DNA from: Candidatus Omnitrophota bacterium
GTDB taxonomy: Bacteria; Omnitrophota; Gorgyraeia; Gygaellales; Profunditerraquicolaceae
NCBI GenBank assembly: GCA_023227925.1
Contig: JALOCE010000002.1
Span: 1-58,615 of the forward strand
Reading direction: 5' to 3'
Length of the DNA: 58,615 nt
Shown: one piece after another, positions 1 to 58,615 of the stretch
Layout: the number at the start of each line of letters is the position of its first letter
How positions within the stretch are numbered: position 1 is the stretch's first letter
Translations under genes and position numbers: made by a program
The notes under the pieces: model-generated
The model's database searches: none
Told to the model about the DNA's origin: nothing
The model's input: only the letters and a program-made list of their open reading frames with translations

Positions 1-206
1 AGTGATGACAATACTCCGCGCGCCAGCGTGAGTGATGACAATACTCCGCGCGCCAGCGTGAGTGATGACAATACTCCGCGCGCCAGCGTGAGTGATGACA
101 ATACTCCGCGCGCCAGCGTGAGTGATGACAATACTCCGCGCGCCAGCGTGAGTGATGGTAATACTCCGCGCGCCAGCGTGAGTGATGGCGATGATCGCGC
201 GCCCGA
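1..206 (+). repeat. tandem array of the dispersed 30-nt unit AGTGATGACAATACTCCGCGCGCCAGCGTG (6 full copies plus a degenerate 7th); runs off the left edge
   Basis: Exact 30-nt periodicity read directly at 1-30, 31-60, 61-90, 91-120 and 121-150. Copy 151-180 has GGT instead of GAC. Copy 181-206 is decayed. Confidence 0.97.
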
Positions 207-933
207 ATATACAATCATCTCGCGCGACGACGGCGAGAGCTGGGAGCAGATATGGCGCGGCGCAAGCGATGTTTGCTGCACAAAGGGGCGCGTTTATTGC
301 TTTGAAATATCCGAGCGTGCGATTAATTGGGTCGCGATCGATGTAAGCGCGCGCGATTCAGCACCTGCGCGCCACACATTTACTCGCGCGGTGCCCATTC
401 CAGAGCGCGAGGCGAAAATGACAAGCGTTTGCGACATATCGCGCGCGCGCGATGGCGCGCTTTGGGCGTACTTTTATTCGATCGCGCCGCAATATAATCG
501 CGACTGGGATATCTCATTTTCGCGATTGCGCGTTGATTTTACTCCCGCGTCCGCGTTCGTACCCGCGTTTGAGCATCTACCCGACGCGCGCGTCAACACT
601 CTCCGCATCGCGACGCCGCGCGTATCAAAAGAACGCGTGTGGCTGGCGCACGCGAGTGCCGACCGCGAGTGCGCCGAAATATGTATGCTCGATTTGCACG
701 CGCGCGCGGAACAGTGGCGCGCGTTGGAATTCACCGATATCGGTGGCGATGGTGGGCAAAAAATGCGCGATATTTACTCCATCATCGCGCGCGATGATAT
801 GCTTTATGCGCTGGGCCGCGACGCGCGCGGGTGCACCGTTGTAGGCGCGATTAATACGAGGACGGGCGCTGTGGAAGTGAGCGCGTCGCGCGCGGACATC
901 AATCCGCGCGGGACATTTGTCTTCGCGCGATGA
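1..933 (+). CDS. repeat-array protein, 5'-partial (frame open to window edge); (SDDNTPRASV)n followed by a globular C-terminal part
   Basis: Frame 1 is open from nt 1 to TGA at 931-933. The track start at 28 is a GTG inside the repeat. An Asp-box-like SRDDGESW motif follows the array. A T6 run at 955-960 lies downstream. Confidence 0.6.
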   Translation, partial: SDDNTPRASVSDDNTPRASVSDDNTPRASVSDDNTPRASVSDDNTPRASVSDGNTPRASVSDGDDRAPEYTIISRDDGESWEQIWRGASDVCCTKGRVYCFEISERAINWVAIDVSARDSAPARHTFTRAVPIPEREAKMTSVCDISRARDGALWAYFYSIAPQYNRDWDISFSRLRVDFTPASAFVPAFEHLPDARVNTLRIATPRVSKERVWLAHASADRECAEICMLDLHARAEQWRALEFTDIGGDGGQKMRDIYSIIARDDMLYALGRDARGCTVVGAINTRTGAVEVSASRADINPRGTFVFAR

Positions 934-973
934 TAATCCCGGCGCGCGGGGTTATTTTTTCGCAGTGGCGGCC

Positions 974-1129
974 CTACTGCTGCTGTAATTTTGACGTCGC
1001 CATGATCATGCGGATGGCGTCTTCCTCGCTCATCTCGTTCGCGCTCGACATGACCGCGATCGTAATCGCGACCGCGATTATTATCGCGATAACGGCCCCG
1101 ATGATAAGCGCGAGGGTCCAATTATCCAT
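974..1129 (-). CDS. small single-pass membrane protein (51 aa)
   Basis: ATG at 1129 is preceded by AAAATATACGCGCGCG. There is a hydrophobic stretch LALIIGAVIAIIIAVAITIAV. The upstream A8 (1150-1157) fits a T-run terminator for the preceding gene. Confidence 0.45.
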   Translation of the reverse strand: MDNWTLALIIGAVIAIIIAVAITIAVMSSANEMSEEDAIRMIMATSKLQQQ

Positions 1130-1191
1130 CGCGCGCGTATATTTTCGAGAAAAAAAGACGGCCAGAACTCCGCGCCGGGGAGCGCGCGCTT

Positions 1192-2178
1192 TTACCTTCG
1201 CCTGCGCGGCGCGCGCCGATACGCGCGGAAACTTTCCGTCGCGCGCGACGCGGGACCAACCAACATATCGCAGCCGCCCCATTCGCCGGTTCCATCATAA
1301 TTTCCACCGATGCGCAAGCACTGTTCGCGATTCGAAGCGGAAAAGCGCATGGGGTAGCATTTTTGACCGGCGGGGCACTCGCCGACGGGATATAATCCCC
1401 AGCGCGGCGCCGCCGCCGCGGACAATATTCCGCCGCTGCTTACGCGCATGCGGCAATCAAATAAACCATCGCCGTATTTGCGATCCGTCGCTTCGCCACC
1501 TAGCGCGCCACAATCCGCTTTTGACGCGCGAATCGCCATTACATCGCATTCGCCATCCGCGCACCCCGTCATTGGAAGAAGACCGCGCGCGGGCGCGCTC
1601 GCCGACATCCGGCGCCCAATATTGAGGTGGCAATCCGCGGCCTCATCATCCTTCGGCGAGCCATTCATCGCGCCGCCGAGCGTGCGGCACGTGCGCCCGG
1701 TCGAGGGAAACATAGCGTACGCGTAACTACCCGGCGGCGTAGTTGTGTGCGGATGAAATCCATAAACTTCCGCGAGCGCGGCGTCTAAAACAACATTCGC
1801 GGCATCTGCGCGCGCCGCATCTTCGCGTTCAGCTTCCGCGCGCGCGGCTTCTTCTTTCGCTGCTGCGGCGCGTGCTGCTTCGGCGCGCGCGGCTTCTTCG
1901 CGCGCTTCCGCTGCCGCGGCATCCGCGGTGCTTGTATCGCTGGTTTGGTCTATAATTCCCGAGTGATCTGTGACGGCGCCGTCGCTTACATTGGTATCGA
2001 GATAACCATTCGCACCTGCGTCCGCGCCCGCGCCTGTCGTCGTTGTTGTTGTCGCGGTTGCGGGCGCGTCCGCGGCGGCGTCCGCATCTTCGCTGCCCAT
2101 CGCGACGACGACGATCACGATAATGATTATCACGATAATAATTGCGCCCGCTATGAGCGCGATTGTTCGTCCCTGCAT
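1192..2178 (-). CDS. N-terminally anchored membrane protein with Ala/Thr/Glu-rich linker and three Cys modules (C-x-x-[IL]-G-G ... C); paralogue A
   Basis: TM segment IALIAGAIIIVIIIIVIVVVA at the N-terminus. The block ALAEVYGFHPH..PGSYAY..C..LGG is shared with the neighbouring gene. TAATATAAG lies upstream of the ATG. Confidence 0.65.
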   Translation of the reverse strand: MQGRTIALIAGAIIIVIIIIVIVVVAMGSEDADAAADAPATATTTTTTGAGADAGANGYLDTNVSDGAVTDHSGIIDQTSDTSTADAAAAEAREEAARAEAARAAAAKEEAARAEAEREDAARADAANVVLDAALAEVYGFHPHTTTPPGSYAYAMFPSTGRTCRTLGGAMNGSPKDDEAADCHLNIGRRMSASAPARGLLPMTGCADGECDVMAIRASKADCGALGGEATDRKYGDGLFDCRMRVSSGGILSAAAAPRWGLYPVGECPAGQKCYPMRFSASNREQCLRIGGNYDGTGEWGGCDMLVGPASRATESFRAYRRAPRRRR

Positions 2179-2244
2179 AATTTCGGGCTTATATTACGCG
2201 CGATGCTGCGCGCGTGCGAAAAAACGACAATCGCGCGGGCGCGA

Positions 2245-2991
2245 TTAGCGCTTCGCGGGGCCGATATTCATATGACACTCGGGCCAATAATCATTGCCGA
2301 CGATATCGAGCGCGCGACCGCCGATTGCTTTGCATGTCGCGCTCGATTGCGCGCGGAACATTACGGGCGCGCATGTTCCCGTCGGGCACGTGCCGCGAGG
2401 GTATAAACCAAGCGTTGGATCAAATCCAGCCGCAAGTTCGCAATGATCATCTGCAGGAACGCCGCCAATCGCGCGACAATCGCTCGCGCTGGTCATCGGG
2501 ATGCGAATCGGTGAGCATTTCGCGCCCGCGGGGCACGCACTATGAAATCCGCGATACGCGGTCGAGGTATCGTCGCGTTTACCAAAATTAACATGACAAT
2601 CCGTCCATTCATCGTCGCCGGGATAGCCATTCACTGCGCCGCCGATTGCGCTACATCCGGCGCCGGTCGCGCGAATAACGCCGTACGCGTAGCTTCCGCG
2701 CGGCAATATTGAGTGCGGATAAATCCCGTAAACTTCGGCCAGCGCGGCACTAATACGTTTATCCTCCGCGGTTTCTGCGGGCGCAATCGCCGTTTGCGGT
2801 GCAACAGTCGCGGAATTACCGCTTCCTGTGCTCGCGCTCCCCGCGCTCGCGGCTGGCGTTTGGGCACCGCTTCCGCTTGGTGGCGCGCTTTCTTCTTCGC
2901 CGCCAGTCGCGAAGACTAGAACGATGATGATAATTATGATAATCACAATGATGACCGCGCCCAATATGATCGCGATTGTTGAGCCCTTCAT
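2245..2991 (-). CDS. N-terminally anchored membrane protein with three Cys modules; paralogue B
   Basis: ATG at 2991 (MKGSTIAIILGAVIIVIIIIIIIVLVF) is preceded by GCGCGCGATATAGAG. ALAEVYGIYPH..RGSYAY..C.AIGG is collinear with 1192..2178. Confidence 0.65.
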   Translation of the reverse strand: MKGSTIAIILGAVIIVIIIIIIIVLVFATGGEEESAPPSGSGAQTPAASAGSASTGSGNSATVAPQTAIAPAETAEDKRISAALAEVYGIYPHSILPRGSYAYGVIRATGAGCSAIGGAVNGYPGDDEWTDCHVNFGKRDDTSTAYRGFHSACPAGAKCSPIRIPMTSASDCRAIGGVPADDHCELAAGFDPTLGLYPRGTCPTGTCAPVMFRAQSSATCKAIGGRALDIVGNDYWPECHMNIGPAKR

Positions 2992-3050
2992 TGCGCGCGG
3001 CGTGATCTCTATATCGCGCGCGACACAAAAAATGCGTATCGCGCGCTGCG

Positions 3051-3560
3051 TTACGAATATTGCACCGTTACGCTCGCGAATATTGGCACGGGAGCGAGGA
3101 TGGTGATCGTATAGGGGAAATAAGTGAACCATGTCGGCCCCATCGGCGGCATTCCTGCGTCTGGCGTCGCGAGCAGACTTATTTCCGCGCGCATATCGGG
3201 GCCGAAAGATGTCGCCGCATCAAACACGACGAGCGGTTGATCGGGATAAGGATAAGCGTGACCATACCATTGCGGAACGGGTGGATCACCCGCGAACGGC
3301 GGAAGAGGAATCGGCGGAGCCGGCGGTGGCGGAATTGGCGGCTCCGGCGCGAGCGGAAGCGGTAATTCTGCGGACATCGATTCGGGCGCGACGACATGTA
3401 CGCGCATAAACGTATTTCGCGGATCAAGCAGCGGCGCGCGCGCGCGCGCTTCAACGCGCGCGAGTCGGCAAAATCGCGTCGCCGCGTCGTGTTGCGCAAT
3501 CAATCGCGCGGGCGCTTGGGGCGATCCGCCGAGGCGGTATGTGATCATTTTCGAGGCCAT
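3051..3560 (-). CDS. proline-rich hypothetical protein
   Basis: ATG at 3560 is immediately preceded by GCGCGCGAGATATA. PEPPIPPPPAPPIPLPP tract. Confidence 0.5.
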   Translation of the reverse strand: MASKMITYRLGGSPQAPARLIAQHDAATRFCRLARVEARARAPLLDPRNTFMRVHVVAPESMSAELPLPLAPEPPIPPPPAPPIPLPPFAGDPPVPQWYGHAYPYPDQPLVVFDAATSFGPDMRAEISLLATPDAGMPPMGPTWFTYFPYTITILAPVPIFASVTVQYS

Positions 3561-3581
3561 TATATCTCGCGCGCGCAACTT

Positions 3582-3827
3582 TCATACGACGATAACGCGC
3601 GCTTCGTCTGCGGGCGCCGTTTTCGCGCGATCGCCGGCCGCCGCACCCACCGCGCGCGCGATTGGCGCGAAACCGCGCGTTTCGTCATCCAGTGGCTCGA
3701 ATAACGCTGCGAGCGTCCCGAGCTTCATTCGCGTATGATTGACGATATGCATCGGGCGTGCGGTGCCCGCCGGCACGAAATTCGAAACGAGCAGCGCGAG
3801 CCGGTGATATTCCTCGAGTTCATCCAT
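3582..3827 (-). CDS. hypothetical protein (81 aa)
   Basis: ATG at 3827 is preceded by CATATATTCGCGGCGCG. It is divergent from 3842(+) with only a 14-bp spacer. Confidence 0.4.
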   Translation of the reverse strand: MDELEEYHRLALLVSNFVPAGTARPMHIVNHTRMKLGTLAALFEPLDDETRGFAPIARAVGAAAGDRAKTAPADEARVIVV

Positions 3828-3841
3828 CGCGCCGCGAATAT

Positions 3842-4345
3842 ATGTCGAGGGTTATCAAAATAACTACCGCGAACGCGCGCGAGCAATTACGCGCGGCCAT
3901 CGCGCGCCCCGGATATGCGATCGTTGTTCTGGCGCGCGCTGGCGATTGGGCATGCGAATTATTCGCGTCGCGATGCGCGGAATGGAGCCGCGAATTTCCA
4001 TTTGCGCGGTTCATTATCGCGGATGCAGATCTCGCGGACGCGCTCGGTGGTCTTGATGGTAGCGCCGGTAGCGCCACCGCCGCGATGCAAACAACAAACG
4101 CGCGCGCCATACGTCCGGCGCCTTTCGCGATCGCGCATCCATCATTCGTGCCGACAACCATAGTGTTTCGCAATGGCGCGGCGCGCGAGCAGATTGTCGG
4201 CACCGATTGCGCGCAAATGGAGCGCATTCTCATAGATATGCGCCGCGATGGCCCATCTCTCGCGCCATCCGCGCCGTATACTGGAAAAAATTACATATGC
4301 GCGCCCGAGAATGTTGCCATTTTCGCGCGGCGGCGGCGCGTATGA
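3842..4345 (+). CDS. thioredoxin-fold protein with single-Cys WAC site
   Basis: GDWACELF sits at the position of WCGPC. A later PTTIVFRNG (cis-Pro region) fits the Trx fold. ATG follows CGCGAATAT. Confidence 0.5.
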   Translation: MSRVIKITTANAREQLRAAIARPGYAIVVLARAGDWACELFASRCAEWSREFPFARFIIADADLADALGGLDGSAGSATAAMQTTNARAIRPAPFAIAHPSFVPTTIVFRNGAAREQIVGTDCAQMERILIDMRRDGPSLAPSAPYTGKNYICAPENVAIFARRRRV

Positions 4346-4365
4346 ATGTGCGGCGATGCGCGCGC

Positions 4366-7032
4366 TTATTGTGCGAAATATGGGTCCTCGCCAATGAACC
4401 CGTCCAGAATGGAAACCTGATCCGAATGAATATCGTACGCGAGCGATTCACGCCGCAATTTACCCGCGAACGAGCCGAACACTGCAGTTTGCGCGTGCCC
4501 GATAAGGTCGGGCGATGACGCGCCAATCGTCGCGCGCGGAAACTTTGATTCAACGGCGTCCGCGAGCACGCGCAACCCAGTATTGGTGCGATAATAACCC
4601 TCGCTCGCGTTCCAGCGCACGACGTTGAGGCGATAACCATCGTAAATGCAGCGCTTGTATCGCAAAATCGCATCCGCGAGCGCCGCTGCATCGCGTCTGC
4701 GATCGCGCGCAAGATCGATGAGCGATACCCCGCGATATATATCGAACCCAAGCCCGATTAGCGCGCTATTGGTCGCATCGCGCGCCTCTATGAATTTCAG
4801 CGCCGAATCCGTGCTGAGGCCCATTTTCGCGCACCATCCCTCGAACATCACGATCATATCCGCAGATTTCTCGCGCGCGAGGACCACATCGAGCGACGCG
4901 CCAATAACGAGCGCGTCGAAGAAAGTATCGCCGAGGATCGCGTGCCACGCGTTCATCGCGTCAATCGCGCCGGATGGTTCCGCGGTCTCGGATGCCGAAT
5001 CGAGCAGCGGAAATATATCACCATATGCCGCGCTAACATTAATTTGCGGCGCGGTCATAAGCGATAGGTGGGCGGCGACTTCGCCGGTGGCCGTTTCGCC
5101 AGCGCGTTTTAAAAATGAGGATAGCGCGATCACGACGAGATCGGCGACGCGATAGCCCCACGAAAACCCCGCGAGGACCATGCGCAGCGCTTCGATCGAC
5201 TCGATGAACGTGATCAATTCTATCGCGACGCGCCCGAGCCGTGTGATGCCGACGCGATTCGCGGGCGCGCGCTCGGTGGTTGCGAGAAATTCCTCGAGAT
5301 CGGGCGTGAATACGGGCGGCGCGCGCGAAATGAAGCCGAGTGCGTACGCGTGATTGAGCCCATCGAGGAGAATATCGGGCTGCGGCGCATCGGGCATATC
5401 GATATCATCGACGCGAAAATATGGGACGCGACGGTCGTCGCGTGCTTGCGCTGCGCGAGCGTCGTCTTGCGCTGCGCGAGCGTCGTCTTGCGCTGCGCGA
5501 GCGTCGTCTTGCGCTGCGCGAGCGTCGTCTTGCGCTGCGCGCGAGTCGTCGCGTGCGCTACTGCTGGTCACGCGCCCTTTTTGATCGCGCGCGGGCGCCA
5601 ACCAACTCGCGCCGCCGAGAGCGTGCTTTATTTTTTGCTGATCGAATACGATTTGCAGGATAATTTTATTGAGACTCGCGGTCGCGATATCCGGCAGCTG
5701 TTCCTCGCTCAGCTGCGCGTGCATCCCCTCGGTATACAGCGGATAAATTACGCCCGGGAATTTGCGCCCGACGCGCCCCCAGCGCTGCGTGATGCGCGAC
5801 ATCGGCGCTGGTTTCGAAATAAGCACGTCCGCGCGCAGATTCGGATTGTATTCGTTCCCGCGATGGAAGCCCGAATCGATCACGTATCGCAGCGTATTGA
5901 ATGTAATGCCCGTCTCCGCGATATTAGTCGCGAGAATTACGCGCCGCTCGGGGCGCGGACATACTTTCGCCGTGCCGGGCGGGAGTTCGCGCAGCGGAAG
6001 CGTGAGCTGGCGCACCTCGAGGTTATCGCCGCCGAACGTTTCGCGCGTCAAGATCACTATCTGCGCGCACGTTTTACCCTGGCCTACGCGGCGATTATTT
6101 TCGCTAACCAGCGTGGTGCGCGTATTTATTATTTCGTATTGCCCGGGCAAAAATACGAGAATATCATCGCGCTCCGTCTGCTCGCCGATAATCGCGTCCG
6201 ATGGCGACGCGCCCGGCATCCACGTTTCGCGCGGCGCGGGCGCGCTGTCCATCACATCGAAAACGATGCGCTTGATCGTCTCGACTATATTACGCGATGG
6301 TTCGCGCGGCCAACGCCACTCGCGCGCGAATGATTGCGCCGGGTTGCAGATAATAATGTTCTCGAGTACCGCGCTCACGTCGCGCGCGGGCGCGATATCA
6401 AGGAAATAACGCGCGAATTTCGGCGCATCGATCGTTGCGCTCATCAGAACGATGAACGGGCACCCCGGTAAATGCGCGTTGCGATGGAGAAATCCCTTGA
6501 GCGCGGCGAACGTGATATCCGCCTCGAGCGATCGCTCGTGCGCCTCGTCGATCAAAATATAGCGATACAGCGACATTATCTCCGCGTCGGTGTAGATTTG
6601 CAGCTGGACCGCGAGAATCCCGAGCGTTGCGCTCAATAGGCTTATGCGGCGCGGCCGCAGCTTGGAAAAGCGCGTACTCCAGCCGATGGTATCGCCAATA
6701 TGCAGCGTCGCGCCATATTTCGGTATCGCGACGATCTGATGTACGTTCGCGATTGCGGTGATGACGCGCGGCTGCGTGCAAATAATGCCGCCGCCGGAGA
6801 CGTATCGCCCGCGCACGAGTGCGCCGTAGATTTCCGATGGAATGGTAATTGATTTGCCGCTCGCGGTGCCAGATTGGATGACGAGGACGCGATTCGCGAC
6901 GCCTTGACGTCCCTCGCGCTCGCGCAACCACCCGATAATGTATTCGTACGGAACGTGTTTATCCAGCGCGCGCTGGAGCTCAGGATCACCATTTGGCGCG
7001 CGTAATTCACCGCGGCGCTGCAGCGTGAACAT
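4366..7032 (-). CDS. DEAH/RHA-type (NPH-II-like) RNA helicase
   Basis: Motifs SGTASGKS (I), LIDEAHERS (II), MSATID (III), ILATNIAETGIT (V), QRWGRVGR (VI). The track start 7071 is GTG. ATG at 7032 is preceded by GCGCGTCAAATATAACATCGCG. Confidence 0.9.
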   Translation of the reverse strand: MFTLQRRGELRAPNGDPELQRALDKHVPYEYIIGWLREREGRQGVANRVLVIQSGTASGKSITIPSEIYGALVRGRYVSGGGIICTQPRVITAIANVHQIVAIPKYGATLHIGDTIGWSTRFSKLRPRRISLLSATLGILAVQLQIYTDAEIMSLYRYILIDEAHERSLEADITFAALKGFLHRNAHLPGCPFIVLMSATIDAPKFARYFLDIAPARDVSAVLENIIICNPAQSFAREWRWPREPSRNIVETIKRIVFDVMDSAPAPRETWMPGASPSDAIIGEQTERDDILVFLPGQYEIINTRTTLVSENNRRVGQGKTCAQIVILTRETFGGDNLEVRQLTLPLRELPPGTAKVCPRPERRVILATNIAETGITFNTLRYVIDSGFHRGNEYNPNLRADVLISKPAPMSRITQRWGRVGRKFPGVIYPLYTEGMHAQLSEEQLPDIATASLNKIILQIVFDQQKIKHALGGASWLAPARDQKGRVTSSSARDDSRAAQDDARAAQDDARAAQDDARAAQDDARAAQARDDRRVPYFRVDDIDMPDAPQPDILLDGLNHAYALGFISRAPPVFTPDLEEFLATTERAPANRVGITRLGRVAIELITFIESIEALRMVLAGFSWGYRVADLVVIALSSFLKRAGETATGEVAAHLSLMTAPQINVSAAYGDIFPLLDSASETAEPSGAIDAMNAWHAILGDTFFDALVIGASLDVVLAREKSADMIVMFEGWCAKMGLSTDSALKFIEARDATNSALIGLGFDIYRGVSLIDLARDRRRDAAALADAILRYKRCIYDGYRLNVVRWNASEGYYRTNTGLRVLADAVESKFPRATIGASSPDLIGHAQTAVFGSFAGKLRRESLAYDIHSDQVSILDGFIGEDPYFAQ
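5428..5554. repeat. private 21-nt minisatellite (GCGCTGCGCGAGCGTCGTCTT x4 exact plus degenerate flanks) encoding (DDARAAQ)n inside the DEAH helicase
   Basis: Exact copies at 5448-5468, 5469-5489, 5490-5510 and 5511-5531. Unit length is a multiple of 3. Confidence 0.95.
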
Positions 7033-7077
7033 CGCGATGTTATATTTGACGCGCGCCGAGGAGGAGTGCACGCCGAC

Positions 7078-7086
7078 AAAAAAAAA
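7078..7086 (-). terminator. T9 run (A9 on + strand) after stop of 7120..7725
   Basis: Located between stop 7120 and the helicase start 7032. Confidence 0.45.
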
Positions 7087-7119
7087 CAGCCCAGCCCAGC
7101 GCTTGCCGCGGCAGATCCA

Positions 7120-7725
7120 TCATTTTCCGCCGCGCGCTGGTTGTGGAAGCGGCGAAGATGGCGCGCCGCGACCAACTGGGCGCAGCGGAGGCGGAAGAGT
7201 AAGCGTTAACGCGGGCGCTCCCGATGGATCCACCGCGGTAAGCGCCCCTTTCGCGCTCGCGATTTCGGCGTCGAGGCATTCCTCGATGTACATATGATAC
7301 AGATATCGGCGAATCGTGTCGCACAGCGCCAGCGTTTCCTGTATTTTTTGGCGCGCAGAGTGCGCTTCGAGCGCGCCCATGGAGGCGAGTTGCGTATCGC
7401 CAGGGATCGATTCGCATAGGCGCGCGTATTCATTCGCGATCGCGCGCGCTGTTGTCGCTGGGTCGGACGCGCACGAGTCGCTTCCCGCGATTGGTATGGC
7501 GGCGCGTAATTGCTCCACGATCGCGCGATTGCGCGCGTGTTGCGCGATAAAATCCATATATCGCGCCGTTGACTGCGCGCGCTCGGTGAGCTCGCCGAAG
7601 CGTTGGTATAGCGCACCAACCTTCGAATCGCGAATGGAAATCGCGCACGTTGGCGTTAACGCGTCGGGTAATTCGCGCGCGCTGGCTGATAATTGTGGTG
7701 CGCCGGGCGCTCGCTCGGATGTCAT
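7120..7725 (-). CDS. hypothetical protein
   Basis: ATG at 7725 (MTSERAPG) is preceded by GATATACGCCGCGCC. A9 at 7078-7086 lies downstream of the stop. Confidence 0.5.
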   Translation of the reverse strand: MTSERAPGAPQLSASARELPDALTPTCAISIRDSKVGALYQRFGELTERAQSTARYMDFIAQHARNRAIVEQLRAAIPIAGSDSCASDPATTARAIANEYARLCESIPGDTQLASMGALEAHSARQKIQETLALCDTIRRYLYHMYIEECLDAEIASAKGALTAVDPSGAPALTLTLPPPLRPVGRGAPSSPLPQPARGGK

Positions 7726-7738
7726 GGCGCGGCGTATA

Positions 7739-8080
7739 TCATTCGCAGCGGATGTATTTTTCAAGCACGATTCGCGCGCGCACGATCGCGCCGGCGCCGC
7801 CGCGCCCTGAAATGGCGAAAGTAATATCATCGTCCGCCACGATCGGGTGCCGGCGCGTTGATATTTGCGCAACCGACGCGTCCGCGATCGCGAATAGAGA
7901 GTCGCGCGCAATATGGCGCGCGCCATCGAGTATTGTTTTTGCCGTGCGTATCGCGATGGACCACGTTTGCCCGGGCGTGAATCGCGCGGGTCCCGCGCTC
8001 GGCAGCGCGATTAGTGACACTATTTTCGCGCCGCGAATATTGATTGTTTCGCCATCCGCGACCACGCGCGTTTCCGACAT
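7739..8080 (-). CDS. hypothetical protein (113 aa)
   Basis: ATG at 8080 is preceded by CCTAATATAACGCGCCA. The ORF ends just before the 7725 start. Confidence 0.4.
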   Translation of the reverse strand: MSETRVVADGETINIRGAKIVSLIALPSAGPARFTPGQTWSIAIRTAKTILDGARHIARDSLFAIADASVAQISTRRHPIVADDDITFAISGRGGAGAIVRARIVLEKYIRCE

Positions 8081-8183
8081 TGGCGCGTTATATTAGGTAC
8101 GCTGCAATAAATGCAGCGTCCACGCCGCGATAAAGCGGCGCAGGCACGAAATGAATGCGCGCGCCGTTGATATATCGCGCTAA

Positions 8184-9290
8184 ATGATATGCGACGACGC
8201 GAACCCAATGCGACAATTCGCGCGCTGGTGCGACGCAATTCGCATTTGCGCGACCGGAGACCGCTATCGCATGCACGCCATTCTGAGCGCGGAGCAACAT
8301 GGTAAAGACGATAATCCGCGCGCCTGCGATGCGCTATTTTATTCGTCGTGTTTCGAGGGCGCCGCGCAATCCGGCGACGTGCGTATGATGGCGGAAATCG
8401 TTGATGCGGCACGCGCGTGCGGCTGCGCGATTCACCCCGCGGCTGCGCATGGCGCGCTTTATCGCGCGTGCGCATCGAGCGCCGTGGGACATTCCCTCGC
8501 TCTTATTGATTATCTTCTCGCGACATTCGCGCGATCGCGGGACGCGGACGCTCCGGTGCCCAATCTCGATCTCTGCCTCGCGATCGCGGTGCGTGCCGGC
8601 CACCACCGCACAATATCCCGCATTCTCGACTTTGATTTCGTGGAGAGCTGCCGGCGAGATCACGCTTCTCCCGCCGCGCGGCCCGCTCTCGATGGGGGCG
8701 AGTTATTCGCGACAATAAAATGGATCGCGCGTTCGCATTCGCCGCGCGCGCCAACATCAGGGCGCCCGCGGCGGCGGCGCGGTGACGCAGCGAGACCGCA
8801 ACTCGCGCGCGATGAGTTGCGCGATGGTATATTCGCGGTCGATCGCGCAAAAAAGATTGACTCCGCGCTCGCGCGAGCGCTCGTTCGCGACTCTCTTGGC
8901 GATATAATTGCGGCGTTCGTCTCGCCCGCAAAGCGTCCCTACGGGGCGATTGATTCGAGGGATATGTTCCGCATATGCATCGCGACGATTCGGAATATCG
9001 GCGAGCGCGAGCGGAACGACGCGCTCGCCAATGCGCGCGCGGTATATTCGCTGCGCAAGGTAGATATAATTCCGGGAGCTATCCCCATAGCGAGCGCGAC
9101 CGGCGGCGAGAATTACGCGACGCGCGTGTTTGTTGTATTTATAGAGGCGCCGCACGAGCTAACGCTTCAGTCGCTGGCGCAAGATACTTCGGTCACGCGC
9201 GCTGCGAGCGCGGAACGTCTGCCGCTGGTTGCTCGGCTTCCGATCATTCGGCTCCCGATAATTCAGCCGCCTATCTCCGTGGCGCGATGA
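8184..9290 (+). CDS. hypothetical protein
   Basis: ATG is preceded by GTTGATATATCGCGCTAA and, further up, by GAAATGAAT (8148-8156). Confidence 0.5.
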   Translation: MICDDANPMRQFARWCDAIRICATGDRYRMHAILSAEQHGKDDNPRACDALFYSSCFEGAAQSGDVRMMAEIVDAARACGCAIHPAAAHGALYRACASSAVGHSLALIDYLLATFARSRDADAPVPNLDLCLAIAVRAGHHRTISRILDFDFVESCRRDHASPAARPALDGGELFATIKWIARSHSPRAPTSGRPRRRRGDAARPQLARDELRDGIFAVDRAKKIDSALARALVRDSLGDIIAAFVSPAKRPYGAIDSRDMFRICIATIRNIGERERNDALANARAVYSLRKVDIIPGAIPIASATGGENYATRVFVVFIEAPHELTLQSLAQDTSVTRAASAERLPLVARLPIIRLPIIQPPISVAR

Positions 9291-9309
9291 TTCAGCGCGC
9301 GGCGGCGCT

Positions 9310-10778
9310 TCACGCTAATAATTCCTCGCCGGCAATCTTCAGAAACGCGCACGTCTCGTATTGGAACGGCGCGGGTGGCGGCGCGATCGAACTCAGCGCC
9401 TTGATATTTTTTGGCGGCAGAATGAGATCATGATCCAGTTTCTCGCCCGATCCGAGCTGGTTAATCACGTTGGCGTGCATCGCGATCAGATCATGCTGCT
9501 GCGCGCCGCGCTCGCCGAATACCGAGAGCGATGGCTCAAATAGATGCGCGACTGACGTCCCGCGCGACTTCGCGATAAGCACGAGGCACGCTTCATAATA
9601 CGATAGATAAACGCTCTCCGGGATCACCGGCCCGCTCGCGACGTGCGGGAAATATTTCGCGCGCAAATAGCACCCGATAAAGTATTTCAGCAGGCCCTGG
9701 ATATTGATCGCGCGCACCTTTTGCGCCACCGCCGCCGCGCCGAGCGCGAAACTATGATATCCCGCGTAATTGCGACGATTAACGAACGCGATGAGAGTCG
9801 CCGGCGGACTGCCCACCGTCGCGATCATATGCGCGTCGATTAGATCAATCAGCGGATAGAATTTGCGCGGATTCTTTGCCGCCGAGTACGTTTGGATTGT
9901 ATCGCGGTGCGCATATATCTCGACGAGCTCATACGGCACGTCAACGAGAATAAATCGCGCGCCATCATCATCTCCCGCGGATCGCGATTCCGCGACCTGT
10001 ATATCGCGCGCGGTTGGTATGCGCCGCAAATCCGGATCGCGCGCCGCGTCGGGATGCGCGCGGATCAGCGCGTTATAATAGAGCGAGTATGCCGCGAATC
10101 CGAACAGCAGAGAATGCGCGATTATTGCGCTCGGAACAGCGATTTGCGTCGTTTTCGGCACGCTCGCGGGCGCGCGCTCGAGCGGGTACGCCGCGAATAG
10201 CTTATTGAAGCGCGCGATATCTTTTTTCCATCGCGCGAACACAACCTCGCGCGGCGCGCCATCGTATGGATACGATAGGCTGGAGTGTTGGTCCGAGAAT
10301 TGAAAATGCGGATGCACAATGCGCATACCATCGAACGCGAGCGTCGGAATGCGATCGTAGAGCTCGCGCGGCAAATAAGTGACGTCCGCGACCCAATTAT
10401 TATCGCCCACCGACACGCGCATTGTGCGCGGAAACTGCGCGCGCGTGCCGTAAACCGTCGCGTGCGGAAGTCGCGCGGATAATATGTTCACTATTTCGCG
10501 CGCGGTCTCGACATGCGCGGGCGACCAAAAATCAAAGTCGGGCAGATCGTCGTCCGCGTAGATCTTATCGCCGCGCAGACGCAGCGCGTAATCAATCGCG
10601 ATGCCGCCGTAGAGAATGCAGCCGCGCGTCTGTATGTATTTTTTTATCTCGTCCTGCGCGAGAAGGACGTCCGCGTAGTTGGGCTGATGCTCGGCGGCGA
10701 TATTCTTGAACGCGCCCGCATCGAGATCAGCATCCATTCGCGCGGCGAGTTGGCACGCGGTGGCGCCTCCATCCATCA
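9310..10778 (-). CDS. Pol-beta-type nucleotidyltransferase, poly(A)-polymerase-like
   Basis: ILYGGIAIDYAL ... LPDFDFWSP fits the hGG-x(n)-D-x-D NTase signature. ATGATG at 10778 is preceded by GGAATATATATCGCA. The longer track ORF is Arg-rich upstream read-through. Confidence 0.5.
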
Positions 10779-10856
10779 TTGCGATATATATTCCGCGCGC
10801 GTTATCGCTGACGGTCGCGCGAGAAAAAAAGATCGCGGCGGCGCGAGTGGCGCACA

Positions 10857-12002
10857 TTATTTCGCGGCCGGCGGCGCGTCTTTCTCGCAATAATGCAGGC
10901 AATCGTAGAGCCCATGCCCGACAGCGCCCAGTTGATGCCCGCGATAGATGAGCGATCCGAGCTCGACGCGCGTCATTTCGCATACGTCGAGAAGCGTTCG
11001 CTCGCGCACGGGCGCGGCAGCGCTGATGAGAATGCAATCCGCGATCATCCCGCGGCTTACGCCTCTCTCGGCCTCGAGAATATCCGCGTCCATCTTTGAC
11101 GTTCGCTCGCGCGCATATCGCATCGCGAAGTTGAGATACGCGGCGCCTATTTCGGGCGCGCGGGTAGCGGTCGCGGGAGTGACCGCTGTCGCGGTTGCTT
11201 CCGCGATAGCGCTCGTTCCGCGCTCGACAAAATGCGCGATTGATATGCCCGCGCGCACATATTCGCGCGCACGTTTGGGGCCAACGCCGGGGAATTGCGC
11301 GTACATTCGCCGCGTGTTATCCGCAATCGTCACTTCGATCGGCTCGGACGCGATTGAGCGCGGCGGCGCGGCGGCGCCCTCCGATGGTGGTCGCTCAATC
11401 GGAATAGATCCGAATTCCGCGGGATCGCATCGCGACCACACGCCGCCTTTCTTGAGCATCGAATTCGCACCCGAAACGAGCTCGCGCAGCCGCATCGCCG
11501 TGTCGCGCGGGTCGCGTGTTTCGATAACATGGACGCCGTCGCGCATCATGAGATGGTCGATCTTCGCGCGGATACTTTTGAGCGGAATTCCATCCGCACG
11601 CGCCGCTGGCCGCGGACCCTCGATTATTAGCGCCGGAATGAATCGCCCCCGCGGTCCTTCGGAATCATGGCGCGGCGAAACAGTGCCGCTGTCGCGCTGC
11701 GCGAGCATGCGCGCGATATTATCGATGCGACCATCCTTGAACGATGCCGCGAAATCGGCATACGTTTTGCGCTCGAGAATCATTATCGTCGCGAGCATGC
11801 GCGGCGCGATGCCATGCGCGCCCTCTTCGTACGCGATGAGCTCGAAATCGCCGTGAGTGAGGCGCCGCGCGGGATTTCCAAACGGTCCCGTATCGCCGTC
11901 GGGATGATCGTCATGCAAAATCTCGCCGACTGCGCGCTCGCGATAATCAACGAATAGAGTCGCGGCGCGTGGGCGCGCGTAATCGTGTGCGCTGGCTGAC
12001 AT
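10857..12002 (-). CDS. ERCC4 (XPF/Mus81-like) nuclease with C-terminal helix-hairpin-helix
   Basis: LFVDYRE, HGDFEL and ILERKTYADFAAS fit the GDxnERKxxxD signature. FPGVGPKRAREY is HhH-like. Confidence 0.75.
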   Translation of the reverse strand: MSASAHDYARPRAATLFVDYRERAVGEILHDDHPDGDTGPFGNPARRLTHGDFELIAYEEGAHGIAPRMLATIMILERKTYADFAASFKDGRIDNIARMLAQRDSGTVSPRHDSEGPRGRFIPALIIEGPRPAARADGIPLKSIRAKIDHLMMRDGVHVIETRDPRDTAMRLRELVSGANSMLKKGGVWSRCDPAEFGSIPIERPPSEGAAAPPRSIASEPIEVTIADNTRRMYAQFPGVGPKRAREYVRAGISIAHFVERGTSAIAEATATAVTPATATRAPEIGAAYLNFAMRYARERTSKMDADILEAERGVSRGMIADCILISAAAPVRERTLLDVCEMTRVELGSLIYRGHQLGAVGHGLYDCLHYCEKDAPPAAK

Positions 12003-12037
12003 AGGAGAGCGGTATTATTCCGCCGCACAATATAGAA

Positions 12038-14008
12038 ATGGAATACCGTCCCGCGGCGCTCGCGCACGCGGATATTTTTGAGAATTTCATCGACACGCAA
12101 CAATATCATGGGCATACGACCGAGGGCGGTCCGCTTCCCGCGTATCTGCTCACGCGCAAATTCGATGAGACGCCCGATACATTCGACGCGCATGCGTATT
12201 ATGACTTCTCGCGCCGCACGATCGCCGATTTTCGCCCTGATCCACCGCTATTCGAAAGCGAATCGCCGCGTGACACGCGCGGATGGAGTAAAACGCGGAT
12301 GAACGTGCGCACGACGGGCACGCGATCCGGCGCGGATCCGGCAGCGCATCCCGAAATGTTTCTCGGATTTATGGACGAGGATACGCGCACGCCCGGCGAC
12401 GATCATTTTCCAGCGTGGCGCATTGGCGCACAAATGGCGGCGCGCGCGCGATATTTGAAGCCGACGGAACCCGTGGGCGCGACTCATCTCAGCGAGGGTG
12501 TTCCCGGCGATATTGAGCCGGAAACGGCACGCGCGAAGAAATTACAAGAGGCGCGCGCGCGCGTTAAGCGCAATTTGCGTATATTCGGGCGCTCGATAGA
12601 GAATGATCAAGCGCGCGCGGGTCGCGATTGGGCAGTGCAGCCATGCGCGGGCGCATCTCAAAGCGCGGAAGAGCATGCGGGAGGCGCGCGCACGCAAGCG
12701 CCGGCGCGCGATGATGATGCGCTCGAAAGCGAAGAGACCGCAATGCGATCGCAACGGCGCGCCGAATATAATCCGCGCGACGAGAAACGCGGGCGCGTTG
12801 GAAGCGCGCGTCGCGGCGCGCCTGGTGGCGCCGCAACCCTCGCGGCTGCGCACGCGTGCGCGGTGGCGCCCGGTGGCGGGGCGGCGGATGTAATCGAGCG
12901 CGAATCAATCGCGCGCGACGCTGCGCCAGCGCGAATTGATGCTAGCGCGGCGGCAGACGCTGGTGCGCGCGCGATGAGACACAGCGCGCGCGGCGCATCG
13001 GAACCGCAGGGAACCCGCGCTGGCGATATTGCGGAAGTGCGCGGCGGTGCCAGTATTTGGCACCTCGCGCGCGATATGGCGGCAGTTGTTCGCGCGGCCG
13101 AGGGCGACATTTACGATGACGGCGCCGCTGCGGACCTGCGTCCGCGCGCGTGGCATTTGGACGATGGCGATCCGCTTGCGCTTCTCCATCGCGCGACCGC
13201 GCATGATGCCGAGCGCGCGCGAGATATTCTTGATATTGCGACGGAAATCGCGCGCCGCGGTGTGAATAATCCTTGGTCCGCGCCACACGTTGCGGTTCGC
13301 GGCGACGGTTCTCTCGGGCGCGCGCTCGGATGGTCCGGCGGTGCAGCGCGCGCGGCAGCGGTCGGCGATATCGCGGAACCAGCGTATCTCATAATTGACG
13401 CGCATCTCATGAAGCGCGCGTGCGGGAACGCGTCACCGCGCGAAGTGGATCTTATTCGCCGCCAAATGCTGACGGATGCGAAACGCGCGCCCGGATCGGA
13501 ACACGCGCTCGCGACTGCGGGCGCGATTGTCACGCGATTCGCAGGTGCGGTTCACGCATCGAGCCATACTGCGCGAGATATTGAGGCGGGCGCGGATGCT
13601 CTCGAATTACACAACGCGCGTGCCCTGCGCCCGGATGAATCCGCGCCCGCGTCATGGCATCGCGGCGCCGCGCGCAATATTGCGGCGCCCGAATTCATCT
13701 CGGCACCCGCGCGCCCAGACGCTCACGCGCGCGCGGCTGCGCCTCGCGGTGGTTCTCTTCCCGCGAGCGCTCTCGCGAGTGTAATGCGCGCGACGCGCAC
13801 TGATTCACTCGCGGCGGGGAGTACGCGCCGCGCTGCGCCAAATGTTTCCGGGCGCACATTCTCGCAATCGACCGCGCGACGAGGCGCACCCGCGGAATGG
13901 GCGGATCCTCTCGGCGAGAGAGAGCGCGCACCCGGCGGCGCGCGTTTGGGATTGCGCGTGCGTCGCGCCACGGCGCGCGATATGGCTGAGCCCGCGCTCG
14001 ACTTTTGA
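12038..14008 (+). CDS. hypothetical Ala/Arg-rich protein (656 aa)
   Basis: The ATG is preceded by CACAATATAGAA. It is divergent from 12002(-) across 35 bp. The N-terminal ~150 aa have normal composition. Confidence 0.55.
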   Translation: MEYRPAALAHADIFENFIDTQQYHGHTTEGGPLPAYLLTRKFDETPDTFDAHAYYDFSRRTIADFRPDPPLFESESPRDTRGWSKTRMNVRTTGTRSGADPAAHPEMFLGFMDEDTRTPGDDHFPAWRIGAQMAARARYLKPTEPVGATHLSEGVPGDIEPETARAKKLQEARARVKRNLRIFGRSIENDQARAGRDWAVQPCAGASQSAEEHAGGARTQAPARDDDALESEETAMRSQRRAEYNPRDEKRGRVGSARRGAPGGAATLAAAHACAVAPGGGAADVIERESIARDAAPARIDASAAADAGARAMRHSARGASEPQGTRAGDIAEVRGGASIWHLARDMAAVVRAAEGDIYDDGAAADLRPRAWHLDDGDPLALLHRATAHDAERARDILDIATEIARRGVNNPWSAPHVAVRGDGSLGRALGWSGGAARAAAVGDIAEPAYLIIDAHLMKRACGNASPREVDLIRRQMLTDAKRAPGSEHALATAGAIVTRFAGAVHASSHTARDIEAGADALELHNARALRPDESAPASWHRGAARNIAAPEFISAPARPDAHARAAAPRGGSLPASALASVMRATRTDSLAAGSTRRAAPNVSGRTFSQSTARRGAPAEWADPLGERERAPGGARLGLRVRRATARDMAEPALDF

Positions 14009-14047
14009 ATTTCGCGATGAGAATATTAGCAGCGCGCGGTCCATTCC

Positions 14048-15016
14048 ATGAGCGAAACAGTGATCACATTCAATCACGCGCGCGTTGTTTTCGCCGCCGA
14101 TGAGCCCGATGATATTGAATCATGGGCGCGCGAGAATAATATGCGATGCCCCGTATGCGAGCGCGTTCTCTCGGGCGCGCATGGCGATCGCGAACCACGC
14201 ATAATATGCACAGCGATCGCGATTTCGCCAACGGGAGCGGAATTTGGGCGCCTTACATCGGCGCGCGCTCTCTGCGCGAGTTATGTTCGCGCCAGCGTCG
14301 CGTGTGGCTCGTGCGCGGATTCCCTCGCGAATGCTGTCGCGCCAAAGCGCAGCGCGGAAATAATGGATATGGATCGCGCGCTGCGCATCATTTCGCGCAA
14401 AACGCGCGGTCGCGCGGGGGCGGCCCCGGTCGTTGAGTTCCCGCCGATGAGCGCGTCCGACTTTATATCGCATATTATCGCGCATGAAATGACTACGCGC
14501 GTGCGCCTCATTCTCGACCGCAAAGAGCTGCGAGAGAATGGCGCAGTCGCGGGTGAAATCGCGTACGTGTGCGCGCTCGCGCGGTCTCTTTTCTGCGCGC
14601 AGGACGATGGTCGCGCGTTTGACGCGATCAAGCGCGAGATTGCGTTCGCGCCGGGGACCGCGGAATGGTCGCTGTTCGGCGCGCTTGCCGGCGAATTCGC
14701 GGTCTACGCATGCGACGATGAGTTCGATAGTGTCGCGAATTCCACCTCTCCCGCGCGGCATCCATTCGAAGGCAGCGGCGCGGGCGCGATTTACTCGGGC
14801 GGCCGCGAGCTTTCCGTGTTCGAGACGGCGATTGTCTTGAGCGCGCAAATCGCGTTTCAGAGGCGCGCGGTTCCGCCCGAGCTCGTTTGCCAATTAATGC
14901 GTAGCGCCGAGGATACGCCGCGGATTGTATTCCCGGTCCAAGTGCGGCGGGCGCGCGACCAAAAAATAATCGTGCGCATCGGCGCCACGTTTGGTCCGCG
15001 ATTTGTGCTGATGTAG
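14048..15016 (+). CDS. hypothetical protein
   Basis: ATG is preceded by GAGAATATTAGC. T8 at 15041-15048 lies after the stop. Confidence 0.55.
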   Translation: MSETVITFNHARVVFAADEPDDIESWARENNMRCPVCERVLSGAHGDREPRIICTAIAISPTGAEFGRLTSARALCASYVRASVACGSCADSLANAVAPKRSAEIMDMDRALRIISRKTRGRAGAAPVVEFPPMSASDFISHIIAHEMTTRVRLILDRKELRENGAVAGEIAYVCALARSLFCAQDDGRAFDAIKREIAFAPGTAEWSLFGALAGEFAVYACDDEFDSVANSTSPARHPFEGSGAGAIYSGGRELSVFETAIVLSAQIAFQRRAVPPELVCQLMRSAEDTPRIVFPVQVRRARDQKIIVRIGATFGPRFVLM

Positions 15017-15040
15017 AGCACGCGCGCGCGGGTCCCCATC

Positions 15041-15048
15041 TTTTTTTT
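15041..15048 (+). terminator. T8 run 25 nt after stop of 14048..15016
   Basis: TTTTTTTT in GC-rich context. Confidence 0.45.
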
Positions 15049-15057
15049 CGCCGCGCG

Positions 15058-16074
15058 TCAATAATACTCGCCGCCCGCGATAACCTGCGCGCATCTCGTG
15101 CACGCGACGAATTCGCGCACGCATTCGTGGCGCGCGCATGGTCCATTCACGTCCGCGCAACACGCGTAACAGAACGCGCGCTCGCGCAATTCGCATCGCG
15201 CGATGGAGCCTCCGCAATCTCCTTCGCGATGTAGGCCGCGCCATATCGGCGGAATGCCCCATTTTCGCCCATCGAACACGATAAATTCATTCCATCGCAG
15301 CGCCTCGATCCGCGCGCATGCCGTCGCGACTTCTGTGTTGTATTGCGACCGCGCGCGCTCATCATCGCCACTCGCGCACGGAGTGCTTTCGCCACTCGCG
15401 CACGGAGTGCTTTCGCCACTCGCGCACGCAAGAAGTTCGGGCGCGATCGAATATATGCAATCCGCGGTGCGCGGAAACGCCTCGCGTTCGTCAATCGCGC
15501 CCGGTAGAACGAATTTTATCGTCGCGACGGTTGCGATATAGCGCGCGGTGCATAACATTCCGCGTCCGCTATCGATCCTGGCGCATATCGCGCGCGACTG
15601 AAGCAGTCGAATGCGCCGATAAGCAGCGGGAAATAATCGCGCGGCGATGTGAATATGCTCCGAACTTCCGATGCGGCACGGATGACCATCGCACGGATCA
15701 ATTCCGCGACACCAAAGCTCAAACGCGGGGTTGCGCGCGAGACGCTCGTATTCAGCGCGATCCGCGGGATCAATATCGCACCGCGCTGGCTCGGTCCGCG
15801 CGTGAATAATCGCGCTGGCGGCGAAGGATGATTCCGCGAGGGTACGCGCAAGTGTGAATGATGACAATACTCCGCGCGCGAGCGCGAGTGATGACTTTGC
15901 TTCGCTCGGGCGCGCGCTGGGAAATCCGCGGATAATGATATCGCTCGCGGTCGGCGCGTCAGCCTTGCGCGGCGTTGCCGTACTCGTTGCGCATTGCGCC
16001 ATTATGATCGCGGAATATAATTTCTCGCGCGCCCGTTCAATTTTCCACGCGGCGCTATTATTCGCGCGCATCAT
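15058..16074 (-). CDS. Cys-rich (zinc-finger-like C-terminus) hypothetical protein carrying the dispersed repeat in both orientations
   Basis: C-terminal CELRERAFCYACC..C..HEC..C..C cluster. ATGATG at 16074. Contains ASGESTPC x2-3 (sense variant) and ALARGVLSS (antisense copy). Confidence 0.55.
   Translation of the reverse strand: MMRANNSAAWKIERAREKLYSAIIMAQCATSTATPRKADAPTASDIIIRGFPSARPSEAKSSLALARGVLSSFTLARTLAESSFAASAIIHARTEPARCDIDPADRAEYERLARNPAFELWCRGIDPCDGHPCRIGSSEHIHIAARLFPAAYRRIRLLQSRAICARIDSGRGMLCTARYIATVATIKFVLPGAIDEREAFPRTADCIYSIAPELLACASGESTPCASGESTPCASGDDERARSQYNTEVATACARIEALRWNEFIVFDGRKWGIPPIWRGLHREGDCGGSIARCELRERAFCYACCADVNGPCARHECVREFVACTRCAQVIAGGEYY
15361..15430 (-). repeat. 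24-nt variant of the dispersed repeat (reverse on + strand), about 2.5 copies, peptide SGESTPCA
   Basis: CTCGCGCACGGAGTGCTTTCGCCA at 15371-15394 and 15395-15418. The reverse complement, TGGCGAAAGCACTCCGTGCGCGAG, resembles the right-edge unit GGCGATAGCACTTCGCGCGC. Confidence 0.8.
15854..15896 (+). repeat. dispersed repeat copy, forward on + strand, antisense to host gene 15058..16074
   Basis: GTGAATGATGACAATACTCCGCGCGCGAGCGCGAGTGATGAC is read by the minus-strand gene as SLALARGVLSSF. Confidence 0.85.
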
Positions 16075-16091
16075 ATAACAATCGCGCGAGA

Positions 16092-16781
16092 ATGGTTGCG
16101 CCAATCCTATCCGCATGCGCTATCCGCGCATCACTGACTTACATCGCCATTTTGTACGCGGCGCTCTCGGGAATCACTGCGCCGCTCTCGGAAACGCAGT
16201 TGATCGTCGCATGCGCCAGTGGCGACACGATGGAATGCGCGCTCGCCGCGCTGAATAAAACTGGCGCGGTCACGCGGTATCATTACGATCGCGGCCTCAT
16301 TTCGCGCGTGCTTGTTGGTGTGCGCGATGTTGAGCGCGTTTGCGTGCGCGATATGGATCACGATTCCGATTATGGTGCGCTCGCGTCGTGTGTGCGCGGG
16401 GATATTATCGAGCGCGGGCCCATCATTGCGAGCCGAATTTGCGGGCGTATCCTCGCGATTGATGTTATGCAAGAGAATTTCAGCGTGGTGGAGGTGCGCG
16501 CGGAACCGATAGATGGCGGCGAACCTGTCGTATTCATCGCGCCGCGCGCGGACGATGATTTCGAGGCCGCGCTGGGCGAATTTTGGCGCGCGGAAGCGTA
16601 TGACGCGATCGCCGAGGGCGCTGGCGCCAGCGCGAGCGACCAAATGATAAAGCGCCTATTGATTATCGCGACATCGCTCATCGGCGCGGTTTTGAGCGTT
16701 ATCGGCACGAAATGGGGCGCGAAATATGTCGCGAAATGCCGCGAGCACGCCGCAGCCGCGCCCGAGATGTATTTGGGTTAA
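16092..16781 (+). CDS. hypothetical protein with C-terminal TM segment
   Basis: ATG is preceded by CATCATATAACAATCGCGCGAGA. LLIIATSLIGAVLSVIG lies near the C-terminus. Confidence 0.5.
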   Translation: MVAPILSACAIRASLTYIAILYAALSGITAPLSETQLIVACASGDTMECALAALNKTGAVTRYHYDRGLISRVLVGVRDVERVCVRDMDHDSDYGALASCVRGDIIERGPIIASRICGRILAIDVMQENFSVVEVRAEPIDGGEPVVFIAPRADDDFEAALGEFWRAEAYDAIAEGAGASASDQMIKRLLIIATSLIGAVLSVIGTKWGAKYVAKCREHAAAAPEMYLG

Positions 16782-16851
16782 ACACGCGCAAAAAATGGAG
16801 CGCATGTGCGCGCGCATACATGGTGTATGCGCATAAACTGCCGCGCGCGCA

Positions 16852-17478
16852 TCAGCGACGCGCGTCCGCGATTATTTTTTGCACAATCGCATCCGCGCGC
16901 TCGTATAGCGCACTGAGGTCGCAATCATTCGCGATTTCATAATCAGCGTCGATCGCGTCGCCGGCTGTTTCCGACGCGTGTTCGTCATTCGCGCCGACGC
17001 CAACAGCGCGACGCACGCGAATGATCGCGCCGCCAAGATCGCGCAAAACTTGCGCCTCGTTCGGAAAGCGAACATCCGAGACCACGATTATATGTGGCGC
17101 GAGTGGGCGAATGATGCCGCGCGACGCGCTCTCTATGCGATCGCGCAAGCTACGCGCCCATATATCGGCGCCGATGGATGGAAATCGCGCGCCGAGGGTG
17201 ACGCGGAACATATCAGTGCCGACGAATTGCAATATTTCGCGCGGCGTCGCGCCCCAGCGCGGATCAATCTCGTCTTTGAGCGCGGATTCGAGCTGTGCGA
17301 CGCTAAAACCGAACACGTCGCGCGCGATCGCGCGAATAGGGTCCGCGACCGCGAGTTTGCGCGTGAAGTGGTCGGCGCCGTATCGAGCACAAATATAATC
17401 CGCGATCGTATCCTTCCCGGCGCGGCGGCGTCCCGTGATCCCTATCGTAATGGCGATACTCTGCGCGTCGGCGCTCAT
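16852..17478 (-). CDS. deoxynucleoside monophosphate kinase (phage T4 gp1-like)
   Basis: P-loop GITGRRRAGKDT and SDVRFPNE motif. ATG at 17478 is preceded by GGATATAGCCAAA and by AAATTGAAT (17503-17511, minus strand). Confidence 0.7.
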   Translation of the reverse strand: MSADAQSIAITIGITGRRRAGKDTIADYICARYGADHFTRKLAVADPIRAIARDVFGFSVAQLESALKDEIDPRWGATPREILQFVGTDMFRVTLGARFPSIGADIWARSLRDRIESASRGIIRPLAPHIIVVSDVRFPNEAQVLRDLGGAIIRVRRAVGVGANDEHASETAGDAIDADYEIANDCDLSALYERADAIVQKIIADARR

Positions 17479-17502
17479 TTTGGCTATATCCGCGCGGCGC
17501 GG

Positions 17503-17533
17503 ATTCAATTTGCGCGTCCAGGCGAAAATGAAT
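17503..17533. promoter_or_regulatory. back-to-back early-type promoter motifs: AAATTGAAT (minus strand, 17503-17511) for dNMP kinase and AAAATGAAT (plus strand, 17525-17533) for 17568
   Basis: Both lie ~30-40 nt upstream of the first ATG in their direction. Confidence 0.5.
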
Positions 17534-17567
17534 CGCGCGCGTCAAAAAAAACGAACTATCAGTTTTA

Positions 17568-18113
17568 ATGCCATCCCCTTGCCGCAATCATATCGAGGAA
17601 GAGCTTGCCGCGCGTGAAGAGCGCGCCGCGGAGGAAGAGGTGGTGCCTGATTTCCATATCGAGGACGAGGAGGTGCCCGATTTTGACGATGATGAGCCCG
17701 AATGGGAGCCCGCGCCGACGGGAATCGCGCTCGACGACTGGGTCCCGGGAATGGAGACGCGCGACGATTGGAGCGACGATACGCGCGCGATATGTGATGA
17801 CGATTACGCCTCCGAGGAAGACTACTCTGCGAGGATGAGCTGGATCAAAACCCCGGTCGGCGGTGATTACTCGTCCGACGATGATTCCGCGTGCGAAGTG
17901 AATCGCCAGCCTACGCCCGATGCGTACGCGACCGACGATGATTCCGCGTGCGAAGTGAATCGCCAGCCCACGCCCGAGGCTTTCGCGACCGAAGATCCAG
18001 ACGGCGGCGCGAGCGCGAGTGGCGATACTCCGCGCGCGAGTATGGAGCATTTCGCGCGGCCCATTCCAGCGCGCGCCGAGAGCGTGTCTCATCTTCTCGG
18101 CGAGGATATGTGA
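17568..18113 (+). CDS. acidic protein with internal 57-nt duplication and one dispersed-repeat copy
   Basis: It is the first ATG after AAAATGAAT (17525-17533). DDDSACEVNRQPTP is duplicated (17877-17920 and 17934-17977). SGDTPRAS at 18012-18041. T6 at 18221-18226. Confidence 0.55.
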   Translation: MPSPCRNHIEEELAAREERAAEEEVVPDFHIEDEEVPDFDDDEPEWEPAPTGIALDDWVPGMETRDDWSDDTRAICDDDYASEEDYSARMSWIKTPVGGDYSSDDDSACEVNRQPTPDAYATDDDSACEVNRQPTPEAFATEDPDGGASASGDTPRASMEHFARPIPARAESVSHLLGEDM

Positions 18114-18258
18114 ATAAATCATGCATTCGGGCGCGGGCGGGAGATAAAAAAGACGCGCCGCGCGAGGGCGATCGCGGAAGACCCCCCCCCTTTCAACAGC
18201 GAGAAGACACCAATTCTCTCTTTTTTCGCGCGCACGCGCGCACGGCCCCCTGCGCCGG

Positions 18259-18272
18259 AAAAAAAATTGAAT
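18259..18272 (+). promoter_or_regulatory. orphan AAAAAAAATTGAAT motif in the longest non-coding stretch
   Basis: The extended match AAAATTGAATTCGCC compares with AAAATGAATTCGCCC upstream of Skp1 (19581-19597). Confidence 0.4.
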
Positions 18273-18417
18273 TCGCCCTCTCTAAGCAGAGGTCACAATA
18301 CCATCGCACCGGGTGGCGTTGATGATCTCTAAAAATCCTCGCGGAAACGCGGGGGATGAGCCGCTCGCGCCTCGGCGCTTGAGCGACTCATCAAATTTTT
18401 TTTCGCGCGTGTGTGCC

Positions 18418-18840
18418 TCAAATGATGTCGGACATCGCCAGATTGGCGTATTCCGCATCGATACGCGGCGCGGCCGCGCAAGACATAAGCGCGGTGGGCA
18501 ATATAACGCGCGCGATTGCGGGCGCGCGCTCGAGCGCGAGCGCGAGTTGTTCAATAAACGCGCTCGCGATTGCCGGCGCGCTGAGAATTGCGCGCGGTAA
18601 TACAATCACCTCGCGCACAGAATCGCCAAACGTAATCGGCGCGGCGCCGGCGGGCGGCGGCAGCGGCTGCTGCTGCGCGTCATTTTCGCATCCATAAGCG
18701 ATAATAACGCGCGCGCACTCGATTGCAGACGCGCGCTCGCGCGGATAGTGCGCGATGCATAAACTGCGCGCGTAAATATCGTTACACGCGTTATCCGTGG
18801 TGGCACGCTCGATCGGGTTAATATTGGCGCTAATCATCAT
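18418..18840 (-). CDS. hypothetical protein (140 aa)
   Basis: ATGATG at 18840 is preceded by GCGCGAATAT. Confidence 0.45.
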   Translation of the reverse strand: MMISANINPIERATTDNACNDIYARSLCIAHYPRERASAIECARVIIAYGCENDAQQQPLPPPAGAAPITFGDSVREVIVLPRAILSAPAIASAFIEQLALALERAPAIARVILPTALMSCAAAPRIDAEYANLAMSDII

Positions 18841-18948
18841 ATATTCGCGCGGGACGCGTTTCGATGGTGAGGATGAACACCGCTCGGTGCGGAGGCGCTC
18901 ATTATAATGCGCGCGCGATAAAAAATGAAGCGCCGCGCGATCATTATA

Positions 18949-19539
18949 ATGAGCGTCTCGCGCGGGAACTTGCATCTGATAATCGGCCCAATGTTCTCGG
19001 GCAAATCATCGCTCATGCTGGGCGCGGTCGAGCGTTACGCGCGCGCGGGTCGCAAATGCATAATTATTCGCCATGGGCGGGACCATCGCGATGGTGAGCG
19101 CGCGACCATGCGGACGCACGCTGGGCATATTCACGATATGGTTCCGATCGCGCGCTCATCATCGCTCACGGATGCCGAAACTGCGCGCGCGATCGACGCG
19201 AGCGACGTCATCGGGGTTGATGAAATGCAGTTCTTCGCGATGTACGATGAGGACATTGCACGCGCGGTCGCGAGCGCAATAGAGGAGTGGTTGCTGCGCG
19301 GGAAGATCATTATTTGCGCCGGATTGGACGCGGATTGGCAGCGCGAACCATTCGCGGTCATAGCGCTGCTCGTGTGCGCTGCGGATCGCGTTACGAAATT
19401 ACTCGCCGTTTGCACGCGCTGCGGCGCGGATGCCCAGTGCTCGGCGCGCACGCTTTTCGACGACGCGTATTCCGATCCGGTCGGCGGCCGCGAGAAATAC
19501 GAGGCACAGTGTCGCGAATGCTATCGCGCCGCGATGTGA
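18949..19539 (+). CDS. TK: thymidine kinase (type II)
   Basis: IIGPMFSGKSS, VIGVDEMQFF and C-terminal zinc ligands CTRCG...CRECY. The ATG at 18949 gives the usual ~12-aa lead before the P-loop. The upstream ATG at 18925 lies inside an AAAAAATGAAG promoter-like motif. Confidence 0.9.
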   Translation: MSVSRGNLHLIIGPMFSGKSSLMLGAVERYARAGRKCIIIRHGRDHRDGERATMRTHAGHIHDMVPIARSSSLTDAETARAIDASDVIGVDEMQFFAMYDEDIARAVASAIEEWLLRGKIIICAGLDADWQREPFAVIALLVCAADRVTKLLAVCTRCGADAQCSARTLFDDAYSDPVGGREKYEAQCRECYRAAM

Positions 19540-19580
19540 TGCTGCGCGCGATTTATTTTTCGCAATGATACGCGCACGCG

Positions 19581-19591
19581 AAAAAATGAAT
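19581..19591 (+). promoter_or_regulatory. early-type promoter motif AAAAAATGAAT upstream of Skp1
   Basis: ~40 nt upstream of ATG 19631 with no intervening ATG after the motif. Confidence 0.5.
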
Positions 19592-19630
19592 TCGCCCACT
19601 TTTGAGATATAAGGGACCATATATTTCGCG

Positions 19631-20236
19631 ATGACGACGACTGCCAGCAAAGAATCCGAGATAGCAATCGCCCCCGAGGTGGCGCGCGACGGCGCACCGC
19701 CAGCATCCGGACCGAGCGCGACGCCGCCCGTGGTCGCGCTTAGCGGCAAAATCGCGCACATAATATGCGAGGACGGGACGGCGTTTGACGTCCCCATCGA
19801 GGCCGCGAGAATAAGCAAGGTTGTGAAGCATATGATCGAGGATATCGCGCCAGGAGATGCGCCAACCATCCCGATCGCCGCGGAACCATCGCGATATGTG
19901 CGGATCGCGTTCGAATATTGCGCCGAGCTGGCGCGCCACCGCGATGAGTGGACCGATTGGTCGCGGCTCGCGGAGTCGCGCGTTCTCGATTGGCAGCGCG
20001 AATTTATCATGCCGTACTACGATAGCATCGAGGACCTATTCCATCTGCTGCGCGTGGGGACATTTCTCGATATATCCCAGCTCGTTGATCTCTCGGCGTA
20101 CATCAGCGCGGAGAGAATGCGCTGCAAGACCTACCTCGAGCTGCGCGAGATGCTCCATATTACGGACACTGGATTCACACCGGAGCAGGAGGCCGCGATC
20201 AAGGTTGAGCAGGATAACCTCTTCAAAACAGCGTGA
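19631..20236 (+). CDS. SKP1: Skp1 homologue (SCF ubiquitin-ligase adaptor)
   Basis: Collinear with Skp1: DGTAFDVPIEAARISKVVKHMIED (POZ part), WQREFI, LFHLLRVGTFLDI, and C-terminal FTPEQEAAIKVEQDNLF. Confidence 0.85.
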   Translation: MTTTASKESEIAIAPEVARDGAPPASGPSATPPVVALSGKIAHIICEDGTAFDVPIEAARISKVVKHMIEDIAPGDAPTIPIAAEPSRYVRIAFEYCAELARHRDEWTDWSRLAESRVLDWQREFIMPYYDSIEDLFHLLRVGTFLDISQLVDLSAYISAERMRCKTYLELREMLHITDTGFTPEQEAAIKVEQDNLFKTA

Positions 20237-20355
20237 TCGCGCGATGGCGCGGTGCAGCGCGCGTTATTTTTTGCGCGCGCGCGCCATTTTTCGCGCGCGT
20301 ACGCGCTATTTTTCGCGCGCGCGAAATTGAATCCCCCGCGCCTTGATAGAAAGAA

Positions 20356-21342
20356 ATGGATAAATCGCTAGCGCTGATGTTTCCAATTCTGCGCGGGCAT
20401 CGCCCGCAGAAATACTGCACGGTCGAGGATGACGATGGCGCGCGCGGTACTCCGCCAGCGCCGCGGCCACTTCTCGCAGAATTCACGCCCGAGCAAATAG
20501 AGGCGGCGAAAGCATCTATTCTCGCACACCTCGCCGCCGCGCAATCGGACGCGCGCGCGACGCAATCGATCCCAATTGAAGAAGGCGCGAAGGTGTGCGC
20601 CCCCGCGTTCGATCATGATGTTCTCGGGATGCCTGACGCGATCGAAGATGTGCGCTTTGATGATGGCGTTGCGCCACCGGGATGGGCACGGCGCGGTGGT
20701 TTTTCGACGCGCATTATTTCGCGCGAATGCGCGCTACGCGAGGCCGCGCGCGGCGCGATCATTAATTCGCTCGCGCAACCCGCGAAGATATGGATGCGCA
20801 AGATGGCGCGTAAATCGCGCGACGCGTTCATAGATTTGAGCCGCGCGTATCCGCCGCTCGCGCGCGCCGAGCGATTCGCGATGTGCTCGCGCTTGCGCGA
20901 CGCGCTCCCGGCGATTCTCGCGGGCGCGCACGTAAACGCGGCGGCGCGCGATCCGGGATGCGATGATTTCTATCGCATATTGCGCCTCAGTCGCTTCAAT
21001 AATATGTGGAACCGCGATCGCTGCGCGTTCTGCTCGCAGCAGCGCGAATCAATGACTATAATCGTCGTCATGATCCCGTGCGAGCATATTTTGTGCGCGC
21101 GAACTGAGTGCTTTGGGCGCGGTAGCGGCGGCGGCGCCGATGACAATACTCCGCGCACCAGCGCGAGTGATGATAAACCCGCGTGCCCGCTATGCGCGAT
21201 CGAGGCGGACGCGCTATTTCCGTTCGCGATAGGCGCTGGAGCTCGCGGGTCGTCGCGCGCTGTATTTATAGATTCTTCTCTCGCGGTGCCTGAGTCGATT
21301 ATCGAGAAATGTGTGTCCGCGATGCGCGACAGTGCGCGATGA
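20356..21342 (+). CDS. RING-finger protein with a dispersed-repeat copy inside the RING
   Basis: CAFC ... IPCEHILC ... [GGGADDNTPRTSASDDKP] ... ACPLC. AAATTGAAT (20324-20332) lies upstream. Confidence 0.6.
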   Translation: MDKSLALMFPILRGHRPQKYCTVEDDDGARGTPPAPRPLLAEFTPEQIEAAKASILAHLAAAQSDARATQSIPIEEGAKVCAPAFDHDVLGMPDAIEDVRFDDGVAPPGWARRGGFSTRIISRECALREAARGAIINSLAQPAKIWMRKMARKSRDAFIDLSRAYPPLARAERFAMCSRLRDALPAILAGAHVNAAARDPGCDDFYRILRLSRFNNMWNRDRCAFCSQQRESMTIIVVMIPCEHILCARTECFGRGSGGGADDNTPRTSASDDKPACPLCAIEADALFPFAIGAGARGSSRAVFIDSSLAVPESIIEKCVSAMRDSAR

Positions 21343-21383
21343 CGCGCGCGGTTTCTTTTTGCGCGCGCAATATACTTCGCGCG

Positions 21384-21551
21384 ATGATGGGTGTATTCAT
21401 TCCCTCGTGGGTAATAATCGCTGTGGTCGTTATTATGATTTTCTACTCGTGCGGCGGACGTGTGGAGACGCTTCTCGCGCCGCTCGGGATCGCGCCGAAA
21501 ACCGCGGACGCGGTTGAATTGTCGATGCGCCAGCAGATGTTCGCGCGCTGA
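21384..21551 (+). CDS. small membrane protein (55 aa)
   Basis: ATGATG is preceded by GCGCGCGCAATATACTTCGCGCG. TM segment FIPSWVIIAVVVIMIFY. T8 at 21578-21585. Confidence 0.45.
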   Translation: MMGVFIPSWVIIAVVVIMIFYSCGGRVETLLAPLGIAPKTADAVELSMRQQMFAR

Positions 21552-21577
21552 GGCTTGCGCGCGGGGGCAACCGCGGC

Positions 21578-21585
21578 TTTTTTTT
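21578..21585 (+). terminator. T8 run after stop of 21384..21551
   Basis: GCGCGGGGGCAACCGCGGC-TTTTTTTT. Confidence 0.45.
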
Positions 21586-21633
21586 GATTATGCGCGCGCG
21601 GATTAGATCACAAAAGCGTTTTTATACCGCGCG

Positions 21634-24600
21634 ATGTCGCACCCCATCATACCACCCGAGCCACGCGCAGCGGCCGCGCTCACCATTATTCATCTCGCGG
21701 ATATCCACATTCGCGACACCGCGCGCGATCGTTTTGCTCTCGCTCTCACGCGTTTGGGCGAGTTCTTGCGCACCAATCGCGCAGCGGCACCGCCAGATAA
21801 CGCGCTCATGACGATCGTCGTTGGCGACGTTTTTCATTATAAAACGCGATTGAGCGCCGAGAATATCAACGATTGCTACGCGCTGCTCGATACGATCGCG
21901 GAGCACTCGCGCGCGATCGCGATTATCCCCGGAAATCACGACGCGAACCTGGGCAACGATGGGCGCTGCGATCTGCTGACGCCGATACTGAGTAACTGTC
22001 GCGAGCTGCGGGGTGGCAAATGCGAATTATTCTATTGGGCGCGCAGCGGATGGACCGAGGTGGTGCTGGGGCGCGCGCAATTCTACGTATTTTCGCCTCT
22101 TTCGCGCGCCGGCGCGCCATCGGTGCTCGATGTTGCCGCGGCACGCGCCGAGGGTTCGCGACCGCTGCGGATCGCGCTGGTACATGATTTTATTCACGGC
22201 GTAAACGTCGCCGATGGTTCGGGAATGACGAGCGAGGTTCGCTCGGAATGGCTGGATCAATTCGACGCGACGATGTGCGGGCATTTTCACGACTACGCGG
22301 CGCGTCTGCATCCCGCGTCCGGCAACCCCATCGTTTATTGCGGCGCGCTCACGCAGCTCACGATCGGCGAATCATTCGATAAGGGATTCGTGATATGGGA
22401 CGCGCGCGTTGGCACTGCGGGCGCGTGGGAGCTCGCGCATCGATTTATCCCCATCGAAATTCCGGGCGCGCTCGTGAAATACGTCGTATCCGCGGATAGC
22501 TCCGGGCGCGTGCGCGTAGAATCGAATTGCACCACGAAGGGGCGCCATATTACACCGGATGCCGAGAGATGTGTGGTTGAATTGCGCGCGGGCGTCAAAA
22601 AAGACGCGCCCGCGATCGCCGCGCTCGTCGATGGCATCGGCAAGATTAATCCGCGTGCCAACGTGAAAATAGTAGTTCCCGCGGAGCACGTAGCGGGCGC
22701 GGTGTCGCGCGAGGTGGCGCTGAGTACGACGGGGCGAAAGCAGGAGGAATTGATCGCGGAAAAGCTGCGCGCGGCAAACTCGCGGATCGACGACGGAACG
22801 ATCGCCTCGGTAATCGCGCTTCACGTGCGAACGATGGCGAGCATCCGCGCGAGCGGTGAAGGTAATACTCCGCGCGCGAGTGGCGATAGCGCTCCTCCTC
22901 CGCGCGCGATCGCGTCCGTGGCGACGAAATGGACGCTCGCGTATCTCGAGTGGAGCGATCTATTCTGCTATGGGCGCGACAATTATATTAATTTCGCGTC
23001 CGTGGCGGGTATCGCCGGCCTCATCGCGCCGAATCGATGCGGGAAGTCATCCATTCTCGATATTCTCGTCCTCGCGCTGTTCAATCGCACGCTGCGCGGA
23101 TCCGCGTGTTCCATTATTCGGCGCGGACAACGCGACGCGAGTTTGCGCTGCGTTTGGACGACGCGCGCCGACGCGAGCGTGCCGCGCGAGGATGTTCATG
23201 AGCTCACGCGCGCGTGGAATTATTGCGGTAAAACGAGAATACAATACCTCGTGAATGATCGCAATATGACTGACCTCGATTTGCGCCAGACGTATCTCGC
23301 GATTGAGCGCTCAGTCGGCAATCTCGATGATTTTCTCGCGGCGGTGCTCATTCCGCAGCATAGTGATATATCATTCATCGACGCGACCGACGCGCAGCGG
23401 CGCGCGACCATATCGCGCATCCTTGGTCTGGATTTGCTTGACGAAGCGCTATCCATCGTCAAGACGAGCGAGCGCGAAATTAACGCGCGCGTTCGCGCGC
23501 AATCAGAGGTCGTCGAGCGCATAACGCGCCGAATAGCGGAAATCTATGCTCATGCGTGTCCGCAGCAAGCATCTGGCGCGGCGCCGGATCACGCGGAAAT
23601 GCGCGCGGCGATGATGAAGCGCATCGAGGACGCGAATAAATACGTCGCGGATCTCCTCGCGAGGCTAAGGGAGCTGGAGGCAATACCCGCGGTCGCGCGC
23701 CCATCGAAAACGCGCGATGATTATGCGCGCGAGATCGCGGCGGCGAGGGGACGCCTCGCGTCACTCGAGGAAGAGCGCGCGCGAGAGGAAACGCGCATGA
23801 ATGAGGGTCGGCGGCAGCTGCGCGAATTGATGAGCGCGGTGCCGGCGCTATTTCCGAGCGCGACGCCGACAATAAGCCCGATATCTGTGGAGCAATTAAT
23901 TGATCGCGAGCGCGAGCGCTTGACACGTTTGGAGGAGCAGATAGACCAAAGCGCGCTCGCGTTTGCGCGCGTGAAGGGCGGAATTAAGCCCTCGGAAATT
24001 CCATCGCGGCTTGCGCGCGAGGTGAAGCGGTGCGAATACTTGGGCGAGATGCGCGCGGCGACCGAAGCGATCGCGGCGCGGAGCGCACCGTCGCGCGACA
24101 CACCGAAAATCATCGCCGACGCGCGGATGCGCGAATTTGCGAGCGCGTTTGGCGGCGCACCACCATCGACGATTGATGAAACGCGCGCGGCGCGAGCTGT
24201 CGCCGTTGCAAAACGCAGTGAAATCGAGGCGCGACGCGGCGATGATTCATTACCGCGCGAGTGTCGATGCGCGCGCATAGAGAAACTATACCCCGCGCGT
24301 AATCGCGCGGAACGCGTGGTGCGCGTTGATACCATTCGGCGCGCGATGTTTGCCGCGAGCGTGGAGTTGCCGCGCGATACACCCGCGAATGCTGGCGCGT
24401 GCATTGATCGCATCCGCGCGATTGTTGGGACGGTTGCCGTCAAGCGCCAACAACTTATTCTCGCGTATCCCGACGCACTGCCTGGTCGCGCGAGTGGCGG
24501 CGCGCGCGGCGATCCGCGCGCGAGTGATGGTAATACTCCGCGCGCGAGTGATGGTAATACTCCGCGCGCGAGTGATGGCAATACTCGCGCCTGCGCGAGT

Positions 24601-26202
24601 GATGAAATTCCGCTCGACGCGCTTATGGAAATCGCGCATTGCGCTATTGGCGCCGTTCGCGCTGGCATCGCGCCGATCGCGCGGATAGTCTCGCGCGGTG
24701 CGTTCGATGACGCGCAATTCTGCCTCGAGCATCACGACGAAATCGAAACGCGCGCGGCGATTGCGGCGGAAATGGCGCGTGCGGATGGCGAAATCGCGCG
24801 CCTCGACGAGTGGGAATCGCATATTATCGCGAGCGAGCGCGCTGCGGTATTAAACGCGTTGCGCGCGAAATTAGAGACTGCGCGCGCTGGTTTCACGGCG
24901 CTCGCGGGAGATACGCGCGTGCCGCGAACCGCGGATGAAATTCGCGATCAGCTGCATAAATCCGAGCAGGCGGTCGCGCTGTTGCGCTCGATGAATGAAC
25001 AGCGCGCGAAAATAGTCGCCGCGCAGGCGTTGGACGAGGAAATAACGCACCTAAAATCGCGCGTCGATAGTTGCTTCGCGATCCAGCGCGCGACCATCGC
25101 CATCGATAAATGCGAGGGTGCGTATGCGCGCGCGCGAGATAACGCTGCAGCGGCGCGAACTCAAGTCGCGGATCTTGAGGCGCGCGCGAGTGCGGTGGTG
25201 GCGGAATGGACTGCGTATGAGGAGAGCGCGGCGCGCGCGCGCGAAATCACGCGCTTACGCGATCAGTACGCGCGCGATCATATGGCGAAGGTGTCGCTTA
25301 TCGCGGAATCCGAAGAGCTGGTGCGCGCGCAACGCGAATTGAGCGAGGTAAGCGCGGTCCTCGCGATCGCGCATCGTGAAAGTCACATCCATCAGCTTTA
25401 CGCGATGGCGCTGGACGCGAAAACCGGGATTCAGCGCGACCTGATGGCCAATTCCATTCATCTCATCGAGGAAGAGACCAATCTCATGCTGGCGTCGACC
25501 GCGCAGCTGCGGATTTCGATTAAGCTCGGCGCCGCGAGCGTGTCGTCAAGCGCCGGCGGCGTAAAGGATGCCGCGACGGTCACGGGGGCGGTCAAAGCGA
25601 TCGCGATTACGGTGCGCGATCTCGCGCGCGGTGATGTTGAGCATGCTGCCGAGTTATGCAGCGGATTTCAGCGCTTTGTGCTCAGCGTCGCGCTTCGGCG
25701 CGCGTTTCTGCGTTGCGCGGTGCGGCCGATGCCGCATTTTATGATAATAGACGAGGGATTCGGCTGCCTCGACGAAGAGAACATGACGCGGATGAGCGAG
25801 TATTTACCCGAGCTAGCGCGCGAATTGCGCTTCATAATGATCGTGTCGCATATCGACTCGCTGAATACGATCATCACGATGCCGATGCCGATCGATTTTA
25901 GCGCGCGCGGTGGTGGTGACGCTGGTGGCGCGATTGTGAGCGCGATGCGTTTTGGCGCGCGTCGGTGCGCGGCGCTAGTTGGGGGCGGCGACGGCGCGGC
26001 GCGCGCTGGCGTTATTCCTGTCAGCACGAAAGCGGCGCGAGCGAAGAAGGTTGCGCCCACATATGACGCCGCTATGGTTGATAAGCGCGCGGACGGGACG
26101 CTTTTCTGCAAGCTATGCGGATGTGATTTCAAGCTGTGGACGCGCCATATTGTTACAAAAAAACACGCGCGGAAATGCGCGAGCGCGCTGGTGACCAAAT
26201 GA
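21634..26202 (+). CDS. fused Mre11/SbcD-type phosphoesterase and Rad50/SbcC-type coiled-coil ATPase, with a C-terminal U1/matrin-like C2H2 zinc finger
   Basis: Phosphoesterase motifs HLADIHIRD, VGDVFH, PGNHD, GHFHD. Walker A APNRCGKSS, then a ~900-aa coiled-coil-like Ala/Arg/Glu region. Signature-like CSGFQRF, Walker B FMIIDEGFGCLD, VSHI. C-terminal CKLCGCDFKLWTRHIVTKKH. Two dispersed-repeat insertions. Confidence 0.85.
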   Translation: MSHPIIPPEPRAAAALTIIHLADIHIRDTARDRFALALTRLGEFLRTNRAAAPPDNALMTIVVGDVFHYKTRLSAENINDCYALLDTIAEHSRAIAIIPGNHDANLGNDGRCDLLTPILSNCRELRGGKCELFYWARSGWTEVVLGRAQFYVFSPLSRAGAPSVLDVAAARAEGSRPLRIALVHDFIHGVNVADGSGMTSEVRSEWLDQFDATMCGHFHDYAARLHPASGNPIVYCGALTQLTIGESFDKGFVIWDARVGTAGAWELAHRFIPIEIPGALVKYVVSADSSGRVRVESNCTTKGRHITPDAERCVVELRAGVKKDAPAIAALVDGIGKINPRANVKIVVPAEHVAGAVSREVALSTTGRKQEELIAEKLRAANSRIDDGTIASVIALHVRTMASIRASGEGNTPRASGDSAPPPRAIASVATKWTLAYLEWSDLFCYGRDNYINFASVAGIAGLIAPNRCGKSSILDILVLALFNRTLRGSACSIIRRGQRDASLRCVWTTRADASVPREDVHELTRAWNYCGKTRIQYLVNDRNMTDLDLRQTYLAIERSVGNLDDFLAAVLIPQHSDISFIDATDAQRRATISRILGLDLLDEALSIVKTSEREINARVRAQSEVVERITRRIAEIYAHACPQQASGAAPDHAEMRAAMMKRIEDANKYVADLLARLRELEAIPAVARPSKTRDDYAREIAAARGRLASLEEERAREETRMNEGRRQLRELMSAVPALFPSATPTISPISVEQLIDRERERLTRLEEQIDQSALAFARVKGGIKPSEIPSRLAREVKRCEYLGEMRAATEAIAARSAPSRDTPKIIADARMREFASAFGGAPPSTIDETRAARAVAVAKRSEIEARRGDDSLPRECRCARIEKLYPARNRAERVVRVDTIRRAMFAASVELPRDTPANAGACIDRIRAIVGTVAVKRQQLILAYPDALPGRASGGARGDPRASDGNTPRASDGNTPRASDGNTRACASDEIPLDALMEIAHCAIGAVRAGIAPIARIVSRGAFDDAQFCLEHHDEIETRAAIAAEMARADGEIARLDEWESHIIASERAAVLNALRAKLETARAGFTALAGDTRVPRTADEIRDQLHKSEQAVALLRSMNEQRAKIVAAQALDEEITHLKSRVDSCFAIQRATIAIDKCEGAYARARDNAAAARTQVADLEARASAVVAEWTAYEESAARAREITRLRDQYARDHMAKVSLIAESEELVRAQRELSEVSAVLAIAHRESHIHQLYAMALDAKTGIQRDLMANSIHLIEEETNLMLASTAQLRISIKLGAASVSSSAGGVKDAATVTGAVKAIAITVRDLARGDVEHAAELCSGFQRFVLSVALRRAFLRCAVRPMPHFMIIDEGFGCLDEENMTRMSEYLPELARELRFIMIVSHIDSLNTIITMPMPIDFSARGGGDAGGAIVSAMRFGARRCAALVGGGDGAARAGVIPVSTKAARAKKVAPTYDAAMVDKRADGTLFCKLCGCDFKLWTRHIVTKKHARKCASALVTK
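22855..22890 (+). repeat. dispersed repeat, single copy (sense; SGEGNTPRASGDS) in the SbcCD-like gene
   Basis: GGTGAAGGTAATACTCCGCGCGCGAGTGGCGATAGC. Confidence 0.85.
24493..24606 (+). repeat. dispersed repeat, 24-nt unit AGTGATGGTAATACTCCGCGCGCG, 2 exact copies plus degenerate flanking copies (sense) in the SbcCD-like gene
   Basis: Exact copies at 24523-24546 and 24547-24570. Peptide RASDGNTPRASDGNTPRASDGNTRACASDE. Confidence 0.9.
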
Positions 26203-26240
26203 TCGCGGCGCGCGCGGCTCTTTTTTCATGCGCTACGCGA

Positions 26241-28580
26241 TTATCTCGATGACGTCGCGCTCGCGCGCAATAAATCAATATCACCGCAGGACGCGTTGAG
26301 CGCGCTATCATCCGACTCACTTTCATCATCGCGCGGCAATGGATGGCGATTGCGATCCAGTAATTCGCGCGCGTACGCGATAAACGCGGGGTCATCGCGC
26401 TCGACCGCCGATGAGCCGACGATAAGAATCCGCACCATCTCGGTGAGACGCTCGCGCGTGAGATTGCGCAGAATAATGAGCTCATCGCTGCGCACGTTGA
26501 ACAGGCGATATTCCTGTTTCGCGCCGGTGGCGTCGCACGGAGTATCGCCATCGAGCGTCAGAAACGCGTAACACGCGAGTTGCAGGATATGCTCGCTGCG
26601 TAGCGCGCCGGAGGTGCATTTTATCTCGTAATGAACGCGCGTCCCGTTTTCGGATACGATGCAATCGATGCGCCCGCATATGATGTAATAATCGGCGCTC
26701 CCGGATTCGCCGCGCGCGACGGAAACGCGATGCTCCGCGCTCACCTCGAATTGTATTTCTGCGGGTGATTGCTCGCAGTGCACCGGCTTGGTGGGCTCAA
26801 TTTCAGCGCGCAACCGCGCGATCGCGAGATCCATATTCTCTCGCGTAATCCATTCCCAATCGCGTATCTGGATGAGTTTATGCACATACCGGGAATCTAT
26901 CGCGCACGATACGGCGGCGAGACGCGCGTAATATGGTACCGTGCTGCGGAGTTGTTCGCGAAACGGTGTCCAGTAATCTCTGCGAATACTCTTGGCTCCC
27001 CCCAAGCTGCGCTGGTTTTTCTCGTCGAATATATGTTCCTCGACCTGCTCGCCAGCGCCGATTCTAAACGCGAGCGCGATTGGGATCGCGGTGCCCGTTA
27101 TTTCCGATACTTCCTCGACGCAATTGCCGCGGCTTGCTGTGGTCACGGGGATTGCGATACACTTATCGGACGCAGGTCGCGCGATGACGTAATCAACGCA
27201 CGCGAGAGCGCGCGCAAGCACGTCCAGCGTCTTGTGCGAGACAAGTTGGGTAACGCTCTTGCGCGGTGGCAATCGGCCTTTATTTTTCGGCCATTGGCAC
27301 CGCGGCGGAAGCGGGCCAACGTACTCGCAGTGATCCAACGCGCGATCCGTTAGAAACGCGAGCGGCGCGCTCTCGAGTGATCGAATAACGGTGATCTCCG
27401 TTTTCGCGCGCGTGAGTGCGACATATTGCGCGTTGCTGAGGGTGGATGGCGGCATATCGCGCGCGCACGCGAAATATCCCGCGTCGAACCCGAATACGAA
27501 CACGTGATCGCGCTCGAGCCCCTTGGATTGATGATACGAGAGAAAACACAGCTTGCGCCGCAGCACGCTATCCTTTTTGCACCCGATATCCTCAAGATCC
27601 GACGCCGGGACGTACACCTCGGCGCGATTCGATTTTGAGAGCTTGTTGGCGACCTTATGCACCAGGTGGTCTCCCTTGAGCGATGGCGCGATGCAAAATA
27701 TATTTTCCGCGCCATATGTGCGCATCGCGTCCGCTATTCGGTCCGCGATTTTCTTGGCGTCCGAGAAATGCGCGAAAACGTAATTAACGGGCGCGCCCGG
27801 TTTGCGCGAAATCATTCGCGGCGCACGCTCGCCAGGCGCGAGACCGCGGATCAATTCGTTGACGAAACCAGCCATCGGAATCGTGCAGCGGAACGTTTGG
27901 CTGAACGAGACGCGCTCGAATGGTATACCCAATATTTCCGGAAACATGGTGAGAAAGCGTGCATCCGAGCCATTATAGCCGTATATCATCTGATATTTAT
28001 CGCCGATCACGCATACGCGCGGTAATATTTTCGCGTCGGGCGCGCCCGTCGCGCACGCTTCGATGCACAATCCGATGAGGCGAAACGTGAGCGGAGCGAT
28101 ATCTTGCGCCTCGTCGATCACGATAGCGTCATAATGAGTCGCGAGCGCGAACCCGCCGTGTGCAAGAAGCTCGCTCATATCAGCATCATTGCGACACACG
28201 ACGCCGTGCGCGAGTCCACATAGTGCGTGGTAGGTATACGCGTTGATATTGCCGCATTGCGCACCGCGCGCGCGATTCTCGGTTTCCGTCTGGAGGCGTT
28301 TATTATACGTGATGAATAGCATTCGCGTGCGCGGGTTCGCGCGCGCGAGATGGAGAATGAACGTCGTTTTACCACCGCCGGCGACGCTATCGACGAGAAT
28401 ATTCTTGCCGCGCGAGAATAATTCAATCGCGTGTGCTTGCTCCGCGGATGGACCCGGAATCGCGGATGGCGCCGGAATCGCGGGAAGCCCCGGAATCGCG
28501 GGAAGCCCCGGAATCGCGGGCCGCGCGGGCCGCGAGCGTGATGATTTGCGCTGCGCTTTCACTTTATGGGCGATAGGCAT
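26241..28580 (-). CDS. UvrD/Rep-like SF1 helicase fused to a C-terminal RecB-family PD-(D/E)XK nuclease
   Basis: Helicase motifs AGGGKTT, IVIDEAQDI, GDKYQMIYGY, SQTFRC, YHQSKGLERDHVFVF, YVALTRAK. C-terminal GRIDCI...YEIKCT...QLACY matches D...ExK...QxxxY. ATG is preceded by CAGTATAAAAA. Confidence 0.85.
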   Translation of the reverse strand: MPIAHKVKAQRKSSRSRPARPAIPGLPAIPGLPAIPAPSAIPGPSAEQAHAIELFSRGKNILVDSVAGGGKTTFILHLARANPRTRMLFITYNKRLQTETENRARGAQCGNINAYTYHALCGLAHGVVCRNDADMSELLAHGGFALATHYDAIVIDEAQDIAPLTFRLIGLCIEACATGAPDAKILPRVCVIGDKYQMIYGYNGSDARFLTMFPEILGIPFERVSFSQTFRCTIPMAGFVNELIRGLAPGERAPRMISRKPGAPVNYVFAHFSDAKKIADRIADAMRTYGAENIFCIAPSLKGDHLVHKVANKLSKSNRAEVYVPASDLEDIGCKKDSVLRRKLCFLSYHQSKGLERDHVFVFGFDAGYFACARDMPPSTLSNAQYVALTRAKTEITVIRSLESAPLAFLTDRALDHCEYVGPLPPRCQWPKNKGRLPPRKSVTQLVSHKTLDVLARALACVDYVIARPASDKCIAIPVTTASRGNCVEEVSEITGTAIPIALAFRIGAGEQVEEHIFDEKNQRSLGGAKSIRRDYWTPFREQLRSTVPYYARLAAVSCAIDSRYVHKLIQIRDWEWITRENMDLAIARLRAEIEPTKPVHCEQSPAEIQFEVSAEHRVSVARGESGSADYYIICGRIDCIVSENGTRVHYEIKCTSGALRSEHILQLACYAFLTLDGDTPCDATGAKQEYRLFNVRSDELIILRNLTRERLTEMVRILIVGSSAVERDDPAFIAYARELLDRNRHPLPRDDESESDDSALNASCGDIDLLRASATSSR
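28454..28525. repeat. private 18-nt minisatellite (CCGGAATCGCGGGAAGCC, 4 units) encoding (PAIPGL)n at the helicase N-terminus
   Basis: Units at 28454, 28472, 28490 and 28508. The middle two are identical. Confidence 0.9.
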
Positions 28581-28629
28581 TTTTTATACTGTCGCACGGC
28601 TATCTTTGGGTAAACCACGCGAGAGAGAG

Positions 28630-28637
28630 AAAAAAAA
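28630..28637 (-). terminator. T8 run (A8 on + strand) ~55 nt after the RPB2 stop
   Basis: On the minus strand it reads GCGCGGCCCCATTTTTTTT. Confidence 0.45.
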
Positions 28638-28691
28638 TGGGGCCGCGCGAAGCGCGTGCGTAGCGCGAGGAAACTCGAGGGGAGCGCGCGA

Positions 28692-31600
28692 TTATGATGG
28701 CGGCGCGATATCATCATCGCGCGCGTAGAATTTATGCGGCTCGAGCTCAAATTGCATCTTGATTCCCAGCGTGCGCACCTCCTCGCGCATCAAATTCGAC
28801 GCCCACGTCGACGGTACGGCCACTATTTGCGCGAATTGGCCGCAGATAGCGCAGCTATAAAGCCCCGCGCGCGCGTTATATATCGCGGGATTTCCGCAGC
28901 GGCGACACATATGCAGCGTGGTCGCGTCGGAATCGGTGATTATTTTTTCCGCAAGCGAGCGCATGGATCCGTGCCCAACCATCGACCACGCTTCCATTTC
29001 GCCGATCCGCAGCGCGCCCTCGATTCCTCCGCGCGTCGGTTGGCGCGTGACGAGATCAACCGGGCCGCGGCGCACCGCGCGACACTCGTTATCGACGAAT
29101 TTTTCGAGACGCTGATACGTCGTCGGGCCGATGCAGATCGGCTGATCGAGCCAATCGCCCGTCATTCCATTATACATGCGGCGATAACCGACGAGGCGGA
29201 ATCCGTGCGCGCGTAGCGCGTCAATCGCGGCTTCCGTATCGACGGGCATCATAGAGGTCGCGTCGACGTGACAGCCGAAAGTCGCGCCGTATTGTCCGAG
29301 AACGGATTCTATTATCTGGTTGAGCGCGCGGCGCGTCGGGATCGAGTATGGATTAATAACGACGTCGGGGCGGATTCCATCCTCGGTATACGGCATATCG
29401 CAATCGGGCATAATACGCGAGACGATACCCTTATTTCCGGTGCGCGACGCGACCTTGTCGCCGCGGATGATATTTTTAACCTGGCGATATTTGACGCGGA
29501 TAAATGGCACTTTATGCTCATCCTCGCCGCGCGTAACGCCCGCGACGTACGCCGGCGTGCGCCCGGAATAAATGACTGATTTATCGACGAAATGCTGCCC
29601 ACCGCCGCGCGGCGCGCGCGATTCGCGATCGGATTGCACGGACGCGACCTTGTGGATCATTACGTAATCGCGCTTGAGAACGGTGCCCACGCGCGCGACG
29701 CCGTGATCGAGAAAATCGGTGATCACGCCGCTGCGGCGATCAATAACGGGCTGACTATCCGGCATCGCAAATACCTCGCCGTGATCGCACATCGCGGTCT
29801 CGTAATCGAAGAATGCGCCGTTAAACATGCCGCGGTGCACCGATCCCGCGTTGAGGAACACGGAATCCTCCTGATTATAGCCGGTGTGGATCATGATCGC
29901 GACGATGCAATTATGCCCATTGGGGTTCACGAAATCGTCCGCGAAGCACGATACGAGCGGCTTCTCGCAATAATATTGCATCATGGTTTTCTTATCGCAG
30001 CGGAACGGGTACGCGAGCGAATACCACGTACACGATTGCTTGCGCTGATTACAATAATACGTCGTGCGGATGCCGTAGGAGTGATTTGTGAGCGGCGACG
30101 CGAGCGTTACGATCCCATATATCGCCTGCTCAATATCGCAGTGCGTGTATCGATACGCGATATCGTGGCGGCGCTCGCGCAATTCGTAGATGCTCGGCGC
30201 GATAAATGTGTTCTCCGCTTCATCAGCGCTGATATATTCGATTATGCCCGCGTCCTGGAGCGCGTCCATCGACAGCTCGCCGCGAAGGAATTGCGCGATA
30301 ATTTCGGGCGTCATCCGCGTCCACTGCTTAAATTCATCGCGATCGGGCATGATTGCGGTGCGCCCGCCTGCAGCGCGCGCCGCCAAGCACCGCGCGTCGA
30401 ATTGCGCGAGATTATTATAGACGATGATCAGCGGGCGCAGCATGCGACCATAATCGGTCCAAAAACGCACCTCGCGACACCCGGGGTCCCAAAATATCGA
30501 TGTGTGCCGATGAATGGGTGGAGCGCCGGCAGCGCTCGGAGCGCCACTGGTGCTATCGTGCGCGGGCACAATTCCGCGCCGATAAGCTCGCCACCGCGCG
30601 ACGAATTCCCAATCGCGATCCACGCATCCGATCCAATCGCCGTTGACGAAAACGGACGACAGACGCGCGCGCTTAATATTCGTCGCGGACGCGCGCGGAT
30701 CGCCGATGCGAATGAGCGCGTCGCCCTCTTCGCTAAGAATCGCGTGCTTGAGGTTGGCGCTGGACGTCGCGAGCGAAATTACCACGCTCACCGCCATCTG
30801 TTTATTCATGCCGACTTTATCGCCCGTATCCGCGCTCTGCGAGATATCGATATAGCCGACGTACGTGGGGTGCACGCGCCGAATTTGGTCCGCGCGCTCG
30901 TTCTGCTTATTCGCGAGCACGTTCGCGACCGCGATATTATTGATGATCGAGAGCCCATTGAGGTCGTTTTTGAGATAGCGCGTTTGCGACGATACGCGAT
31001 TCATTGCGAGCGAGCGCCCGACCTGCATTTCGGTATTGCCGACGGTCATCGCCTTGGTCATCGCGTTTTCGAGCTCGCCCGGATGAATTCCCGCGACCAC
31101 CGCGCCTTGCAGATTGACCTGCGCGAACGGCGAGCTCTCGAACGCCTTCGTGAGCTGATTGCGTATCGGCGTCGTGACCGCGTGCGAAAACATCGTCTTG
31201 AACGCCTTAGATACAGCGATACCCGCCGCGTGAATGCGTTTCGTGCACAGCGAGTCGCGATCCAGCGGGTCGATGACGCCGAAAATGGTGAGGAACATCT
31301 TATTGATCGCGTACCCGATATACCGCAGCTTCTTCATGCGATCCGATTCCTGCTTCCCAAGATGCGGGAGCGCGCGCTCATCCACGTTCTCCATGACTCG
31401 CTCGTACGCCTTGCGGATGACATTCTCATCGCGCGATGCGAGCGTGGATTGCGATAGCTCGAGCAGACGCGCGCCGATGGTGCGCGCGATCTCGATATGA
31501 TTCATTTCGTTGCGCAGCGCCTCGTATTGGTGCTCCACGGGCGCCATGAACGCCTCATTTAGCAGCGCGACCATCGAAACTGTCAGCGCGTCGCGCGCAG

Positions 31601-32477
31601 CAACGTCGCCGACGATGAATTCCGCGATGGTCGCGTCGTCGATGGGCGCGATGAGGCGGAAGAAGATGTAAAACGGGATCTGGACGTCTTTCAGCCCGAA
31701 GAATTGCGGCTCGACCAGAATGGCGCCTGTTGTCAGGCGGCGCACGATGAATTGATAGGAATTCTCGAATCCGTCGCCCGCCTTGGACCATATCTGCACG
31801 CGCGCCATCTCCTTCTTGTGCGGCTCGATGGTGATGCGCAAATCGTTGGTCGTTGTGTTCTCGATGCAATCGATCGAGTGCTCGCCGCCGCGGATAATAA
31901 AGTATCCACCCTCGTCGCACGGGTCTTCTTCGAGCGCGATGAGCTGCGCGCGCGGTAAACCACGCAGATGACATAGTTCCGAGCCGATCATTACGGGAAT
32001 ACTGCCGACGCGACAATTAACGATCGACGCCTCTTGCGTTTCGGATGCGCCGTGCTCACGATACGCGGTCGCGATCACGCGCGCGTCAATGCGCAGCTGC
32101 GACGCATAAGTGCGCATCAAGCGGCGCGCGTGCGCGGGAAATAGCGCGCCGATGGTCGGCGCGGAAGCGTCGATCGCTACGTCTTGGAGAACGGGCATCT
32201 GCATATTGGTCGATTGGAATTCCAAGCGGAAATCGATCTCCGTGATCTCCGCCTCGCTCCCCGTCGCGCCGGTGCGTTTGTTGCGCGTCGTGCTTTTGAT
32301 CGAGAATCCATGCTTGATAATGGAGTCTATTCCGTCGCGGTAGAACGTGTCCATCGAGTCAATATGGTGCCGCGCGAACCCGCGCGCCCGCACCAGACCC
32401 TTGAAAAACGCGAGTAGATCGTCCTTCGTGAGCGCGGTATCGCTCGATTCAGCGCGTCCTTTCGCGTGGGAAGACAT
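28692..32477 (-). CDS. RPB2: DNA-directed RNA polymerase second-largest subunit
   Basis: GDKVASRTGNKGIVSRI, NPYSIPTRRALNQIIES, GGIEGALRIGEMEAWSM, and a C-terminal zinc ribbon CRRCG...CAICG. Start ambiguous: ATG 32477 leaves a 37-bp palindromic spacer to the divergent gene. The alternative ATG at 32531 would overlap it. Confidence 0.93.
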   Translation of the reverse strand: MSSHAKGRAESSDTALTKDDLLAFFKGLVRARGFARHHIDSMDTFYRDGIDSIIKHGFSIKSTTRNKRTGATGSEAEITEIDFRLEFQSTNMQMPVLQDVAIDASAPTIGALFPAHARRLMRTYASQLRIDARVIATAYREHGASETQEASIVNCRVGSIPVMIGSELCHLRGLPRAQLIALEEDPCDEGGYFIIRGGEHSIDCIENTTTNDLRITIEPHKKEMARVQIWSKAGDGFENSYQFIVRRLTTGAILVEPQFFGLKDVQIPFYIFFRLIAPIDDATIAEFIVGDVAARDALTVSMVALLNEAFMAPVEHQYEALRNEMNHIEIARTIGARLLELSQSTLASRDENVIRKAYERVMENVDERALPHLGKQESDRMKKLRYIGYAINKMFLTIFGVIDPLDRDSLCTKRIHAAGIAVSKAFKTMFSHAVTTPIRNQLTKAFESSPFAQVNLQGAVVAGIHPGELENAMTKAMTVGNTEMQVGRSLAMNRVSSQTRYLKNDLNGLSIINNIAVANVLANKQNERADQIRRVHPTYVGYIDISQSADTGDKVGMNKQMAVSVVISLATSSANLKHAILSEEGDALIRIGDPRASATNIKRARLSSVFVNGDWIGCVDRDWEFVARWRAYRRGIVPAHDSTSGAPSAAGAPPIHRHTSIFWDPGCREVRFWTDYGRMLRPLIIVYNNLAQFDARCLAARAAGGRTAIMPDRDEFKQWTRMTPEIIAQFLRGELSMDALQDAGIIEYISADEAENTFIAPSIYELRERRHDIAYRYTHCDIEQAIYGIVTLASPLTNHSYGIRTTYYCNQRKQSCTWYSLAYPFRCDKKTMMQYYCEKPLVSCFADDFVNPNGHNCIVAIMIHTGYNQEDSVFLNAGSVHRGMFNGAFFDYETAMCDHGEVFAMPDSQPVIDRRSGVITDFLDHGVARVGTVLKRDYVMIHKVASVQSDRESRAPRGGGQHFVDKSVIYSGRTPAYVAGVTRGEDEHKVPFIRVKYRQVKNIIRGDKVASRTGNKGIVSRIMPDCDMPYTEDGIRPDVVINPYSIPTRRALNQIIESVLGQYGATFGCHVDATSMMPVDTEAAIDALRAHGFRLVGYRRMYNGMTGDWLDQPICIGPTTYQRLEKFVDNECRAVRRGPVDLVTRQPTRGGIEGALRIGEMEAWSMVGHGSMRSLAEKIITDSDATTLHMCRRCGNPAIYNARAGLYSCAICGQFAQIVAVPSTWASNLMREEVRTLGIKMQFELEPHKFYARDDDIAPPS

Positions 32478-32484
32478 TTGAAAC

Positions 32485-32506
32485 GGGGCTATATTGATAT
32501 AGCCCC
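32485..32506. promoter_or_regulatory. 10-bp-arm inverted repeat GGGGCTATAT-tg-ATATAGCCCC in the 37-bp spacer between divergent starts 32477(-) and 32515(+); candidate bidirectional TATA-type promoter
   Basis: Read directly. Each arm presents TATAT toward one gene. Confidence 0.55.
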
Positions 32507-32514
32507 CTTCAACT

Positions 32515-32949
32515 TTGGCGATGGACACCATATACGACGCGGCGGACGCTTATTGGGGCGCGATGGGAGACGATCGCGCGACCCGCGTGCCGAGCGCGCT
32601 GAAATACGACGCGTTGGTGCGCGAATTGATTGACGCGCGCGCTGCTATTCATTGCGCACAATGCGATCTCGATGAGCGCGCGATTGACGTGGACGCGGCG
32701 GAATCGCGCGCGCGAATTACGCGAGCGATGCGCTTGGCGAGCGACGCAGCGCGATATATTGACGCGAGCGACGCATGCGCGACCGCATTCGCGAACACAT
32801 TTCGCGCCAGCGCGCCCGAATTCGCGCGGATGTTCGATGCGTGCGTCGCGCGCAAGCGAACGTCGCTCATTTCGCTCCCGTCGGCGCTCGATTCGGTCCG
32901 CCTTGACGCGCGCGATGGCGACGGCGCGAAGCCGGGCGCTATCGCGTGA
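32515..32949 (+). CDS. hypothetical protein (144 aa)
   Basis: The ATG lies immediately after the palindromic spacer. T6 at 32965-32970 follows the stop. Confidence 0.45.
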   Translation: MAMDTIYDAADAYWGAMGDDRATRVPSALKYDALVRELIDARAAIHCAQCDLDERAIDVDAAESRARITRAMRLASDAARYIDASDACATAFANTFRASAPEFARMFDACVARKRTSLISLPSALDSVRLDARDGDGAKPGAIA

Positions 32950-33006
32950 CGCGAAAAATGAATATTTTTTCGGTCGGTATTATCAATACCGCCGCTCGCC
33001 AATATA

Positions 33007-34893
33007 ATGACGACCACCAAGGACGCGCTCGCGGGTATGTTCGCGCGGCGCCTGACGATCGAGAGTGACAACGCCGAGATCGAGGAAAAATACGGCCCAT
33101 TGGTCGCGATATACGCGATGCACGCACCGAAACTGTTCCGCATGCAGCGCAAATACCCAGAGTTCTTCGCAGGCCCGCACGCCGAAATCGCGCGCTGTTG
33201 CAGCGTCCGCGCGCCTCTTCTCGCTGATGATGGCGCGCGACGCACCGATATAATCGCGAATCCGACCGCCGCGCATGGAACATCAACGCGCGCCGAGATG
33301 TATTATGCGGACCTTTTCGCGCGCGACGCGAGCGCGATTACGACGCTGGATTACCCGCTGGATCCGCGCCACGCTAACGTTATGATTCCCGTGATGAGCG
33401 CTCTCCGCGCTATAGGTTTGGAGCCTATCCCGCGCCCGCCCAAGGGTTCGCGAGCGTTTGTTGATCGCGCTGAATTCGACGCGCGACTCGCGCGTGCGAT
33501 GACGGTGATGCGCCGAGCGACCGATGGTGCGCAATTCGCGGTTCCGGATATCGCGTTGCGCGCGATTTTCGCGAACGCGAGCGCCGACGCTGGTGACGCG
33601 GGTGCCGATACTTGCGCAAGCATCGCGAGCAATACTCTCGGGCGCAATTATTGCATCGCCGGCGGTTTCATCGCGAAACTCATTGATCCATGCGCGCGCG
33701 ATGCCGATCTCGTAGGCTCGGACGTCGATATTTTCGTTTATGGTGAGAATCAAGCGCATACGATCGACGAAATAGTGCGCGCGCTGTGGGTCCAGGGCGA
33801 GACATATGCGACCGCGATCGGGTCCGTTATTACCATTTATCGCGTCGGCGCGACGCGCGTGCAAATCGTGTCGAGCGCGGAGAACGATCCTGCGCGCGTC
33901 ATATCGCAATTCGACCTCGCGAATGTTATGGCGTTTTGGGCGCGCGGAACTGTATGGGTAAACGCGCCGTGCATGCGCGCGTTTGCGACGCGCGTATGTG
34001 TTCTTAAGGGAATCGAGCGCGGCGGATTGAGCATCGCGCGCATCGTGAAATTAGTGCGCGCGGGTTTCGTCCTCAACGCGAATCGATGCGACGCGCGACG
34101 CGCGCGTGTTGAGCGCCTCACCGAAGATATGCGAAAGATGCGCGCCTCAGTGCTGGGAATCGCCGCGTGGGTGCGAATCAGCGCGGATATGTCCGAGCCC
34201 GAGCGCATCGCGCGCATCGCGCTGCACGATGATTCCGCGAACATCATCACGCGCGTGAGCGCGAGCATCGGCGATACTCCGCGCAACGGCGATGATGGCG
34301 AGACGCTGAGCAGCCTTATAATGCTACGGCGGACCATCGTTCACGGATATTGCTCGCTCGATATATGCGATGTGGATTGGAATCTCGTTAGCATCCGCGA
34401 TCTCCCGACCGCGCCGGGAACGCATGATTCGATTCGCGTCGCCGGTTTCCGCGCGCGCGTGAATATCGAATACGTCGGCGTTACCATCGCGCGCAGAGGC
34501 ACCGGCGGACGCATGCTCACTTTTCGGCTCGCACCGGAATATTCCGCGCTATTCAGGGGCGCGATTAATGCGCTGCGCGCGAAAATGCTAGGCAACGGTC
34601 TCGCGCTCGATGTTGATGACGTGATTCGCGATGCCAGCGGCAATACTTCGCGCGCGAGTGATGACAATACTCCGCGCGCCAGCGTGAGTGATGACAATAC
34701 TTCGCGCGCCAGCGTGAGTGATGACAATACTTCGCGCGCAATTTGCCTTATCGCCACGCATCCAGGATATGATATCATCGCGGATACCAGCGGAGACGTG
34801 CGCCGCGCGCTCATTAATCTCGGCGCGCAATGCGTCGCGGCGGGCCGTTATAAACTCACTTTTGCGTGCGTGCGGATGGCCGCGGATAGATAA
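33007..34893 (+). CDS. putative Pol-beta-fold nucleotidyltransferase-like protein with a C-terminal dispersed-repeat array
   Basis: IAGGFIAKLI...VGSDVDIFVYG fits GG-x(n)-D-x-D. ATG is preceded by GCCAATATA and AAAAATGAAT (32954-32963). Repeats at 34270-34287 and 34636-34740. Confidence 0.55.
   Translation: MTTTKDALAGMFARRLTIESDNAEIEEKYGPLVAIYAMHAPKLFRMQRKYPEFFAGPHAEIARCCSVRAPLLADDGARRTDIIANPTAAHGTSTRAEMYYADLFARDASAITTLDYPLDPRHANVMIPVMSALRAIGLEPIPRPPKGSRAFVDRAEFDARLARAMTVMRRATDGAQFAVPDIALRAIFANASADAGDAGADTCASIASNTLGRNYCIAGGFIAKLIDPCARDADLVGSDVDIFVYGENQAHTIDEIVRALWVQGETYATAIGSVITIYRVGATRVQIVSSAENDPARVISQFDLANVMAFWARGTVWVNAPCMRAFATRVCVLKGIERGGLSIARIVKLVRAGFVLNANRCDARRARVERLTEDMRKMRASVLGIAAWVRISADMSEPERIARIALHDDSANIITRVSASIGDTPRNGDDGETLSSLIMLRRTIVHGYCSLDICDVDWNLVSIRDLPTAPGTHDSIRVAGFRARVNIEYVGVTIARRGTGGRMLTFRLAPEYSALFRGAINALRAKMLGNGLALDVDDVIRDASGNTSRASDDNTPRASVSDDNTSRASVSDDNTSRAICLIATHPGYDIIADTSGDVRRALINLGAQCVAAGRYKLTFACVRMAADR
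34636..34740 (+). repeat. dispersed repeat, 3.5 units (21+30+30+24 nt), sense; SGNTSRASDDNTPRASVSDDNTSRASVSDDNTSRA
   Basis: The 30-nt unit at 34657-34686 is identical to the left-edge array unit. The 30-nt unit at 34687-34716 differs from it only at CCG/TCG. Confidence 0.95.
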
Positions 34894-34959
34894 TCGCGCG
34901 CGGCGCGAATAACGCGGCGATTATTTTTTCGCGCCCAATATACATTTCGCGCGGGCCAC

Positions 34960-35700
34960 ATGGAATCCGAGAGGAAAAAGATTCTGCCGGCGGCGGATAT
35001 CGATAAGGCCGCGAAAAAACTGATTAAATCGGCGGTCATCTCGCTCACGCAGATCGCAGAGGACGCGGAGGCGACGGGCTGTTTGTGCCGCAAAATTATC
35101 CATCTGAAACCAGCGCAAATAACGACACATACGTATGATGCGGTGCGCAATATTCTGCGCACGGGGATGCCGCTCGCGCCAGATTGCGTGATAGTGCAGT
35201 CCGACGCGTTCATCACGACGTATCCCGAGACGGTTTTCACGCGATTTATGGAATTTGCGAGCATGCGCAACGCCGCCGAGTACCGCGCGGAGCAATTTGA
35301 TTGTGACGATTCATCGCTCGTGTTTTGCGCCATCGCGCGCAAATGGCACGCGCGAATCCGCGCGCAGCTCGAAGGTGTCGAGAGTGTGAAAAAACTATTG
35401 CCGGAAGCGCCGGCGGCGCCACCGGGAGCGTGCGTTATTCCGCATGCGACGGCGCCGGTTGGCGCGTGCGCATCACCAAAAACGCGCGCGCGCGCGATTG
35501 TTGCTGCGTCCGAAGACGCGCATTATATCGGCGGATCGCCCGTTGGAATGTGCCACGGCAAGCTCTACGCCGACGGCGGTCAGCACGCGTTTAATTTCTG
35601 GATCTCGCCGAAGGGAACAGTTGTATTTATCGAGCCGCAGACGGGCGAATTCATCACGGCGCTTGGCGAGGGCGCGGTGATAACCGTTGTTTATTTGTGA
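34960..35700 (+). CDS. hypothetical protein; possible Cys-His (transglutaminase/papain-like) fold
   Basis: FDCDDSS ... HAFNFWI ... EPQTG resembles a C/H/acid triad arrangement (weak). ATG is preceded by CCCAATATACA. T9 at 35764-35772. Confidence 0.5.
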   Translation: MESERKKILPAADIDKAAKKLIKSAVISLTQIAEDAEATGCLCRKIIHLKPAQITTHTYDAVRNILRTGMPLAPDCVIVQSDAFITTYPETVFTRFMEFASMRNAAEYRAEQFDCDDSSLVFCAIARKWHARIRAQLEGVESVKKLLPEAPAAPPGACVIPHATAPVGACASPKTRARAIVAASEDAHYIGGSPVGMCHGKLYADGGQHAFNFWISPKGTVVFIEPQTGEFITALGEGAVITVVYL

Positions 35701-35763
35701 GGGCGCGCGTGCGAACGCGCGAGAGTGCGAACGCTTGCGCGCAGGCGCGTAGCGAGCGCGATG

Positions 35764-35772
35764 TTTTTTTTT
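35764..35772 (+). terminator. T9 run after stop of 34960..35700
   Basis: TTTTTTTTT 64 nt after the stop. Confidence 0.45.
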
Positions 35773-35830
35773 CACGCAGCGCGCATGAGTTCCCCCGCGC
35801 GTGAGCGCGCGCTGATCATATACGCGCGCG

Positions 35831-36784
35831 ATGACCGCATCATTTTATTCCTCGGTGATCGGCCCGAGCGCCGACGCGACGGTAGTGATGAAATTCAGCG
35901 ATCGCGCGATCCCGCGCCCCATATTTGAGCGATTCGCGAAGGTATGCCGCGAGAACATATCGTTCGGCGAGATCGACGCGGAGCAACTATTATTACTGCT
36001 CAATCGAGCGCGAATCGCGCTCTCGGACAGCGGGCGCGAGCGCGCGAGCGCAGGCGCCGCGATGGACATTCGCCAAGCGCAATCAATCCGCCGCCACGTG
36101 ATCCGCCAATATAATATCTCGAATACGCACCGCGCCGCGCGCATATTTCCGCGCATACTCAAGGAATACAACGCGGGACGCACCGTGCTCGAGTTATCCG
36201 CGCGCCATATGTTGTCGCCATACGTAATATTTAAGAATATCGCGGAGGCAATACACGGCGTCGGTGCGCGCGAGCGGCTTAATAGTATATCGCTCGGCAA
36301 AATCCGCGCGAGCGACGTGTTCGACGAGCGAACCGCGCGCGAATATGAGGCTGCGCGCGCGTATGATTATGAATCCACGGCGGTACAACTCGAGATCGCG
36401 CGGCTCGCGGATGGGCGCGAGCATAATTTCGTATCGTTCTTGCGCGACGATCTGGGTATTCGCCTGCGCACGCAAGAAGAATCGCTCGCGCTCGCGACGC
36501 GCGATGGTACGCATCCGATCACGCCCGACGCGCTATTTCTATCGCGCGTTGAGATCAACGGCGAGCGCGCGCACTGGGTTGATTTCAAGTCATACTGTGG
36601 CGCGCCGTTCTCGTTTTTATTGCCCAAGGCGCGTGAGCAGAGCGAGAAATATGACCGCGAATTTGGGCCGGGTTTTATGGTGTACGAGAATGGGTACGTT
36701 GATGGGATGCCATTCCGCGCGGTCAGCGCGCGCGCGCTGCGCGATATCATCGAGGGCGGAATGAGACGCGCGATTCTCGTTTGA
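35831..36784 (+). CDS. TPD-motif (CDIN1/C15orf41-like) PD-(D/E)XK nuclease-fold protein
   Basis: ITPDALFLSRVEINGERAHWVDFKSYCG matches the TPD...hh.W(I/V)(D/E)xK pattern. ATG is preceded by GATCATATACGCGCGCG. Confidence 0.5.
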   Translation: MTASFYSSVIGPSADATVVMKFSDRAIPRPIFERFAKVCRENISFGEIDAEQLLLLLNRARIALSDSGRERASAGAAMDIRQAQSIRRHVIRQYNISNTHRAARIFPRILKEYNAGRTVLELSARHMLSPYVIFKNIAEAIHGVGARERLNSISLGKIRASDVFDERTAREYEAARAYDYESTAVQLEIARLADGREHNFVSFLRDDLGIRLRTQEESLALATRDGTHPITPDALFLSRVEINGERAHWVDFKSYCGAPFSFLLPKAREQSEKYDREFGPGFMVYENGYVDGMPFRAVSARALRDIIEGGMRRAILV

Positions 36785-36826
36785 GCGCGAGCCGCGGGGG
36801 ACTTTGCGCGGGCATAATATATCATA

Positions 36827-37156
36827 ATGCCGAGACGACACCAGGGATCGCGCGGCTCGCGTCGCTCGCGATCGCGCTCCGGCTCGCGTTCCGGCTCGCT
36901 CTCGCGATCTAGACGATCAGCGAGTCGAAGTTCTCGCGGATCACGCGCCGGACGTGGCGAGCGCGTGAAACACACGGTCAAGAGCCGCGCTCCGACGAAA
37001 AAAGAAAAGGAGCGCATGCGCGAGCCGCTGTCCAAAAAATCGCTCGCGGAGCTGCAATCCATCGCGTCATCGCGCGGGATTCCATTCGGCGGCATGACGC
37101 GCACGCAGCTGCTCGAAAAAATTCAGTCATATAACGTGCAGGAGCGGCGCGAATGA
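36827..37156 (+). CDS. Arg/Ser-rich protein with C-terminal SAP-like DNA-binding motif
   Basis: RSRSRSGSRSGSLSRSRRSASRSSRGSR, then LSKKSLAELQSIASSRGIPFGGMTRTQLLEKI. ATG is preceded by GGCATAATATATCATA. The overlapping minus ORF 36367..37104 is judged a shadow. Confidence 0.55.
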   Translation: MPRRHQGSRGSRRSRSRSGSRSGSLSRSRRSASRSSRGSRAGRGERVKHTVKSRAPTKKEKERMREPLSKKSLAELQSIASSRGIPFGGMTRTQLLEKIQSYNVQERRE

Positions 37157-37171
37157 GCGGCGCGCGAATGC

Positions 37172-37196
37172 GCGAATGCGCCATGCGCGCATTCGC
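37172..37196. terminator. 10-bp stem / 5-nt loop hairpin (GCGAATGCGC-catgc-GCGCATTCGC) between convergent genes
   Basis: Read directly. It lies between stop 37156(+) and stop 37198(-). No T-run is present there. Confidence 0.3.
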
Positions 37197-37197
37197 A

Positions 37198-38001
37198 TTA
37201 TAGATCACCGCCCGGCGGCTCGAGAATCGCGCGCGGGCCTTTATGAAACGCGTTGTGGATATACGCCATCAAAAATGCTATTTCGCGATCAGATAGCTCG
37301 TGATCGCCCTGCGGCGCGTACGCGCGATCGACGAATTCCCTGAAAAGCTCATGCTCATTTAGCCGCGGCAGAAGATGCGCATTTTTTTCGCGCCTCCACG
37401 TCCAGCGAACGCGATTTACGATCGTCGCGCACGAAATCGCGCACCACGCGTTGTATCCCTCGCGCATTGCGGCGTCCGCGCGCACCCTTTTGCGCTCATC
37501 AATATCGTATTGTCGCGCGGTAATGGGTTCGCGCGCGCGCCGACCCCTGCGAATAGAATCGCGTGCAGGAGGCGCGAGCGGCGCGAGCTGCGGCTCCGTG
37601 TCTTTATCTTGTGGATCGCCTTTTCCTGTGTTGGAAACGCCATGCGCGCACATGAATTTCATGCGCTCGCGAGCGCGCAGTTCTTCGCATTCGCGCTCGA
37701 TTTTCTCGGGGCGCGCGCCATCGGGCAAATAATATGAGCACTCGGCGAGCTCGCTTTCCGTCATTGGGTGCGGCGGAATATGCCAAATAATAGTCGCGGC
37801 GCGCTCGAAATAATGCGGGCACGCCCTCCCGGGCGCGACGTCGGGATCATCAATCGCGTCCTCGACGCGGATAACGCGCGCCACGGTCGGGTGCGCGCCG
37901 CCGGCGTCAGCAATAATACTCAGCGCGCGGGTAACGCACGGTTCGTGCTCGAATGTTGGCGGCGCGGCACAGTATTTTTCTTCTCGTTTGGCGCGCGGCA
38001 T
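37198..38001 (-). CDS. hypothetical protein
   Basis: ATG at 38001. It shares a 40-bp spacer containing TTATTATATA with 38042(+). Confidence 0.55.
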   Translation of the reverse strand: MPRAKREEKYCAAPPTFEHEPCVTRALSIIADAGGAHPTVARVIRVEDAIDDPDVAPGRACPHYFERAATIIWHIPPHPMTESELAECSYYLPDGARPEKIERECEELRARERMKFMCAHGVSNTGKGDPQDKDTEPQLAPLAPPARDSIRRGRRAREPITARQYDIDERKRVRADAAMREGYNAWCAISCATIVNRVRWTWRREKNAHLLPRLNEHELFREFVDRAYAPQGDHELSDREIAFLMAYIHNAFHKGPRAILEPPGGDL

Positions 38002-38041
38002 TCCTCGTTATTATATACCGGTACCGTTCATTTTTGTGGCG

Positions 38042-39754
38042 ATGTACGCGAGCGAGGGCGATATTGATATCGATGGCATCGTTGATCGCGCGCGTGATTA
38101 TGTGATAAAAAACGATCGCCGAATGTTTCTGCCGATATTGCGTGAGATCGAGCAGTTCGCGATCGAGCGCGCGATGATATTCGGGGGCCGCACGGGCGTG
38201 CGCGCGCTATGTATTCGAAACAAGCGCGATGATCCGCCGGCGGACTCTGCGCGCCCAGTCGCGTTCGCGGACGAAACTGAGGTCGCGAGCGACTTGTGGA
38301 CGCTCGAGTTATTCAGCAGTAATATCGAAGTCGATATGGAGGATTGTGTCGTGCGCTTGACGGCGCGATTCGGGCGCGCCGCGGGCTCCGAAGATGGTGC
38401 GACGGCGCCAACGCGCGATCCCGAGAAGATCTACCGCGGCGACTGGCGCACAATATTCCTTCGCACCATTATTCCCGGGCAAGAATATCGCTTATCTGCG
38501 GATTACCGCATCGTCGCCATAGGTTATTCGCTGGGCGAGCGCAAGGGCATCGACATTGCGAGCCTGATCGCGCCAATCGCGCATCGCGGACCGTTTGGCG
38601 CCGCACGCGCGCTATTAATGCCGCACGACATGTTGATCGAAAACCTCGCGCATCAGCTGAGCAATCCGCTGCGCGCGGGGAATTGGTCCGATTACGTCGC
38701 GCAGATATGCGAATTATTCAATGCGCGCGTGACTATTGGCGGCGCGGACGACGCGAGCGGTAGCGATAGCGACGAGGAGCAAGATATGACCGGCGGGCGG
38801 CGCGGGCATCGACATCACCACCGAAAAGATCGCGAGCGCGCCGATAGAGAGCAACCCCGAGCGGATGATCGCGCCCGCGATTATCAACGCGACCGCGAGC
38901 AACAACAACAACCGCGCGAGCAACCGCGCGATCGCGAGCAACTATCGCGCGATCACCAGCGTAATCGCGGGCAACAACCATCGCGCGATCATCAACGCGA
39001 TCGCGAACGCGAGCAACCATCGCGCGCACGCGATAGTGGCGGTGATTTTGATTTCCGCGAGTGTCTGCTGATAGGCGAGCATGCGGCAGAATTTTACGTT
39101 AATCCATCCCGCAACCTCGGTCGCCGCGTGCGCGCGCAATATATCTGCGCGTTTGATGATCTCGATGAATATGCGCGCAGCCTGCGCCTCGCGACGAATC
39201 GCGCGGATGTACGCGTGCCGAACGATTTTCGGCTGCGTAAATCGATTCTCAAGGACGCGCGCGGCGAGTTGATCGCGGATTTATTTAACGCGCTCGCATT
39301 CGAGCCGGTGCCATACGTTGTGGCGCCGCCGGCAGTTCTTGCGCGCTGGCGCGGTGGTGTTCCGGGGGAGCATCCGCTGCGGCGAACGGAACGCGTCGCG
39401 GCACCATTCGTCGTTCTGCGCTTCCTTTTCGTTGATATCTGGGCGCTCGAATATGTCGCCAAATCATCGCGCGATGGCGCGATTGCGACGGCGATGCGCG
39501 CGCAACAAGAGCACCTGCGCGACGTCGCGCACGCGCTGTTCGATTGGATAGCGAATGCGCGCGCGATCAACACACTATTCCCGCGCACGTATGCGGGTAT
39601 TTTCGCGCTGGAGGACGCGCAGAAGCGCCAAGTCAAAGCGAAGATGGAAATCGCGTCACGTGCGCCGGCGCGCAAGGGATTGATGAGCGCGGTGGCGAAA
39701 AAAGATCTCATCGCGCTGGGCAATGAGATAACAAGTCGCGTGGAAGCGATATAA
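38042..39754 (+). CDS. hypothetical protein with internal D/R/E/Q low-complexity insert; N-terminus weakly NTase-like
   Basis: The track start 37988 is non-ATG. ATG at 38042 (MYASEGD). IFGGRTGVRAL resembles the GG motif of 9310..10778 but no DxD follows. Imperfect DRE(Q) repeats at ~38820-39030. Confidence 0.55.
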   Translation: MYASEGDIDIDGIVDRARDYVIKNDRRMFLPILREIEQFAIERAMIFGGRTGVRALCIRNKRDDPPADSARPVAFADETEVASDLWTLELFSSNIEVDMEDCVVRLTARFGRAAGSEDGATAPTRDPEKIYRGDWRTIFLRTIIPGQEYRLSADYRIVAIGYSLGERKGIDIASLIAPIAHRGPFGAARALLMPHDMLIENLAHQLSNPLRAGNWSDYVAQICELFNARVTIGGADDASGSDSDEEQDMTGGRRGHRHHHRKDRERADREQPRADDRARDYQRDREQQQQPREQPRDREQLSRDHQRNRGQQPSRDHQRDREREQPSRARDSGGDFDFRECLLIGEHAAEFYVNPSRNLGRRVRAQYICAFDDLDEYARSLRLATNRADVRVPNDFRLRKSILKDARGELIADLFNALAFEPVPYVVAPPAVLARWRGGVPGEHPLRRTERVAAPFVVLRFLFVDIWALEYVAKSSRDGAIATAMRAQQEHLRDVAHALFDWIANARAINTLFPRTYAGIFALEDAQKRQVKAKMEIASRAPARKGLMSAVAKKDLIALGNEITSRVEAI

Positions 39755-39775
39755 TATGCGCGCACTGGCGCGCGT

Positions 39776-40417
39776 TTATTGATCGTCATCGCCGGAATCC
39801 TCGTCAATATCCGCGCTCGCAACGTCCGCGAGCGACGCGTTCGCGACAATCGGCGCAGCGGCGCTCTTCTTTTTCGCGGGCGCGCGCGGTTTCCGCGGTG
39901 CGGTGGTCGCTTTTTTCGGCGGTTCTGGCGCAGCGGGATCTGTTGTCGAGGTTGCCGCGGGCGTTGTCGGCGCTGGTTCATCATCGGCGGCGGTGTGTCC
40001 GTGTTCCTTCTTGTACGCCTCGCGCGCCGCCGCGTATCCGGCCTTGATGGCGTCGTATTTCGACGTATCGACGTTATGCATCAATTTATCGTATACCGTT
40101 TGTGCCTCGATGGTCGTTTTCGCCTCCTCGGTCGTCGCGGCGACGTATTTCTTGTCGTCGTGAACGGCGCTGGCGATCGCGGCGTGCTTCGCGCGAATAT
40201 CGGCGTCCTTCATGTATTGCGCGACGAACCATTGCTTCGCGTTCTGCGGGAATTTGGCGGTGCGCGGCGCCGGTTTCGCGCGAGAATTATTCCCCTCGCG
40301 CAAGAGCTGCTCGAGCGTTGATTCGATCGCCCCCAGTTTATTGCCGATCAGATCACGCATCTGCGCGATTGCCTCGAGAATTTTCTGGTTATCTACCGCT
40401 ACCGTGCGATCTGCCAT
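39776..40417 (-). CDS. Lys-rich putative chromatin/DNA-binding protein (HMG-box-like middle, basic PKK/AKKK tail, acidic end)
   Basis: Its composition departs from its neighbours (Lys instead of Arg). KFPQNAKQWFVAQYMKD...KYDAIKAGYAAAREAYKKEH is HMG-like (weak). AAAAAAATTGAAT lies upstream (40452-40464, minus strand). Confidence 0.55.
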   Translation of the reverse strand: MADRTVAVDNQKILEAIAQMRDLIGNKLGAIESTLEQLLREGNNSRAKPAPRTAKFPQNAKQWFVAQYMKDADIRAKHAAIASAVHDDKKYVAATTEEAKTTIEAQTVYDKLMHNVDTSKYDAIKAGYAAAREAYKKEHGHTAADDEPAPTTPAATSTTDPAAPEPPKKATTAPRKPRAPAKKKSAAAPIVANASLADVASADIDEDSGDDDQ

Positions 40418-40451
40418 GTTATCGAGTGTGTGTAATGATGAAAAGATATAT

Positions 40452-40464
40452 ATTCAATTTTTTT
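40452..40464 (-). promoter_or_regulatory. early-type promoter motif AAAAAAATTGAAT (minus strand) upstream of 39776..40417
   Basis: The plus strand reads ATTCAATTTTTTT, ~35-47 nt upstream of ATG 40417. Confidence 0.5.
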
Positions 40465-40546
40465 CTATATGGGCGGCGGCGCGCGCGTGGCGCAGCGAGC
40501 GTAAATCAAAAAAGAAAGGGTCGCGCGCGGGAACGCTGCGCGGTAA

Positions 40547-42118
40547 TCATGATGTGCTCGCGGCGGCGCGCTCCTTGGTGATTCTCTCGAGTTTATCGCG
40601 CGACATGACCGCTTCGCCAAGGACGCGCTCGCCTTCCGCGACCAATTCCTTCGCTTCGGGCGCGAGATCATCCGATGGGCGCGTGATGGACGCGCGGATC
40701 AGCGCGAAGAAATCCTTCGTCGCGCAGGTTATGGTGCTCTCGTATGGCGATTCATCCGGTATTTTGGGCGCGATTTCGGCAGTGGGTGAAATCAGCGCGA
40801 GCACATCTCGCGCCGTCATCTCCTCGCGATGGGGCTCCGACGGCGCGCTCGTGCTGGTTTCGGGTTCATCTTCGCGCACGTCCTCGATCTTCGCGCGCGC
40901 AGGGTCTTCTTCGTCGTCGATCATGCGCGATTCCGGTTCCGCGGGCGCGGTGGTCGCTGGCGCGGTAGTTGTGCGCAATTCTGGTTCTGTCGACGGAAAA
41001 GTACCAGCCTTTACGCGGCAAACGAGTTTGCATGTGGTCGTATCGCCCGAAATGGAATATGTGATGCACGCCGGCACTGGCGCAATCATCTCGCCGATTC
41101 GCGTCGCCGCGGGCGCACCCGCGATGGAAATGTCGCGCACGACCGATCCAAAATCGGGGCTTTCAACCACGCGCACGTCAATCGCGAGGCGAATGACCGC
41201 GGAATTCTGCTCGATACGCCGCTTCGCGATGCTCGGGCCCACATTCGCGATAAAGCGCCCGAACATCACGAGATTATCGGGCTCCATCGCGCGCTTCCAA
41301 TCGTCGACCACGCTCGCGATGAACGCGCGCGTTTCAACGGTCGATTGCGTTGATGCGCGCAGCGCTAGCCGAAAATAGCGCGCCTCCTCGAGCGATGCTG
41401 GCGCGTCATCGGCGAATGCCTGCGGAAATTCGCCGCGCAGAAGATGGTTAAGCACGGTATACGCGGATATTCCGCTTTTGCATGGCGCGACGCGGGCGAA
41501 TAATTTCGGCGCGACGCGAAGAGTATTGACGGGCATCGCGGGCGCAGGCGGGGAGGAGGAGGCATCATCGGCGGCGCGAGCGAACTCGGGGTCGAGCATT
41601 ATCACAACGCACTCGCGCATATCGTGCTGCGATGGAGTCTCCGGCGCGACGATTGCGCGGAAAATATCGGGCGACCATTTTGCGTTGAGCGCCACTATAA
41701 TATGGGGTCGGCACTCCGCCAGCTCGCGCGCAATAATCTCGGGATTCGCGTCGCCAGGAAGCGCCGCGACTGCCTTTTCGCACTCTATGATCGCGGAAAC
41801 CGCGGATTCGAACATGCTGCCGGCATCGTAAAGAACGGATACACGCGACGCGGGCGCGCGGCTCTCGGAATCGGAGGAGGCGGCGGGAGCTATAGTGCTA
41901 AAATCAGAATCGCTGGCGTCCGCGGCGCTCCCCGACGGCGCTAATCCCTCGGCTTTCCGCGCGAGCCCAGTCGCGGCTGCGATGGAACTGCCGAGCATTT
42001 CCTCTATCTTCGCGGCGCGCTCGGCGAGAATTTGTCGCGCAGCATCGCGATCATCGGTCGCGGAAGCGACAGCAACGGTAGCGTCGCTGCCGCTTTCGGG
42101 GCGCGGTTGTTCTTCCAT
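40547..42118 (-). CDS. hypothetical protein (523 aa)
   Basis: ATG is preceded by GCGCGTGTATATAGTAATATCACGCA. A6 at 40508-40513 lies after the stop. Confidence 0.6.
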   Translation of the reverse strand: MEEQPRPESGSDATVAVASATDDRDAARQILAERAAKIEEMLGSSIAAATGLARKAEGLAPSGSAADASDSDFSTIAPAASSDSESRAPASRVSVLYDAGSMFESAVSAIIECEKAVAALPGDANPEIIARELAECRPHIIVALNAKWSPDIFRAIVAPETPSQHDMRECVVIMLDPEFARAADDASSSPPAPAMPVNTLRVAPKLFARVAPCKSGISAYTVLNHLLRGEFPQAFADDAPASLEEARYFRLALRASTQSTVETRAFIASVVDDWKRAMEPDNLVMFGRFIANVGPSIAKRRIEQNSAVIRLAIDVRVVESPDFGSVVRDISIAGAPAATRIGEMIAPVPACITYSISGDTTTCKLVCRVKAGTFPSTEPELRTTTAPATTAPAEPESRMIDDEEDPARAKIEDVREDEPETSTSAPSEPHREEMTARDVLALISPTAEIAPKIPDESPYESTITCATKDFFALIRASITRPSDDLAPEAKELVAEGERVLGEAVMSRDKLERITKERAAASTS

Positions 42119-42157
42119 TGCGTGATATTACTATATACACGCGCGCCATTATTAAAT

Positions 42158-42700
42158 ATGTCGAGCGAACGCTGCGATGATGGTAATAATTCGCGCTCGC
42201 GTGCGAATGATGACGCGCGAATACGAGCCGCGCGCTTGCTGGTGGCGGCGCCAATTATTGTTGCATTCGCGGATAACAGCGCGCGCGATGGCGGCGGCGC
42301 GCGCGATAAAATTCTCTCACTTATGCGCGATGAATGGAAGCAAACCGGTGAGATTGTTATGCGTGACTCTGCGCTCGCGCCGTACGACGCGCTGCATCTG
42401 CGAATGAGTAAGGTGCCGCGCGGATACCGCATCAACATCGCGGTTCCCGCGGGATTCGAGCGCGCGCTGCGAGAGAAATTCGCGCTATTCCGCGCAGCTG
42501 CGCGATCGTTTTGGCGCGAAATCGCGGACGATATGACGCGCGCGCGATGCGATGAAGAGCCGCGCGGGCTATGCGAGACAGAATCCGCTGTTTATTGGTA
42601 TACTCCGCGCGCGAACGATGATGAATTTTGGGTCGGGATCGTCGGCTACTTCACGGATAGCTCCGGGAAGAAATATATGGTCGATGGAAAGCGCTGTTGA
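42158..42700 (+). CDS. hypothetical protein
   Basis: ATG is preceded by CCATTATTAAAT. Divergent from 42118(-). Contains a degenerate repeat-like YTPRANDDE (42597-42625). Confidence 0.5.
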   Translation: MSSERCDDGNNSRSRANDDARIRAARLLVAAPIIVAFADNSARDGGGARDKILSLMRDEWKQTGEIVMRDSALAPYDALHLRMSKVPRGYRINIAVPAGFERALREKFALFRAAARSFWREIADDMTRARCDEEPRGLCETESAVYWYTPRANDDEFWVGIVGYFTDSSGKKYMVDGKRC

Positions 42701-43088
42701 TCCAGCCGCGCAACCGTGGTGGTTGCTCGCGCGGGTATTAATAATCGCGACCATCGCGCTTATGGGTTGTTTATCCGCATGCGCGGGCAGTGTATCGATA
42801 TTCCTGCTGCGGCTGCCGCGAGTATTACAGCGCGCGCCGATCGGCGTTTTCGATATGGAAAGCGGGCGCGCGAGTACCGCGGATCCGCGCGCGGCGTACG
42901 CGAATGGTTCGGATCGCGCGGTCGAAATCGCTGGTTGCGCGGCCGAAATCGCGGAGCGCGCGTGCAATATCGCTCTCGAAAGGATGGGGCGTGGTGCGGC
43001 GACACGTCAAGACGCGGCGACACCATTCGTTGTCATTCGCGAGATCGGGGGAGGCGGCAGCGGCGGCGACGCACCACATCGCGAATGA
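42684..43088 (+). CDS. membrane protein (134 aa)
   Basis: ATG is preceded by GAAGAAATATATGGTCG. TM segment WWLLARVLIIATIALMGCLSA. Overlaps the previous stop by 17 nt. Confidence 0.4.
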   Translation: MESAVDPAAQPWWLLARVLIIATIALMGCLSACAGSVSIFLLRLPRVLQRAPIGVFDMESGRASTADPRAAYANGSDRAVEIAGCAAEIAERACNIALERMGRGAATRQDAATPFVVIREIGGGGSGGDAPHRE

Positions 43089-43184
43089 CTATGCGCGATT
43101 GTTGTCGCGCGTGACCCCCCATTTTTTTCGCGCATACGGACTCGCGTCCACGCAAAAATGAAGACAATCCCTCGCAAAATACGC

Positions 43185-46100
43185 ATGGGTCGCCCGCGAG
43201 TATTTCCGAGGCTGGATCCAGCGATTAATGCGGAACCACTGGCGCGCAAGCGTTTGATTGTATTCTCGCCCAGCGCGCGCAACTATCTGCGATTCGATGG
43301 CGATACATTTCGCGCGTGCGCCGAGCAACTACGCGATGAAATTAGCGCGCGTGCACCGCGTGAGAGTGATTTCCAGGAGGTCATTATCGGCGATGATTGG
43401 CATCGCATCGCGCTAGATCTCGATTACGACTTGCGCGTTGGGGTCAATACAAGCGATTTCGCGCGCGCACGCGATTGGTTCTGGGGCGCGATTCGCGAGA
43501 TAATATGCGCGGCGATCGACGTTTATTATCACATGTTCGACGACGTGATTTCCGCGCGCGATTTTATCGTATGCGAGTCAATCGACCCGCGCGAGCCTGC
43601 GAGAATGGGCGCGCACATAATCATCGCGCGGATGGTCCCTAATTATCGCGTCGCGGCGCATATGACCGACCTTATTATTCGCGCGTGTGATGGCGGCCGC
43701 GATAGCGCGAGTATCGGTGACGAAGAGAGCCATCGCGCGGCTGAACTTATTGATCGCGCGATAAATGCAACGCGACATAATCTGCGATGCGCAGAGTGCG
43801 TAAAACCGGGGTCGCTCCGAATAAAACGCGCGCCGCCGGACGTGTGCTTCGCTGATACATTCGTTGGCGCGCCCGCGCGGCGAGTGCCCGAGGATCGCGC
43901 AGAATATTGGGTAACCGCGTCGCGTCGCGCGGTCAATGGGGCCGATGTCGCGGCAAGAGCCGACGTTACGCGCGCGTGCGAATTGATAGATGCGAAATAT
44001 GGGCGCGGCGTTCATCGCTTTCGCAGACAATGCGGCGCGATCGTCACGTTTGATCGCTTGCGCGCGAGCGATTGCGAGCTATGCGGTCGCGCGCACGATA
44101 AGGATAACACGGTTATTGTCGCCATTTCGCGCGCCCCCGGCGGCGAGACTTATTATCGCGAGCAATGCAGACATAATCTCGCGGAGCGCGGCGGTGGTGC
44201 TATTCTTCTCGAAGCGACGCGCGATGATGACGGAATTGATGATGCGCTCGCACGTGCCGAGGCGCCCATCGCGTCTTTGTCGTCATGGGAATCGCGAATC
44301 GCGCGCGCCGCGTATGCTGAGCCCAATATGCGCGACTATCCACGGTTTATTCCGGGCGCGGATAACACGCTCGCGCGTACCGTATTCGTGCGCGCGCCAA
44401 TGAAGCTGGGTAAAACAAAAGCGCTGTCGCGATATGTGGGCGAATGGGCGCCCGGCGATGCGCGCGTGGTATTTGTGTCGTTTCGCCGCACGTTCTCGGA
44501 TTCTCTCGCGCAGCGCTTTCCAGATTTCTCTCGCTACGATGAGATAAAGGGCGCGCTCGACGCGCCGCGCATGATCGTACAAGTAGAATCGCTGCACCGC
44601 ATCGCGCCCGATAAGCTCGGCGAGATTGATCTGCTCATCCTCGACGAATCGGAATCTGTCCTCGACCAATTCGATTCGGGGCTATCCGCGGACCGCGCGC
44701 ACGATTTCGCGGTGTTCCAATGGCTTACGCGGACCGCGCGCGTCGTTATCGCGATGGACGCGTTTCTCGGCGAGCGTACTTTCGCGGTTCTCGCGCGCAT
44801 TCGCGGCGCGGGTGGTGCAGTTGCGGTGATAAACGATTGGAAAAACGCGCGCGACGATCGCTATTTCATCACATCGAGCCGCGATCAGTGGCTCGCCGCT
44901 CTGCTCGAATGCATCGCGCGGCGCGAGCGCATTGTCGTGTGCGCGAATAGCGCGACTGAAGGGCGCGCGATTAATGAATTACTCACGCGCAAACTCGCGA
45001 CGCGCGATGGTAATACTTCGCGCGCTAGCGTGAGTGATGGTGCCGGGGCGGAATCATGCTCGAACGCGCGCGTAAAATTCTACTGCGCAGAGACGCCGAC
45101 GCATACAAAGCGGCGCGATTTCGCGGATGTCGATCGCGCGTGGATGGACTGCGAGGTGCTAATTTATACGCCGACGCTGACCGCGGGCGTATCATTCGAG
45201 CGCGCGCATTTCGATAGGATGTTCGGCTATTTCACGGATCGCTCATGCGGCGCGCTGACGTGCATCCAAATGATGGGGCGCATCCGCGATATTACCCAGC
45301 GCCAAGCATTTATTTGCCTCTCGACCACGCCAGGATCGCTTCCGGAGACGCGCGAGGAAATGATATTGTGCCTGCGCCTGCGTAAGGGCGCGATTCTGTC
45401 GCGCGATTTGCCCGACGTTGAGTATACCGACGCTGGATTACCTCGCATTCCGGACACCGATTATGCCGAGCTGCGCGTGCAAAACGCGATCGCGCGCAAC
45501 CGCTCGCGTAATGCGTTCGCGGACGAATTCGCGCGCGCGATTTGCTCGGCGGGTGCGCGCGCCGAAAGATTAACGCCAGAGGCGTTCGCGCGGATATTTG
45601 GGCGCGCTGTGGATCCGCAAGAGCTCGGGCGTGCGCATGATGAACGCGTCCGCGCGTGTGCCGAAGTGACCGAGAGAATGGCGCGCGCGATCGCAGAGGC
45701 GCGCGAATTGGTCGGTGATGAGTTCATGGCGCTCGCGGCGGCGCGTGATAATGTGAGCGAAGATGATCGCGCAGCGATGCGGAAATATGAACTGCGCGCA
45801 ACGTATCGCGAGCACTCGCGCCCGTTGACGCCCGAATTCGTGATGACGTTCGCGCGAGACGATCTTATGGTCGCGTTTCGCAACCTGCGCGATTTATGCG
45901 ATGCGTGGGCGCGCGCCCGCAATAACACGCGCGCGCTGGGCGAAATGACCGAGAAGGATGTGACGCTGCGCGCGCTCACCGACATTCGCGCGATCGAAGC
46001 CGCGCATATGCAGAGCGCGACCGCGAGCGAGAACGCCGATGATGCCGCGATTGACGCTGCATCGGCGCGCGAATTCGACTTTGATTACGCGTATGAGCGC

Positions 46101-46454
46101 CACCGCCTCATGTACTGCTGCGTCACGATTCTCGGATTCGAGAGCGTATTTGATCCGCGCATGCTCGCGGTGCGCGAGGTAGAATCGCGCGTGAGCTGCA
46201 ATTTGGGGCGAATATCCGCGGGCGGTGGCGCATTATGGCGCGCGCTTGCGAATCAGTTTAAAGTCGCGCCGCTACGGATCGGTGGGCGCGCGGTCGCGGT
46301 ATCGACTGCGGGTTTCATCGAGGTCGTGCGCGGCGTGCTTTTATCGACGTATGCAATCGCGCTTGTTCGCGCGGGTGATCTTTACCATCTCGAGATCGCG
46401 CGCGAGTTCAAGCGCCAACCGAATGGCACGCTCGTCGTGGCAGCGCCACCGTAA
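43185..46454 (+). CDS. AEP primase fused to UL9-like SF2 helicase (ASFV F1055L-type architecture)
   Basis: N-terminal IALDLDYD (DxD) and GAHIII (H motif). Zinc cluster CELCGRAHD...C.H. Helicase motifs APMKLGKTKA (I), LLILDESESV (II), VIAMDAF (III-like). The track start 43158 lies inside an AAAAATGAAG promoter-like motif, so the next ATG at 43185 is preferred. One dispersed repeat at 45003-45041. Confidence 0.8.
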   Translation: MGRPRVFPRLDPAINAEPLARKRLIVFSPSARNYLRFDGDTFRACAEQLRDEISARAPRESDFQEVIIGDDWHRIALDLDYDLRVGVNTSDFARARDWFWGAIREIICAAIDVYYHMFDDVISARDFIVCESIDPREPARMGAHIIIARMVPNYRVAAHMTDLIIRACDGGRDSASIGDEESHRAAELIDRAINATRHNLRCAECVKPGSLRIKRAPPDVCFADTFVGAPARRVPEDRAEYWVTASRRAVNGADVAARADVTRACELIDAKYGRGVHRFRRQCGAIVTFDRLRASDCELCGRAHDKDNTVIVAISRAPGGETYYREQCRHNLAERGGGAILLEATRDDDGIDDALARAEAPIASLSSWESRIARAAYAEPNMRDYPRFIPGADNTLARTVFVRAPMKLGKTKALSRYVGEWAPGDARVVFVSFRRTFSDSLAQRFPDFSRYDEIKGALDAPRMIVQVESLHRIAPDKLGEIDLLILDESESVLDQFDSGLSADRAHDFAVFQWLTRTARVVIAMDAFLGERTFAVLARIRGAGGAVAVINDWKNARDDRYFITSSRDQWLAALLECIARRERIVVCANSATEGRAINELLTRKLATRDGNTSRASVSDGAGAESCSNARVKFYCAETPTHTKRRDFADVDRAWMDCEVLIYTPTLTAGVSFERAHFDRMFGYFTDRSCGALTCIQMMGRIRDITQRQAFICLSTTPGSLPETREEMILCLRLRKGAILSRDLPDVEYTDAGLPRIPDTDYAELRVQNAIARNRSRNAFADEFARAICSAGARAERLTPEAFARIFGRAVDPQELGRAHDERVRACAEVTERMARAIAEARELVGDEFMALAAARDNVSEDDRAAMRKYELRATYREHSRPLTPEFVMTFARDDLMVAFRNLRDLCDAWARARNNTRALGEMTEKDVTLRALTDIRAIEAAHMQSATASENADDAAIDAASAREFDFDYAYERHRLMYCCVTILGFESVFDPRMLAVREVESRVSCNLGRISAGGGALWRALANQFKVAPLRIGGRAVAVSTAGFIEVVRGVLLSTYAIALVRAGDLYHLEIAREFKRQPNGTLVVAAPP
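45003..45041 (+). repeat. dispersed repeat, single copy (sense; RDGNTSRASVSDG) in the primase-helicase
   Basis: CGCGATGGTAATACTTCGCGCGCTAGCGTGAGTGATGGT. Confidence 0.85.
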
Positions 46455-46480
46455 TCGCGCGGGCTTCCGCGCGTGCGCGG

Positions 46481-46487
46481 TTTTTTT
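46481..46487 (+). terminator. T7 run after the primase-helicase stop
   Basis: GCGTGCGCGG-TTTTTTT-CGCG. Confidence 0.45.
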
Positions 46488-46499
46488 CGCGCCCGCGCG

Positions 46500-46530
46500 A
46501 ATGATGGTAATACTCTGCGCGAGTGATGGG
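46500..46530 (+). repeat. dispersed repeat, degenerate intergenic copy
   Basis: AATGATGGTAATACTCTGCGCGAGTGATGGG lies between stop 46454 and start 46560. It is followed by GAATATACTCCGCGAA-ATG. Confidence 0.7.
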
Positions 46531-46559
46531 AGAGGTGCGCGACGAATATACTCCGCGAA

Positions 46560-47333
46560 ATGTTATCATCGGCAGTGAAGGGGGTCGCAGATGCACTCGG
46601 CGCGGCTGGCGATGATGAATTTACCGCGCGATTGACGCGCTTTACGCACCTCGGCGCGCGCTATCTGGCCGCGCTCAGCGCGGATTTGCGCGAGAAAATG
46701 ATCGGTATTGTTCTCGATGAATTATGCGCGCTTCGCGTTGTTAATTCAACTGCGCGCGCAGGCGAGATCAATCCGCGCGCGACGGCGCGCGCCATTGAAT
46801 CAATCTCGCGCACAATCACATCCGCGAGCGATATTGAGCGCGCGAGCTGGGGGCATAGCGCGGCGCGAAAAATACCGCGTGCGTGCGTGAAAATCGTATC
46901 GCGCGCGCTGGATGCGCTTCCGCGTGTCGGGACAATTCTCGAGCTGGCGCCCGCGGGATGTGAATTTATCGCGCGCGACGCGTTGGGAACACGCGATTCC
47001 AGCGCACGCGTCATCCACGAATCGCGCGACCTACCATCGCTCGCTGATTGGACGGCGACAGCGAGCGCTCGCGATATACAAACAATTATCATCAACGCGG
47101 TGGGCTTGCGCGCGCTGACATACGTTTTCGCTGAGTTCGCGCGTGCGATGGTGGCGCGCAATCCCGCGGTATTCGTTATCATGGTCCACGACGCGGATAT
47201 TGTGATCAACTTCTTCCTCGCGATCGTAACGACGCGCGTTGGCTGCGCTAGCGGGGAGGGTATAGCGCTGACCATCATCTCGGATAGCGAAAAAAAGATC
47301 GTAAGCGTGAGCGATATCGTCGGGATTGATTGA
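46560..47333 (+). CDS. hypothetical protein
   Basis: ATG is preceded by GACGAATATACTCCGCGAA. T6 at 47386-47391 lies downstream. Confidence 0.5.
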   Translation: MLSSAVKGVADALGAAGDDEFTARLTRFTHLGARYLAALSADLREKMIGIVLDELCALRVVNSTARAGEINPRATARAIESISRTITSASDIERASWGHSAARKIPRACVKIVSRALDALPRVGTILELAPAGCEFIARDALGTRDSSARVIHESRDLPSLADWTATASARDIQTIIINAVGLRALTYVFAEFARAMVARNPAVFVIMVHDADIVINFFLAIVTTRVGCASGEGIALTIISDSEKKIVSVSDIVGID

Positions 47334-47382
47334 TCGCGCGACGCGCGTGCATGCGCATCGCGCGCATACATACTCGCGCGCC

Positions 47383-49191
47383 CTATTTTTTCGCACCGCG
47401 CGGTGCGGTTCCTCGCAGTGCTCGCTGTGCTGCGAGCGGAATTTGCTGCACCGGCGGCGGCTTATCGCGCGGGCGCGATTTTGCTGCCGTTGGAGGCGGA
47501 CCCAATCGCGGCGCGCGCGTAATAGCGTCGGTTGCGGCGGATGCGACATTATTCGCGATTACGCTCGCAAGCGCGTCTTGTGGCGTTGCGAATGGCGCGA
47601 AGAAGAACCCATGCAGGCGTTGCTTTATTGTGCGGCGCGTCATTGTGAGCGCGCGATCGAGAAGGGAAATCGCGCTCGCACTCGCGCTCGCGTCGGTCGC
47701 GCTAGGATCGCGCGCGCGGACGTATCGCGCGAGAATATCCAGCGCGAGCGCGCAATCACAGCAGCCATCGAATCCCGGCACGCTATCGAAATGCGCGCGG
47801 TTATTTTCGACGAAGCGGAATTGGCGCATCAGATTGTAGTAAAACATGGCGTTCTCATGATCGCGCGCACTATATTCGCGCATGCGCGTGTACTCGCGCG
47901 GCGTCGCGACAAGACGCACCTCGGATGAGGCCGCGCCCGGAAACGCCTGCAAATTAAGCGCGGCACAGTCAATAAATGGATATTTGCGCGCGCGATAAAG
48001 CGCGAGCAGATCAACGCCGAATCGCGCGTTATATGCGGCGATGGTTGCGCCGTAAATGCCCGCGCCGCCATATTCGACGATGGAATCCAGATCGCTCGGA
48101 TTCATGAACGGCGTGCGGAATTTGAGCATGCACGCGTCGGGTCGCAATATATCGACCCACGTGTGCTGCCACGCGTTATTTGCGAGAATATCTATGTCGC
48201 TCGGGCTATCCGATTCTTCCTCGTCGGCCGGGTTGCCTCTGCGCCGTTGCGGCGCTTCCGCGGCGCGAATATTGGTGCGGATATCCGAAATAAAATAGAC
48301 GCGCTGCGGGTGGTCGCGCGCGAGGTATTTGAGCGCGCGCGCGAGATCATCGGTGAATAGGTCCTCGATGATGTAGAACGTGTATTTCGGCTCGCGGACG
48401 ATGACCCGCGCGATTTCATCGGGCGAGAGATGCGCGAGCGTTCGCGCGACGCCTTTATTCGCGCGAATTATGCCGTCGCGCGTCGCGAAATCGATCTCGA
48501 GATTGGGAAACTCGGTCGCGCTCGCCGCGCGGAAATAAAGGCGGTCGCGCGGATTACTGCCCATGATATTATGCTCTTGCGGGTCGATGAGAATGAATTT
48601 CGCGCGCGGGAACATATTCGCCAGCATTTGGCGCGTGTGTCCGGGGCCCGATCCTGCATAAATGACGTACGCTGTACTGCCGGATGATGGCGGCGCGTCA
48701 TCACTCACGGCAAGCCGCGAAGTATTGTCATCACTCACGCTCGCGCGCGGAGTATTGTCATCGGCGCGAATGCATTCGCAGGCGTAATCCGTGAGGAATT
48801 GTATCTCCGATAAGAGCAATTTGAGCTGCCCCACGTGCAGCGACGTACGCGCGTGCCGTATCAATCGATACGGCACGGCGCCCGGAATATCGGCGACGCG
48901 AATTATCGGGGCAGCATCGGGCGGCTGTGGCGCGCGAGTTATGTCCGCGATCGCGCTCATAATGTGCGGTTGGCTCAATTCGCGAATCGAAGCGCATATT
49001 CGGGAGCAGTGCGCTCCGCGGTCGCGATGGGGAACGTCGTCGCGACCGCTACCACCGCCGCCGACGCCGGGGGTAGACGCGGTTTTCATCGTATCCGCGC
49101 GAGATATAGATCGCGGGCGCGCATTCAAAATTCCGATTATTAGCGTAACTATGCACGCGAGCACCGCGACGACCGCGGATATGATGATCAT
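47383..49191 (-). CDS. VP39/FtsJ-like mRNA cap 2'-O-methyltransferase with N-terminal TM segment
   Basis: YAGSGPGHT (SAM motif I), LIDP, FISDIRTN, CMLKFRTPF. N-terminal IIISAVVAVLACIVTLIIGIL. ATG is preceded by GCGCGCGAAATATAA. Confidence 0.72.
   Translation of the reverse strand: MIIISAVVAVLACIVTLIIGILNARPRSISRADTMKTASTPGVGGGGSGRDDVPHRDRGAHCSRICASIRELSQPHIMSAIADITRAPQPPDAAPIIRVADIPGAVPYRLIRHARTSLHVGQLKLLLSEIQFLTDYACECIRADDNTPRASVSDDNTSRLAVSDDAPPSSGSTAYVIYAGSGPGHTRQMLANMFPRAKFILIDPQEHNIMGSNPRDRLYFRAASATEFPNLEIDFATRDGIIRANKGVARTLAHLSPDEIARVIVREPKYTFYIIEDLFTDDLARALKYLARDHPQRVYFISDIRTNIRAAEAPQRRRGNPADEEESDSPSDIDILANNAWQHTWVDILRPDACMLKFRTPFMNPSDLDSIVEYGGAGIYGATIAAYNARFGVDLLALYRARKYPFIDCAALNLQAFPGAASSEVRLVATPREYTRMREYSARDHENAMFYYNLMRQFRFVENNRAHFDSVPGFDGCCDCALALDILARYVRARDPSATDASASASAISLLDRALTMTRRTIKQRLHGFFFAPFATPQDALASVIANNVASAATDAITRAPRLGPPPTAAKSRPRDKPPPVQQIPLAAQRALRGTAPRGAKK
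48697..48762 (-). repeat. dispersed repeat, ~2 units, reverse on + strand, sense in the methyltransferase (DDNTPRASVSDDNTSRLAVSDD)
   Basis: GTCATCACTCACGGCAAGCCGCGAAGTATTGTCATCACTCACGCTCGCGCGCGGAGTATTGTCATC. Confidence 0.9.
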
Positions 49192-49283
49192 TTATATTTC
49201 GCGCGCGACGCGATGGGGCCGGAACAACGACGGGGACGCGACGCGGAAGCGTCGCGTGCGCGAAAGCGTCGCGAGCGCGCGAT

Positions 49284-49294
49284 AAAAAATGAAT
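49284..49294 (+). promoter_or_regulatory. early-type promoter motif AAAAAATGAAT upstream of 49337
   Basis: ~43 nt upstream of the ATG. It is preceded by a 9-bp-stem GGAA-loop hairpin at 49236-49257. Confidence 0.5.
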
Positions 49295-49336
49295 CCGCCC
49301 GCGGATTGAATACCGAGGGCTCCCATATAATCAATA

Positions 49337-50098
49337 ATGGCAACCAAGAGACGCATAACGAAGAGCGCCGGCGCGCCAAAGATGATATCGGCCGCGGCGA
49401 ACGCTCGTCCTAAGCGCGCGGGCGGGCAGCCCCCCAGTCCTGTGGTTTTCTACAGGCAAGCGCTGACCGAGTTCTATATGCGCGCGTTCTCAGCGCTCGA
49501 TGGCGCGCTCATCGCGCCGCTGCTGCCCGACGACACGCAGGAAGTGATTCCGCTGAGCATGCTGAGCGCGAGCGTCAAGGACCGCGAGATTTATTATAAT
49601 CCGATGCCGAAAGCGATCCGCCCGGTCCTGGAGCTGCTGGTGGAGATCCACAACCGCATCATCGGGGATCTCGACGCGGCGCGCGCTGAATTTATCGATG
49701 AAATCGGCGCGATGCCCGAGCCGCGGACGCCGTGCTTGCTGCGCGCGAAGGATTCGCGTAACTTCATCGCGTCGTCGCTGACTGCGCATGGCGCGCTGGA
49801 TGCTGAACTTCTCGCGCGCGCGATCAGCGCGATGCTGCGCGTCGCAAAGGGACTCGCGGAGGCGATGTTCTTCGGGGCGATAATGGGCGGGAAGTTTACT
49901 GCCAAGCGCGATTATTTGCCATACTTATGCATCGCGGCGTCCGCGCCGGCGCGTGTTTTGCAGATCGCGCGGACCATTCGCGCGCGCCTCGATGAGCGCG
50001 CGCAAGCTATTAAGGAAAGGAAAGCGGCGCGCGCGGAAGAAGATGCGCCCGCGGATGATGAAGGCGCGGATACCGACGTTGATGCGAACGAGGATTGA
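49337..50098 (+). CDS. hypothetical protein (basic N-terminus, acidic C-terminus)
   Basis: First ATG after AAAAAATGAAT (49284-49294) and CCCATATAATCAATA. T7 at 50121-50127. Confidence 0.55.
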   Translation: MATKRRITKSAGAPKMISAAANARPKRAGGQPPSPVVFYRQALTEFYMRAFSALDGALIAPLLPDDTQEVIPLSMLSASVKDREIYYNPMPKAIRPVLELLVEIHNRIIGDLDAARAEFIDEIGAMPEPRTPCLLRAKDSRNFIASSLTAHGALDAELLARAISAMLRVAKGLAEAMFFGAIMGGKFTAKRDYLPYLCIAASAPARVLQIARTIRARLDERAQAIKERKAARAEEDAPADDEGADTDVDANED

Positions 50099-50222
50099 TG
50101 CGCGCGCCGCGCGCGATTATTTTTTTCGCTCACGCGCGCATTTATCGCTCGCTCGCTCAAGCGCTCGCGTGCGCATTTATCGCTCGCTCGCTCAGCGTTC
50201 GCGCGCAAGATATACTCGCGGA

Positions 50223-50678
50223 ATGATCCTCGCGGTGATAATTATCATAATAATAGTGATCGCCACGCTACAATGGCGGCGCGAGCGCGCGATGCGCATT
50301 GCGCGCGAGAGGTCATTTATGAGCGGATTTTGGTGCGCGACACGAGCGAGCTGCGATATGGCGGGATATCGCGATGCTTATTTGTATATCGGCGAGCCTC
50401 GCGATGAAATCGCGAGGTCGCGCGCGTGGATTGTCGCGCTGAAAGGCGGACGCGGCGTCATTAATCGCCCATTCGATTTCGACGTTGAGCGCGCGTGGAT
50501 CGGCGGCGGCAGCGCGAGTGATGGCGTGGTTTGCGGTAAGATCGATGTTGGCGATGATATCTGCGACGTCGCGATCGATTTGGATTGGGCGCTCGGGCGA
50601 ATGATATGGCGCGGCTGCGATGGTAAACCCATCTTCGTCTGGGAAAAAAACGCGCGCGTCAATTCGGCGCTGTTTTGA
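50223..50678 (+). CDS. N-terminally anchored membrane protein
   Basis: ATG is preceded by GCGCAAGATATACTCGCGGA. TM segment ILAVIIIIIIVIATL. Confidence 0.5.
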   Translation: MILAVIIIIIIVIATLQWRRERAMRIARERSFMSGFWCATRASCDMAGYRDAYLYIGEPRDEIARSRAWIVALKGGRGVINRPFDFDVERAWIGGGSASDGVVCGKIDVGDDICDVAIDLDWALGRMIWRGCDGKPIFVWEKNARVNSALF

Positions 50679-50954
50679 ACGCGCGCGCGTGATTATAACT
50701 GGTGCTATGGCGCTAAATTAAGCCGCAGGCGCCGTTATAGATCGCGCGATTGCGCCGCTACGTTCGCGCGGAATACCCATTCCGAGAGCAACAATCGCAT
50801 TTGCGTGCGGAGCGAGTGATCGCGATGATGCGCGCATGATCGAGCGCCAGTATAATTTCGCGCGGGTCGATCGCGACACGCGCCGCGGCGCGATATTCTT
50901 TGTTTGCGGTGAATATTGTGACGCCGATGCTTGACGCACGGCGATTACCGCGCG

Positions 50955-52310
50955 TCAAGTCTTTCTTTTTTTGCCCGCGCGCGGATGCGATGGCGCCGGC
51001 GTTGCGCTGGTGGCGCGCGCTCGCGCGAATACTGGGTCGAGAAACTGATGCGCGAGAATAGTCCGCGCGTGCTCGCGATCCGCGTCCATATACTGCAGAC
51101 CCAGGCGCAGAAACTCCTCTATCTGGGTCATTTGGTTGCGGTTAATATTATGGTAATTCGCCGACATAAACTGCGTGATCGTGCCCGATTCGAGAGCGCG
51201 ATGATAGCGCGGCACGCCATTATGATAAAATTCGCGCGCGCGATGGTCGCCGCAGAATATTTCGGGCGGTTTGCCGATGACGCGCCACATGAGAACGACG
51301 TGCGCGTAGAACATCGGAAAATCAATATCGTCCGCGACATCATCGCCGCGCGATTCGGTGTCGGCGCAGCATGAGTCGCTGTCAGCGCTGCGCGAATCGT
51401 GTGCGAGTGATGGCGATGCTTCGCGCGACGAGGCGTCGCTCGCGACCGCGAGCCCGGTAAGATCGAAGCCGTAATCCGCACCATCCTCGCCGTATACGTC
51501 GAATAAATTATCGCCCGTTATGATCGAGAATATCGTGGCCATCGCGGACCATATATCCGCGCCGTGCGAATATGGTCGCCCGATCAATATTTCGGGCGCG
51601 ATGAATGGGATCGTTCCGACGCACGCCGGCTGGAGCAGATCGGCGCGCGCGAGCTCACGCGCTGATCCGAAATCGCATAGTATTGTGTCCAGCGACGTTA
51701 CAGTTTTCGCGTCGAACGCCGGCGCGGCGCGGATCATAATGTTGCCGGGCTTGATGTCGCCGTGAACGATTCCCGCCGCCTGAAGGGCGTCGAGCGCGAG
51801 GAATAAGTTCTTCGCGATGGTGAGCGTCGCGAGCGCGGGTAATCCCGCGTCGAATTGCGCGACGTGCTCGCGTATGAAGTCCTTCAATCGCATCTCGTAG
51901 CGCGGCATTATAACGAACGGTATCGTTTCGAGGGCGTGCGCTGCGCGCAGCGTACTGTGCGCGATCGCGCTACCGAAACCGTCAACGCGCTCGACGTAAT
52001 CGCGCGCGCCGGCGGTGGTTGCGAGGGTGCGATCAAGCGCGCGCATGGCGAAAATAGTGCGGCGGAATTGGCGCGCGCTGCCGAATATTTTCACAACAGC
52101 GCAGTCAGAATGGTGCTCTGTCGGCGAATCGCATGGCGCGCACTCGTAAACGCTGCAAAACGTACCGCTCGCTATTTTATCGCCGATGGTATATGTGCGC
52201 GCCGCGACGGCGTCAGCGACGCGCGCTGCGTCGCCGCCATTCGTTGGTTGCGTTGTTATCCATCGCTCGGCGAGAATTGTCTGTCCGGTGATATGTTGCT
52301 GCGCATCCAT
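50955..52310 (-). CDS. Ser/Thr protein kinase
   Basis: VVKIF (Lys), HGDIKPGNIMI (catalytic loop), CDFGSA (DFG), FIAPE (APE). ATG at 52310 is preceded by CCCATATACATTGCG. A Ser/Asp-rich insert holds a degenerate antisense repeat (51406-51429). Confidence 0.85.
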   Translation of the reverse strand: MDAQQHITGQTILAERWITTQPTNGGDAARVADAVAARTYTIGDKIASGTFCSVYECAPCDSPTEHHSDCAVVKIFGSARQFRRTIFAMRALDRTLATTAGARDYVERVDGFGSAIAHSTLRAAHALETIPFVIMPRYEMRLKDFIREHVAQFDAGLPALATLTIAKNLFLALDALQAAGIVHGDIKPGNIMIRAAPAFDAKTVTSLDTILCDFGSARELARADLLQPACVGTIPFIAPEILIGRPYSHGADIWSAMATIFSIITGDNLFDVYGEDGADYGFDLTGLAVASDASSREASPSLAHDSRSADSDSCCADTESRGDDVADDIDFPMFYAHVVLMWRVIGKPPEIFCGDHRAREFYHNGVPRYHRALESGTITQFMSANYHNINRNQMTQIEEFLRLGLQYMDADREHARTILAHQFLDPVFARARATSATPAPSHPRAGKKRKT

Positions 52311-52402
52311 CGCAATGTATATGGGACCGCGCGCGCCACTTTTGAACGGGTTGCGCGCGGGAAAAAATAGCGCGCGAACGCGCGTATTCGCGCACGCGCC
52401 AC

Positions 52403-53815
52403 TCATTTCTTCGGCGCCGCCGCCACTCTCTTCTTCGTGACGCGCAATACGCGAATGATGCGCGCGATTTCGCCGCGCGCGGCGAGATGAGGGAAATGGC
52501 GCTTCGCGATGCATCGCAGTCGCGCCGAGCATATTATCGCGCGCGAGAACTTGAGAAACGTGTTTTTCTTGATGCCGCCGGACATCCCATCAATATCGCG
52601 GATCGCGATCGGGTAGTGCATCGCGACGATAATAAACCATATCGCGCCGACGATTTTGCTCTGTAGCTGGCTGCGCACGCCGATATAATGGCGAATGGAG
52701 CTCATTACGACCGCGCGGATGAATTTTATATTCGCGCGGTTAATCGTGTCGCGCAGTAGTGTCGCGATATCAGCGTGCGCGGCGGTGTTGCTCGGCGATT
52801 CATCGGGCGCGGTTTGCGCTGGCGGCTCATCGGACGCGACAGACGAATCACTCGCGGGCGCAGATTGCGCGATGAATGCGCCAAGCGTTTTGCCGTAATA
52901 GAACGCGATTTTATTGTCGCATATCTGCGCGTCATCGTCGAGCGTAATGTTGCCATCCGCGGATTGCAGAAGCAGTTGCTCGTAACCGCGCGAGAAACCT
53001 TCTGTGCGCAGCCCCATCATCTCGGCGATCTCTTTCTTGCTCCGCTGCTCCGTGCGCCCGCATTCGGCGAACAATATTGCCGCGAGAATCTCATTCTTGA
53101 CATCGCCGCGCCGCACGTATGGCGCGCCCTTGGCGAGCGCGTTGCGTTGGATATCATTATAAACGCGCGCGGTCGCGATAATTGCCGCGGTCGACGGCGC
53201 GAATGGCGCGAGCGCGCCCGCACTATCGATCCGCGAGCTATTGAGAACGTACGGTAAGCCTCGGCGCGCTGCAATCACGCGCAAATAGGTTTCGCGGCGC
53301 TCGATTAGGCTCTCGTACACGTTATTGCGCTGGGCTTTCATCGGGTCGCTCGAGCTATAATGGCGGCGCGGATCGCGTTTATGCGTCATATCGCTCGTGA
53401 GATGATCATCGATATGCGGCGCGATGCGCTTGCAATGCGAGCACACGTATTCATCGCCCTGCGTGTCCATCGCGATCGCGCACGACGGGCATATATTCGA
53501 ATTCGCGCCACCGCGCACCGGCAATGGAGCGTCGCTATCGTCTGGCGCGTCGCTCGCGCATCCATCGCGAAGAAACTGCTGTGCAAGATCGCTACCGGGC
53601 GTCATATCGGGCTCCATGGCTATCGTTTTCGCGGCTTCTTCAAATTTCGGGCGGGCTTTGCTTTTAAGCACGCGGGCGTTTAAATCGCGGGCGCGCCAGC
53701 GCGCTGGCGTGGGTGCGCGCGGAGTATTGTCATCACTCGCGCGCGGAGTATTGCCATTACCACCCAACGTCGTTCCCGATGCGAATAACGACCGGCCCGT
53801 CGTCCGCGTCGTCAT
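52403..53815 (-). CDS. TFIIB-like transcription factor
   Basis: Zinc ribbon CPSCAIAMDTQGDEYVCSHCKR is followed by cyclin-fold-like helical repeats (ILAAILFAECGRTEQRSKKEIAEMMGL). The track start 53863 is GTG. ATG at 53815. The N-terminus carries two repeat units. Confidence 0.55.
   Translation of the reverse strand: MTTRTTGRSLFASGTTLGGNGNTPRASDDNTPRAPTPARWRARDLNARVLKSKARPKFEEAAKTIAMEPDMTPGSDLAQQFLRDGCASDAPDDSDAPLPVRGGANSNICPSCAIAMDTQGDEYVCSHCKRIAPHIDDHLTSDMTHKRDPRRHYSSSDPMKAQRNNVYESLIERRETYLRVIAARRGLPYVLNSSRIDSAGALAPFAPSTAAIIATARVYNDIQRNALAKGAPYVRRGDVKNEILAAILFAECGRTEQRSKKEIAEMMGLRTEGFSRGYEQLLLQSADGNITLDDDAQICDNKIAFYYGKTLGAFIAQSAPASDSSVASDEPPAQTAPDESPSNTAAHADIATLLRDTINRANIKFIRAVVMSSIRHYIGVRSQLQSKIVGAIWFIIVAMHYPIAIRDIDGMSGGIKKNTFLKFSRAIICSARLRCIAKRHFPHLAARGEIARIIRVLRVTKKRVAAAPKK
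53715..53761 (-). repeat. dispersed repeat, 2 units (24 nt), reverse on + strand; sense in the TFIIB-like gene (GNGNTPRASDDNTPRA)
   Basis: GCGCGCGGAGTATTGTCATCACTCGCGCGCGGAGTATTGCCATTACC. It also overlaps the last codons of 53757..58181. Confidence 0.9.
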
Positions 53816-56800
53816 CGCCGTGATCCAGATCGAACGAATCGAGAGAAAATGGGTCCGTTTCACCGTCGCGCGCGTCGTCGTCCGCGGGCACTATTTCGGC
53901 GCCCGCGTCCTCATATTCATCATAGAGCATCGCCGCAGGATCGGACGCGGCGATATCGAAATCGTCATTTGCGAGCTTCGTCCCCTCGACGACGCTCAGG
54001 CTGAAGCGATCGCCGCGGATGGTTATGTTTTCGCGCGCGAAAAGGTGCGCGACGAACGTGCGCGCGAACACCGCGGTTAGCGGCCGCGATGGCGCCGCCG
54101 CCGCGCCATCCGCGCGCGGCTTGTATTGCGCGAGCGCGCTGAGAACGCGACACAGTGTTTCCAGATAGAAATCGACGATTTTGGCCGTTTTATCGTGATA
54201 ATGCTCCGCGAACATCAATATGACGCGCGCGAGAATAATATCGCTCGCGAACGCGGATGCACCCGCGCCATCGGGCTCGAGATTGCGCACGATCGGTGCT
54301 ACAATATCACCCAGCGGCGGAAGCTCGGACGCCGCGCGATCAAACGCGGGGCCGCCGCTCGCGTATTCGCGCTTGAGATCATCCGCGAATTGCGCGACCG
54401 AGCGCGTGATTGCACCGCGGCGACCACTGCGCAACAGATCACCGCGGATGACATTATAGAGCGCGAAAATCTCGAAAATGTACGAGCGTAACGCGAAAAT
54501 GCGCGCGCTGACGCTGGATTTGGGGACGGGCGCGACGTATGATTCATCCGCGAGCTTGTCGCGCGTTAGACCCTCGCGCGCGCCGAGCGTTTGGAAATCG
54601 CGCCTCTCAATGCCGAACACGGCGGCTGCGTCGACGAGAATTTCATAATTGAGCGACCACGGTTGTCGCGCGATTGCGCGCGCTATTGTATCAATATCCT
54701 CATCGCGCTTGGAAACGCGGCGCCCAGCGATGGTCGTAATGGGCGCGGGCGACGCGATATGCTCGCGGAATTTCGCGATATGGCGATCGAAATAGGCGCG
54801 ATCGTAGCTACGCGCGAGCGCGGATGAATATCCGCATTTAGTGCATGCGGGCGCGATCGCGTCGGTTGAGCTCGCGAACGCGTGCGGACCATCGGCGGGG
54901 CATCGCGCCTCGTAGAACTGGTAGAAGTTCTCCATGGCCGCACGCGCGTCTATGGCCGCGCGAATGGCGCGATCGTCGAGCGCGGACGTTTTCGATTGGA
55001 GAATGCCGCACGCGGCGCATTTTTTGTCGATATACGCGATATCCGCGCGCGCGAATGCGTCGGACGCTTCGGGCGAGCCGAATTTTACCTCGATTATCGG
55101 TCCGGGCGCCACGGTAGGCGCGAAAATGAGAACGTTCCACACATGCGCGACGCCATTCTCATCGTATACTGCGCCGAGTGTACGCGCGCGCGTTGGCGTA
55201 TTATACGATGAAAATGGCGGCGCGTGCGCGCGAATGATTGAGATTTCGGGTACGCGCGTCGCGGCGCCATCAGCGCGACCCGCGCGAGCGATGGATACGC
55301 TTTCGGCGGCGCGTTGCGCGGCGTTCTCGGCGGAATGGCGCGCGCGAATGTCCGTTATGGCGCGATCGGTGGTCGCGATCGCGTAATCGAATAAGCGATG
55401 CTCGATAATCTCGCGCAATCGCGCAACGATACCCGACCGCGCATTACTACAGCGCGCAAATAGAGGCGCGAGGATATTTTTCGGGTCACTCGGCTTCTCG
55501 GGGAGCGCCGCGAGCGCAGCGTACTCGTAATCAAACGGGTCTTTATTATTGCGCGCGAGTGATGGTAATACTCCGCGCGCAAGCGCGAGTGATGGTAATA
55601 CTCCGCGCGCAAGCGCGAGTGATGGCGCGGCGGTGGCCTGACGCGCGAATATGCCGGGGCACGCGTTGTGAATAATCGCGATTAATGGGTCATACATCGC
55701 CACCGCGCGGTAATCGCGAGGCGGTGATTCGAACGGCATATCCGCGGCAACGGTCCCGAGCTCGCGAATTGCCGCGCTAATGCGCGCGCCGATAACATCG
55801 CGCGTGAATCCGGGGATCTGGTTCAGCGCAACATTCTCGACGAGTGCGATCTTATCGATCGCGTTTTTGATCAAAATCGCGCGCGCGCGTTTGTCATCCG
55901 AGTCGCGCGGGAGCGTGACTCCATCGAATATGATCCCCATGCGCTCCGCGTTGACGATCGCGTCCGCGAAGACATAAATCGCGATGTAGACGCGCAGGCG
56001 CGCCGAAAGCTCGGACGCGAGACTTGTTTGCGCGATGGCTATGCGTCCCTCAATCATCTCGATATGCGGATAAATATGCTGTGCGACGTTGCGCGCGAAT
56101 GCGGCCTGATCGGTAACGCGCGTGGCGCGGATGAAGCGCGAAATCATATTAATCTCGCGCAGAATATCATCCGCGAGCTCTTTATTCTCGGACGTCGCGC
56201 GATCAACATCATCGGAGACCGCGAGCGCGTGCTCGAATTGCGCGCCGCAAATGCGGCAATAATAAAGCCCGCGCCCCGGAATGCGATCGATATATTGCGC
56301 AATGCGATCGCGCTCGTTCTTGCGCGTCCCATGTTGCGCGATGACATTCGCGATGTCGAGCGTGTGTGGGCAAATCGCATCCTGCGAGCACAACGCGCAT
56401 TTTATCATCGCGCTGGGGTTCTCGGACACCGCGTTAGCGAGAATTTTCGAAAGAACCGCGAGCGCGTCCGCGATGGCGCGCGCGGTAGTGGAGCGCGCGA
56501 GAGTCGCAACCGCGCGCATATGCTCGCAGTGCGCACGCGCTGGCGCGGTACGGCGGAAGGCGGCGTAAGACGCGAGAATGAACGCGCGCTCATCGGGCGA
56601 TAGCCGCGCGAACAATTCGTGCTCACTCGCGACGCGCAGGCGAATGCCGCGCGCCACAAGATTCCCGATTTCGGGACCCATGCCGCCGAATGGATCGCGC
56701 GCTATACTGCGCGCTATTTTACGCGGGAAGTTATCTTCGATGAGAGACGCGAGAATTTCGAGGCGGTTCATGTTCGCGCGATGATCCGCGATCGCACGTA

Positions 56801-58181
56801 CCGTTGCCGCGCGCGATGCTGCGGCGGCGCGAATCGTCTCTGCTGCGTCTGCCGCGGCAGGGGCTGGGTCGTCGAGATGCGCGATGCGAAAGTATGTGTC
56901 GGATGCACCCGCGCGCATAAAATCCGCAATGATGGACGCGCGATCGCGCGCGTATGGAAGCGCGAATCCGAGAAGGCGCGCGATTTCGAAGAGCGATTGC
57001 GCGCGCGGATCGGTGGGAACAACATCTATTTCCTCGCCCTGTGCGTTATCCGCGAAATCGCGGTCGTCGGCGTGCGGGGCCGTTGTCGCGTCGGGGCGCG
57101 CGAAATAATATTGCTGGAATAGGAGCCGCAGGTGGAGAAATATCTTCGCGTACGTCGCGGGCGGAGGAGTGGGAGCGATAGCGGGAGTAATAGCGGGAGC
57201 GGGAGCGACGCTATCGCTGGCCATCGAAATGATGCGCGGAAGATATGGTTCGCGCGGATCGAATGCAAACGCGGGCCGCTCTGGTTGTGCGCCGATGGTC
57301 GTAATCGCGAGCGCGCCCGGAATCACGCCGACCGCGAACGCGCTGGTCTGGCTCGGCGCGAAGGCGAGTTCCATTATTTCGACTGAGATATTGGGCGGAA
57401 TGACGGTCGCGATCGCATCGCGTTGCGTGCCCGCCATTGTTGCGATTATGCGCTGCGGGAACTGTATTCCGGTTGTTTCGCGCGCGCGCGGCTGCGTTGT
57501 CGCGGGCGCTCCTTGGCTTGTTGAGGATAACGGCACCGCGGTCGCGATGGTTATTGTCGGAATCGCGGTTATGCGCTTGGTGATGCGATGCGCGCGGACC
57601 GTTTTTCCTCGTATTATTTGCATCAGATTGCTCTTGCGCGCGCGCTCGGCGAACGTTTCAGTCGTGATCGGGCGGCAGCGCGGGACGATTATCGGCGCTG
57701 GGAACAACCGCGAATCCTGCGCGATAAGAATGAGTTGGCGCGCCATTATCTCGGGATTCGGGTGTCGCCGAAACGTCGCGCGCGTGATCGCGGCGTGATT
57801 CGCGAGCACAACGAAATGGCGCGCGAGCGCGCGATCGCCGTCAACATCGAGCATGAATAGGCGCTCTTTATCCGCGTCCGGTGCCGAATAGATATCCGTG
57901 AATTGGCGCGCGGTGTCGTATACCTCGATTATGCTTTCGTCCGCGCTCGTGGGTCTGTCGCGCGCCTGCGCACCGACATCGCGCGCAGGCACGATACCAG
58001 ATGATTTAGTGCGCGGTAACGCGTTACCGCGCCGGCGCGTATTTCCATTCGCGCGCGCGGGCGAAATTTGAAACGGCGCGAGATCCGGATATTCATCGCG
58101 CGCGAATTCATCCCCACCGCGCAGCACGCCACCTATTCTCTCTGCGAGCCGCGGCGCGTAGTCAAAACTGACGTCAGTCAT
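53757..58181 (-). CDS. large (1474 aa) protein with several CxxC zinc-ribbon-like pairs and an acidic tail; function unknown (possible large transcription-factor subunit)
   Basis: It is a long ORF of normal composition with KCALCS...CPH...YYCRICG, KKCAACG and CTKCG. ATG is preceded by AAATATATAGAAATCG... The VETF-L/A7/G1340L assignment is only a size- and context-based guess. Confidence 0.8.
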   Translation of the reverse strand: MTDVSFDYAPRLAERIGGVLRGGDEFARDEYPDLAPFQISPARANGNTRRRGNALPRTKSSGIVPARDVGAQARDRPTSADESIIEVYDTARQFTDIYSAPDADKERLFMLDVDGDRALARHFVVLANHAAITRATFRRHPNPEIMARQLILIAQDSRLFPAPIIVPRCRPITTETFAERARKSNLMQIIRGKTVRAHRITKRITAIPTITIATAVPLSSTSQGAPATTQPRARETTGIQFPQRIIATMAGTQRDAIATVIPPNISVEIMELAFAPSQTSAFAVGVIPGALAITTIGAQPERPAFAFDPREPYLPRIISMASDSVAPAPAITPAIAPTPPPATYAKIFLHLRLLFQQYYFARPDATTAPHADDRDFADNAQGEEIDVVPTDPRAQSLFEIARLLGFALPYARDRASIIADFMRAGASDTYFRIAHLDDPAPAAADAAETIRAAAASRAATVRAIADHRANMNRLEILASLIEDNFPRKIARSIARDPFGGMGPEIGNLVARGIRLRVASEHELFARLSPDERAFILASYAAFRRTAPARAHCEHMRAVATLARSTTARAIADALAVLSKILANAVSENPSAMIKCALCSQDAICPHTLDIANVIAQHGTRKNERDRIAQYIDRIPGRGLYYCRICGAQFEHALAVSDDVDRATSENKELADDILREINMISRFIRATRVTDQAAFARNVAQHIYPHIEMIEGRIAIAQTSLASELSARLRVYIAIYVFADAIVNAERMGIIFDGVTLPRDSDDKRARAILIKNAIDKIALVENVALNQIPGFTRDVIGARISAAIRELGTVAADMPFESPPRDYRAVAMYDPLIAIIHNACPGIFARQATAAPSLALARGVLPSLALARGVLPSLARNNKDPFDYEYAALAALPEKPSDPKNILAPLFARCSNARSGIVARLREIIEHRLFDYAIATTDRAITDIRARHSAENAAQRAAESVSIARAGRADGAATRVPEISIIRAHAPPFSSYNTPTRARTLGAVYDENGVAHVWNVLIFAPTVAPGPIIEVKFGSPEASDAFARADIAYIDKKCAACGILQSKTSALDDRAIRAAIDARAAMENFYQFYEARCPADGPHAFASSTDAIAPACTKCGYSSALARSYDRAYFDRHIAKFREHIASPAPITTIAGRRVSKRDEDIDTIARAIARQPWSLNYEILVDAAAVFGIERRDFQTLGAREGLTRDKLADESYVAPVPKSSVSARIFALRSYIFEIFALYNVIRGDLLRSGRRGAITRSVAQFADDLKREYASGGPAFDRAASELPPLGDIVAPIVRNLEPDGAGASAFASDIILARVILMFAEHYHDKTAKIVDFYLETLCRVLSALAQYKPRADGAAAAPSRPLTAVFARTFVAHLFARENITIRGDRFSLSVVEGTKLANDDFDIAASDPAAMLYDEYEDAGAEIVPADDDARDGETDPFSLDSFDLDHGDDDADDGPVVIRIGNDVGW
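55558..55627 (+). repeat. dispersed repeat, 2.3 x 30-nt units forward on + strand but ANTISENSE to the host gene (read as PSLALARGVLPSLALARGVLPSLA)
   Basis: AGTGATGGTAATACTCCGCGCGCAAGCGCG at 55558-55587 and 55588-55617. Confidence 0.95.
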
Positions 58182-58221
58182 TTATCTTAGAGGAAGCGAT
58201 TTCTATATATTTCGATTCAGT

Positions 58222-58615
58222 ATGTCCGCATCACAAGAACGCCCGCACGAGGGAGGTATATTGCGCTCGCGGAGAAGTTTGCGCGGCGCGGATGGCGGAG
58301 CGCGGCCCGCGATTGCGCCGCAACAGAACACATCGACGCTCGAGCGCGTTCTCGCCGAGGCGCGAGAAACGTTCGCGCAGAGGCCGCTATTATCGCGCGA
58401 TATTTCATCGTTCTTTGGTGATCGCGGGTTCGCGATCAAGATTGCGGGCGATGGTAATACTTCGCGCGCAAGCGTGAGTGGCGATAGCACTTCGCGCGCA
58501 AGCGTGAGTGGCGATAGCACTTCGCGCGCAAGCGTGAGTGGCGATAGCACTTCGCGCGCAAGCGTGAGTGGCGATAGCACTTCGCGCGCAAGCGTGAGTG
58601 GCGATAGCACTTCGC
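58222..58615 (+). CDS. repeat-array protein, 3'-partial (not in ORF track because no stop within window)
   Basis: ATG at 58222 is preceded by TCTATATATTTCGATTCAGT. My manual translation (MSASQERPHEGG...FAIKIAGDGNTSRASVSGDSTSRASV...) is open and in the sense frame of the repeat to the window edge. The track's minus ORF 58203..58610 is the antisense shadow. Confidence 0.55.
   Translation, partial: MSASQERPHEGGILRSRRSLRGADGGARPAIAPQQNTSTLERVLAEARETFAQRPLLSRDISSFFGDRGFAIKIAGDGNTSRASVSGDSTSRASVSGDSTSRASVSGDSTSRASVSGDSTSRASVSGDSTS
58447..58615 (+). repeat. tandem array of a 30-nt variant unit (AGTGGCGATAGCACTTCGCGCGCAAGCGTG, about 5.6 copies); runs off the right edge
   Basis: The first unit carries GATGGTAATACTTCG as in the dispersed copies. 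Later units (58477-58506, 58507-58536, 58537-58566, 58567-58596) are identical to each other. Confidence 0.97.

Follow-up and report, generated by a model that had tools for sequence, protein, structure and literature searches.

A short DNA unit dispersed through unrelated genes of an uncultured ASFV-like giant virus

The 58,615-nt stretch of DNA analyzed here (the window), a contig with a GC content of 60%, comes from an uncultured giant virus that is ASFV-like (Asfuvirales-type). It carries many copies of a 24-nt unit, AGT GAT GRY AAT ACT YCG CGC GCN, which may be extended by a further 6 nt, AGC GYG. The unit is present singly or as short head-to-tail runs in dozens of unrelated genes, whose open reading frames (ORFs) are left intact. 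Our data show that all of the copies derive from one DNA sequence, and the family is lineage-specific and genome-wide. We lean toward viewing it as a dispersed coding minisatellite, the loci of which would have been seeded at microhomology by recombination or template switching, expanded by slippage and selected for tolerated loops.

The unit and its loci

The 14-nt core of the unit, AATACTYCGCGCGC, has 21 exact matches in the window, whereas 100 shuffles that preserved dinucleotide composition averaged 0.02 (largest count, 1); with up to two mismatches, there are 59 matches in the window and 10.4 are expected from the shuffles. This is the composition-matched control on the core that an earlier note on this DNA had proposed, and its result upholds the claim of that note that one nucleotide element recurs across the window. 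Likewise, an nhmmer profile, with one unit per locus and significance taken at E<0.01, found all of the main loci of that first reading. Chance or an assembly artefact might be considered, as the genome is extremely CGCGCG-rich and contigs break at arrays. However, the shuffle counts, together with identical copies inside ORFs in independent assemblies of different samples (window, ENA, Logan), effectively refute this explanation, to which we assign next to no weight.

Arrays in the window were called with Tandem Repeats Finder (TRF). The contig starts inside an array on the + strand (1..206; TRF 1-187, 30 nt x 6.2), in which a 30-nt unit (AGTGATGACAATACTCCGCGCGCCAGCGTG) is repeated at least 6.2 times and is accompanied by a degenerate unit; the array encodes SDDNTPRASV in the left-edge ORF 1-933, and contig L012, from the same metagenome, ends in that array. 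A weakly scoring Cys-rich ORF on the - strand (15058-16116) holds a variant array of 2.7 units of 24 nt, also on the - strand, with the sense reading GESTPCAS (15361..15430; TRF 15365-15428, 24 x 2.7), and, on the + strand and thus antisense, one unit plus the next AGTGATGAC, read as SSLALARGVLSS (15854..15896). The following loci are again on the + strand: a lone copy that reads SGDTPRAS, close to the C-terminal end of the acidic ORF 17568-18113 (18012..18041; nhmmer E=0.004); a unit and a partial next unit (ADDNTPRTSASDD) at 21136..21174 in ORF 20356-21342; a single copy (GEGNTPRASGDS) at 22855..22890 in the Mre11/Rad50 (SbcCD-like) fusion 21634-26202, within a variable linker; an array of 3.7 units of 24 nt in the same fusion, repeating RASDGNTP (24493..24606; TRF 24513-24604, 24 x 3.7); an array of about 3.5 units of 24 and 30 nt (NTSRAS, NTPRASV) near the C-terminus of ORF 33007-34893 (34636..34740; TRF 34652-34739, 30 x 2.9); a unit and a partial next unit (RDGNTSRASVSDG) at 45003..45041, corresponding to residues 616-628 of the Herpes_ori_bp-type primase-helicase 43158-46454; and a degenerate intergenic copy at 46500..46530 (nhmmer E=0.0003), between genes 43158-46454 and 46560-47333, which has a stop codon within the sense frame.

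On the - strand, the VP39-like cap 2'-O-methyltransferase gene (47383-49191, -) contains 2.2 tandem units of 30 nt (ADDNTPRASVSDDNTSRLAVSDD) at 48697..48762 (TRF 48697-48762, 30 x 2.2), and the Logan assembly L002 is broken at both this array and that at 34636..34740. Two 24-nt units (GNGNTPRASDDNTPRA) at 53715..53761 (-) lie between the stop of a 1474-aa ORF and the ATG at 53605 given by the public gene call for a TFIIB-like gene, so that the copy is either 5' noncoding or in an N-terminal extension. The TAA stop of the 1474-aa ORF (53759-53757) is itself formed by the GGTAAT of the first unit. This ORF (53757-58181, -), a homologue of ASFV M1249L, contains a + strand and hence antisense array of 2.4 units of 30 nt, read as PSLALARGVLPSLALARGVLPSLA (55553..55627; TRF 55553-55625, 30 x 2.4), in a variable linker; the linker of the orthologue is of similar length. 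Finally, the contig ends inside an array (58447..58615, +; TRF 58459-58615, 30 x 5.2) in which the right-edge ORF has one canonical unit and then at least five 30-nt variants reading SGDSTSRASV.

Weaker matches fared variously. The possible relic at 42597..42625 (+), which reads YTPRANDDE in ORF 42158-42700, and one extra weak match found by the profile at 42178-42196 each gave E=0.007. With E values of only 0.2-0.7, a possible relic in the UvrD-like gene (DGDTPCD, 26535..26552, -) and two sites that the earlier note had listed as copies, 34270-34287 (+) and the degenerate 51406-51429 (+, antisense to the kinase gene), are not individually significant. As to the host genes, domain and homology checks on the window ORFs confirmed the SbcCD/Rad50-Mre11 fusion, UvrD-like, kinase, VP39-like cap methyltransferase and Herpes_ori_bp helicase assignments of that note; its RING label for ORF 20356-21342 has a weak match (E=0.008), and its labels "NTase-like" and "TFIIB-like" were unconfirmed by these checks. 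The hosts, which span a methyltransferase, a helicase and a nuclease, have no evident common pathway.

A 20-mer search of metagenomes returned 28 matching loci, 14 of them from one metagenome, where they are located on 12 contigs. These contigs have a GC content equal to that of the window and an ASFV-like gene set (major capsid protein, topoisomerase II, C962R-type primase, VLTF3 and NifS-like protein), and they appear to form one genome with the window. Extending the scan to contigs of this apparent genome, a check that had been suggested at the outset, brings the family to at least 45 loci over about 190 kb, with arrays of up to at least eight units. The spacing of units is always a multiple of 3 within the window, as first described, but not elsewhere in the apparent genome, where an intergenic array beside a run of T has a 31-nt period (L005 6606-6718) and one unit pair is spaced 28 nt apart. 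The 20-mer had no match in IMG/VR, syntenic relatives with 37-55% protein identity (L003, L032, L033 and L034) have no such repeat, and a search of a 5.8-billion-protein collection with the repeat peptide, the sensitivity of which is limited, found only the window virus's own proteins. The other strains compared, with identities of 99% or more, carry these same copies; neither an empty site nor a seeding event was seen among them. The sole hint of the copy-number polymorphism that the earlier note had proposed to look for comes from the right-edge array, which has at least five variant units in the window vs one in two other assemblies, a difference that may be a contig-end artefact.

Insertion sites, codons and reading frames

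Alignment with orthologues and mapping onto a predicted structure, both proposed in the earlier note, agree with its statement that copies in recognizable enzymes fall between conserved motifs. The primase-helicase copy is located in a loop that is variable across 13 orthologues, and in the AlphaFold2 model residues 619-636 are coil with pLDDT below 50. The VP39-like array separates two motifs, the conserved FLTDYA and the SAM-binding YAGSGPGH, and comparison with all six orthologues clearly marks the 24493..24606 array in the SbcCD fusion as an insertion. Judging from these alignments, the copies in the three alignable enzymes are lineage-specific inserts in variable loops; the structural model confirms the loop in one of the three, the primase-helicase. 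The orthologues do not carry the peptide at the same place, save for faint look-alikes in the same loops of two relatives (P0009, HHRDTPRPNV; P0078, GSDRNTPGIC).

Codon usage was counted at 27 loci in a search at the peptide level. Thr is encoded by ACT at 27/27 loci, although ACT makes up just 10% of Thr codons in the genome, and the leading Ser by AGT at 20/21 loci (genome usage, 7%). At the third positions of the ACT CCG CGC core that are four-fold degenerate, 61-62/63 distinct units are identical. The use of the same codons between copies, synonymous positions included, thus holds as first noted. Shared rare codons, the absence of the unit from syntenic relatives and the lineage-specific loop inserts together indicate spread as DNA and not peptide convergence, in line with the original interpretation. 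The near-invariance of the DNA core could also reflect DNA-level constraint, not merely recent spread.

A cis-acting DNA signal for binding, packaging or recombination hotspots, comparable to uptake sequences or Chi, would be carried in ORFs in the least harmful frame if it were needed along an almost fully coding genome. Conservation of a 9-14-nt DNA core beyond what the peptide needs, at silent positions as well, and the location of 11/13 intact window loci on the + strand, including two antisense copies in - strand genes, are consistent with such a role. However, orientation is mixed in L013, L014, L022 and L026 of the apparent genome, the window loci are irregularly spaced with copy-free gaps of 8-15 kb, and relatives of the same gene order have no equivalent. 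Nor would selection for a site be expected to produce tandem arrays of 5-8 units or flanks that decay rapidly, and we consider the signal explanation very unlikely.

The earlier note described an in-frame repeat with the peptide SD(D/G)NT(P/S)RAS, but the element proved not to be read as one peptide throughout. About 85% of in-ORF copies read SD(D/G)NTPRAS, and the remainder are antisense or in the +1 frame (L009 4664 and L021 10768). The antisense copies (15854-15896, 55553-55627 and the degenerate 51406, in the Cys-rich, M1249L-like and kinase ORFs, respectively) lie on the + strand within - strand ORFs and read ..LALARGVL(P/S)S... Intergenic copies are found at window 46500, in L011 and in the L005 array. 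Copies therefore occur independent of reading frame. The sense frame is nevertheless used at 25/29 loci within confident ORFs, whereas the position of GATGRY in genes predicts just 44% (P=3e-6), an excess for which a strong filter must be assumed.

This excess, far above random and target-site expectation, would suit a functional peptide module in which SD(D/G)NT(P/S)RAS serves for Thr-Pro phosphorylation by, or docking to, a viral Ser/Thr kinase, or as a packaging or localization tag, and is propagated between genes by gene conversion and retained by positive selection. The virus encodes a protein kinase, the copies occupy loops that are disordered and exposed, the kind of place in which short linear motifs act, and the two look-alikes share their loops. 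Yet diversity among distinct units is 0.18, 0.22 and 0.28 by codon position, with no synonymous over nonsynonymous excess and hence no sign of peptide-level purifying selection, and common variants alter residues of the peptide (D/G, P/S/L and A/V/T/G). Antisense, +1-frame and intergenic copies are the same DNA without the peptide, which is absent from orthologues and, within the limited sensitivity of the search, from the protein collection outside this virus, and the hosts suggest no common pathway. We therefore regard a peptide module as unlikely.

Seeding and expansion of copies

Units are uniform within an array, and each array has a variant of its own, indicating that arrays grow in place. 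The rare unit NTSRLAVSD and a similar upstream flank are common to window 48713 and L009 1697; such sharing of rare-variant tracts between distant loci indicates that tracts of several units have been copied between loci. A single copy comprises one unit followed by the AGTGATGRY of the next, the left-hand AGT often being absent and the right boundary variable. Potential microhomology is abundant, with 662 occurrences of CGCGCGC and 229 of GATGRY in 49 kb of coding sequence. Moreover, two assemblies differ by a 39-nt in-frame indel bounded by a 9-nt direct repeat, GCGCGGCGC, so such microhomology events do occur in this population. Recombination genes in the window include the Mre11/Rad50 fusion, a UvrD with a PD-(D/E)XK nuclease domain and an ERCC4 nuclease.

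For the minisatellite model, we infer that recombination-dependent replication or repair gives rise to new loci. If a DNA end terminates in GATGRY (Asp-Asp or Asp-Gly codons) or in CGCGCG (Arg-Ala codons), which is ubiquitous, it would pair with an array already present, copy a whole number of units and then return. Because the unit is 24 or 30 nt, the gene would gain 8 or 10 codons with no frame shift. Slippage or unequal exchange could later expand or contract the array, and selection would purge protein-damaging copies, the survivors being mostly hydrophilic SDDNTPRAS in disordered, variable loops and tails. The SDDNTPRAS peptide is probably a spacer that the host proteins tolerate, as opposed to a functional module. 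Although three frames are open, the antisense copies all use the same one, an observation that this model does not predict.

Alternatively, the unit could be a nonautonomous mobile element, functionally like the Rickettsia palindromic elements (RPEs) or REP, in which a viral or host nuclease or transposase recognizes the core and inserts the unit at GATGRY with target duplication. Single copies are indeed bounded by direct GATGRY repeats, with identical hexamers at window 15866, 45012 and 48756, L009 4670 and L014 9322, the DNA core is conserved beyond coding need, and the family occurs at high copy number in one lineage only, in both orientations, several frames and intergenic DNA. However, the flanking "duplication" is indistinguishable from repeat periodicity, terminal inverted repeats were not found, the weak hairpin is absent from 24-nt units (-0.8 kcal/mol, z=+1.45), the right boundary is variable, some copies stopping directly after CGCGCGC, and arrays of up to eight identical units resemble minisatellites and not transposition. 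Transposase, homing nuclease, HNH, GIY-YIG and IS-family domains were absent from the scanned window ORFs and from 91 ORFs in about 128 kb of other contigs of the apparent genome. Insertion as a mobile element is therefore improbable; of the earlier description of a short nonpalindromic element that colonizes ORFs, the unbroken ORFs and the lack of a conserved hairpin stand, while hallmarks of transposition are missing.

Comparison with known systems

We found no published giant-virus repeat like this dispersed 24-30-nt unit, in agreement with the first reading, which had recognized no described family. The Pandoravirus "submariner" and Pithovirus repeats are miniature inverted-repeat elements of giant viruses and are likewise lineage-specific, high-copy, nonautonomous repeats that invade the genome. 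They differ in being 100-200 bp or longer, bearing terminal inverted repeats or palindromes, and being mostly intergenic and transposase-linked, features not detected here. Bacterial uptake sequences (USS, DUS) and Chi are 8-12-nt single sites with known DNA-level functions. Like the present unit, they are short motifs scattered in coding sequence, in tolerated frames and less conserved protein parts, but they do not undergo tandem amplification, and they follow replication or uptake in orientation or density, whereas the orientation of this unit is mixed. MIMIVIRE comprises 15-28-nt units repeated in mimivirus R349 and defined by identity to virophage sequence; short units are thus repeated within a giant-virus ORF there too, but in one gene and with virophage identity, compared to dozens of genes and a 20-mer without an IMG/VR match here.

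RPEs are inserted in frame in many unrelated genes (PMC10969869). Similar to the present family, they are a short family in unrelated, often essential genes that adds peptide at fold-compatible sites, leaves the ORF intact and has noncoding copies too. RPEs, however, are bacterial, palindromic and about 150 bp, whereas this unit, from an ASFV-like giant virus, measures 24-30 nt and lacks a conserved hairpin; it is repeated head to tail in arrays that reach at least eight units, and about 15% of its in-ORF copies are in another frame or antisense. The parallel with RPEs drawn in the earlier note thus applies to the outcome and not to family membership. In viruses, the central variable region of ASFV B602L and the herpesvirus reiterations are coding tandem repeats. 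Monkeypox virus low-complexity regions are also coding tandem repeats (PMC11026394). All three resemble the present family in having in-frame head-to-tail short units in viral ORFs, at which short-read assemblies break and which presumably change by slippage or recombination. Each of these is a gene-specific unit at one locus, whereas here one unit with the same codons occupies at least 45 loci.

Census of the repeat and the genome that carries it

An exact match to the core of the repeat, AATACTYCGCGCGC, occurs 21 times across the 58,615 nt of the window, whereas dinucleotide-preserving shuffles contain 0.02 on average and never more than 1. With up to two mismatches allowed, 59 matches were found, compared with 10.4 in the shuffles. 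Thus, the repeat described in the earlier note is genuinely present, and the shuffle comparison, which that note had named as a possible refutation, does not refute it; an artefact has a practically negligible probability. Tandem Repeats Finder identified arrays with periods of 24 or 30 nt at 1–187, 15365–15428, 24513–24604, 34652–34739, 48697–48762, 55553–55625 and 58459–58615. A profile built from one unit per locus recovered all main loci at E < 0.01, together with a weak match at 42178–42196, and gave only E = 0.2–0.7 for the three supposed relics at 26535, 34270 and 51406. Overall, the window contains at least 15 loci, and the window plus its companion contigs (about 190 kb) contain no fewer than 45, with over 100 units in all, a density that is biased upward because the companion contigs were chosen for the presence of the motif.

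The window has a GC content of 60% and encodes an RPB2 whose best solved-structure match is the ASFV RPB2 (E = 1e-241, compared with 1e-107 for eukaryotic Pol II and 1e-29 for vaccinia). The 1474-aa ORF at 53757–58181 (minus strand) is a homologue of ASFV M1249L (E = 7e-20 over residues 1002–1246), a protein that occurs in solved ASFV RNA polymerase complexes. Also encoded are a poly(A) polymerase catalytic subunit, an ASFV-p49-like protein, a UvrD/PD-(D/E)XK helicase-nuclease, a DEAD-box helicase, an Mre11/Rad50 (SbcCD-like) fusion, a Herpes_ori_bp-type helicase, a VP39-like cap methyltransferase, a protein kinase, thymidine kinase, dNMP kinase, a Skp1-like protein and an ERCC4 nuclease. By this gene content, the window belongs to an uncultured ASFV-like member of the Nucleocytoviricota. 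Its closest relatives have 37–55% protein identity, a gene order in common with the window and GC contents of 43–55%. Two further assemblies contain near-identical copies: one from ENA (67.5 kb, 99.97% identical) and a 14-kb Logan assembly built from a different run. Both ends of the Logan contig fall exactly within arrays (34710 and 48726), as do the window's own two ends.

A 20-mer of the repeat, GATGRYAATACTYCGCGCGC, matched 28 metagenome loci, half of which (14/28) lie on 12 contigs of a single JGI metagenome, Ga0265297. These contigs have the GC content of the window and overlap it through the repeat only; one (L012) terminates in the window's left array and another (L005) starts at its right array. 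Their ORFs encode an NCLDV major capsid protein, topoisomerase II, a C962R-type primase, VLTF3, TFIIS, a capping enzyme, an AP endonuclease and a NifS-like protein. Taken together, the shared GC content, the repeat-only overlap, the array joins and the ASFV-like gene set led us to treat the 12 contigs as the same genome, of which they appear to be other parts. The remaining 14 loci are single matches on contigs outside Ga0265297 with differing GC contents, several with the same unrelated flank, and were taken as chance rather than as an origin or presence of the repeat in other organisms. The 20-mer had no match in IMG/VR, on which ground both a virophage or other-virus origin and a MIMIVIRE-type repeat were rejected.

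The NCBI copy of one contig that appears to be part of this genome (Ga0265297_10004318, L008, with protein P0093) is labelled as a "Candidatus Omnitrophica bacterium" MAG, and copies of some relatives carry Omnitrophota or Methylomonas labels; contigs so labelled look mis-binned, since their gene content is clearly ASFV-like. The end of one metagenome contig (L021, about 14798) and the start of another (L029, about 26) carry the same variant array, SGDSTPRV (AGTGGCGACAGCACTCCGCGCGTG). The two contigs are therefore probably genomic neighbours, which makes the repeats usable for scaffolding the assembly.

Unit anatomy, DNA descent and reading frame

The unit is AGT GAT GRY AAT ACT YCG CGC GCN, optionally followed by AGC GYG, and is hence 24 or 30 nt long. 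One frame of the sense strand reads SD(D/G)NT(P/S)RAS(V/A). The second sense-strand frame is always shut by TGA TGA; the third is shut in 30-nt units with GCGTGA, whereas in 24-nt units it stays open and gives VMVILRAR. On the antisense strand, none of the three frames is closed. A typical single copy consists of one unit and the next AGTGATGRY, so that GATGRY stands at both sides; the left-hand AGT is often absent and the right boundary is variable. The GATGRY that flanks single copies, as a target-site duplication would, doubles as the start of the next unit. When seven unit variants were folded as DNA, the 30-nt units gave −4.7 to −8 kcal/mol (z from +0.35 to −3.2) and the 24-nt unit −0.8 kcal/mol (z = +1.45). 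The stem ACTC..GAGT is weak, not significant in most variants and absent from 24-nt units, and a hairpin or REP-like structure was rejected as a defining feature.

Each array is uniform within itself and has a variant of its own: ..CGCGCGTTAGCG.. on contig L014, GATAAT..GCAAGCGCG on L026, GACGAGAGTACT on L013 and GGCGATAGCACTTCG at the window's right edge. This pattern indicates that arrays grow in place, establishing local expansion. Copying from locus to locus is likewise established by a rare unit, NTSRLAVSD, which is common to the VP39-like gene (window 48713) and a different small ORF (L009 1697). The neighbouring unit and a similar upstream flank are also common to the two sites, showing that multi-unit tracts move between loci.

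The copies share a DNA ancestor, as seen from their rare shared codons and invariant silent sites. In a search of 27 loci in which the peptide was sought without reference to DNA similarity, Thr was ACT at 27/27 loci, although ACT supplies 10% of Thr codons in the genome, and the leading Ser was AGT in 20/21, AGT making up 7% of Ser codons. Asn was AAT at 24 loci and Arg was CGC at 27. Among 63 distinct units, nucleotides 13–21 (ACT CCG CGC) are nearly invariant, and so are their silent third positions (61–62 of the 63). Diversity across those 63 units is 0.18, 0.22 and 0.28 at the three codon positions, and the frequent variants alter amino acids (D/G, P/S/L, A/V/T/G), so that we observe no sign of purifying selection on the repeat peptide. 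The repeat peptide is missing from orthologues in alignments of the host proteins with those of relatives, and the relatives lack the repeat at the DNA and peptide levels alike, which establishes its lineage specificity. Moreover, when a 5.8-billion-protein collection was searched with the peptide, the only matches were two proteins, of which the window encodes one and a Ga0265297 contig the other. An ancestral peptide motif was rejected on these grounds, and so was a protein repeat or short linear motif family, given that codons are identical, that the peptide varies as much as silent sites and that orthologues lack it. The proposal of spread as DNA, not convergence on a peptide, therefore holds, and it also withstood the orthologue comparison that had been put forward as a second way to refute it.

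Faint, short look-alikes are found in the element-bearing loops of two relatives' proteins (about 40% identity): HHRDTPRPNV in P0009 (about 2110–2150 on the syntenic contig L003) and GSDRNTPGIC in P0078. They have 3–4 residues in common with the repeat peptide, and the DNA of the former, GACACTCCTCGACCG, matches 11/15 positions of the core; both are probably chance.

For each locus, all six frames of the surrounding sequence were scored with a codon model for which the window served as training set. Of the solid loci within confident ORFs, 25/29 lie in the sense frame, and the +1 frame accounts for one or two (L009 4664; the first unit of L021 10768). Three copies are antisense (window 15857 and 55558; L022 539), in addition to the degenerate kinase copy at 51406. 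Non-coding copies occur at window 46500, as three copies in L011 and in an array at L005 6606–6718 beside a run of T. The spread of the repeat is thus independent of frame, and its description as an in-frame peptide in ORFs stands for the large majority of copies and fails for the antisense, +1-frame and intergenic ones. Similarly, the statement that unit lengths are always multiples of three is borne out by the 24- and 30-nt arrays of the window but not by the intergenic L005 array, which has a 31-nt period. Although three antisense frames are open, only one, ..LARGVL(P/S)S.., is used by the antisense copies in confident ORFs, a regularity predicted neither by random insertion nor by the position of GATGRY in genes.

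The 229 occurrences of GATGRY in genes lie in the sense Asp-Asp/Asp-Gly frame in 44% of cases and antisense in 41%. The 25/29 sense loci have P = 3e-6 under a GATGRY-target model and P = 7e-12 or lower under equal use of open frames. A target-site model, which also leaves the single antisense frame unexplained, was therefore rejected as the full cause of the bias; target preference alone is insufficient and a selective filter is needed. Orientation in the window is 11 plus to 2 minus, suggestive of a Chi-like strand polarity, but this is contradicted by mixed orientation within other contigs. Density is irregular, with copy-free gaps of 8–15 kb. A dispersed cis-acting DNA signal of the uptake-sequence or Chi type, for which the conserved core and conserved silent sites speak, is in our view very unlikely, considering that orientation is mixed, spacing is irregular and units are amplified in tandem; recent spread would equally be expected to yield invariant silent sites.

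Host proteins and variation between assemblies

In the hosts compared, copies sit in loops or, as had been proposed, between conserved motifs: the surrounding segments are variable in three orthologue alignments, and in the primase-helicase model the copy falls in a low-pLDDT coil. Specifically, the primase-helicase copy (residues 616–628) occupies a loop that varies in length and sequence in 13/13 orthologues, and in the AlphaFold2 model (mean pLDDT 79) residues 619–636 are coil with pLDDT below 50, between a helix (599–616) and a strand (639–642). In the VP39-like protein, the copy falls in the stretch from the conserved FLTDYA motif to YAGSGPGH, the SAM-binding motif, for which orthologues have 0–10 unrelated residues. 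In the SbcCD fusion, the array at 24493–24606 is a 40-residue insertion missing from six orthologues, and the copy at 22855 is in a variable linker. The copy in the M1249L-like ORF is also in a variable linker, of about the same length in the orthologue. The first repeat unit, through its GGTAAT in a different reading frame, provides the TAA stop of this ORF (window 53757–53761), and the copy at 53715–53761 is upstream of the called start of the TFIIB-like gene. This location in loops, like the strong sense-frame bias, is what a functional peptide module would lead one to expect; the variation pattern among units and the copies that do not encode the peptide make such a module unlikely.

Comparison of the window with the ENA and Logan assemblies revealed six single-nucleotide differences, one T9/T10 difference and one 39-nt in-frame indel. 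The T run is intergenic (window 35764), with 9 T in the window and 10 in both other assemblies. The 39 nt (13 codons) are extra in the ENA assembly relative to both others (window 40262–40270 in the minus-strand gene 39776–40417; L001 7047–7078) and are bordered by a 9-nt direct repeat, GCGCGGCGC; the indel is a microhomology-type polymorphism unrelated to the repeat family. No array changes were seen across 33225–56454 (23 kb) among the three assemblies, and the SbcCD arrays of a strain with 99% protein identity (P0075) are identical, with no copy-number change. At the right edge (58459–58615), the window has at least five SGDSTSRASV units at its contig end, compared with one in the ENA contig (L036) and one in L005, both of which read GDGNTSRASV-SGDSTSRASV-SSDSAKK. 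This difference is either real heterogeneity, which would explain assembly breaks there, or a contig-end artefact.

Unrelated in-frame tandem repeats occur at window 5445–5550, 17868–17996, 28453–28520 and 38870–39026 and at about 3750–3840 of L009, where a helicase-like 804-aa ORF contains GAGKRRD four times. They include 5 copies of 21 nt in the DEAD-box helicase gene, 2.3 copies of 57 nt in an acidic ORF and 3.8 copies of 18 nt in the UvrD-like gene; tandem repeats in coding sequence are a general tendency of this genome. Between genes, tandem motifs whose AT-rich cores lie in GC-rich surroundings (window 20257–20323, three copies of GCGCGCGCTATTTTTCGCGC; 50127–50206, 2.3 copies of a 35-nt unit with CATTTATCGC) may be promoter or terminator elements.

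Origin of the repeat and comparison with known systems

We consider it narrowly probable that the repeat is a dispersed coding minisatellite. New loci would be seeded where microhomology at GATGRY and CGCGCG allows template switching or ectopic repair, whole-unit gains would preserve the reading frame automatically, and selection would leave copies in disordered loops. The extreme codon bias (Arg CGC 75%, Ala GCG 73%) results in 662 occurrences of CGCGCGC in 49 kb of coding DNA, providing microhomology almost everywhere, and the 39-nt indel with its 9-nt direct repeat indicates that microhomology events happen in this population. Mre11/Rad50, UvrD-nuclease and ERCC4 functions are encoded in the window itself. 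A mobile element driven by a nuclease or transposase acting on AATACTCCGCGCGC seems improbable: no cognate enzyme was found in the scanned window ORFs or in 91 ORFs of the companion contigs, of a genome that is still incomplete, nor were terminal inverted repeats found in aligned copies or folds, or a hairpin.

A bolder reading, which we hold to be unlikely, is that of a self-propagating, coding-compatible selfish cassette of 24 or 30 nt. It would copy itself, always in whole codons, into Asp-Asp/Asp-Gly codons (GATGRY) genome-wide and colonise essential replication and transcription genes without inactivating them, its dozens of identical tracts serving as recombination points that can reshuffle genes or as a common peptide tag for a viral kinase or the packaging machinery. 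If true, no in-frame "intragenic parasite" family would have been reported before in the Nucleocytoviricota, and all other such elements known would be far longer. Should active copying or a function of the peptide be demonstrated, the repeat would represent a new class of intragenic element in eukaryotic viruses.

Giant-virus core genes are usually regarded as tightly constrained. The same foreign 8–10-codon cassette in a primase-helicase, a cap methyltransferase, an Mre11/Rad50 nuclease and an RNA-polymerase-associated M1249L homologue indicates that their loops readily accept insertions, and it suggests a possible recombination-driven route by which new low-complexity segments arise and spread within a viral genome. 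Large DNA viruses use recombination of the single-strand-annealing type. Dozens of identical 24–30-nt tracts offer enough homology for it and could therefore drive deletions, inversions and gene chimaeras. Finally, short-read assemblies of this virus fragment predictably at the repeat, and these breaks, together with the Omnitrophica mislabel of one contig, make it a useful marker for re-joining and re-classifying contigs.

Several known classes of repeat were rejected. Units abut head to tail with no unique spacers, and Rfam at gathering thresholds returned nothing for the whole window, arguing against a CRISPR array. The lack of terminal inverted repeats argues against a miniature inverted-repeat element. 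REP/REPIN elements are extragenic imperfect palindromes, whereas most copies here are intragenic and the hairpin is not conserved. Rickettsia palindromic elements are in-frame inserts in many unrelated genes (PMC10969869). The parallel drawn with them in the earlier note is apt for the outcome, in that the repeat lies in frame in many unrelated ORFs, as well as in non-coding DNA, and occupies loops in three orthologue alignments and the primase-helicase model. It breaks down for length (about 100–150 bp versus 24 or 30 nt), for palindromy (a stable hairpin versus none conserved) and for taxon, the repeat being that of a giant virus. In the literature searched, we met no account of a single short unit scattered in frame over dozens of genes of a giant virus. 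In structure, the repeat is most like coding minisatellites such as the ASFV B602L repeats or poxvirus low-complexity regions (PMC11026394), all of them restricted to single loci. Indeed, the repeat has the minisatellite hallmarks of head-to-tail units within 10–60 nt and a length that preserves the frame, but an ordinary minisatellite is a single locus, whereas this one is present at no fewer than 45 loci in about 190 kb.

Follow-up and report, generated by a model that had tools for sequence, protein, structure and literature searches.

The early promoters of vaccinia virus reportedly carry a UCE that consists of an A-rich critical region with a TGAAA core and is bound by VETF (D6/A7). The upstream conserved sequence of the yeast cytoplasmic linear "killer" plasmids has been called similar to both UCE and EPM in the literature. 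Pacmanvirus has an early motif together with a TATATA late motif and a T-rich 3' motif, and the pacmanvirus paper reports the octamer AAAATTGA, known from Mimiviridae and pacmanvirus, to be absent from GC-rich Pandoraviridae. The early promoter of ASFV is a 19-nt EPM with the core (cEPM) 5'-AAAATTGAAT-3' and a "TA" initiator (Cackett et al. 2020, PMC7163114; 2022, PMC8906413), and the core is found 15-16 nt upstream of this initiator (Cackett et al.; PMC8906413). ASFV RPB2 belongs to the cEPM class and is transcribed from early as well as late start sites, and M1249L links the polymerase to VETF in a model of the ASFV early pre-initiation complex (PMC11579359).

We analyzed a 58,615-nt stretch of DNA (hereafter, the window) with a GC content of 60%; its gene models between 1 and 16.8 kb are our own codon-usage calls alone. 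The Rpb2 protein of the window matched ASFV RPB2 with E = 1.7e-241 and a bit score of 807, versus 363 for Pol II and 105 for vaccinia rpo132. The window also encodes an M1249L homolog (E = 7e-20), the catalytic subunit of poly(A) polymerase, and VP39-like and p49-like genes. Rpb2, the M1249L homolog, poly(A) polymerase and the VP39-like gene indicate an ASFV-like multisubunit RNA polymerase apparatus rather than a poxvirus transcription system, Rpb2 being much nearer to ASFV than to vaccinia rpo132. These protein comparisons identify the DNA as that of an uncultured asfarvirus-like virus, from the same virus order as ASFV, and the Rpb2 scores and M1249L homolog bear out the original prediction, which had proposed an asfarvirus- or poxvirus-type promoter. 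A search for VETF (D1133L/G1340L; vaccinia D6/A7) covered the 58.6-kb window, which is part of an incomplete genome (one relative's contig spans 247 kb). The four ORFs of more than 1000 aa are SbcCD-like, Rpb2, UL9-like helicase and M1249L-like, with no VETF homolog among them, and an 888-aa helicase is DEAH/Prp43-like. Megablast of positions 17000-21500 against a phage database gave zero matches, exact-sequence look-up of the M1249L-like protein returned zero records, and a scan of the window for sigma-70 promoters (-35/-10 hexamers) found 3, versus 2.6 ± 1.7 in shuffles.

A motif of the form AAAA[A/T]TGAAT stands in front of roughly one-quarter to one-third of the virus genes. Its core resembles that of ASFV: of ten AAA[A/T]TGAA[T/G] copies, two are the exact 10-mer AAAATTGAAT, in agreement with the two exact strings first noticed at 18259 and 40452, and the others read AAAA(A/T)TGAA(T/G). 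Also as in ASFV, an initiator-like A in T-A context lies 15-16 nt downstream of the core, short leaders are predicted from it, and a TATATA-type late box and poly-T terminators accompany the motif. Unlike in ASFV, the dominant form is ATGAA (6/10 AAAWTGAAK matches) instead of TTGAA, the 5' half in relatives is often a T-run common to the upstream terminator, and Rpb2 carries only a conserved one-mismatch variant. Because the genome is 60% G+C, the motif also stands out as an A/T island ahead of a spacer rich in G+C, again unlike ASFV. The vaccinia UCE shares the A-run, TGAA, spacer, purine start and T-rich termination signals after genes, and the AAAAATGAA form is nearer to the vaccinia core than to ASFV TTGAAT; the motif differs from it in ending with T/G and then G+C-rich sequence, with no second A-run. 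On this sequence evidence, the motif would be UCE-like in its working but of the asfarvirus branch. It overlaps AAAATTGA in sequence and likewise lies in sense orientation upstream of a large gene subset, but here it is TGAAT plus any W-tract that is conserved, and the window shows no enrichment of the exact octamer (3 observed versus 2.18 expected). The window thus represents a GC-rich NCLDV that retains the element, in contrast to the report on Pandoraviridae. The killer-plasmid element is also TGA-containing and A/T-rich and serves an NCLDV-related minimal polymerase, but it is much shorter and belongs to a different host and replicon. We consider it highly probable (roughly 85%) that the motif represents the early-type core promoter element in an asfarvirus-like virus and is homologous to the ASFV cEPM and the vaccinia early UCE.

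Enrichment, placement and conservation of the motif

All 11 copies listed in the original prediction were present at their coordinates. AAAWTGAAK matched the window 10 times against an expected 2.06 ± 1.25, and 0/100 dinucleotide shuffles gave 10 or more. The sequences AAAATGAAT and AAATTGAAT were each the commonest of all 252 and 504 same-composition permutations, respectively. An annotation-driven k-mer search returned AAATGAA, AATGAAT and ATTGAAT as enriched words, with AAATGAA found 8 times versus 0.07 expected (p = 1.6e-14) and in 8 sense but 2 antisense upstream regions. Eight of the ten AAAWTGAAK matches are intergenic, compared with 25% of generic [AT]8 words, and the other two lie only within ORF extensions made by the ATG embedded in the motif. 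All ten are in non-coding DNA, where equal frequency in coding sequence had been named as one observation that would count against a promoter; each faces a gene start, apart from one orphan that faces a structured non-coding stretch. Sense orientation and depletion from coding DNA were thus both found. The motif begins 29-53 nt upstream of the ATG, close to the 30-55 nt first proposed, and 18-43 nt separate it from the start codon. The shorter class with three A's, AAATGAAK, was barely enriched (9 versus 3.75 expected; 3/100 shuffles reached 9) and has two copies within coding sequence, at 5328(+) and 31500(-), both without a downstream A/T initiator signature. The T-type TTTTGAAT was not enriched in the window (2 observed versus 1.9 expected).

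We then compared the window with relatives, defined as syntenic contigs of 43-50% GC with 35-52% protein identity. The motif occurs upstream of the same orthologs across genomes (concordance table 10/1/3/13, Fisher p = 3e-4). A matrix trained on the syntenic relatives only placed its six best-ranking window matches (ranks 1-6) all at originally predicted sites. Among 22 IMG/VR loci examined for the helicase ortholog, 13 have a cEPM-like pattern no more than 110 nt upstream of the gene. In the relatives a T-run often directly abuts TGAAT, and TTTTTTG was found in 24 regions in sense and 2 in antisense orientation. The permissive pattern [AT]4TGAA[TGC] was uninformative in these AT-richer genomes, where 103/159 matches fell in coding sequence or elsewhere outside upstream regions. 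The true core is W-rich sequence plus TGAA(T/G/C), T-run variants included. Together, these results show that the motif, a cis element of a fixed gene subset, is specific in strand and position and has been conserved in evolution.

Spacing to the putative initiator was also fixed. All 10/10 sites have A at +16 from the motif (P = 5.7e-7; 1.4e-5 after correction for 24 positions), 7/10 have T at +17 and 8/10 have A at +18, so that the G+C-rich spacer leads to an invariant A, usually within T-A-T-A. In the AT-richer relatives the trend is the same but weaker: over 36 sites, +16 was 23 A, 12 T, 1 C and 0 G (A or T in 35/36, with ±1 wobble). Start sites can be predicted from this +16 rule, and the first ATG past each opens a long ORF at 10/10 gene-linked sites. 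The proposal that initiation occurs downstream of the motif agrees with the fixed initiator-like A, but counted from the final T of TGAAT the expected distance is close to 16 nt and not the suggested 10 nt or so; in ASFV, 10 nt is what separates the start site from the 3' end of the full 19-nt EPM.

We also saw ATATA boxes and T-run terminators as companion signals. Runs of T5 or longer follow 34/44 genes, including 11/11 motif genes, and a scan for hairpin-plus-T terminators found 11 versus 6.4 ± 3.2, which is not significant. Genes without the motif mostly have an ATATA box alone, near the ATG; we regard this box as the probable counterpart of the ASFV/pacmanvirus late-type signal. TK, dNMP kinase, helicase and a Skp1-like gene are among the tagged genes, and the M1249L-like, p49-like, poly(A) polymerase and DEAH helicase genes lack the strong form. 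Most tagged ORFs have no functional annotation, and Pfam gave no match for ORFs 17568, 8184, 37198 and 49337.

Gene-linked copies and a candidate non-coding RNA

A weak copy, AAATGAAT at 8149-8156 (+), has three A's only and precedes ORF 8184-9290; ATA occupies +16 to +18 (predicted TSS A8172), and the next ATG downstream opens the long ORF. In a divergent intergenic region, AAATTGAAT at 17503-17511 (-) serves the dNMP kinase gene 16852-17478(-), with T15-A16 after the motif (predicted TSS A17487) and TTTGAAT variants at this place in relatives. AAAATGAAT at 17525-17533 (+) precedes ORF 17568-18113 (predicted TSS A17549), whose positional counterparts in L008, L009 and L010 all bear AAAAAATGAAT. 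The thymidine kinase copy, AAAAAATGAAG at 18920-18930 (+), is conserved in the same three relatives (predicted TSS A18946), and that of the Skp1-like gene 19631-20236, AAAAAATGAAT at 19581-19591 (+), is conserved in 3/3 relatives (predicted TSS A19607). ORF 20356-21342, which has a sub-threshold RING-like domain (E = 0.008), follows AAATTGAAT at 20324-20332 (+), with a predicted TSS at A20348 and the motif or a T-variant in 3/3 relatives. Upstream of ORF 33007-34893 we found AAAAATGAAT at 32954-32963 (+), with predicted TSS A32979 and AAAATTGAAT conserved in 3/3 relatives. The best match of the relatives-trained matrix is AAAAAAATTGAAT at 40452-40464 (-), ahead of ORF 39776-40417(-) (predicted TSS A40436) and conserved in 4/4 relatives. 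The UL9/F1055L-like helicase gene follows AAAAATGAAG at 43154-43163 (+), conserved in L003 and L005-L007 (predicted TSS A43179). Finally, AAAAAATGAAT at 49284-49294 (+) precedes ORF 49337-50098 (predicted TSS 49310); another ATTGAAT, at 49305-49311, is followed 13 nt later by ATATAA, and the L003 ortholog has AAAATTGAAT.

In the TK and helicase genes the ATG of the motif is in frame, and the resulting extension is not conserved among orthologs. With the predicted start site downstream of the motif, the ATG within AAAATGAAT would never be in the mRNA, and the real starts would thus be ATG 18949 (TK) and ATG 43185 (helicase). Both had been predicted, and both agree with alignments of ortholog N-termini, which place TK Met-1 at 18949, and with the collection gene call. 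ORF callers are repeatedly misled by the motif ATG, in these two genes and in several genes of relatives.

About six further members probably exist beyond those first listed. AAAAATGAAC at 38026-38035 (-) is an added member ahead of ORF 37198-38001(-), whose orthologs carry the motif in 3/4 loci (L003, L005 and L006), L007 having the near-miss AAAAATGAAA. A second addition, AAATTTGAAG at 53638-53647 (-), lies inside a long ORF and belongs to a gene beginning at 52403(-); the implied start is ATG 53617 (or 53605), and the L003 ortholog has AAAATTGAAG at the same position. The SbcCD-like gene at 21634 has a probable degenerate member, TTTTTTTTGATT at 21578-21589 (+), with T15-A16 after the motif and a T8 that doubles as terminator of an upstream 80-aa ORF. 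Two of its three orthologs have the motif (TTTTTTTGAAT in L008, AAATTGAAC in L009), and L010 has TAATTTGAAC 83 nt upstream. Rpb2 has a probable one-mismatch member, AAAGTTGAAG at 32507-32516 (-), which implies a true start at ATG 32476 and not 32531; AAAGTTGAAT is conserved upstream of Rpb2 in L008, L009 and L010. Possible members are the T-type TTTTGAAT at 14003-14010 (+), ahead of ORF 14048-15016, and the internal AATTTTGAAT at 49123-49132 (-), which for the VP39-like gene lies 34 nt upstream of ATG 49089. This ATG is also where the collection gene call for the gene begins; homology sets in from residue 95 in the longer ORF, whose start at 49191 has its own ATATAA box.

The orphan copy, AAAAAAAATTGAAT at 18259-18272 (+), lies in a convergent intergenic gap with no gene start downstream and is the second-best match of the relatives-trained matrix. 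Its predicted TSS, A18288, coincides with the beginning of the first of three hairpins in a candidate small structured RNA of 116 nt (18288-18403, +), which ends in T8 at 18396-18403. The fold has an MFE of -59.8 kcal/mol (z = -7.7; minus strand -47.7, z = -5.3) and ranks in the top 1% among all 113-nt windows by raw MFE. Scans of the whole window for tRNAs and Rfam families found none, so the orphan does not mark a known RNA gene. No remnant was detected in the window of the SNase gene that occupies this place in relatives. We rejected ORF 18322-18600(+), downstream of the orphan, as a gene; it has a poor codon score, crosses the T8 and overlaps a homology-supported minus-strand gene. It is conceivable, at perhaps the level of a tentative suggestion, that the orphan is the working early promoter of a structured, U8-terminated ncRNA of about 116 nt, a polymerase-III-like gene transcribed by the asfarvirus-type viral polymerase. 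To our knowledge, no such promoter-defined ncRNA gene has been described for this virus group.

Alternative readings and implications

By homology, a virion-packaged VETF-like heterodimer (D1133L/G1340L, D6/A7 homologs) would bind the W-rich-TGAAT core and recruit the viral RNA polymerase together with the window-encoded M1249L-like factor. Transcription would begin at the A about 16 nt downstream, to give 3-28-nt leaders, and would end at T5-T9 runs past the stop codon. Early timing of the tagged genes is suggested by this analogy; the argument that their functions form the expected early class is soft, because ASFV RNA polymerase genes also bear the cEPM. The motif could also be a genuine asfarvirus/poxvirus-type promoter that is not specifically early but constitutive, early-and-late or a determinant of promoter strength: the ASFV cEPM occurs in clusters expressed steadily through infection, RNA polymerase genes included, many motif genes here also have an ATATA box near the ATG, and Rpb2 and the VP39-like gene may have two promoters apiece. 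We think this unlikely, since the motif marks genes transcribed from incoming virion machinery in every tested system (ASFV, vaccinia, mimivirus and pacmanvirus), and the structural and packaged-enzyme genes named above lack the strong form.

Two further readings deny the motif a promoter role. T-runs and A-runs are common between genes, a T-run often abuts TGAAT in relatives, and the orphan's A8 reads as T8 for the converging gene 18418-18840(-), all of which could fit a signal that ends or terminates transcripts of the preceding gene, or A/T-rich intergenic filler. Yet 5/10 gene-linked copies are found between divergent genes, so that no upstream gene ends there and those copies cannot be terminators. 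Moreover, the motif is always oriented toward the downstream ATG, its same-composition permutations are not enriched, and its spacing is fixed to the downstream A and not to the upstream stop, which makes this reading very improbable. An element acting in the mRNA, on translation or stability from the 5'-UTR, would suit a motif that is never more than 53 nt from the start codon. Transcription of the motif would, however, create upstream start codons in the 7/11 listed copies that contain ATG, the in-frame extensions of TK and helicase are not conserved, and the distance to the ATG varies (18-43 nt) while that to the A/T initiator patch is fixed; we regard this as the least probable explanation of all.

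The preferred reading, an early-type promoter core, very probably concerns an element already known from ASFV and not a new kind; the finding is useful for annotation and reveals no new mechanism. It provides a sequence-only rule for metagenomic genomes (W-tract-TGAAT, 15 nt, then A) that can be used to predict probable temporal class and transcription start sites and to correct start codons, and it flags a candidate viral ncRNA. The finding indicates that the ASFV/poxvirus early promoter core and its exact initiator spacing persist across a deep clade of uncultured asfarvirus-like viruses with genomes of between 43% and 60% G+C.

Viral gene content of the window

The window has a G+C content of 60% throughout, and a megablast search with positions 17000-21500 found no match in the phage collection. 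Among solved structures, the encoded Rpb2 is closest by a wide margin to the ASFV RPB2 chains (E = 1.7e-241, 807 bits), with Pol II (363 bits) and vaccinia rpo132 (105 bits) scoring lower in the same comparison. The window also encodes a 1474-residue homolog of ASFV M1249L, the poly(A) polymerase catalytic subunit, a VP39-like protein, TK, a Skp1-like protein, dNMP kinase and a UL9/F1055L-type helicase; a match to p49 is weak. Asfarviridae MAGs span 17-60% G+C, and their promoters were not analysed in that work (Karki et al., PMC8005611). Based on gene content and this G+C range, we assign the window on sequence grounds to the genome of an uncultured asfarvirus-like (Asfuvirales) virus, of which it is evidently a fragment. 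The ENA contig ERZ27247363:k141_210163 is its counterpart or comes from a near-identical strain.

Several other features of these genomes were recorded. A 1522-residue fusion of an Mre11-like phosphoesterase and a Rad50/SbcC-like ATPase (21634-26202, plus strand) adjoins a 779-residue UvrD-like helicase with a weak PD-(D/E)XK match (26241-28580, minus strand), and this recombination/repair module is kept in every relative examined. ORF 17568-18113 contains an in-frame 57-nt tandem repeat (17868-17996, plus strand; 2.3 copies, 90% identity) that encodes an acidic D/E-rich segment, as well as a second repeat with an 18-nt unit (17595-17639). The gene at 39776-40417 (minus strand) specifies 213 residues in the window, as in the Logan contig L002, and 226 in the ENA version (L001, 6553-7233), so that near-identical strains or assemblies differ in its length by 39 nt, in frame. 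In the 247-kb relative L008, the ribonucleotide reductase large subunit (2349-5675) carries an intein, with Pfam Intein_splicing lying between the Ribonuc_red_lgC halves.

Enrichment, spacing and conservation of the upstream motif

The original prediction described an A-tract followed by a TGAAT-like word upstream of a subset of genes, and we found the expected sequence at each of its coordinates. The pattern AAAWTGAAK occurs 10 times on the two strands, compared to 2.06 ± 1.25 in dinucleotide shuffles, none of which reached 10 (0/100). Because AAAATGAAT and AAATTGAAT are the commonest of the 252 and 504 words, respectively, with identical base composition, the A/T-richness of spacers does not explain the signal. 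Using our own gene model, eight of the ten matches are intergenic, and the remaining two lie inside ORF extensions opened by the motif's own ATG and nowhere else in coding DNA. We then compared k-mers in the 70 nt upstream of 44 annotated gene starts with those in coding interiors, and the motif emerged as one of three word families, beside T-runs and ATATA-type words. De novo enrichment thus recovered the motif upstream of genes, with 8 occurrences of AAATGAA where 0.07 were expected (p = 1.6e-14; eight sense and two antisense regions, both antisense cases being partners of divergent gene pairs), rather than at equal frequency in coding DNA. The predicted copy at 8149-8156 (plus strand) is present as well, but is the weakest, with three A's only, membership of a barely enriched class and two coding look-alikes.

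When the ten AAAWTGAAK sites were aligned on the last motif base, a G+C-rich spacer extended from +1 to +12, followed by A at +16 in all ten sites, T at +17 in seven and A at +18 in eight. Given the A frequency of 0.237 in upstream regions, the probability of ten A's at +16 is 5.7e-7, or 1.4e-5 when corrected for 24 positions. The 8149 copy likewise shows ATA from +16, and its coding look-alikes carry T (5328) and C (31500) at that position. Taking A+16 as the predicted start, the next ATG opens the long ORF at 10/10 gene-linked sites, which makes the leaders 3-28 nt long. In ASFV, the core early promoter motif (cEPM), 5'-AAAATTGAAT-3', lies 15-16 nt upstream of the transcription start and is followed by a "TA" initiator in which A is +1 (PMC8906413), exactly the layout of core, spacing and initiator seen here. 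The full 19-nt early promoter motif ends 9-10 nt from the start and is related to the vaccinia upstream control element (PMC7163114). According to these ASFV papers, the originally proposed start about 10 nt downstream fits the 3' end of the long motif, whereas the distance from the core is about 16 nt.

Syntenic contigs from other metagenomes were identified through homologs of the helicase and the SbcCD-like protein. These relatives have 43-50% G+C and 35-52% protein identity to the window, so neutral DNA is far past saturation. The motif is nevertheless kept upstream of orthologs of the helicase, TK, the Skp1-like gene, the RING-like ORF, the ORF divergent from dNMP kinase, and the 33007, 39776 (minus strand), 49337 and 37198 (minus strand) ORFs. 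Across 27 ortholog or positional groups, presence in the window coincided with presence in half or more of the relatives (10 / 1 / 3 / 13; one-sided Fisher p = 3e-4). A weight matrix built from the relatives' sites only placed sites of the window first to sixth genome-wide across both strands, the orphan copy among them. Further afield, a cEPM-like word precedes the helicase by at most 110 nt in 13 of the 22 more distant IMG/VR loci examined, and the ASFV helicase locus has the variant ATAATTGATT at the corresponding place. Since a T-run (TTTTTTGAAT) often forms the 5' half of the motif in relatives, the conserved core is a W-tract plus TGAA(T/G/C). The word TTTTTTG was counted in 24 upstream regions in sense orientation and in 2 in antisense. 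The terminal T-run of the upstream gene often passes directly into GAAT in the relatives L003 and L005-L010 (TTTTTTTGAAT; for example L008 9966-9976, L006 13278-13288 and 7815-7825), which looks like a fused terminator-promoter element with a T-tract in place of the A-tract.

Start codons, additional candidate promoters and companion signals

The original prediction held that ATG codons embedded in the motif are not used, and protein alignments bear this out. Met 18949 of TK aligns with Met-1 of L008 and L009; in L010, which was likewise called from a motif ATG, it falls on an internal Met. In the helicase, the counterpart of Met 43185 is Met-1 in three relatives and an internal Met in L003, and the collection's own gene model begins at 43185. 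ORF callers repeatedly pick an ATG that belongs to the motif (AAAATGAAT) or precedes it, affecting ORF starts at 18925, 43158, 32531 and 53815 in the window, 4974 in L010, 10001 and 3746 in L003, 5531 in L005 and 2955 in L006. The resulting N-terminal extensions are not conserved, and such miscalled starts are a systematic annotation error in this clade.

Additional probable members were also found. ORF 37198-38001 is preceded by AAAAATGAAC (38026-38035, minus strand); 3/4 relatives have the motif there by the pattern used to score ortholog concordance, and the L007 ortholog has the near-miss AAAAATGAAA. On the same strand, AAATTTGAAG (53638-53647) implies a start at 53617 and is kept in L003. 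The SbcCD-like gene has TTTTTTTTGATT (21578-21589, plus strand) followed by T15-A16; L008 and L009 carry the motif by the concordance pattern, and L010 has TAATTTGAAC at 83 nt upstream. Rpb2 has AAAGTTGAAG (32507-32516, minus strand), kept as AAAGTTGAAT in three relatives, which implies that the true start is ATG 32476. TTTTGAAT (14003-14010) is a further possible member absent from the original prediction, and so is AATTTTGAAT (49123-49132, minus strand), internal to the VP39-like gene and ahead of ATG 49089. With these additions, some 15-17 of the 44 genes may carry the element.

The VP39-like gene (minus strand) has two candidate starts: ATG 49191 with an upstream ATATAA box, and ATG 49089 with the internal AATTTTGAAT upstream and TATA at +15. 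By analogy with several ASFV genes, these may be alternative late and early start sites that yield two isoforms. At 32475-32516, the near-palindrome GGGGCTATATCAATATAGCCCC (32485-32506) has a motif-like word on either side, in inverted orientation: AAAGTTGAAG points to Rpb2 and CATTTGAAAC to ORF 32521-32949, and each has T-A about 15-16 nt away inside the palindrome. The layout resembles a pair of divergent promoters that overlap; L008, L009 and L010 share it, with TATATA enclosed by two TGAAT words in inverted orientation.

Two other signals accompany these genes. An ATATA, TATAA or TATAG box lies 5-45 nt upstream of the ATG in 27/44 genes (for example 58195-58215 on the minus strand, 42135-42140 and 12028-12034), matching the late-type motif, TATATA, that has been reported in ASFV, faustovirus, kaumoebavirus and pacmanvirus. 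Such boxes are the sole signal at structural and packaged-enzyme genes, and the sole recognisable one for the M1249L-like, poly(A) polymerase-adjacent, DEAH helicase and 40547/42158 genes, among others; they also make up the initiator patch of motif genes. Runs of T5-T9 (typically TTTTTTCGCGCG) occur within 150 nt after the stop codon of 34/44 genes and of all 11 motif genes, as at 19555-19559, 20266-20271, 20286-20290, 20308-20312, 21578-21585 and 50121-50127, and runs of at least seven are mostly intergenic (13 versus 7). They look like the poly-T terminators that are over-represented among ASFV early genes.

The orphan copy and a model for early transcription

The orphan copy (18259-18272, plus strand) occupies part of the 300 nt that separate two converging genes. 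Relatives have a small gene at the position of the minus-strand ORF 18418-18975; the ORF shows weak yet full-length homology to it and most likely starts at ATG 18840, which has a GAATAT box upstream. From the predicted start A18288, the plus strand forms three hairpins, the first of which opens at that very nucleotide, and then reaches T8 (18396-18403), giving 116 nt (18288-18403). Its predicted fold has an MFE of -59.8 kcal/mol (z = -7.7 versus shuffles), and the complementary strand is 12 kcal/mol worse (-47.7, z = -5.3). Raw MFE ranks the region 82nd of 7802 113-nt windows (top 1%), the 25 most stable of which have 64-79% G+C. Scans of the whole window gave no Rfam family or tRNA match here, and we found neither a credible ORF in 18288-18403 nor an SNase remnant in the orphan region. 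Relatives are too distant for covariation: beyond an SbcCD homolog with 99% identity, the closest one falls to 43%. A small non-coding RNA downstream of the orphan copy is suggested by the fold, and we regard this candidate as rather doubtful. Alternatively, the region could be a back-to-back T8 terminator pair serving the converging genes, because A8TTGA in the promoter is repeated in inverted form as the terminal TCAAT8.

The motif is a cis element that is conserved, oriented, placed at a precise distance and accompanied by an initiator signature, and the virus that carries it has an ASFV-like polymerase. By homology, a VETF-like D6/A7 factor brought in the virion would bind the motif and recruit a polymerase-M1249L complex (model in PMC11579359), initiation would occur at A+16, and the tagged genes would be early. 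We did not find a VETF gene in the window, where all large ORFs are assigned otherwise and the 888-residue helicase is DEAH/Prp43-like. The functional class of the tagged genes is only suggestive of early timing, because in ASFV the polymerase subunit genes also carry the cEPM and have early as well as late start sites. Together, the results support the original reading of the motif as a real ASFV-type early promoter core, reproducing the known core, spacing and initiator layout, in a GC-rich virus that is a new addition to the asfarvirus lineage. This will be no surprise to specialists, and the motif helps to annotate such metagenomic genomes.

Follow-up and report, generated by a model that had tools for sequence, protein, structure and literature searches.

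Within the window analysed here, that is the whole stretch of 58,615 nucleotides, a short tandem array at 55553-55627 lies inside a gene of the opposite strand and is read in antisense, which raises the question whether such a repeat is placed by DNA polarity or has spread through coding sequence and been sorted by translation. The array consists of 2.4 exact tandem copies of a 30-nt unit, AGTGATGGTAATACTCCGCGCGCAAGCGCG (TRF span 55553-55625), and matches the core of its repeat family, GATGRYAATACTYCGCGCGC, with 0 mismatches at 55558 and at 55588. It runs forward on the + strand and so is antisense to the M1249L-like gene 53757-58181(-), where its antisense translation yields LALARGVLPS twice, within ...SLALARGVLPSLALARGVLPSLA..., in a poorly conserved linker of the host protein (aa ~853-875). 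The product of this ORF comprises 1474 aa, in which no Pfam domain was found; since a full-length homologue at 34% identity exists and the product is also homologous to ASFV M1249L (E = 7e-20), the ORF represents a genuine gene. Our preferred reading, held with moderate confidence, is that 55553-55627 is one locus of a young, lineage-specific and dispersed coding minisatellite that is filtered by translation, and not an oriented replication-linked site.

The units of this family measure 24 or 30 nt and were catalogued at ~50 independent loci in unrelated genes, covering the window and 14 further stretches of the same genome, with scaffold links among contigs proven by ENA contigs. The window itself holds 20 core matches compared with 0.01 expected by chance (Table 1), and an HMM gave 103-113 matches of at least 10 bits, where reversed sequence gave 1-2 and shuffles 0.4. 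The repeat unit was also located on 12 further contigs of sample Ga0265297, and extra ENA contigs provided more scaffold links and zero new loci. The host genome is that of an uncultured giant virus with ~60% G+C, carrying ASFV-like (p49, M1249L) as well as poxvirus-like (poly(A) polymerase subunit) genes. In 72 kb from three related viruses the repeat family does not occur, an exact-pattern scan of IMG/VR viral contigs gave 0 matches, and a composite peptide of the five open unit frames, searched in a set of 5.8 billion proteins, returned nothing at E <= 10 among 332 word-sharing candidates, possibly owing to the low complexity of the query; phage database similarity and a tRNA scan gave no result. 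In the D5-like helicase and in the VP39-like gene, the unit copies are insertions relative to the orthologues. The arrays are arranged head-to-tail with units in the 10-100 nt range, as TRF reported for 30 nt x 2.4 (55553-55625), 30 nt x 6.2 (1-187) and 24 nt x 3.7 (24513-24604), and every genic array has a period of 24 or 30 nt, the multiple of three typical of a coding minisatellite. The intergenic array at L004:6604-6718 has a 31-nt period and stops in all frames, and at L020:10765 a single 28-nt spacing shifts the frame between adjacent units.

Table 1 Copies of the repeat family in the window, with the orientation of the unit on the DNA and its reading in the host gene
Feature	Position	Strand	Reading and context
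30-nt x 6.2 array at contig start	1..187	+	sense SDDNTPRASV, partial ORF 1-933
variant subfamily array, 24 nt x 2.7 (AGTGGCGAAAGCACTCCGTGCGCG)	15365..15428	-	sense ASGESTPC, ORF 15058-16116(-)
single unit and partial second	15854..15896	+	antisense, read SLALARGVLSSF, ORF 15058-16116(-)
weak copy, 12.5 bits	17447..17467	+	antisense, other frame (SIAIT), start of dNMP-kinase gene 16852-17478(-)
weak partial copy, 12 bits	18021..18037	+	sense GDTPRA, ORF 17568-18113
single copy	21138..21176	+	sense DDNTPRTSASDD, ORF 20356-21342
single copy	22855..22877	+	sense GEGNTPRAS, Mre11-Rad50 fusion gene 21634-26202
24-nt x 3.7 array	24513..24604	+	sense SDGNTPRA, Mre11-Rad50 fusion gene 21634-26202
weak copy, 9.7 bits	26534..26552	-	sense frame 0 (DGDTPC), UvrD-like helicase gene 26241-28580(-)
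30-nt array, ~3.5 units	34639..34739	+	sense, ORF 33007-34893
weak copy, ~15 bits	42177..42198	+	sense DDGNNSR, near start of ORF 42158-42700
single copy	45003..45042	+	sense RDGNTSRASVSD, D5/Herpes_ori_bp-like helicase gene; 16-aa gap in orthologue
truly intergenic single copy	46500..46522	+	47 nt past helicase stop codon; same orientation as both flanking genes
two units	48716..48763	-	sense DDNTPRASVSDDNTSR, PARP_regulatory/VP39-like gene 47383-49191(-); ~22-aa gap in orthologue
possible copy, weak and degenerate, 10 bits, >3 mismatches	51406..51429	+	antisense SREASPSLA, kinase gene 50955-52532(-)
two 24-nt units	53715..53761	-	co-oriented with flanking genes; effectively non-coding
2.4 x 30-nt array	55553..55627	+	antisense LALARGVLPS x2, gene 53757-58181(-)
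one canonical unit, then ~5 variant units (AGTGGCGATAGCACTTCGCGCGCAAGCGTG)	58447..58615	+	sense; runs off contig end, gene continues in contig L004

Investigating the orientation of the copies relative to their host genes, we found 36 sense and five antisense among the genic loci (binomial p = 8e-7), and 21 sense and four antisense in the high-confidence subset. The sense bias noted in the preliminary description is thus real and very strong (p ~1e-6), and it also stands out against a null of two open sense frames among five open frames (p = 3e-10). Within the window every copy in a plus-strand gene is indeed sense, as had been stated, while the sense count given for minus-strand genes has to be corrected for 53715-53761, which was included there and does not lie inside a gene. 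At this locus the TAA stop of the M1249L-like gene falls in the first unit (GGG TGG TAA TGG), and strain L036 (99% identical) carries a deletion of 16 nt, not a multiple of three; the copy is effectively non-coding. The deletion is flanked by GCGCGC and shows that microhomology-mediated indels occur in this genome. Given that the antisense frames are all open, a sense excess of ~8:1 needs strong selection at the level of translation. Separately, five copies at gene 3' ends and the single truly intergenic one without exception point in the direction of the neighbouring genes, hinting at an orientation constraint that the peptide does not mediate. Local inversion of a neighbouring sense unit was rejected as the origin of the antisense copies, as their nearest-neighbour distances do not differ from those of other loci or of random positions.

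The distribution over reading frames is broader than the window alone suggests. Most hosts read the element as SD(D/G)NT(P/S)RAS, as first described, with ~32 of the ~50 loci sense in the frame SD(D/G)NT(P/S)RA across the window and the 14 stretches. All three sense phases occur among the unit copies: a second sense frame (AMTILRA) was found at 2-4 loci, including the helicase gene L008:4662 and L020:10765, and the stop-containing sense frame at five loci, each of which gives the upstream gene its stop codon, this phase being seen only at gene 3' ends. In antisense, all three frames of the unit are free of stops, which agrees with the preliminary description; the LARGVL frame is used by two strong and 2-3 weak copies, and the other antisense frames by two weak copies. 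The proposal that exactly two of six frames are tolerated therefore holds loosely within the window and fails in the wider genome, where AMTILRA, the stop-containing sense frame (five times) and weak copies in other antisense frames are added. Similarly, from the three antisense LARGVL cases originally listed, 55558-55627 and 15854-15896 are strong and share one frame, whereas 51406-51429 is just a weak degenerate match (10 bits, >3 mismatches). The strong match of 15854-15896 spans 15858-15880, and its host ORF 15058-16116(-) was also called as a gene by another pipeline and has homologues for its C-terminal domain.

Of the 32 loci in the main sense frame, 16 consist of at least two units, compared with one of the nine that use another frame (Mann-Whitney p = 0.014, Fisher p = 0.056); array expansion thus takes place mainly in the hydrophilic SD(D/G)NT(P/S)RA frame. 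The antisense frame in use, LARGVL, is the most hydrophobic one and is not predicted by a simple rule that hydrophilic peptides are tolerated. Among candidate causes of frame choice, the codon phase of CGCGCG runs in the host genes was rejected, since CGCGCG is similarly frequent in all three phases. Seeding at pre-existing GATGAY (Asp-Asp) microhomology was also rejected as the sole cause of frame and orientation (chi-square by hand, p ~0.001-0.01); this model predicts 47% for the main sense frame, 18% for the +1 sense frame and 21%, 6.5% and 8% for the three antisense frames, which is a better fit than the uniform null, and the 21% predicted for the SIVIT antisense frame was not seen.

Beyond the sense bias, the preliminary description had considered a strand-polarity bias at the DNA level, as expected of an oriented cis-acting site (Chi- or KOPS-like) or of insertion tied to replication direction, which would impose one polarity per replichore whatever the gene strand. 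Its count of about 13 forward and four reverse copies on the + strand is reproduced well by the ~14 and ~4 loci found in the window, both strong antisense copies lie forward, and across contigs the element orientation correlates with the sign of a strand-independent GC skew (Fisher p = 0.005, and 0.02 when the window is left out). However, the G-rich strand also holds ~65% of the coding length, and when the tests were conditioned on the coding share per strand of each contig, the excess vanished on independent contigs (16 observed compared with 13.95 expected, p = 0.24), with p = 0.35 in a scaffold-wise heterogeneity test. With the window included, 24 were observed and 19.1 expected (one-sided p = 0.05), and a small excess is left on the ~115-kb scaffold holding the window, where the sense loci are 15 forward and four reverse compared with 11.1 forward expected (p = 0.10). 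An orientation bias independent of gene orientation, the hallmark of Chi- and KOPS-like sites, was consequently not detected (p = 0.24; 0.35), and the proposed strand-polarity bias is largely gone. Moreover, gene strand alone is followed by 36 of the 41 genic loci; the negative-skew contig L011, which probably adjoins the window, still bears forward copies; and the skew signs along the longest scaffold (~115 kb), + + - + +, do not divide it into two clean domains. The DNA polarity said to be common to the antisense copies is not supported either, with two strong cases (p = 0.5) and weaker copies in both polarities, such as L011:7446 (15 bits), which has the opposite orientation and probably belongs to the same scaffold as the window. 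The outcome named in advance as speaking against a polarity bias, namely that orientation simply tracks the gene strand while antisense copies are rare and scattered over frames, is essentially what we observed, except that the antisense copies cluster in one frame. Together, these data already largely refute a replication-linked polarity, to which we assign a very low probability; the forward excess on the + strand probably follows from the sense bias and from the particular genes in which copies are found. As a caution for similar analyses, an apparent strand polarity in a 58-kb window can arise when a sense bias meets an uneven distribution of genes over the two strands.

A sense orientation could also be intrinsic to the element, either as a signal in the RNA or non-template strand, for which a junction hairpin ACUC(C)GCGC-GNNA-GCGYGAGU is predicted, or by copying coupled to the direction of transcription. 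We regard this as unlikely, although several observations fit it: 6/6 non-coding or 3'-terminal copies are co-oriented with adjacent genes, synonymous positions and rare codons are invariant, the sense excess is strong though three antisense frames are open, and at unit positions 16 and 29, where C/T polymorphism is common, G-C or G-U pairing in the predicted hairpin is preserved on the sense strand only. Yet C/T transitions are the commonest mutations anyway, and only one of the six copies is truly intergenic, the other five overlapping a stop codon and hence still being under translational constraint. Copies in antisense have been retained and their unit number even varies, and since arrays also lie within essential genes, a signal for processing or termination is unlikely. 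The hairpin itself exceeds shuffled sequences only marginally in stability (z ~-2), the 24-nt unit does not form it (z = +0.9), an Rfam search of the unit gave nothing at the gathering threshold, and covariation consists of one-sided G-C to G-U changes only, with no compensatory pairs; on grounds of the marginal stability, the absence from the 24-nt form and the missing Rfam family, a structured-RNA reading was rejected. The fuller version, in which a transcription-tied unit, acting by a strand-specific signal (a junction hairpin with GNRA-like loop) or by transcription-coupled copying, enters genes sense-first and translation then sorts the phases, appears to us slightly less likely still; if true, the unit would be a micro-element of a new kind, self-propagating and transcription-polar, in a giant virus.

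The dominance of a single frame (32 loci), the hydrophilic peptide (GRAVY ~-1.3) and the position of copies in linkers or alignment gaps would suit a functional module, with SD(D/G)NT(P/S)RAS selected as a linker, phosphorylation or interaction motif in many proteins. The variation argues in the other direction, being mostly non-synonymous (D/G, P/S, N/S), with synonymous sites and rare codons unchanged, and identical DNA occurs in other frames, in antisense and in non-coding DNA. Furthermore, orthologues in related viruses have no counterpart, and copy number differs between near-identical strains, so that such a module seems to us very improbable. The units are instead copied at the DNA level, as shown by the invariant rare codons and synonymous sites together with the absence of 3-base periodicity: AGT accounts for 7% of the codons for Ser and ACT for 9% of those for Thr, yet both are invariant in the element, and the conservation profile of the unit has no codon periodicity.

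Copying at the DNA level could in principle be the work of a miniature non-autonomous mobile element, similar to Rickettsia palindromic elements (RPEs) or MITEs and mobilised in trans by a nuclease or transposase that recognises a specific target sequence. The many copies dispersed over unrelated genes, mostly in frame and inserted relative to orthologues, the lineage-specific burst and a short palindromic segment across each unit junction are in line with this; we nevertheless judge it improbable. The units are just 24-30 nt long, in head-to-tail arrays with a partial last unit as is typical of slippage, and instead of a palindromic body or terminal inverted repeats of ~100-150 bp or more there is a short junction hairpin (z ~-2) and no terminal inverted repeat. 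No transposase was found among the genes of the window, and in three other assemblies of the same virus or close strains a change was seen in copy number, not in location. A target-site duplication was not found: the flanking GATGRY hexamers agree at five of 15 single-copy loci, which is about chance given four common variants, and the flank is itself part of the repeat unit.

For the dispersed, translation-filtered minisatellite that we favour, new loci would arise through template switching or illegitimate recombination, in a genome extremely rich in CGCGCG, and would then grow by replication slippage. Selection on the translated product would clear most copies outside the innocuous sense frame, and the survivors may be represented by a few short antisense copies in variable linkers, e.g., 55558-55627. 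Weighing against this reading are the lack of whole-locus polymorphism, the strength of selection that the ~8:1 sense excess demands, the hydrophobic character of the antisense frame in use, the uniform co-orientation of the 3'-terminal and intergenic copies, and the residual forward excess on the scaffold of the window. With a 24/30-nt unit in dozens of unrelated genes, some of them core genes (Mre11-Rad50, D5-like helicase, cap methyltransferase-like, M1249L-like), the genome offers a compact natural experiment, in which the spread of the unit shows the invasion of coding sequence by a repeat and its filtering by translation.

Coding VNTRs are known from large DNA viruses, such as the central variable region of ASFV B602L, the herpesvirus reiterations and the WSSV ORF94 repeats, and are locus-specific. 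The family described here resembles them in its multiple-of-three tandem units within ORFs and in slippage-type copy-number differences between close strains. In contrast to the single-locus confinement of classical viral VNTRs, one unit family is common to ~50 independent loci in unrelated genes and is also found in antisense, in other frames and in non-coding DNA. PARCELs likewise consist of coding tandem repeats inside genes, show dyad symmetry and are scattered through genomes in variable number; they encode a 25-residue amphipathic domain, with cross-taxon horizontal transfer and a link to membrane proteins, while the viral unit encodes 8-10 hydrophilic residues, is restricted to one viral lineage and is weakly palindromic. 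Chi, KOPS/FtsK-orienting sequences and REP/BIME share the property of short oriented DNA motifs in many copies, yet Chi and KOPS are skewed by replication direction independently of gene orientation and REP is extragenic, whereas the viral unit follows the gene strand and is mostly translated. RPEs (Ogata et al. 2000), as far as they are outlined in PMC10969869, are ~100-150 bp long, palindromic and single-copy per site; they also form a selfish-looking family in many unrelated genes, overwhelmingly in frame, with one conserved peptide at function-compatible positions. The viral units differ from that outline in their length of 24-30 nt, in their variable tandem arrays without terminal inverted repeats or target-site duplications, and in their occurrence in a eukaryotic giant virus. 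Within the Nucleocytoviricota, the MITE-like repeats M1/M2 of pithovirus (PMC10664404) and the Submariner MITEs of pandoravirus are ~140-bp palindromic elements that have inverted terminal repeats as well as putative TA target-site duplications and cluster in non-coding regions. They are comparable as lineage-specific bursts of short repeats that are lacking in close relatives and possibly multiplied by recombination rather than transposed, but the viral units are about five times shorter and lie mainly in genes, in frame.

Comparison of samples and strains revealed how the loci change. Copy-number polymorphism between close genomes, as known for coding VNTRs, was found at 15365-15428, 55558-55627 and 58448: the first is shorter by one 24-nt unit in another sample, which shows 0 mismatches along 20.5 kb, the second has one 30-nt unit instead of two in the strain variant P0075/L036, and at the third both the ENA assembly and L004 have a shorter array. 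Presence or absence of a whole locus was not seen in three other assemblies (the same virus or close strains), where copy number alone changes. The arrays break metagenomic assemblies, with several contigs of this genome beginning or ending in them, and they are the fastest-changing sites between samples, which makes them ready-made strain markers.

The repeat at 55553-55625 is a real sequence feature: a 30-nt unit is present there in 2.4 perfect copies, and its 23-nt core has 20 matches in the window at three or fewer mismatches, against 0.01 expected. It runs forward along the plus strand, in antisense to the ORF that hosts it (53757-58181, minus strand, 1474 aa), where it is read as SLALARGVLPSLALARGVLPSLA. 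This ORF aligns end to end with a related-virus homologue of 1406 aa (34% identity) and also matches ASFV M1249L (E = 7e-20), alignments by which we regard it as a real gene; SLALARGVLPSLALARGVLPSLA falls in a stretch without convincing alignment between the two homologues. Another strong antisense copy (15858-15880) shares this frame and reads SLALARGVLSSF within ORF 15058-16116 (minus strand), which has homologues for its C-terminal domain and is called as the same gene in another assembly's annotation.

The window, 58,615 bases at approximately 60% G+C, is one complete metagenomic contig, and its genes include hallmarks of a nucleocytoplasmic large DNA virus (see table), with metagenomic proteins of at most 74% identity as the closest RPB2 relatives. 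NCBI carries the sister contigs L007, L008/L022, L012, L020, L021 and L028 under the label of a 'Candidatus Omnitrophica bacterium' MAG (locus tags M0R66_*) and another, L025, under that of a 'Patescibacteria group bacterium' MAG; the proteins of the window are likewise deposited in NCBI. Since the gene content of the sister contigs is that of a giant virus, the MAG looks like a mis-binned giant virus genome. Window and sister contigs share a very high CGCGCG density (about 10 per kb overall, about 14 per kb in coding sequence), a strong preference for GCG (72% of Ala codons) and CGC (71% of Arg codons), and the use of GAT and AAT over GAC and AAC.

Scanning JGI metagenomes with a degenerate pattern added 12 element-bearing contigs from one sample (Ga0265297), which resemble the window in composition and show no mutual overlap over at least 150 nt at 90% identity. 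ENA contigs of the same virus prove the joins of the window to L004, of L020 (reverse complement) to L028 to L003, and of L007 to L022 to L008, while L011 probably adjoins the window start, judging from identical units at both contig ends. A profile of the 24-nt core with a cut-off of at least 10 bits gave 103-113 matches in the real sequence, whereas reversed sequence gave 1-2 and shuffles 0.4, so that false positives are nearly absent at this cut-off; about 50 independent element loci were counted in roughly 190 kb. Gene calling relied on a codon-usage model for which long ORFs served as the training set; homologues, gene calls made independently and the coding scores of the flanks were used to check key calls. 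Many contigs start or end within element arrays (window 1-187 and 58447-58615; L011, L012, L020, L022, L025, L028), so that the repeats evidently break assembly; a second assembly (ENA ERZ27247363) spans some of these breaks, with fewer units.

Element loci by reading frame, and further features of the window and its sister contigs
Feature	Location	Strand	Number or period	Remarks
Sense frame 0, SD(D/G)NT(P/S)RA			about 32 loci	
Sense frame +1, AMTILRA	L008:4662; L020:10765 (strong)		2 strong, 2 weak	L008:4662 in helicase gene
Sense frame +2, stop-containing			5 loci	each forms the stop codon of a co-oriented upstream gene
Antisense, LARGVL frame	window (both strong loci)		2 strong, 2-3 weak	
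Antisense, other two frames			2 weak	
Truly intergenic	46501		1 locus	
Repeat-rich contig L010	L010		3 loci	without confident genes
Intergenic variant array	L004:6604-6718		GTGATGATAATACATTGCGCGCCAGCGCGAT x 4, 31 nt	stops in all six frames
RPB2	28692-32531	minus		
D5/Herpes_ori_bp-type helicase	43158-46454			
Mre11-Rad50 fusion	21634-26202			
ASFV p49-like protein	12038-14008			
Poly(A) polymerase, catalytic and VP39-like subunits	window			
Protein kinase	window			
In-gene tandem repeat, unrelated	17868-17996		57 nt	
In-gene tandem repeat, unrelated	28453-28520		18 nt	
In-gene tandem repeat, unrelated	38870-39026		18/36 nt	
In-gene tandem repeat, unrelated	50127-50206		35 nt	

The preliminary description had the element confined to exactly two of six reading frames, which fits the window roughly and does not extend to the family, as other frames appear in the census. 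All three sense phases are occupied: frame 0 is open, some unit variants are also open in +1, and +2, which carries TGA or TAA stops, is found only at gene ends, e.g., at 53715-53761, where the first unit contains the TAA of the M1249L-like gene. The three antisense frames of the unit are all open, as had been stated. Among 25 high-confidence internal genic loci, 20 were sense frame 0, one sense +1, three antisense in the LARGVL frame and one in another antisense frame. The sense bias noted earlier proved robust (36 versus 5, p = 8e-7; p = 3e-10 under a stop-aware null). Separately, the short contig L010 (1-1967), which has a lower CGCGCG density, no confident gene and other direct repeats of about 75 nt, carries its three single element copies in one shared orientation and could be a non-coding repeat region.

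A DNA-strand polarity, as of an oriented cis-acting site or of insertion tied to replication direction, had also been suggested as possible, and the window holds about 14 forward versus 4 reverse copies. By contig, the strand-independent component of GC skew is +0.04 to +0.10 or -0.03 to -0.08 (window >12 kb; L011, L013, L021, L028), and element orientation is associated with its sign across contigs (Fisher p = 0.005; 0.02 without the window). The G-rich strand also holds about 65% of coding length, and skew signs along the scaffold of about 115 kb run + + - + +, thus giving no simple two-replichore pattern. When each sense locus was conditioned on the coding share of its contig, 16 were observed versus 13.95 expected on independent contigs (p = 0.24), and adding the window gave 24 versus 19.1 (p = 0.05, one-sided); on the 115-kb scaffold that holds the window, 11.1 forward loci were expected and 15 were observed, next to 4 reverse (p = 0.10), and a skew-free scaffold-wise heterogeneity test gave p = 0.35. 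The same polarity claimed for the antisense copies comes down to two strong cases, with weaker copies in both polarities. On these results polarity is unsupported and, like the restriction to two frames, does not survive in the larger sample, although a small residual effect would be compatible with about 50 loci.

Copying took place at the DNA level. In alignment with a related virus the copies stand out as inserted stretches, 16 aa long in the D5-like helicase and about 22 aa long in the VP39-like protein, and the element was absent from 72 kb of three relatives (43-52% G+C), on which basis the family is lineage-specific. Across 39 independent loci, conservation shows no codon periodicity, with synonymous positions fixed like the rest; unit positions 8, 9, 16, 24 and 29 vary, mostly changing the peptide (D/G, P/S). 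AGT and ACT are always used, although each is rare in this genome (7% of Ser codons and 9% of Thr codons, respectively). Fixed synonymous sites and invariant rare codons thus indicate that DNA rather than peptide was copied, and that the copies are young or homogenised.

Arrays expand and contract by whole units: 15365-15428 has one 24-nt unit fewer in an assembly that agrees without mismatch over 20.5 kb, and the array at 55553-55625 has one unit rather than two in a 99%-identical strain (L036; JGI sample Ga0378408). Arrays of at least two units occur at 16 of 32 sense frame 0 loci versus 1 of 9 in other frames, expansion being mainly in sense frame 0. The period is 24 or 30 nt in genes and 31 nt in the intergenic variant array, which begins at the upstream gene's TGA stop. 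Loci start with a unit tail (GCGYG) and end with a partial unit (AGTGATGR), as in slippage arrays, and of the hallmarks of transposons, neither terminal inverted repeats nor target-site duplications were found at element loci. The 99%-identical strain has lost 16 nt between GCGCGC direct repeats (window 53705-53722, adjoining 53715), which reads as a microhomology-mediated indel. In the neighbouring gene, at about 52197, it also has 33 additional nt, inserted in frame.

New loci may be seeded by template switching or illegitimate recombination in this CGCGCG-rich genome, and purifying selection on the translated insert would be the chief cause of the frame and orientation pattern. This reading has a weak point: antisense copies, which are short, are about eightfold rarer than sense copies despite their three open frames, the frame in use is the most hydrophobic one, and all six non-coding or 3'-terminal copies are co-oriented with neighbouring genes, which leaves room for a transcription-linked constraint on orientation. 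We consider such a constraint rather unlikely. A junction hairpin exists, with only marginal stability and not in the 24-nt form, and no Rfam family matches the element; selection on the translated insert remains our preferred explanation.

In function, the Rickettsia palindromic element comes closest: this selfish repeat likewise sits in frame within many unrelated genes (PMC10969869), but its size, palindromy and single-copy structure, when tested, had no match here. Coding VNTRs show the same dynamics, but here a single unit family is common to about 50 loci. Giant-virus repeat invasions described to date, i.e., pithovirus M1/M2 (PMC10664404) and pandoravirus MITEs, are in contrast longer, palindromic and non-coding. 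A keyword-level search of open-access full texts, which does not prove absence, turned up no account, for Nucleocytoviricota, of a micro-repeat family that is dispersed and in frame.

Tandem duplication is a general tendency of this genome, and the table lists in-gene repeats unrelated to the element. Enzymes of the Mre11-Rad50 (SbcCD-like) class process hairpins and DNA ends; the fusion gene of this class in the window holds two element loci (22855 and 24513-24604), and the gene is present in related viruses without these inserts. Additionally, the assembly without mismatches over 20.5 kb differs at an unrelated array of five 21-nt units (5445-5550, CTTGCGCTGCGCGAGCGTCGT) in the helicase gene 4366-7032 (minus strand).
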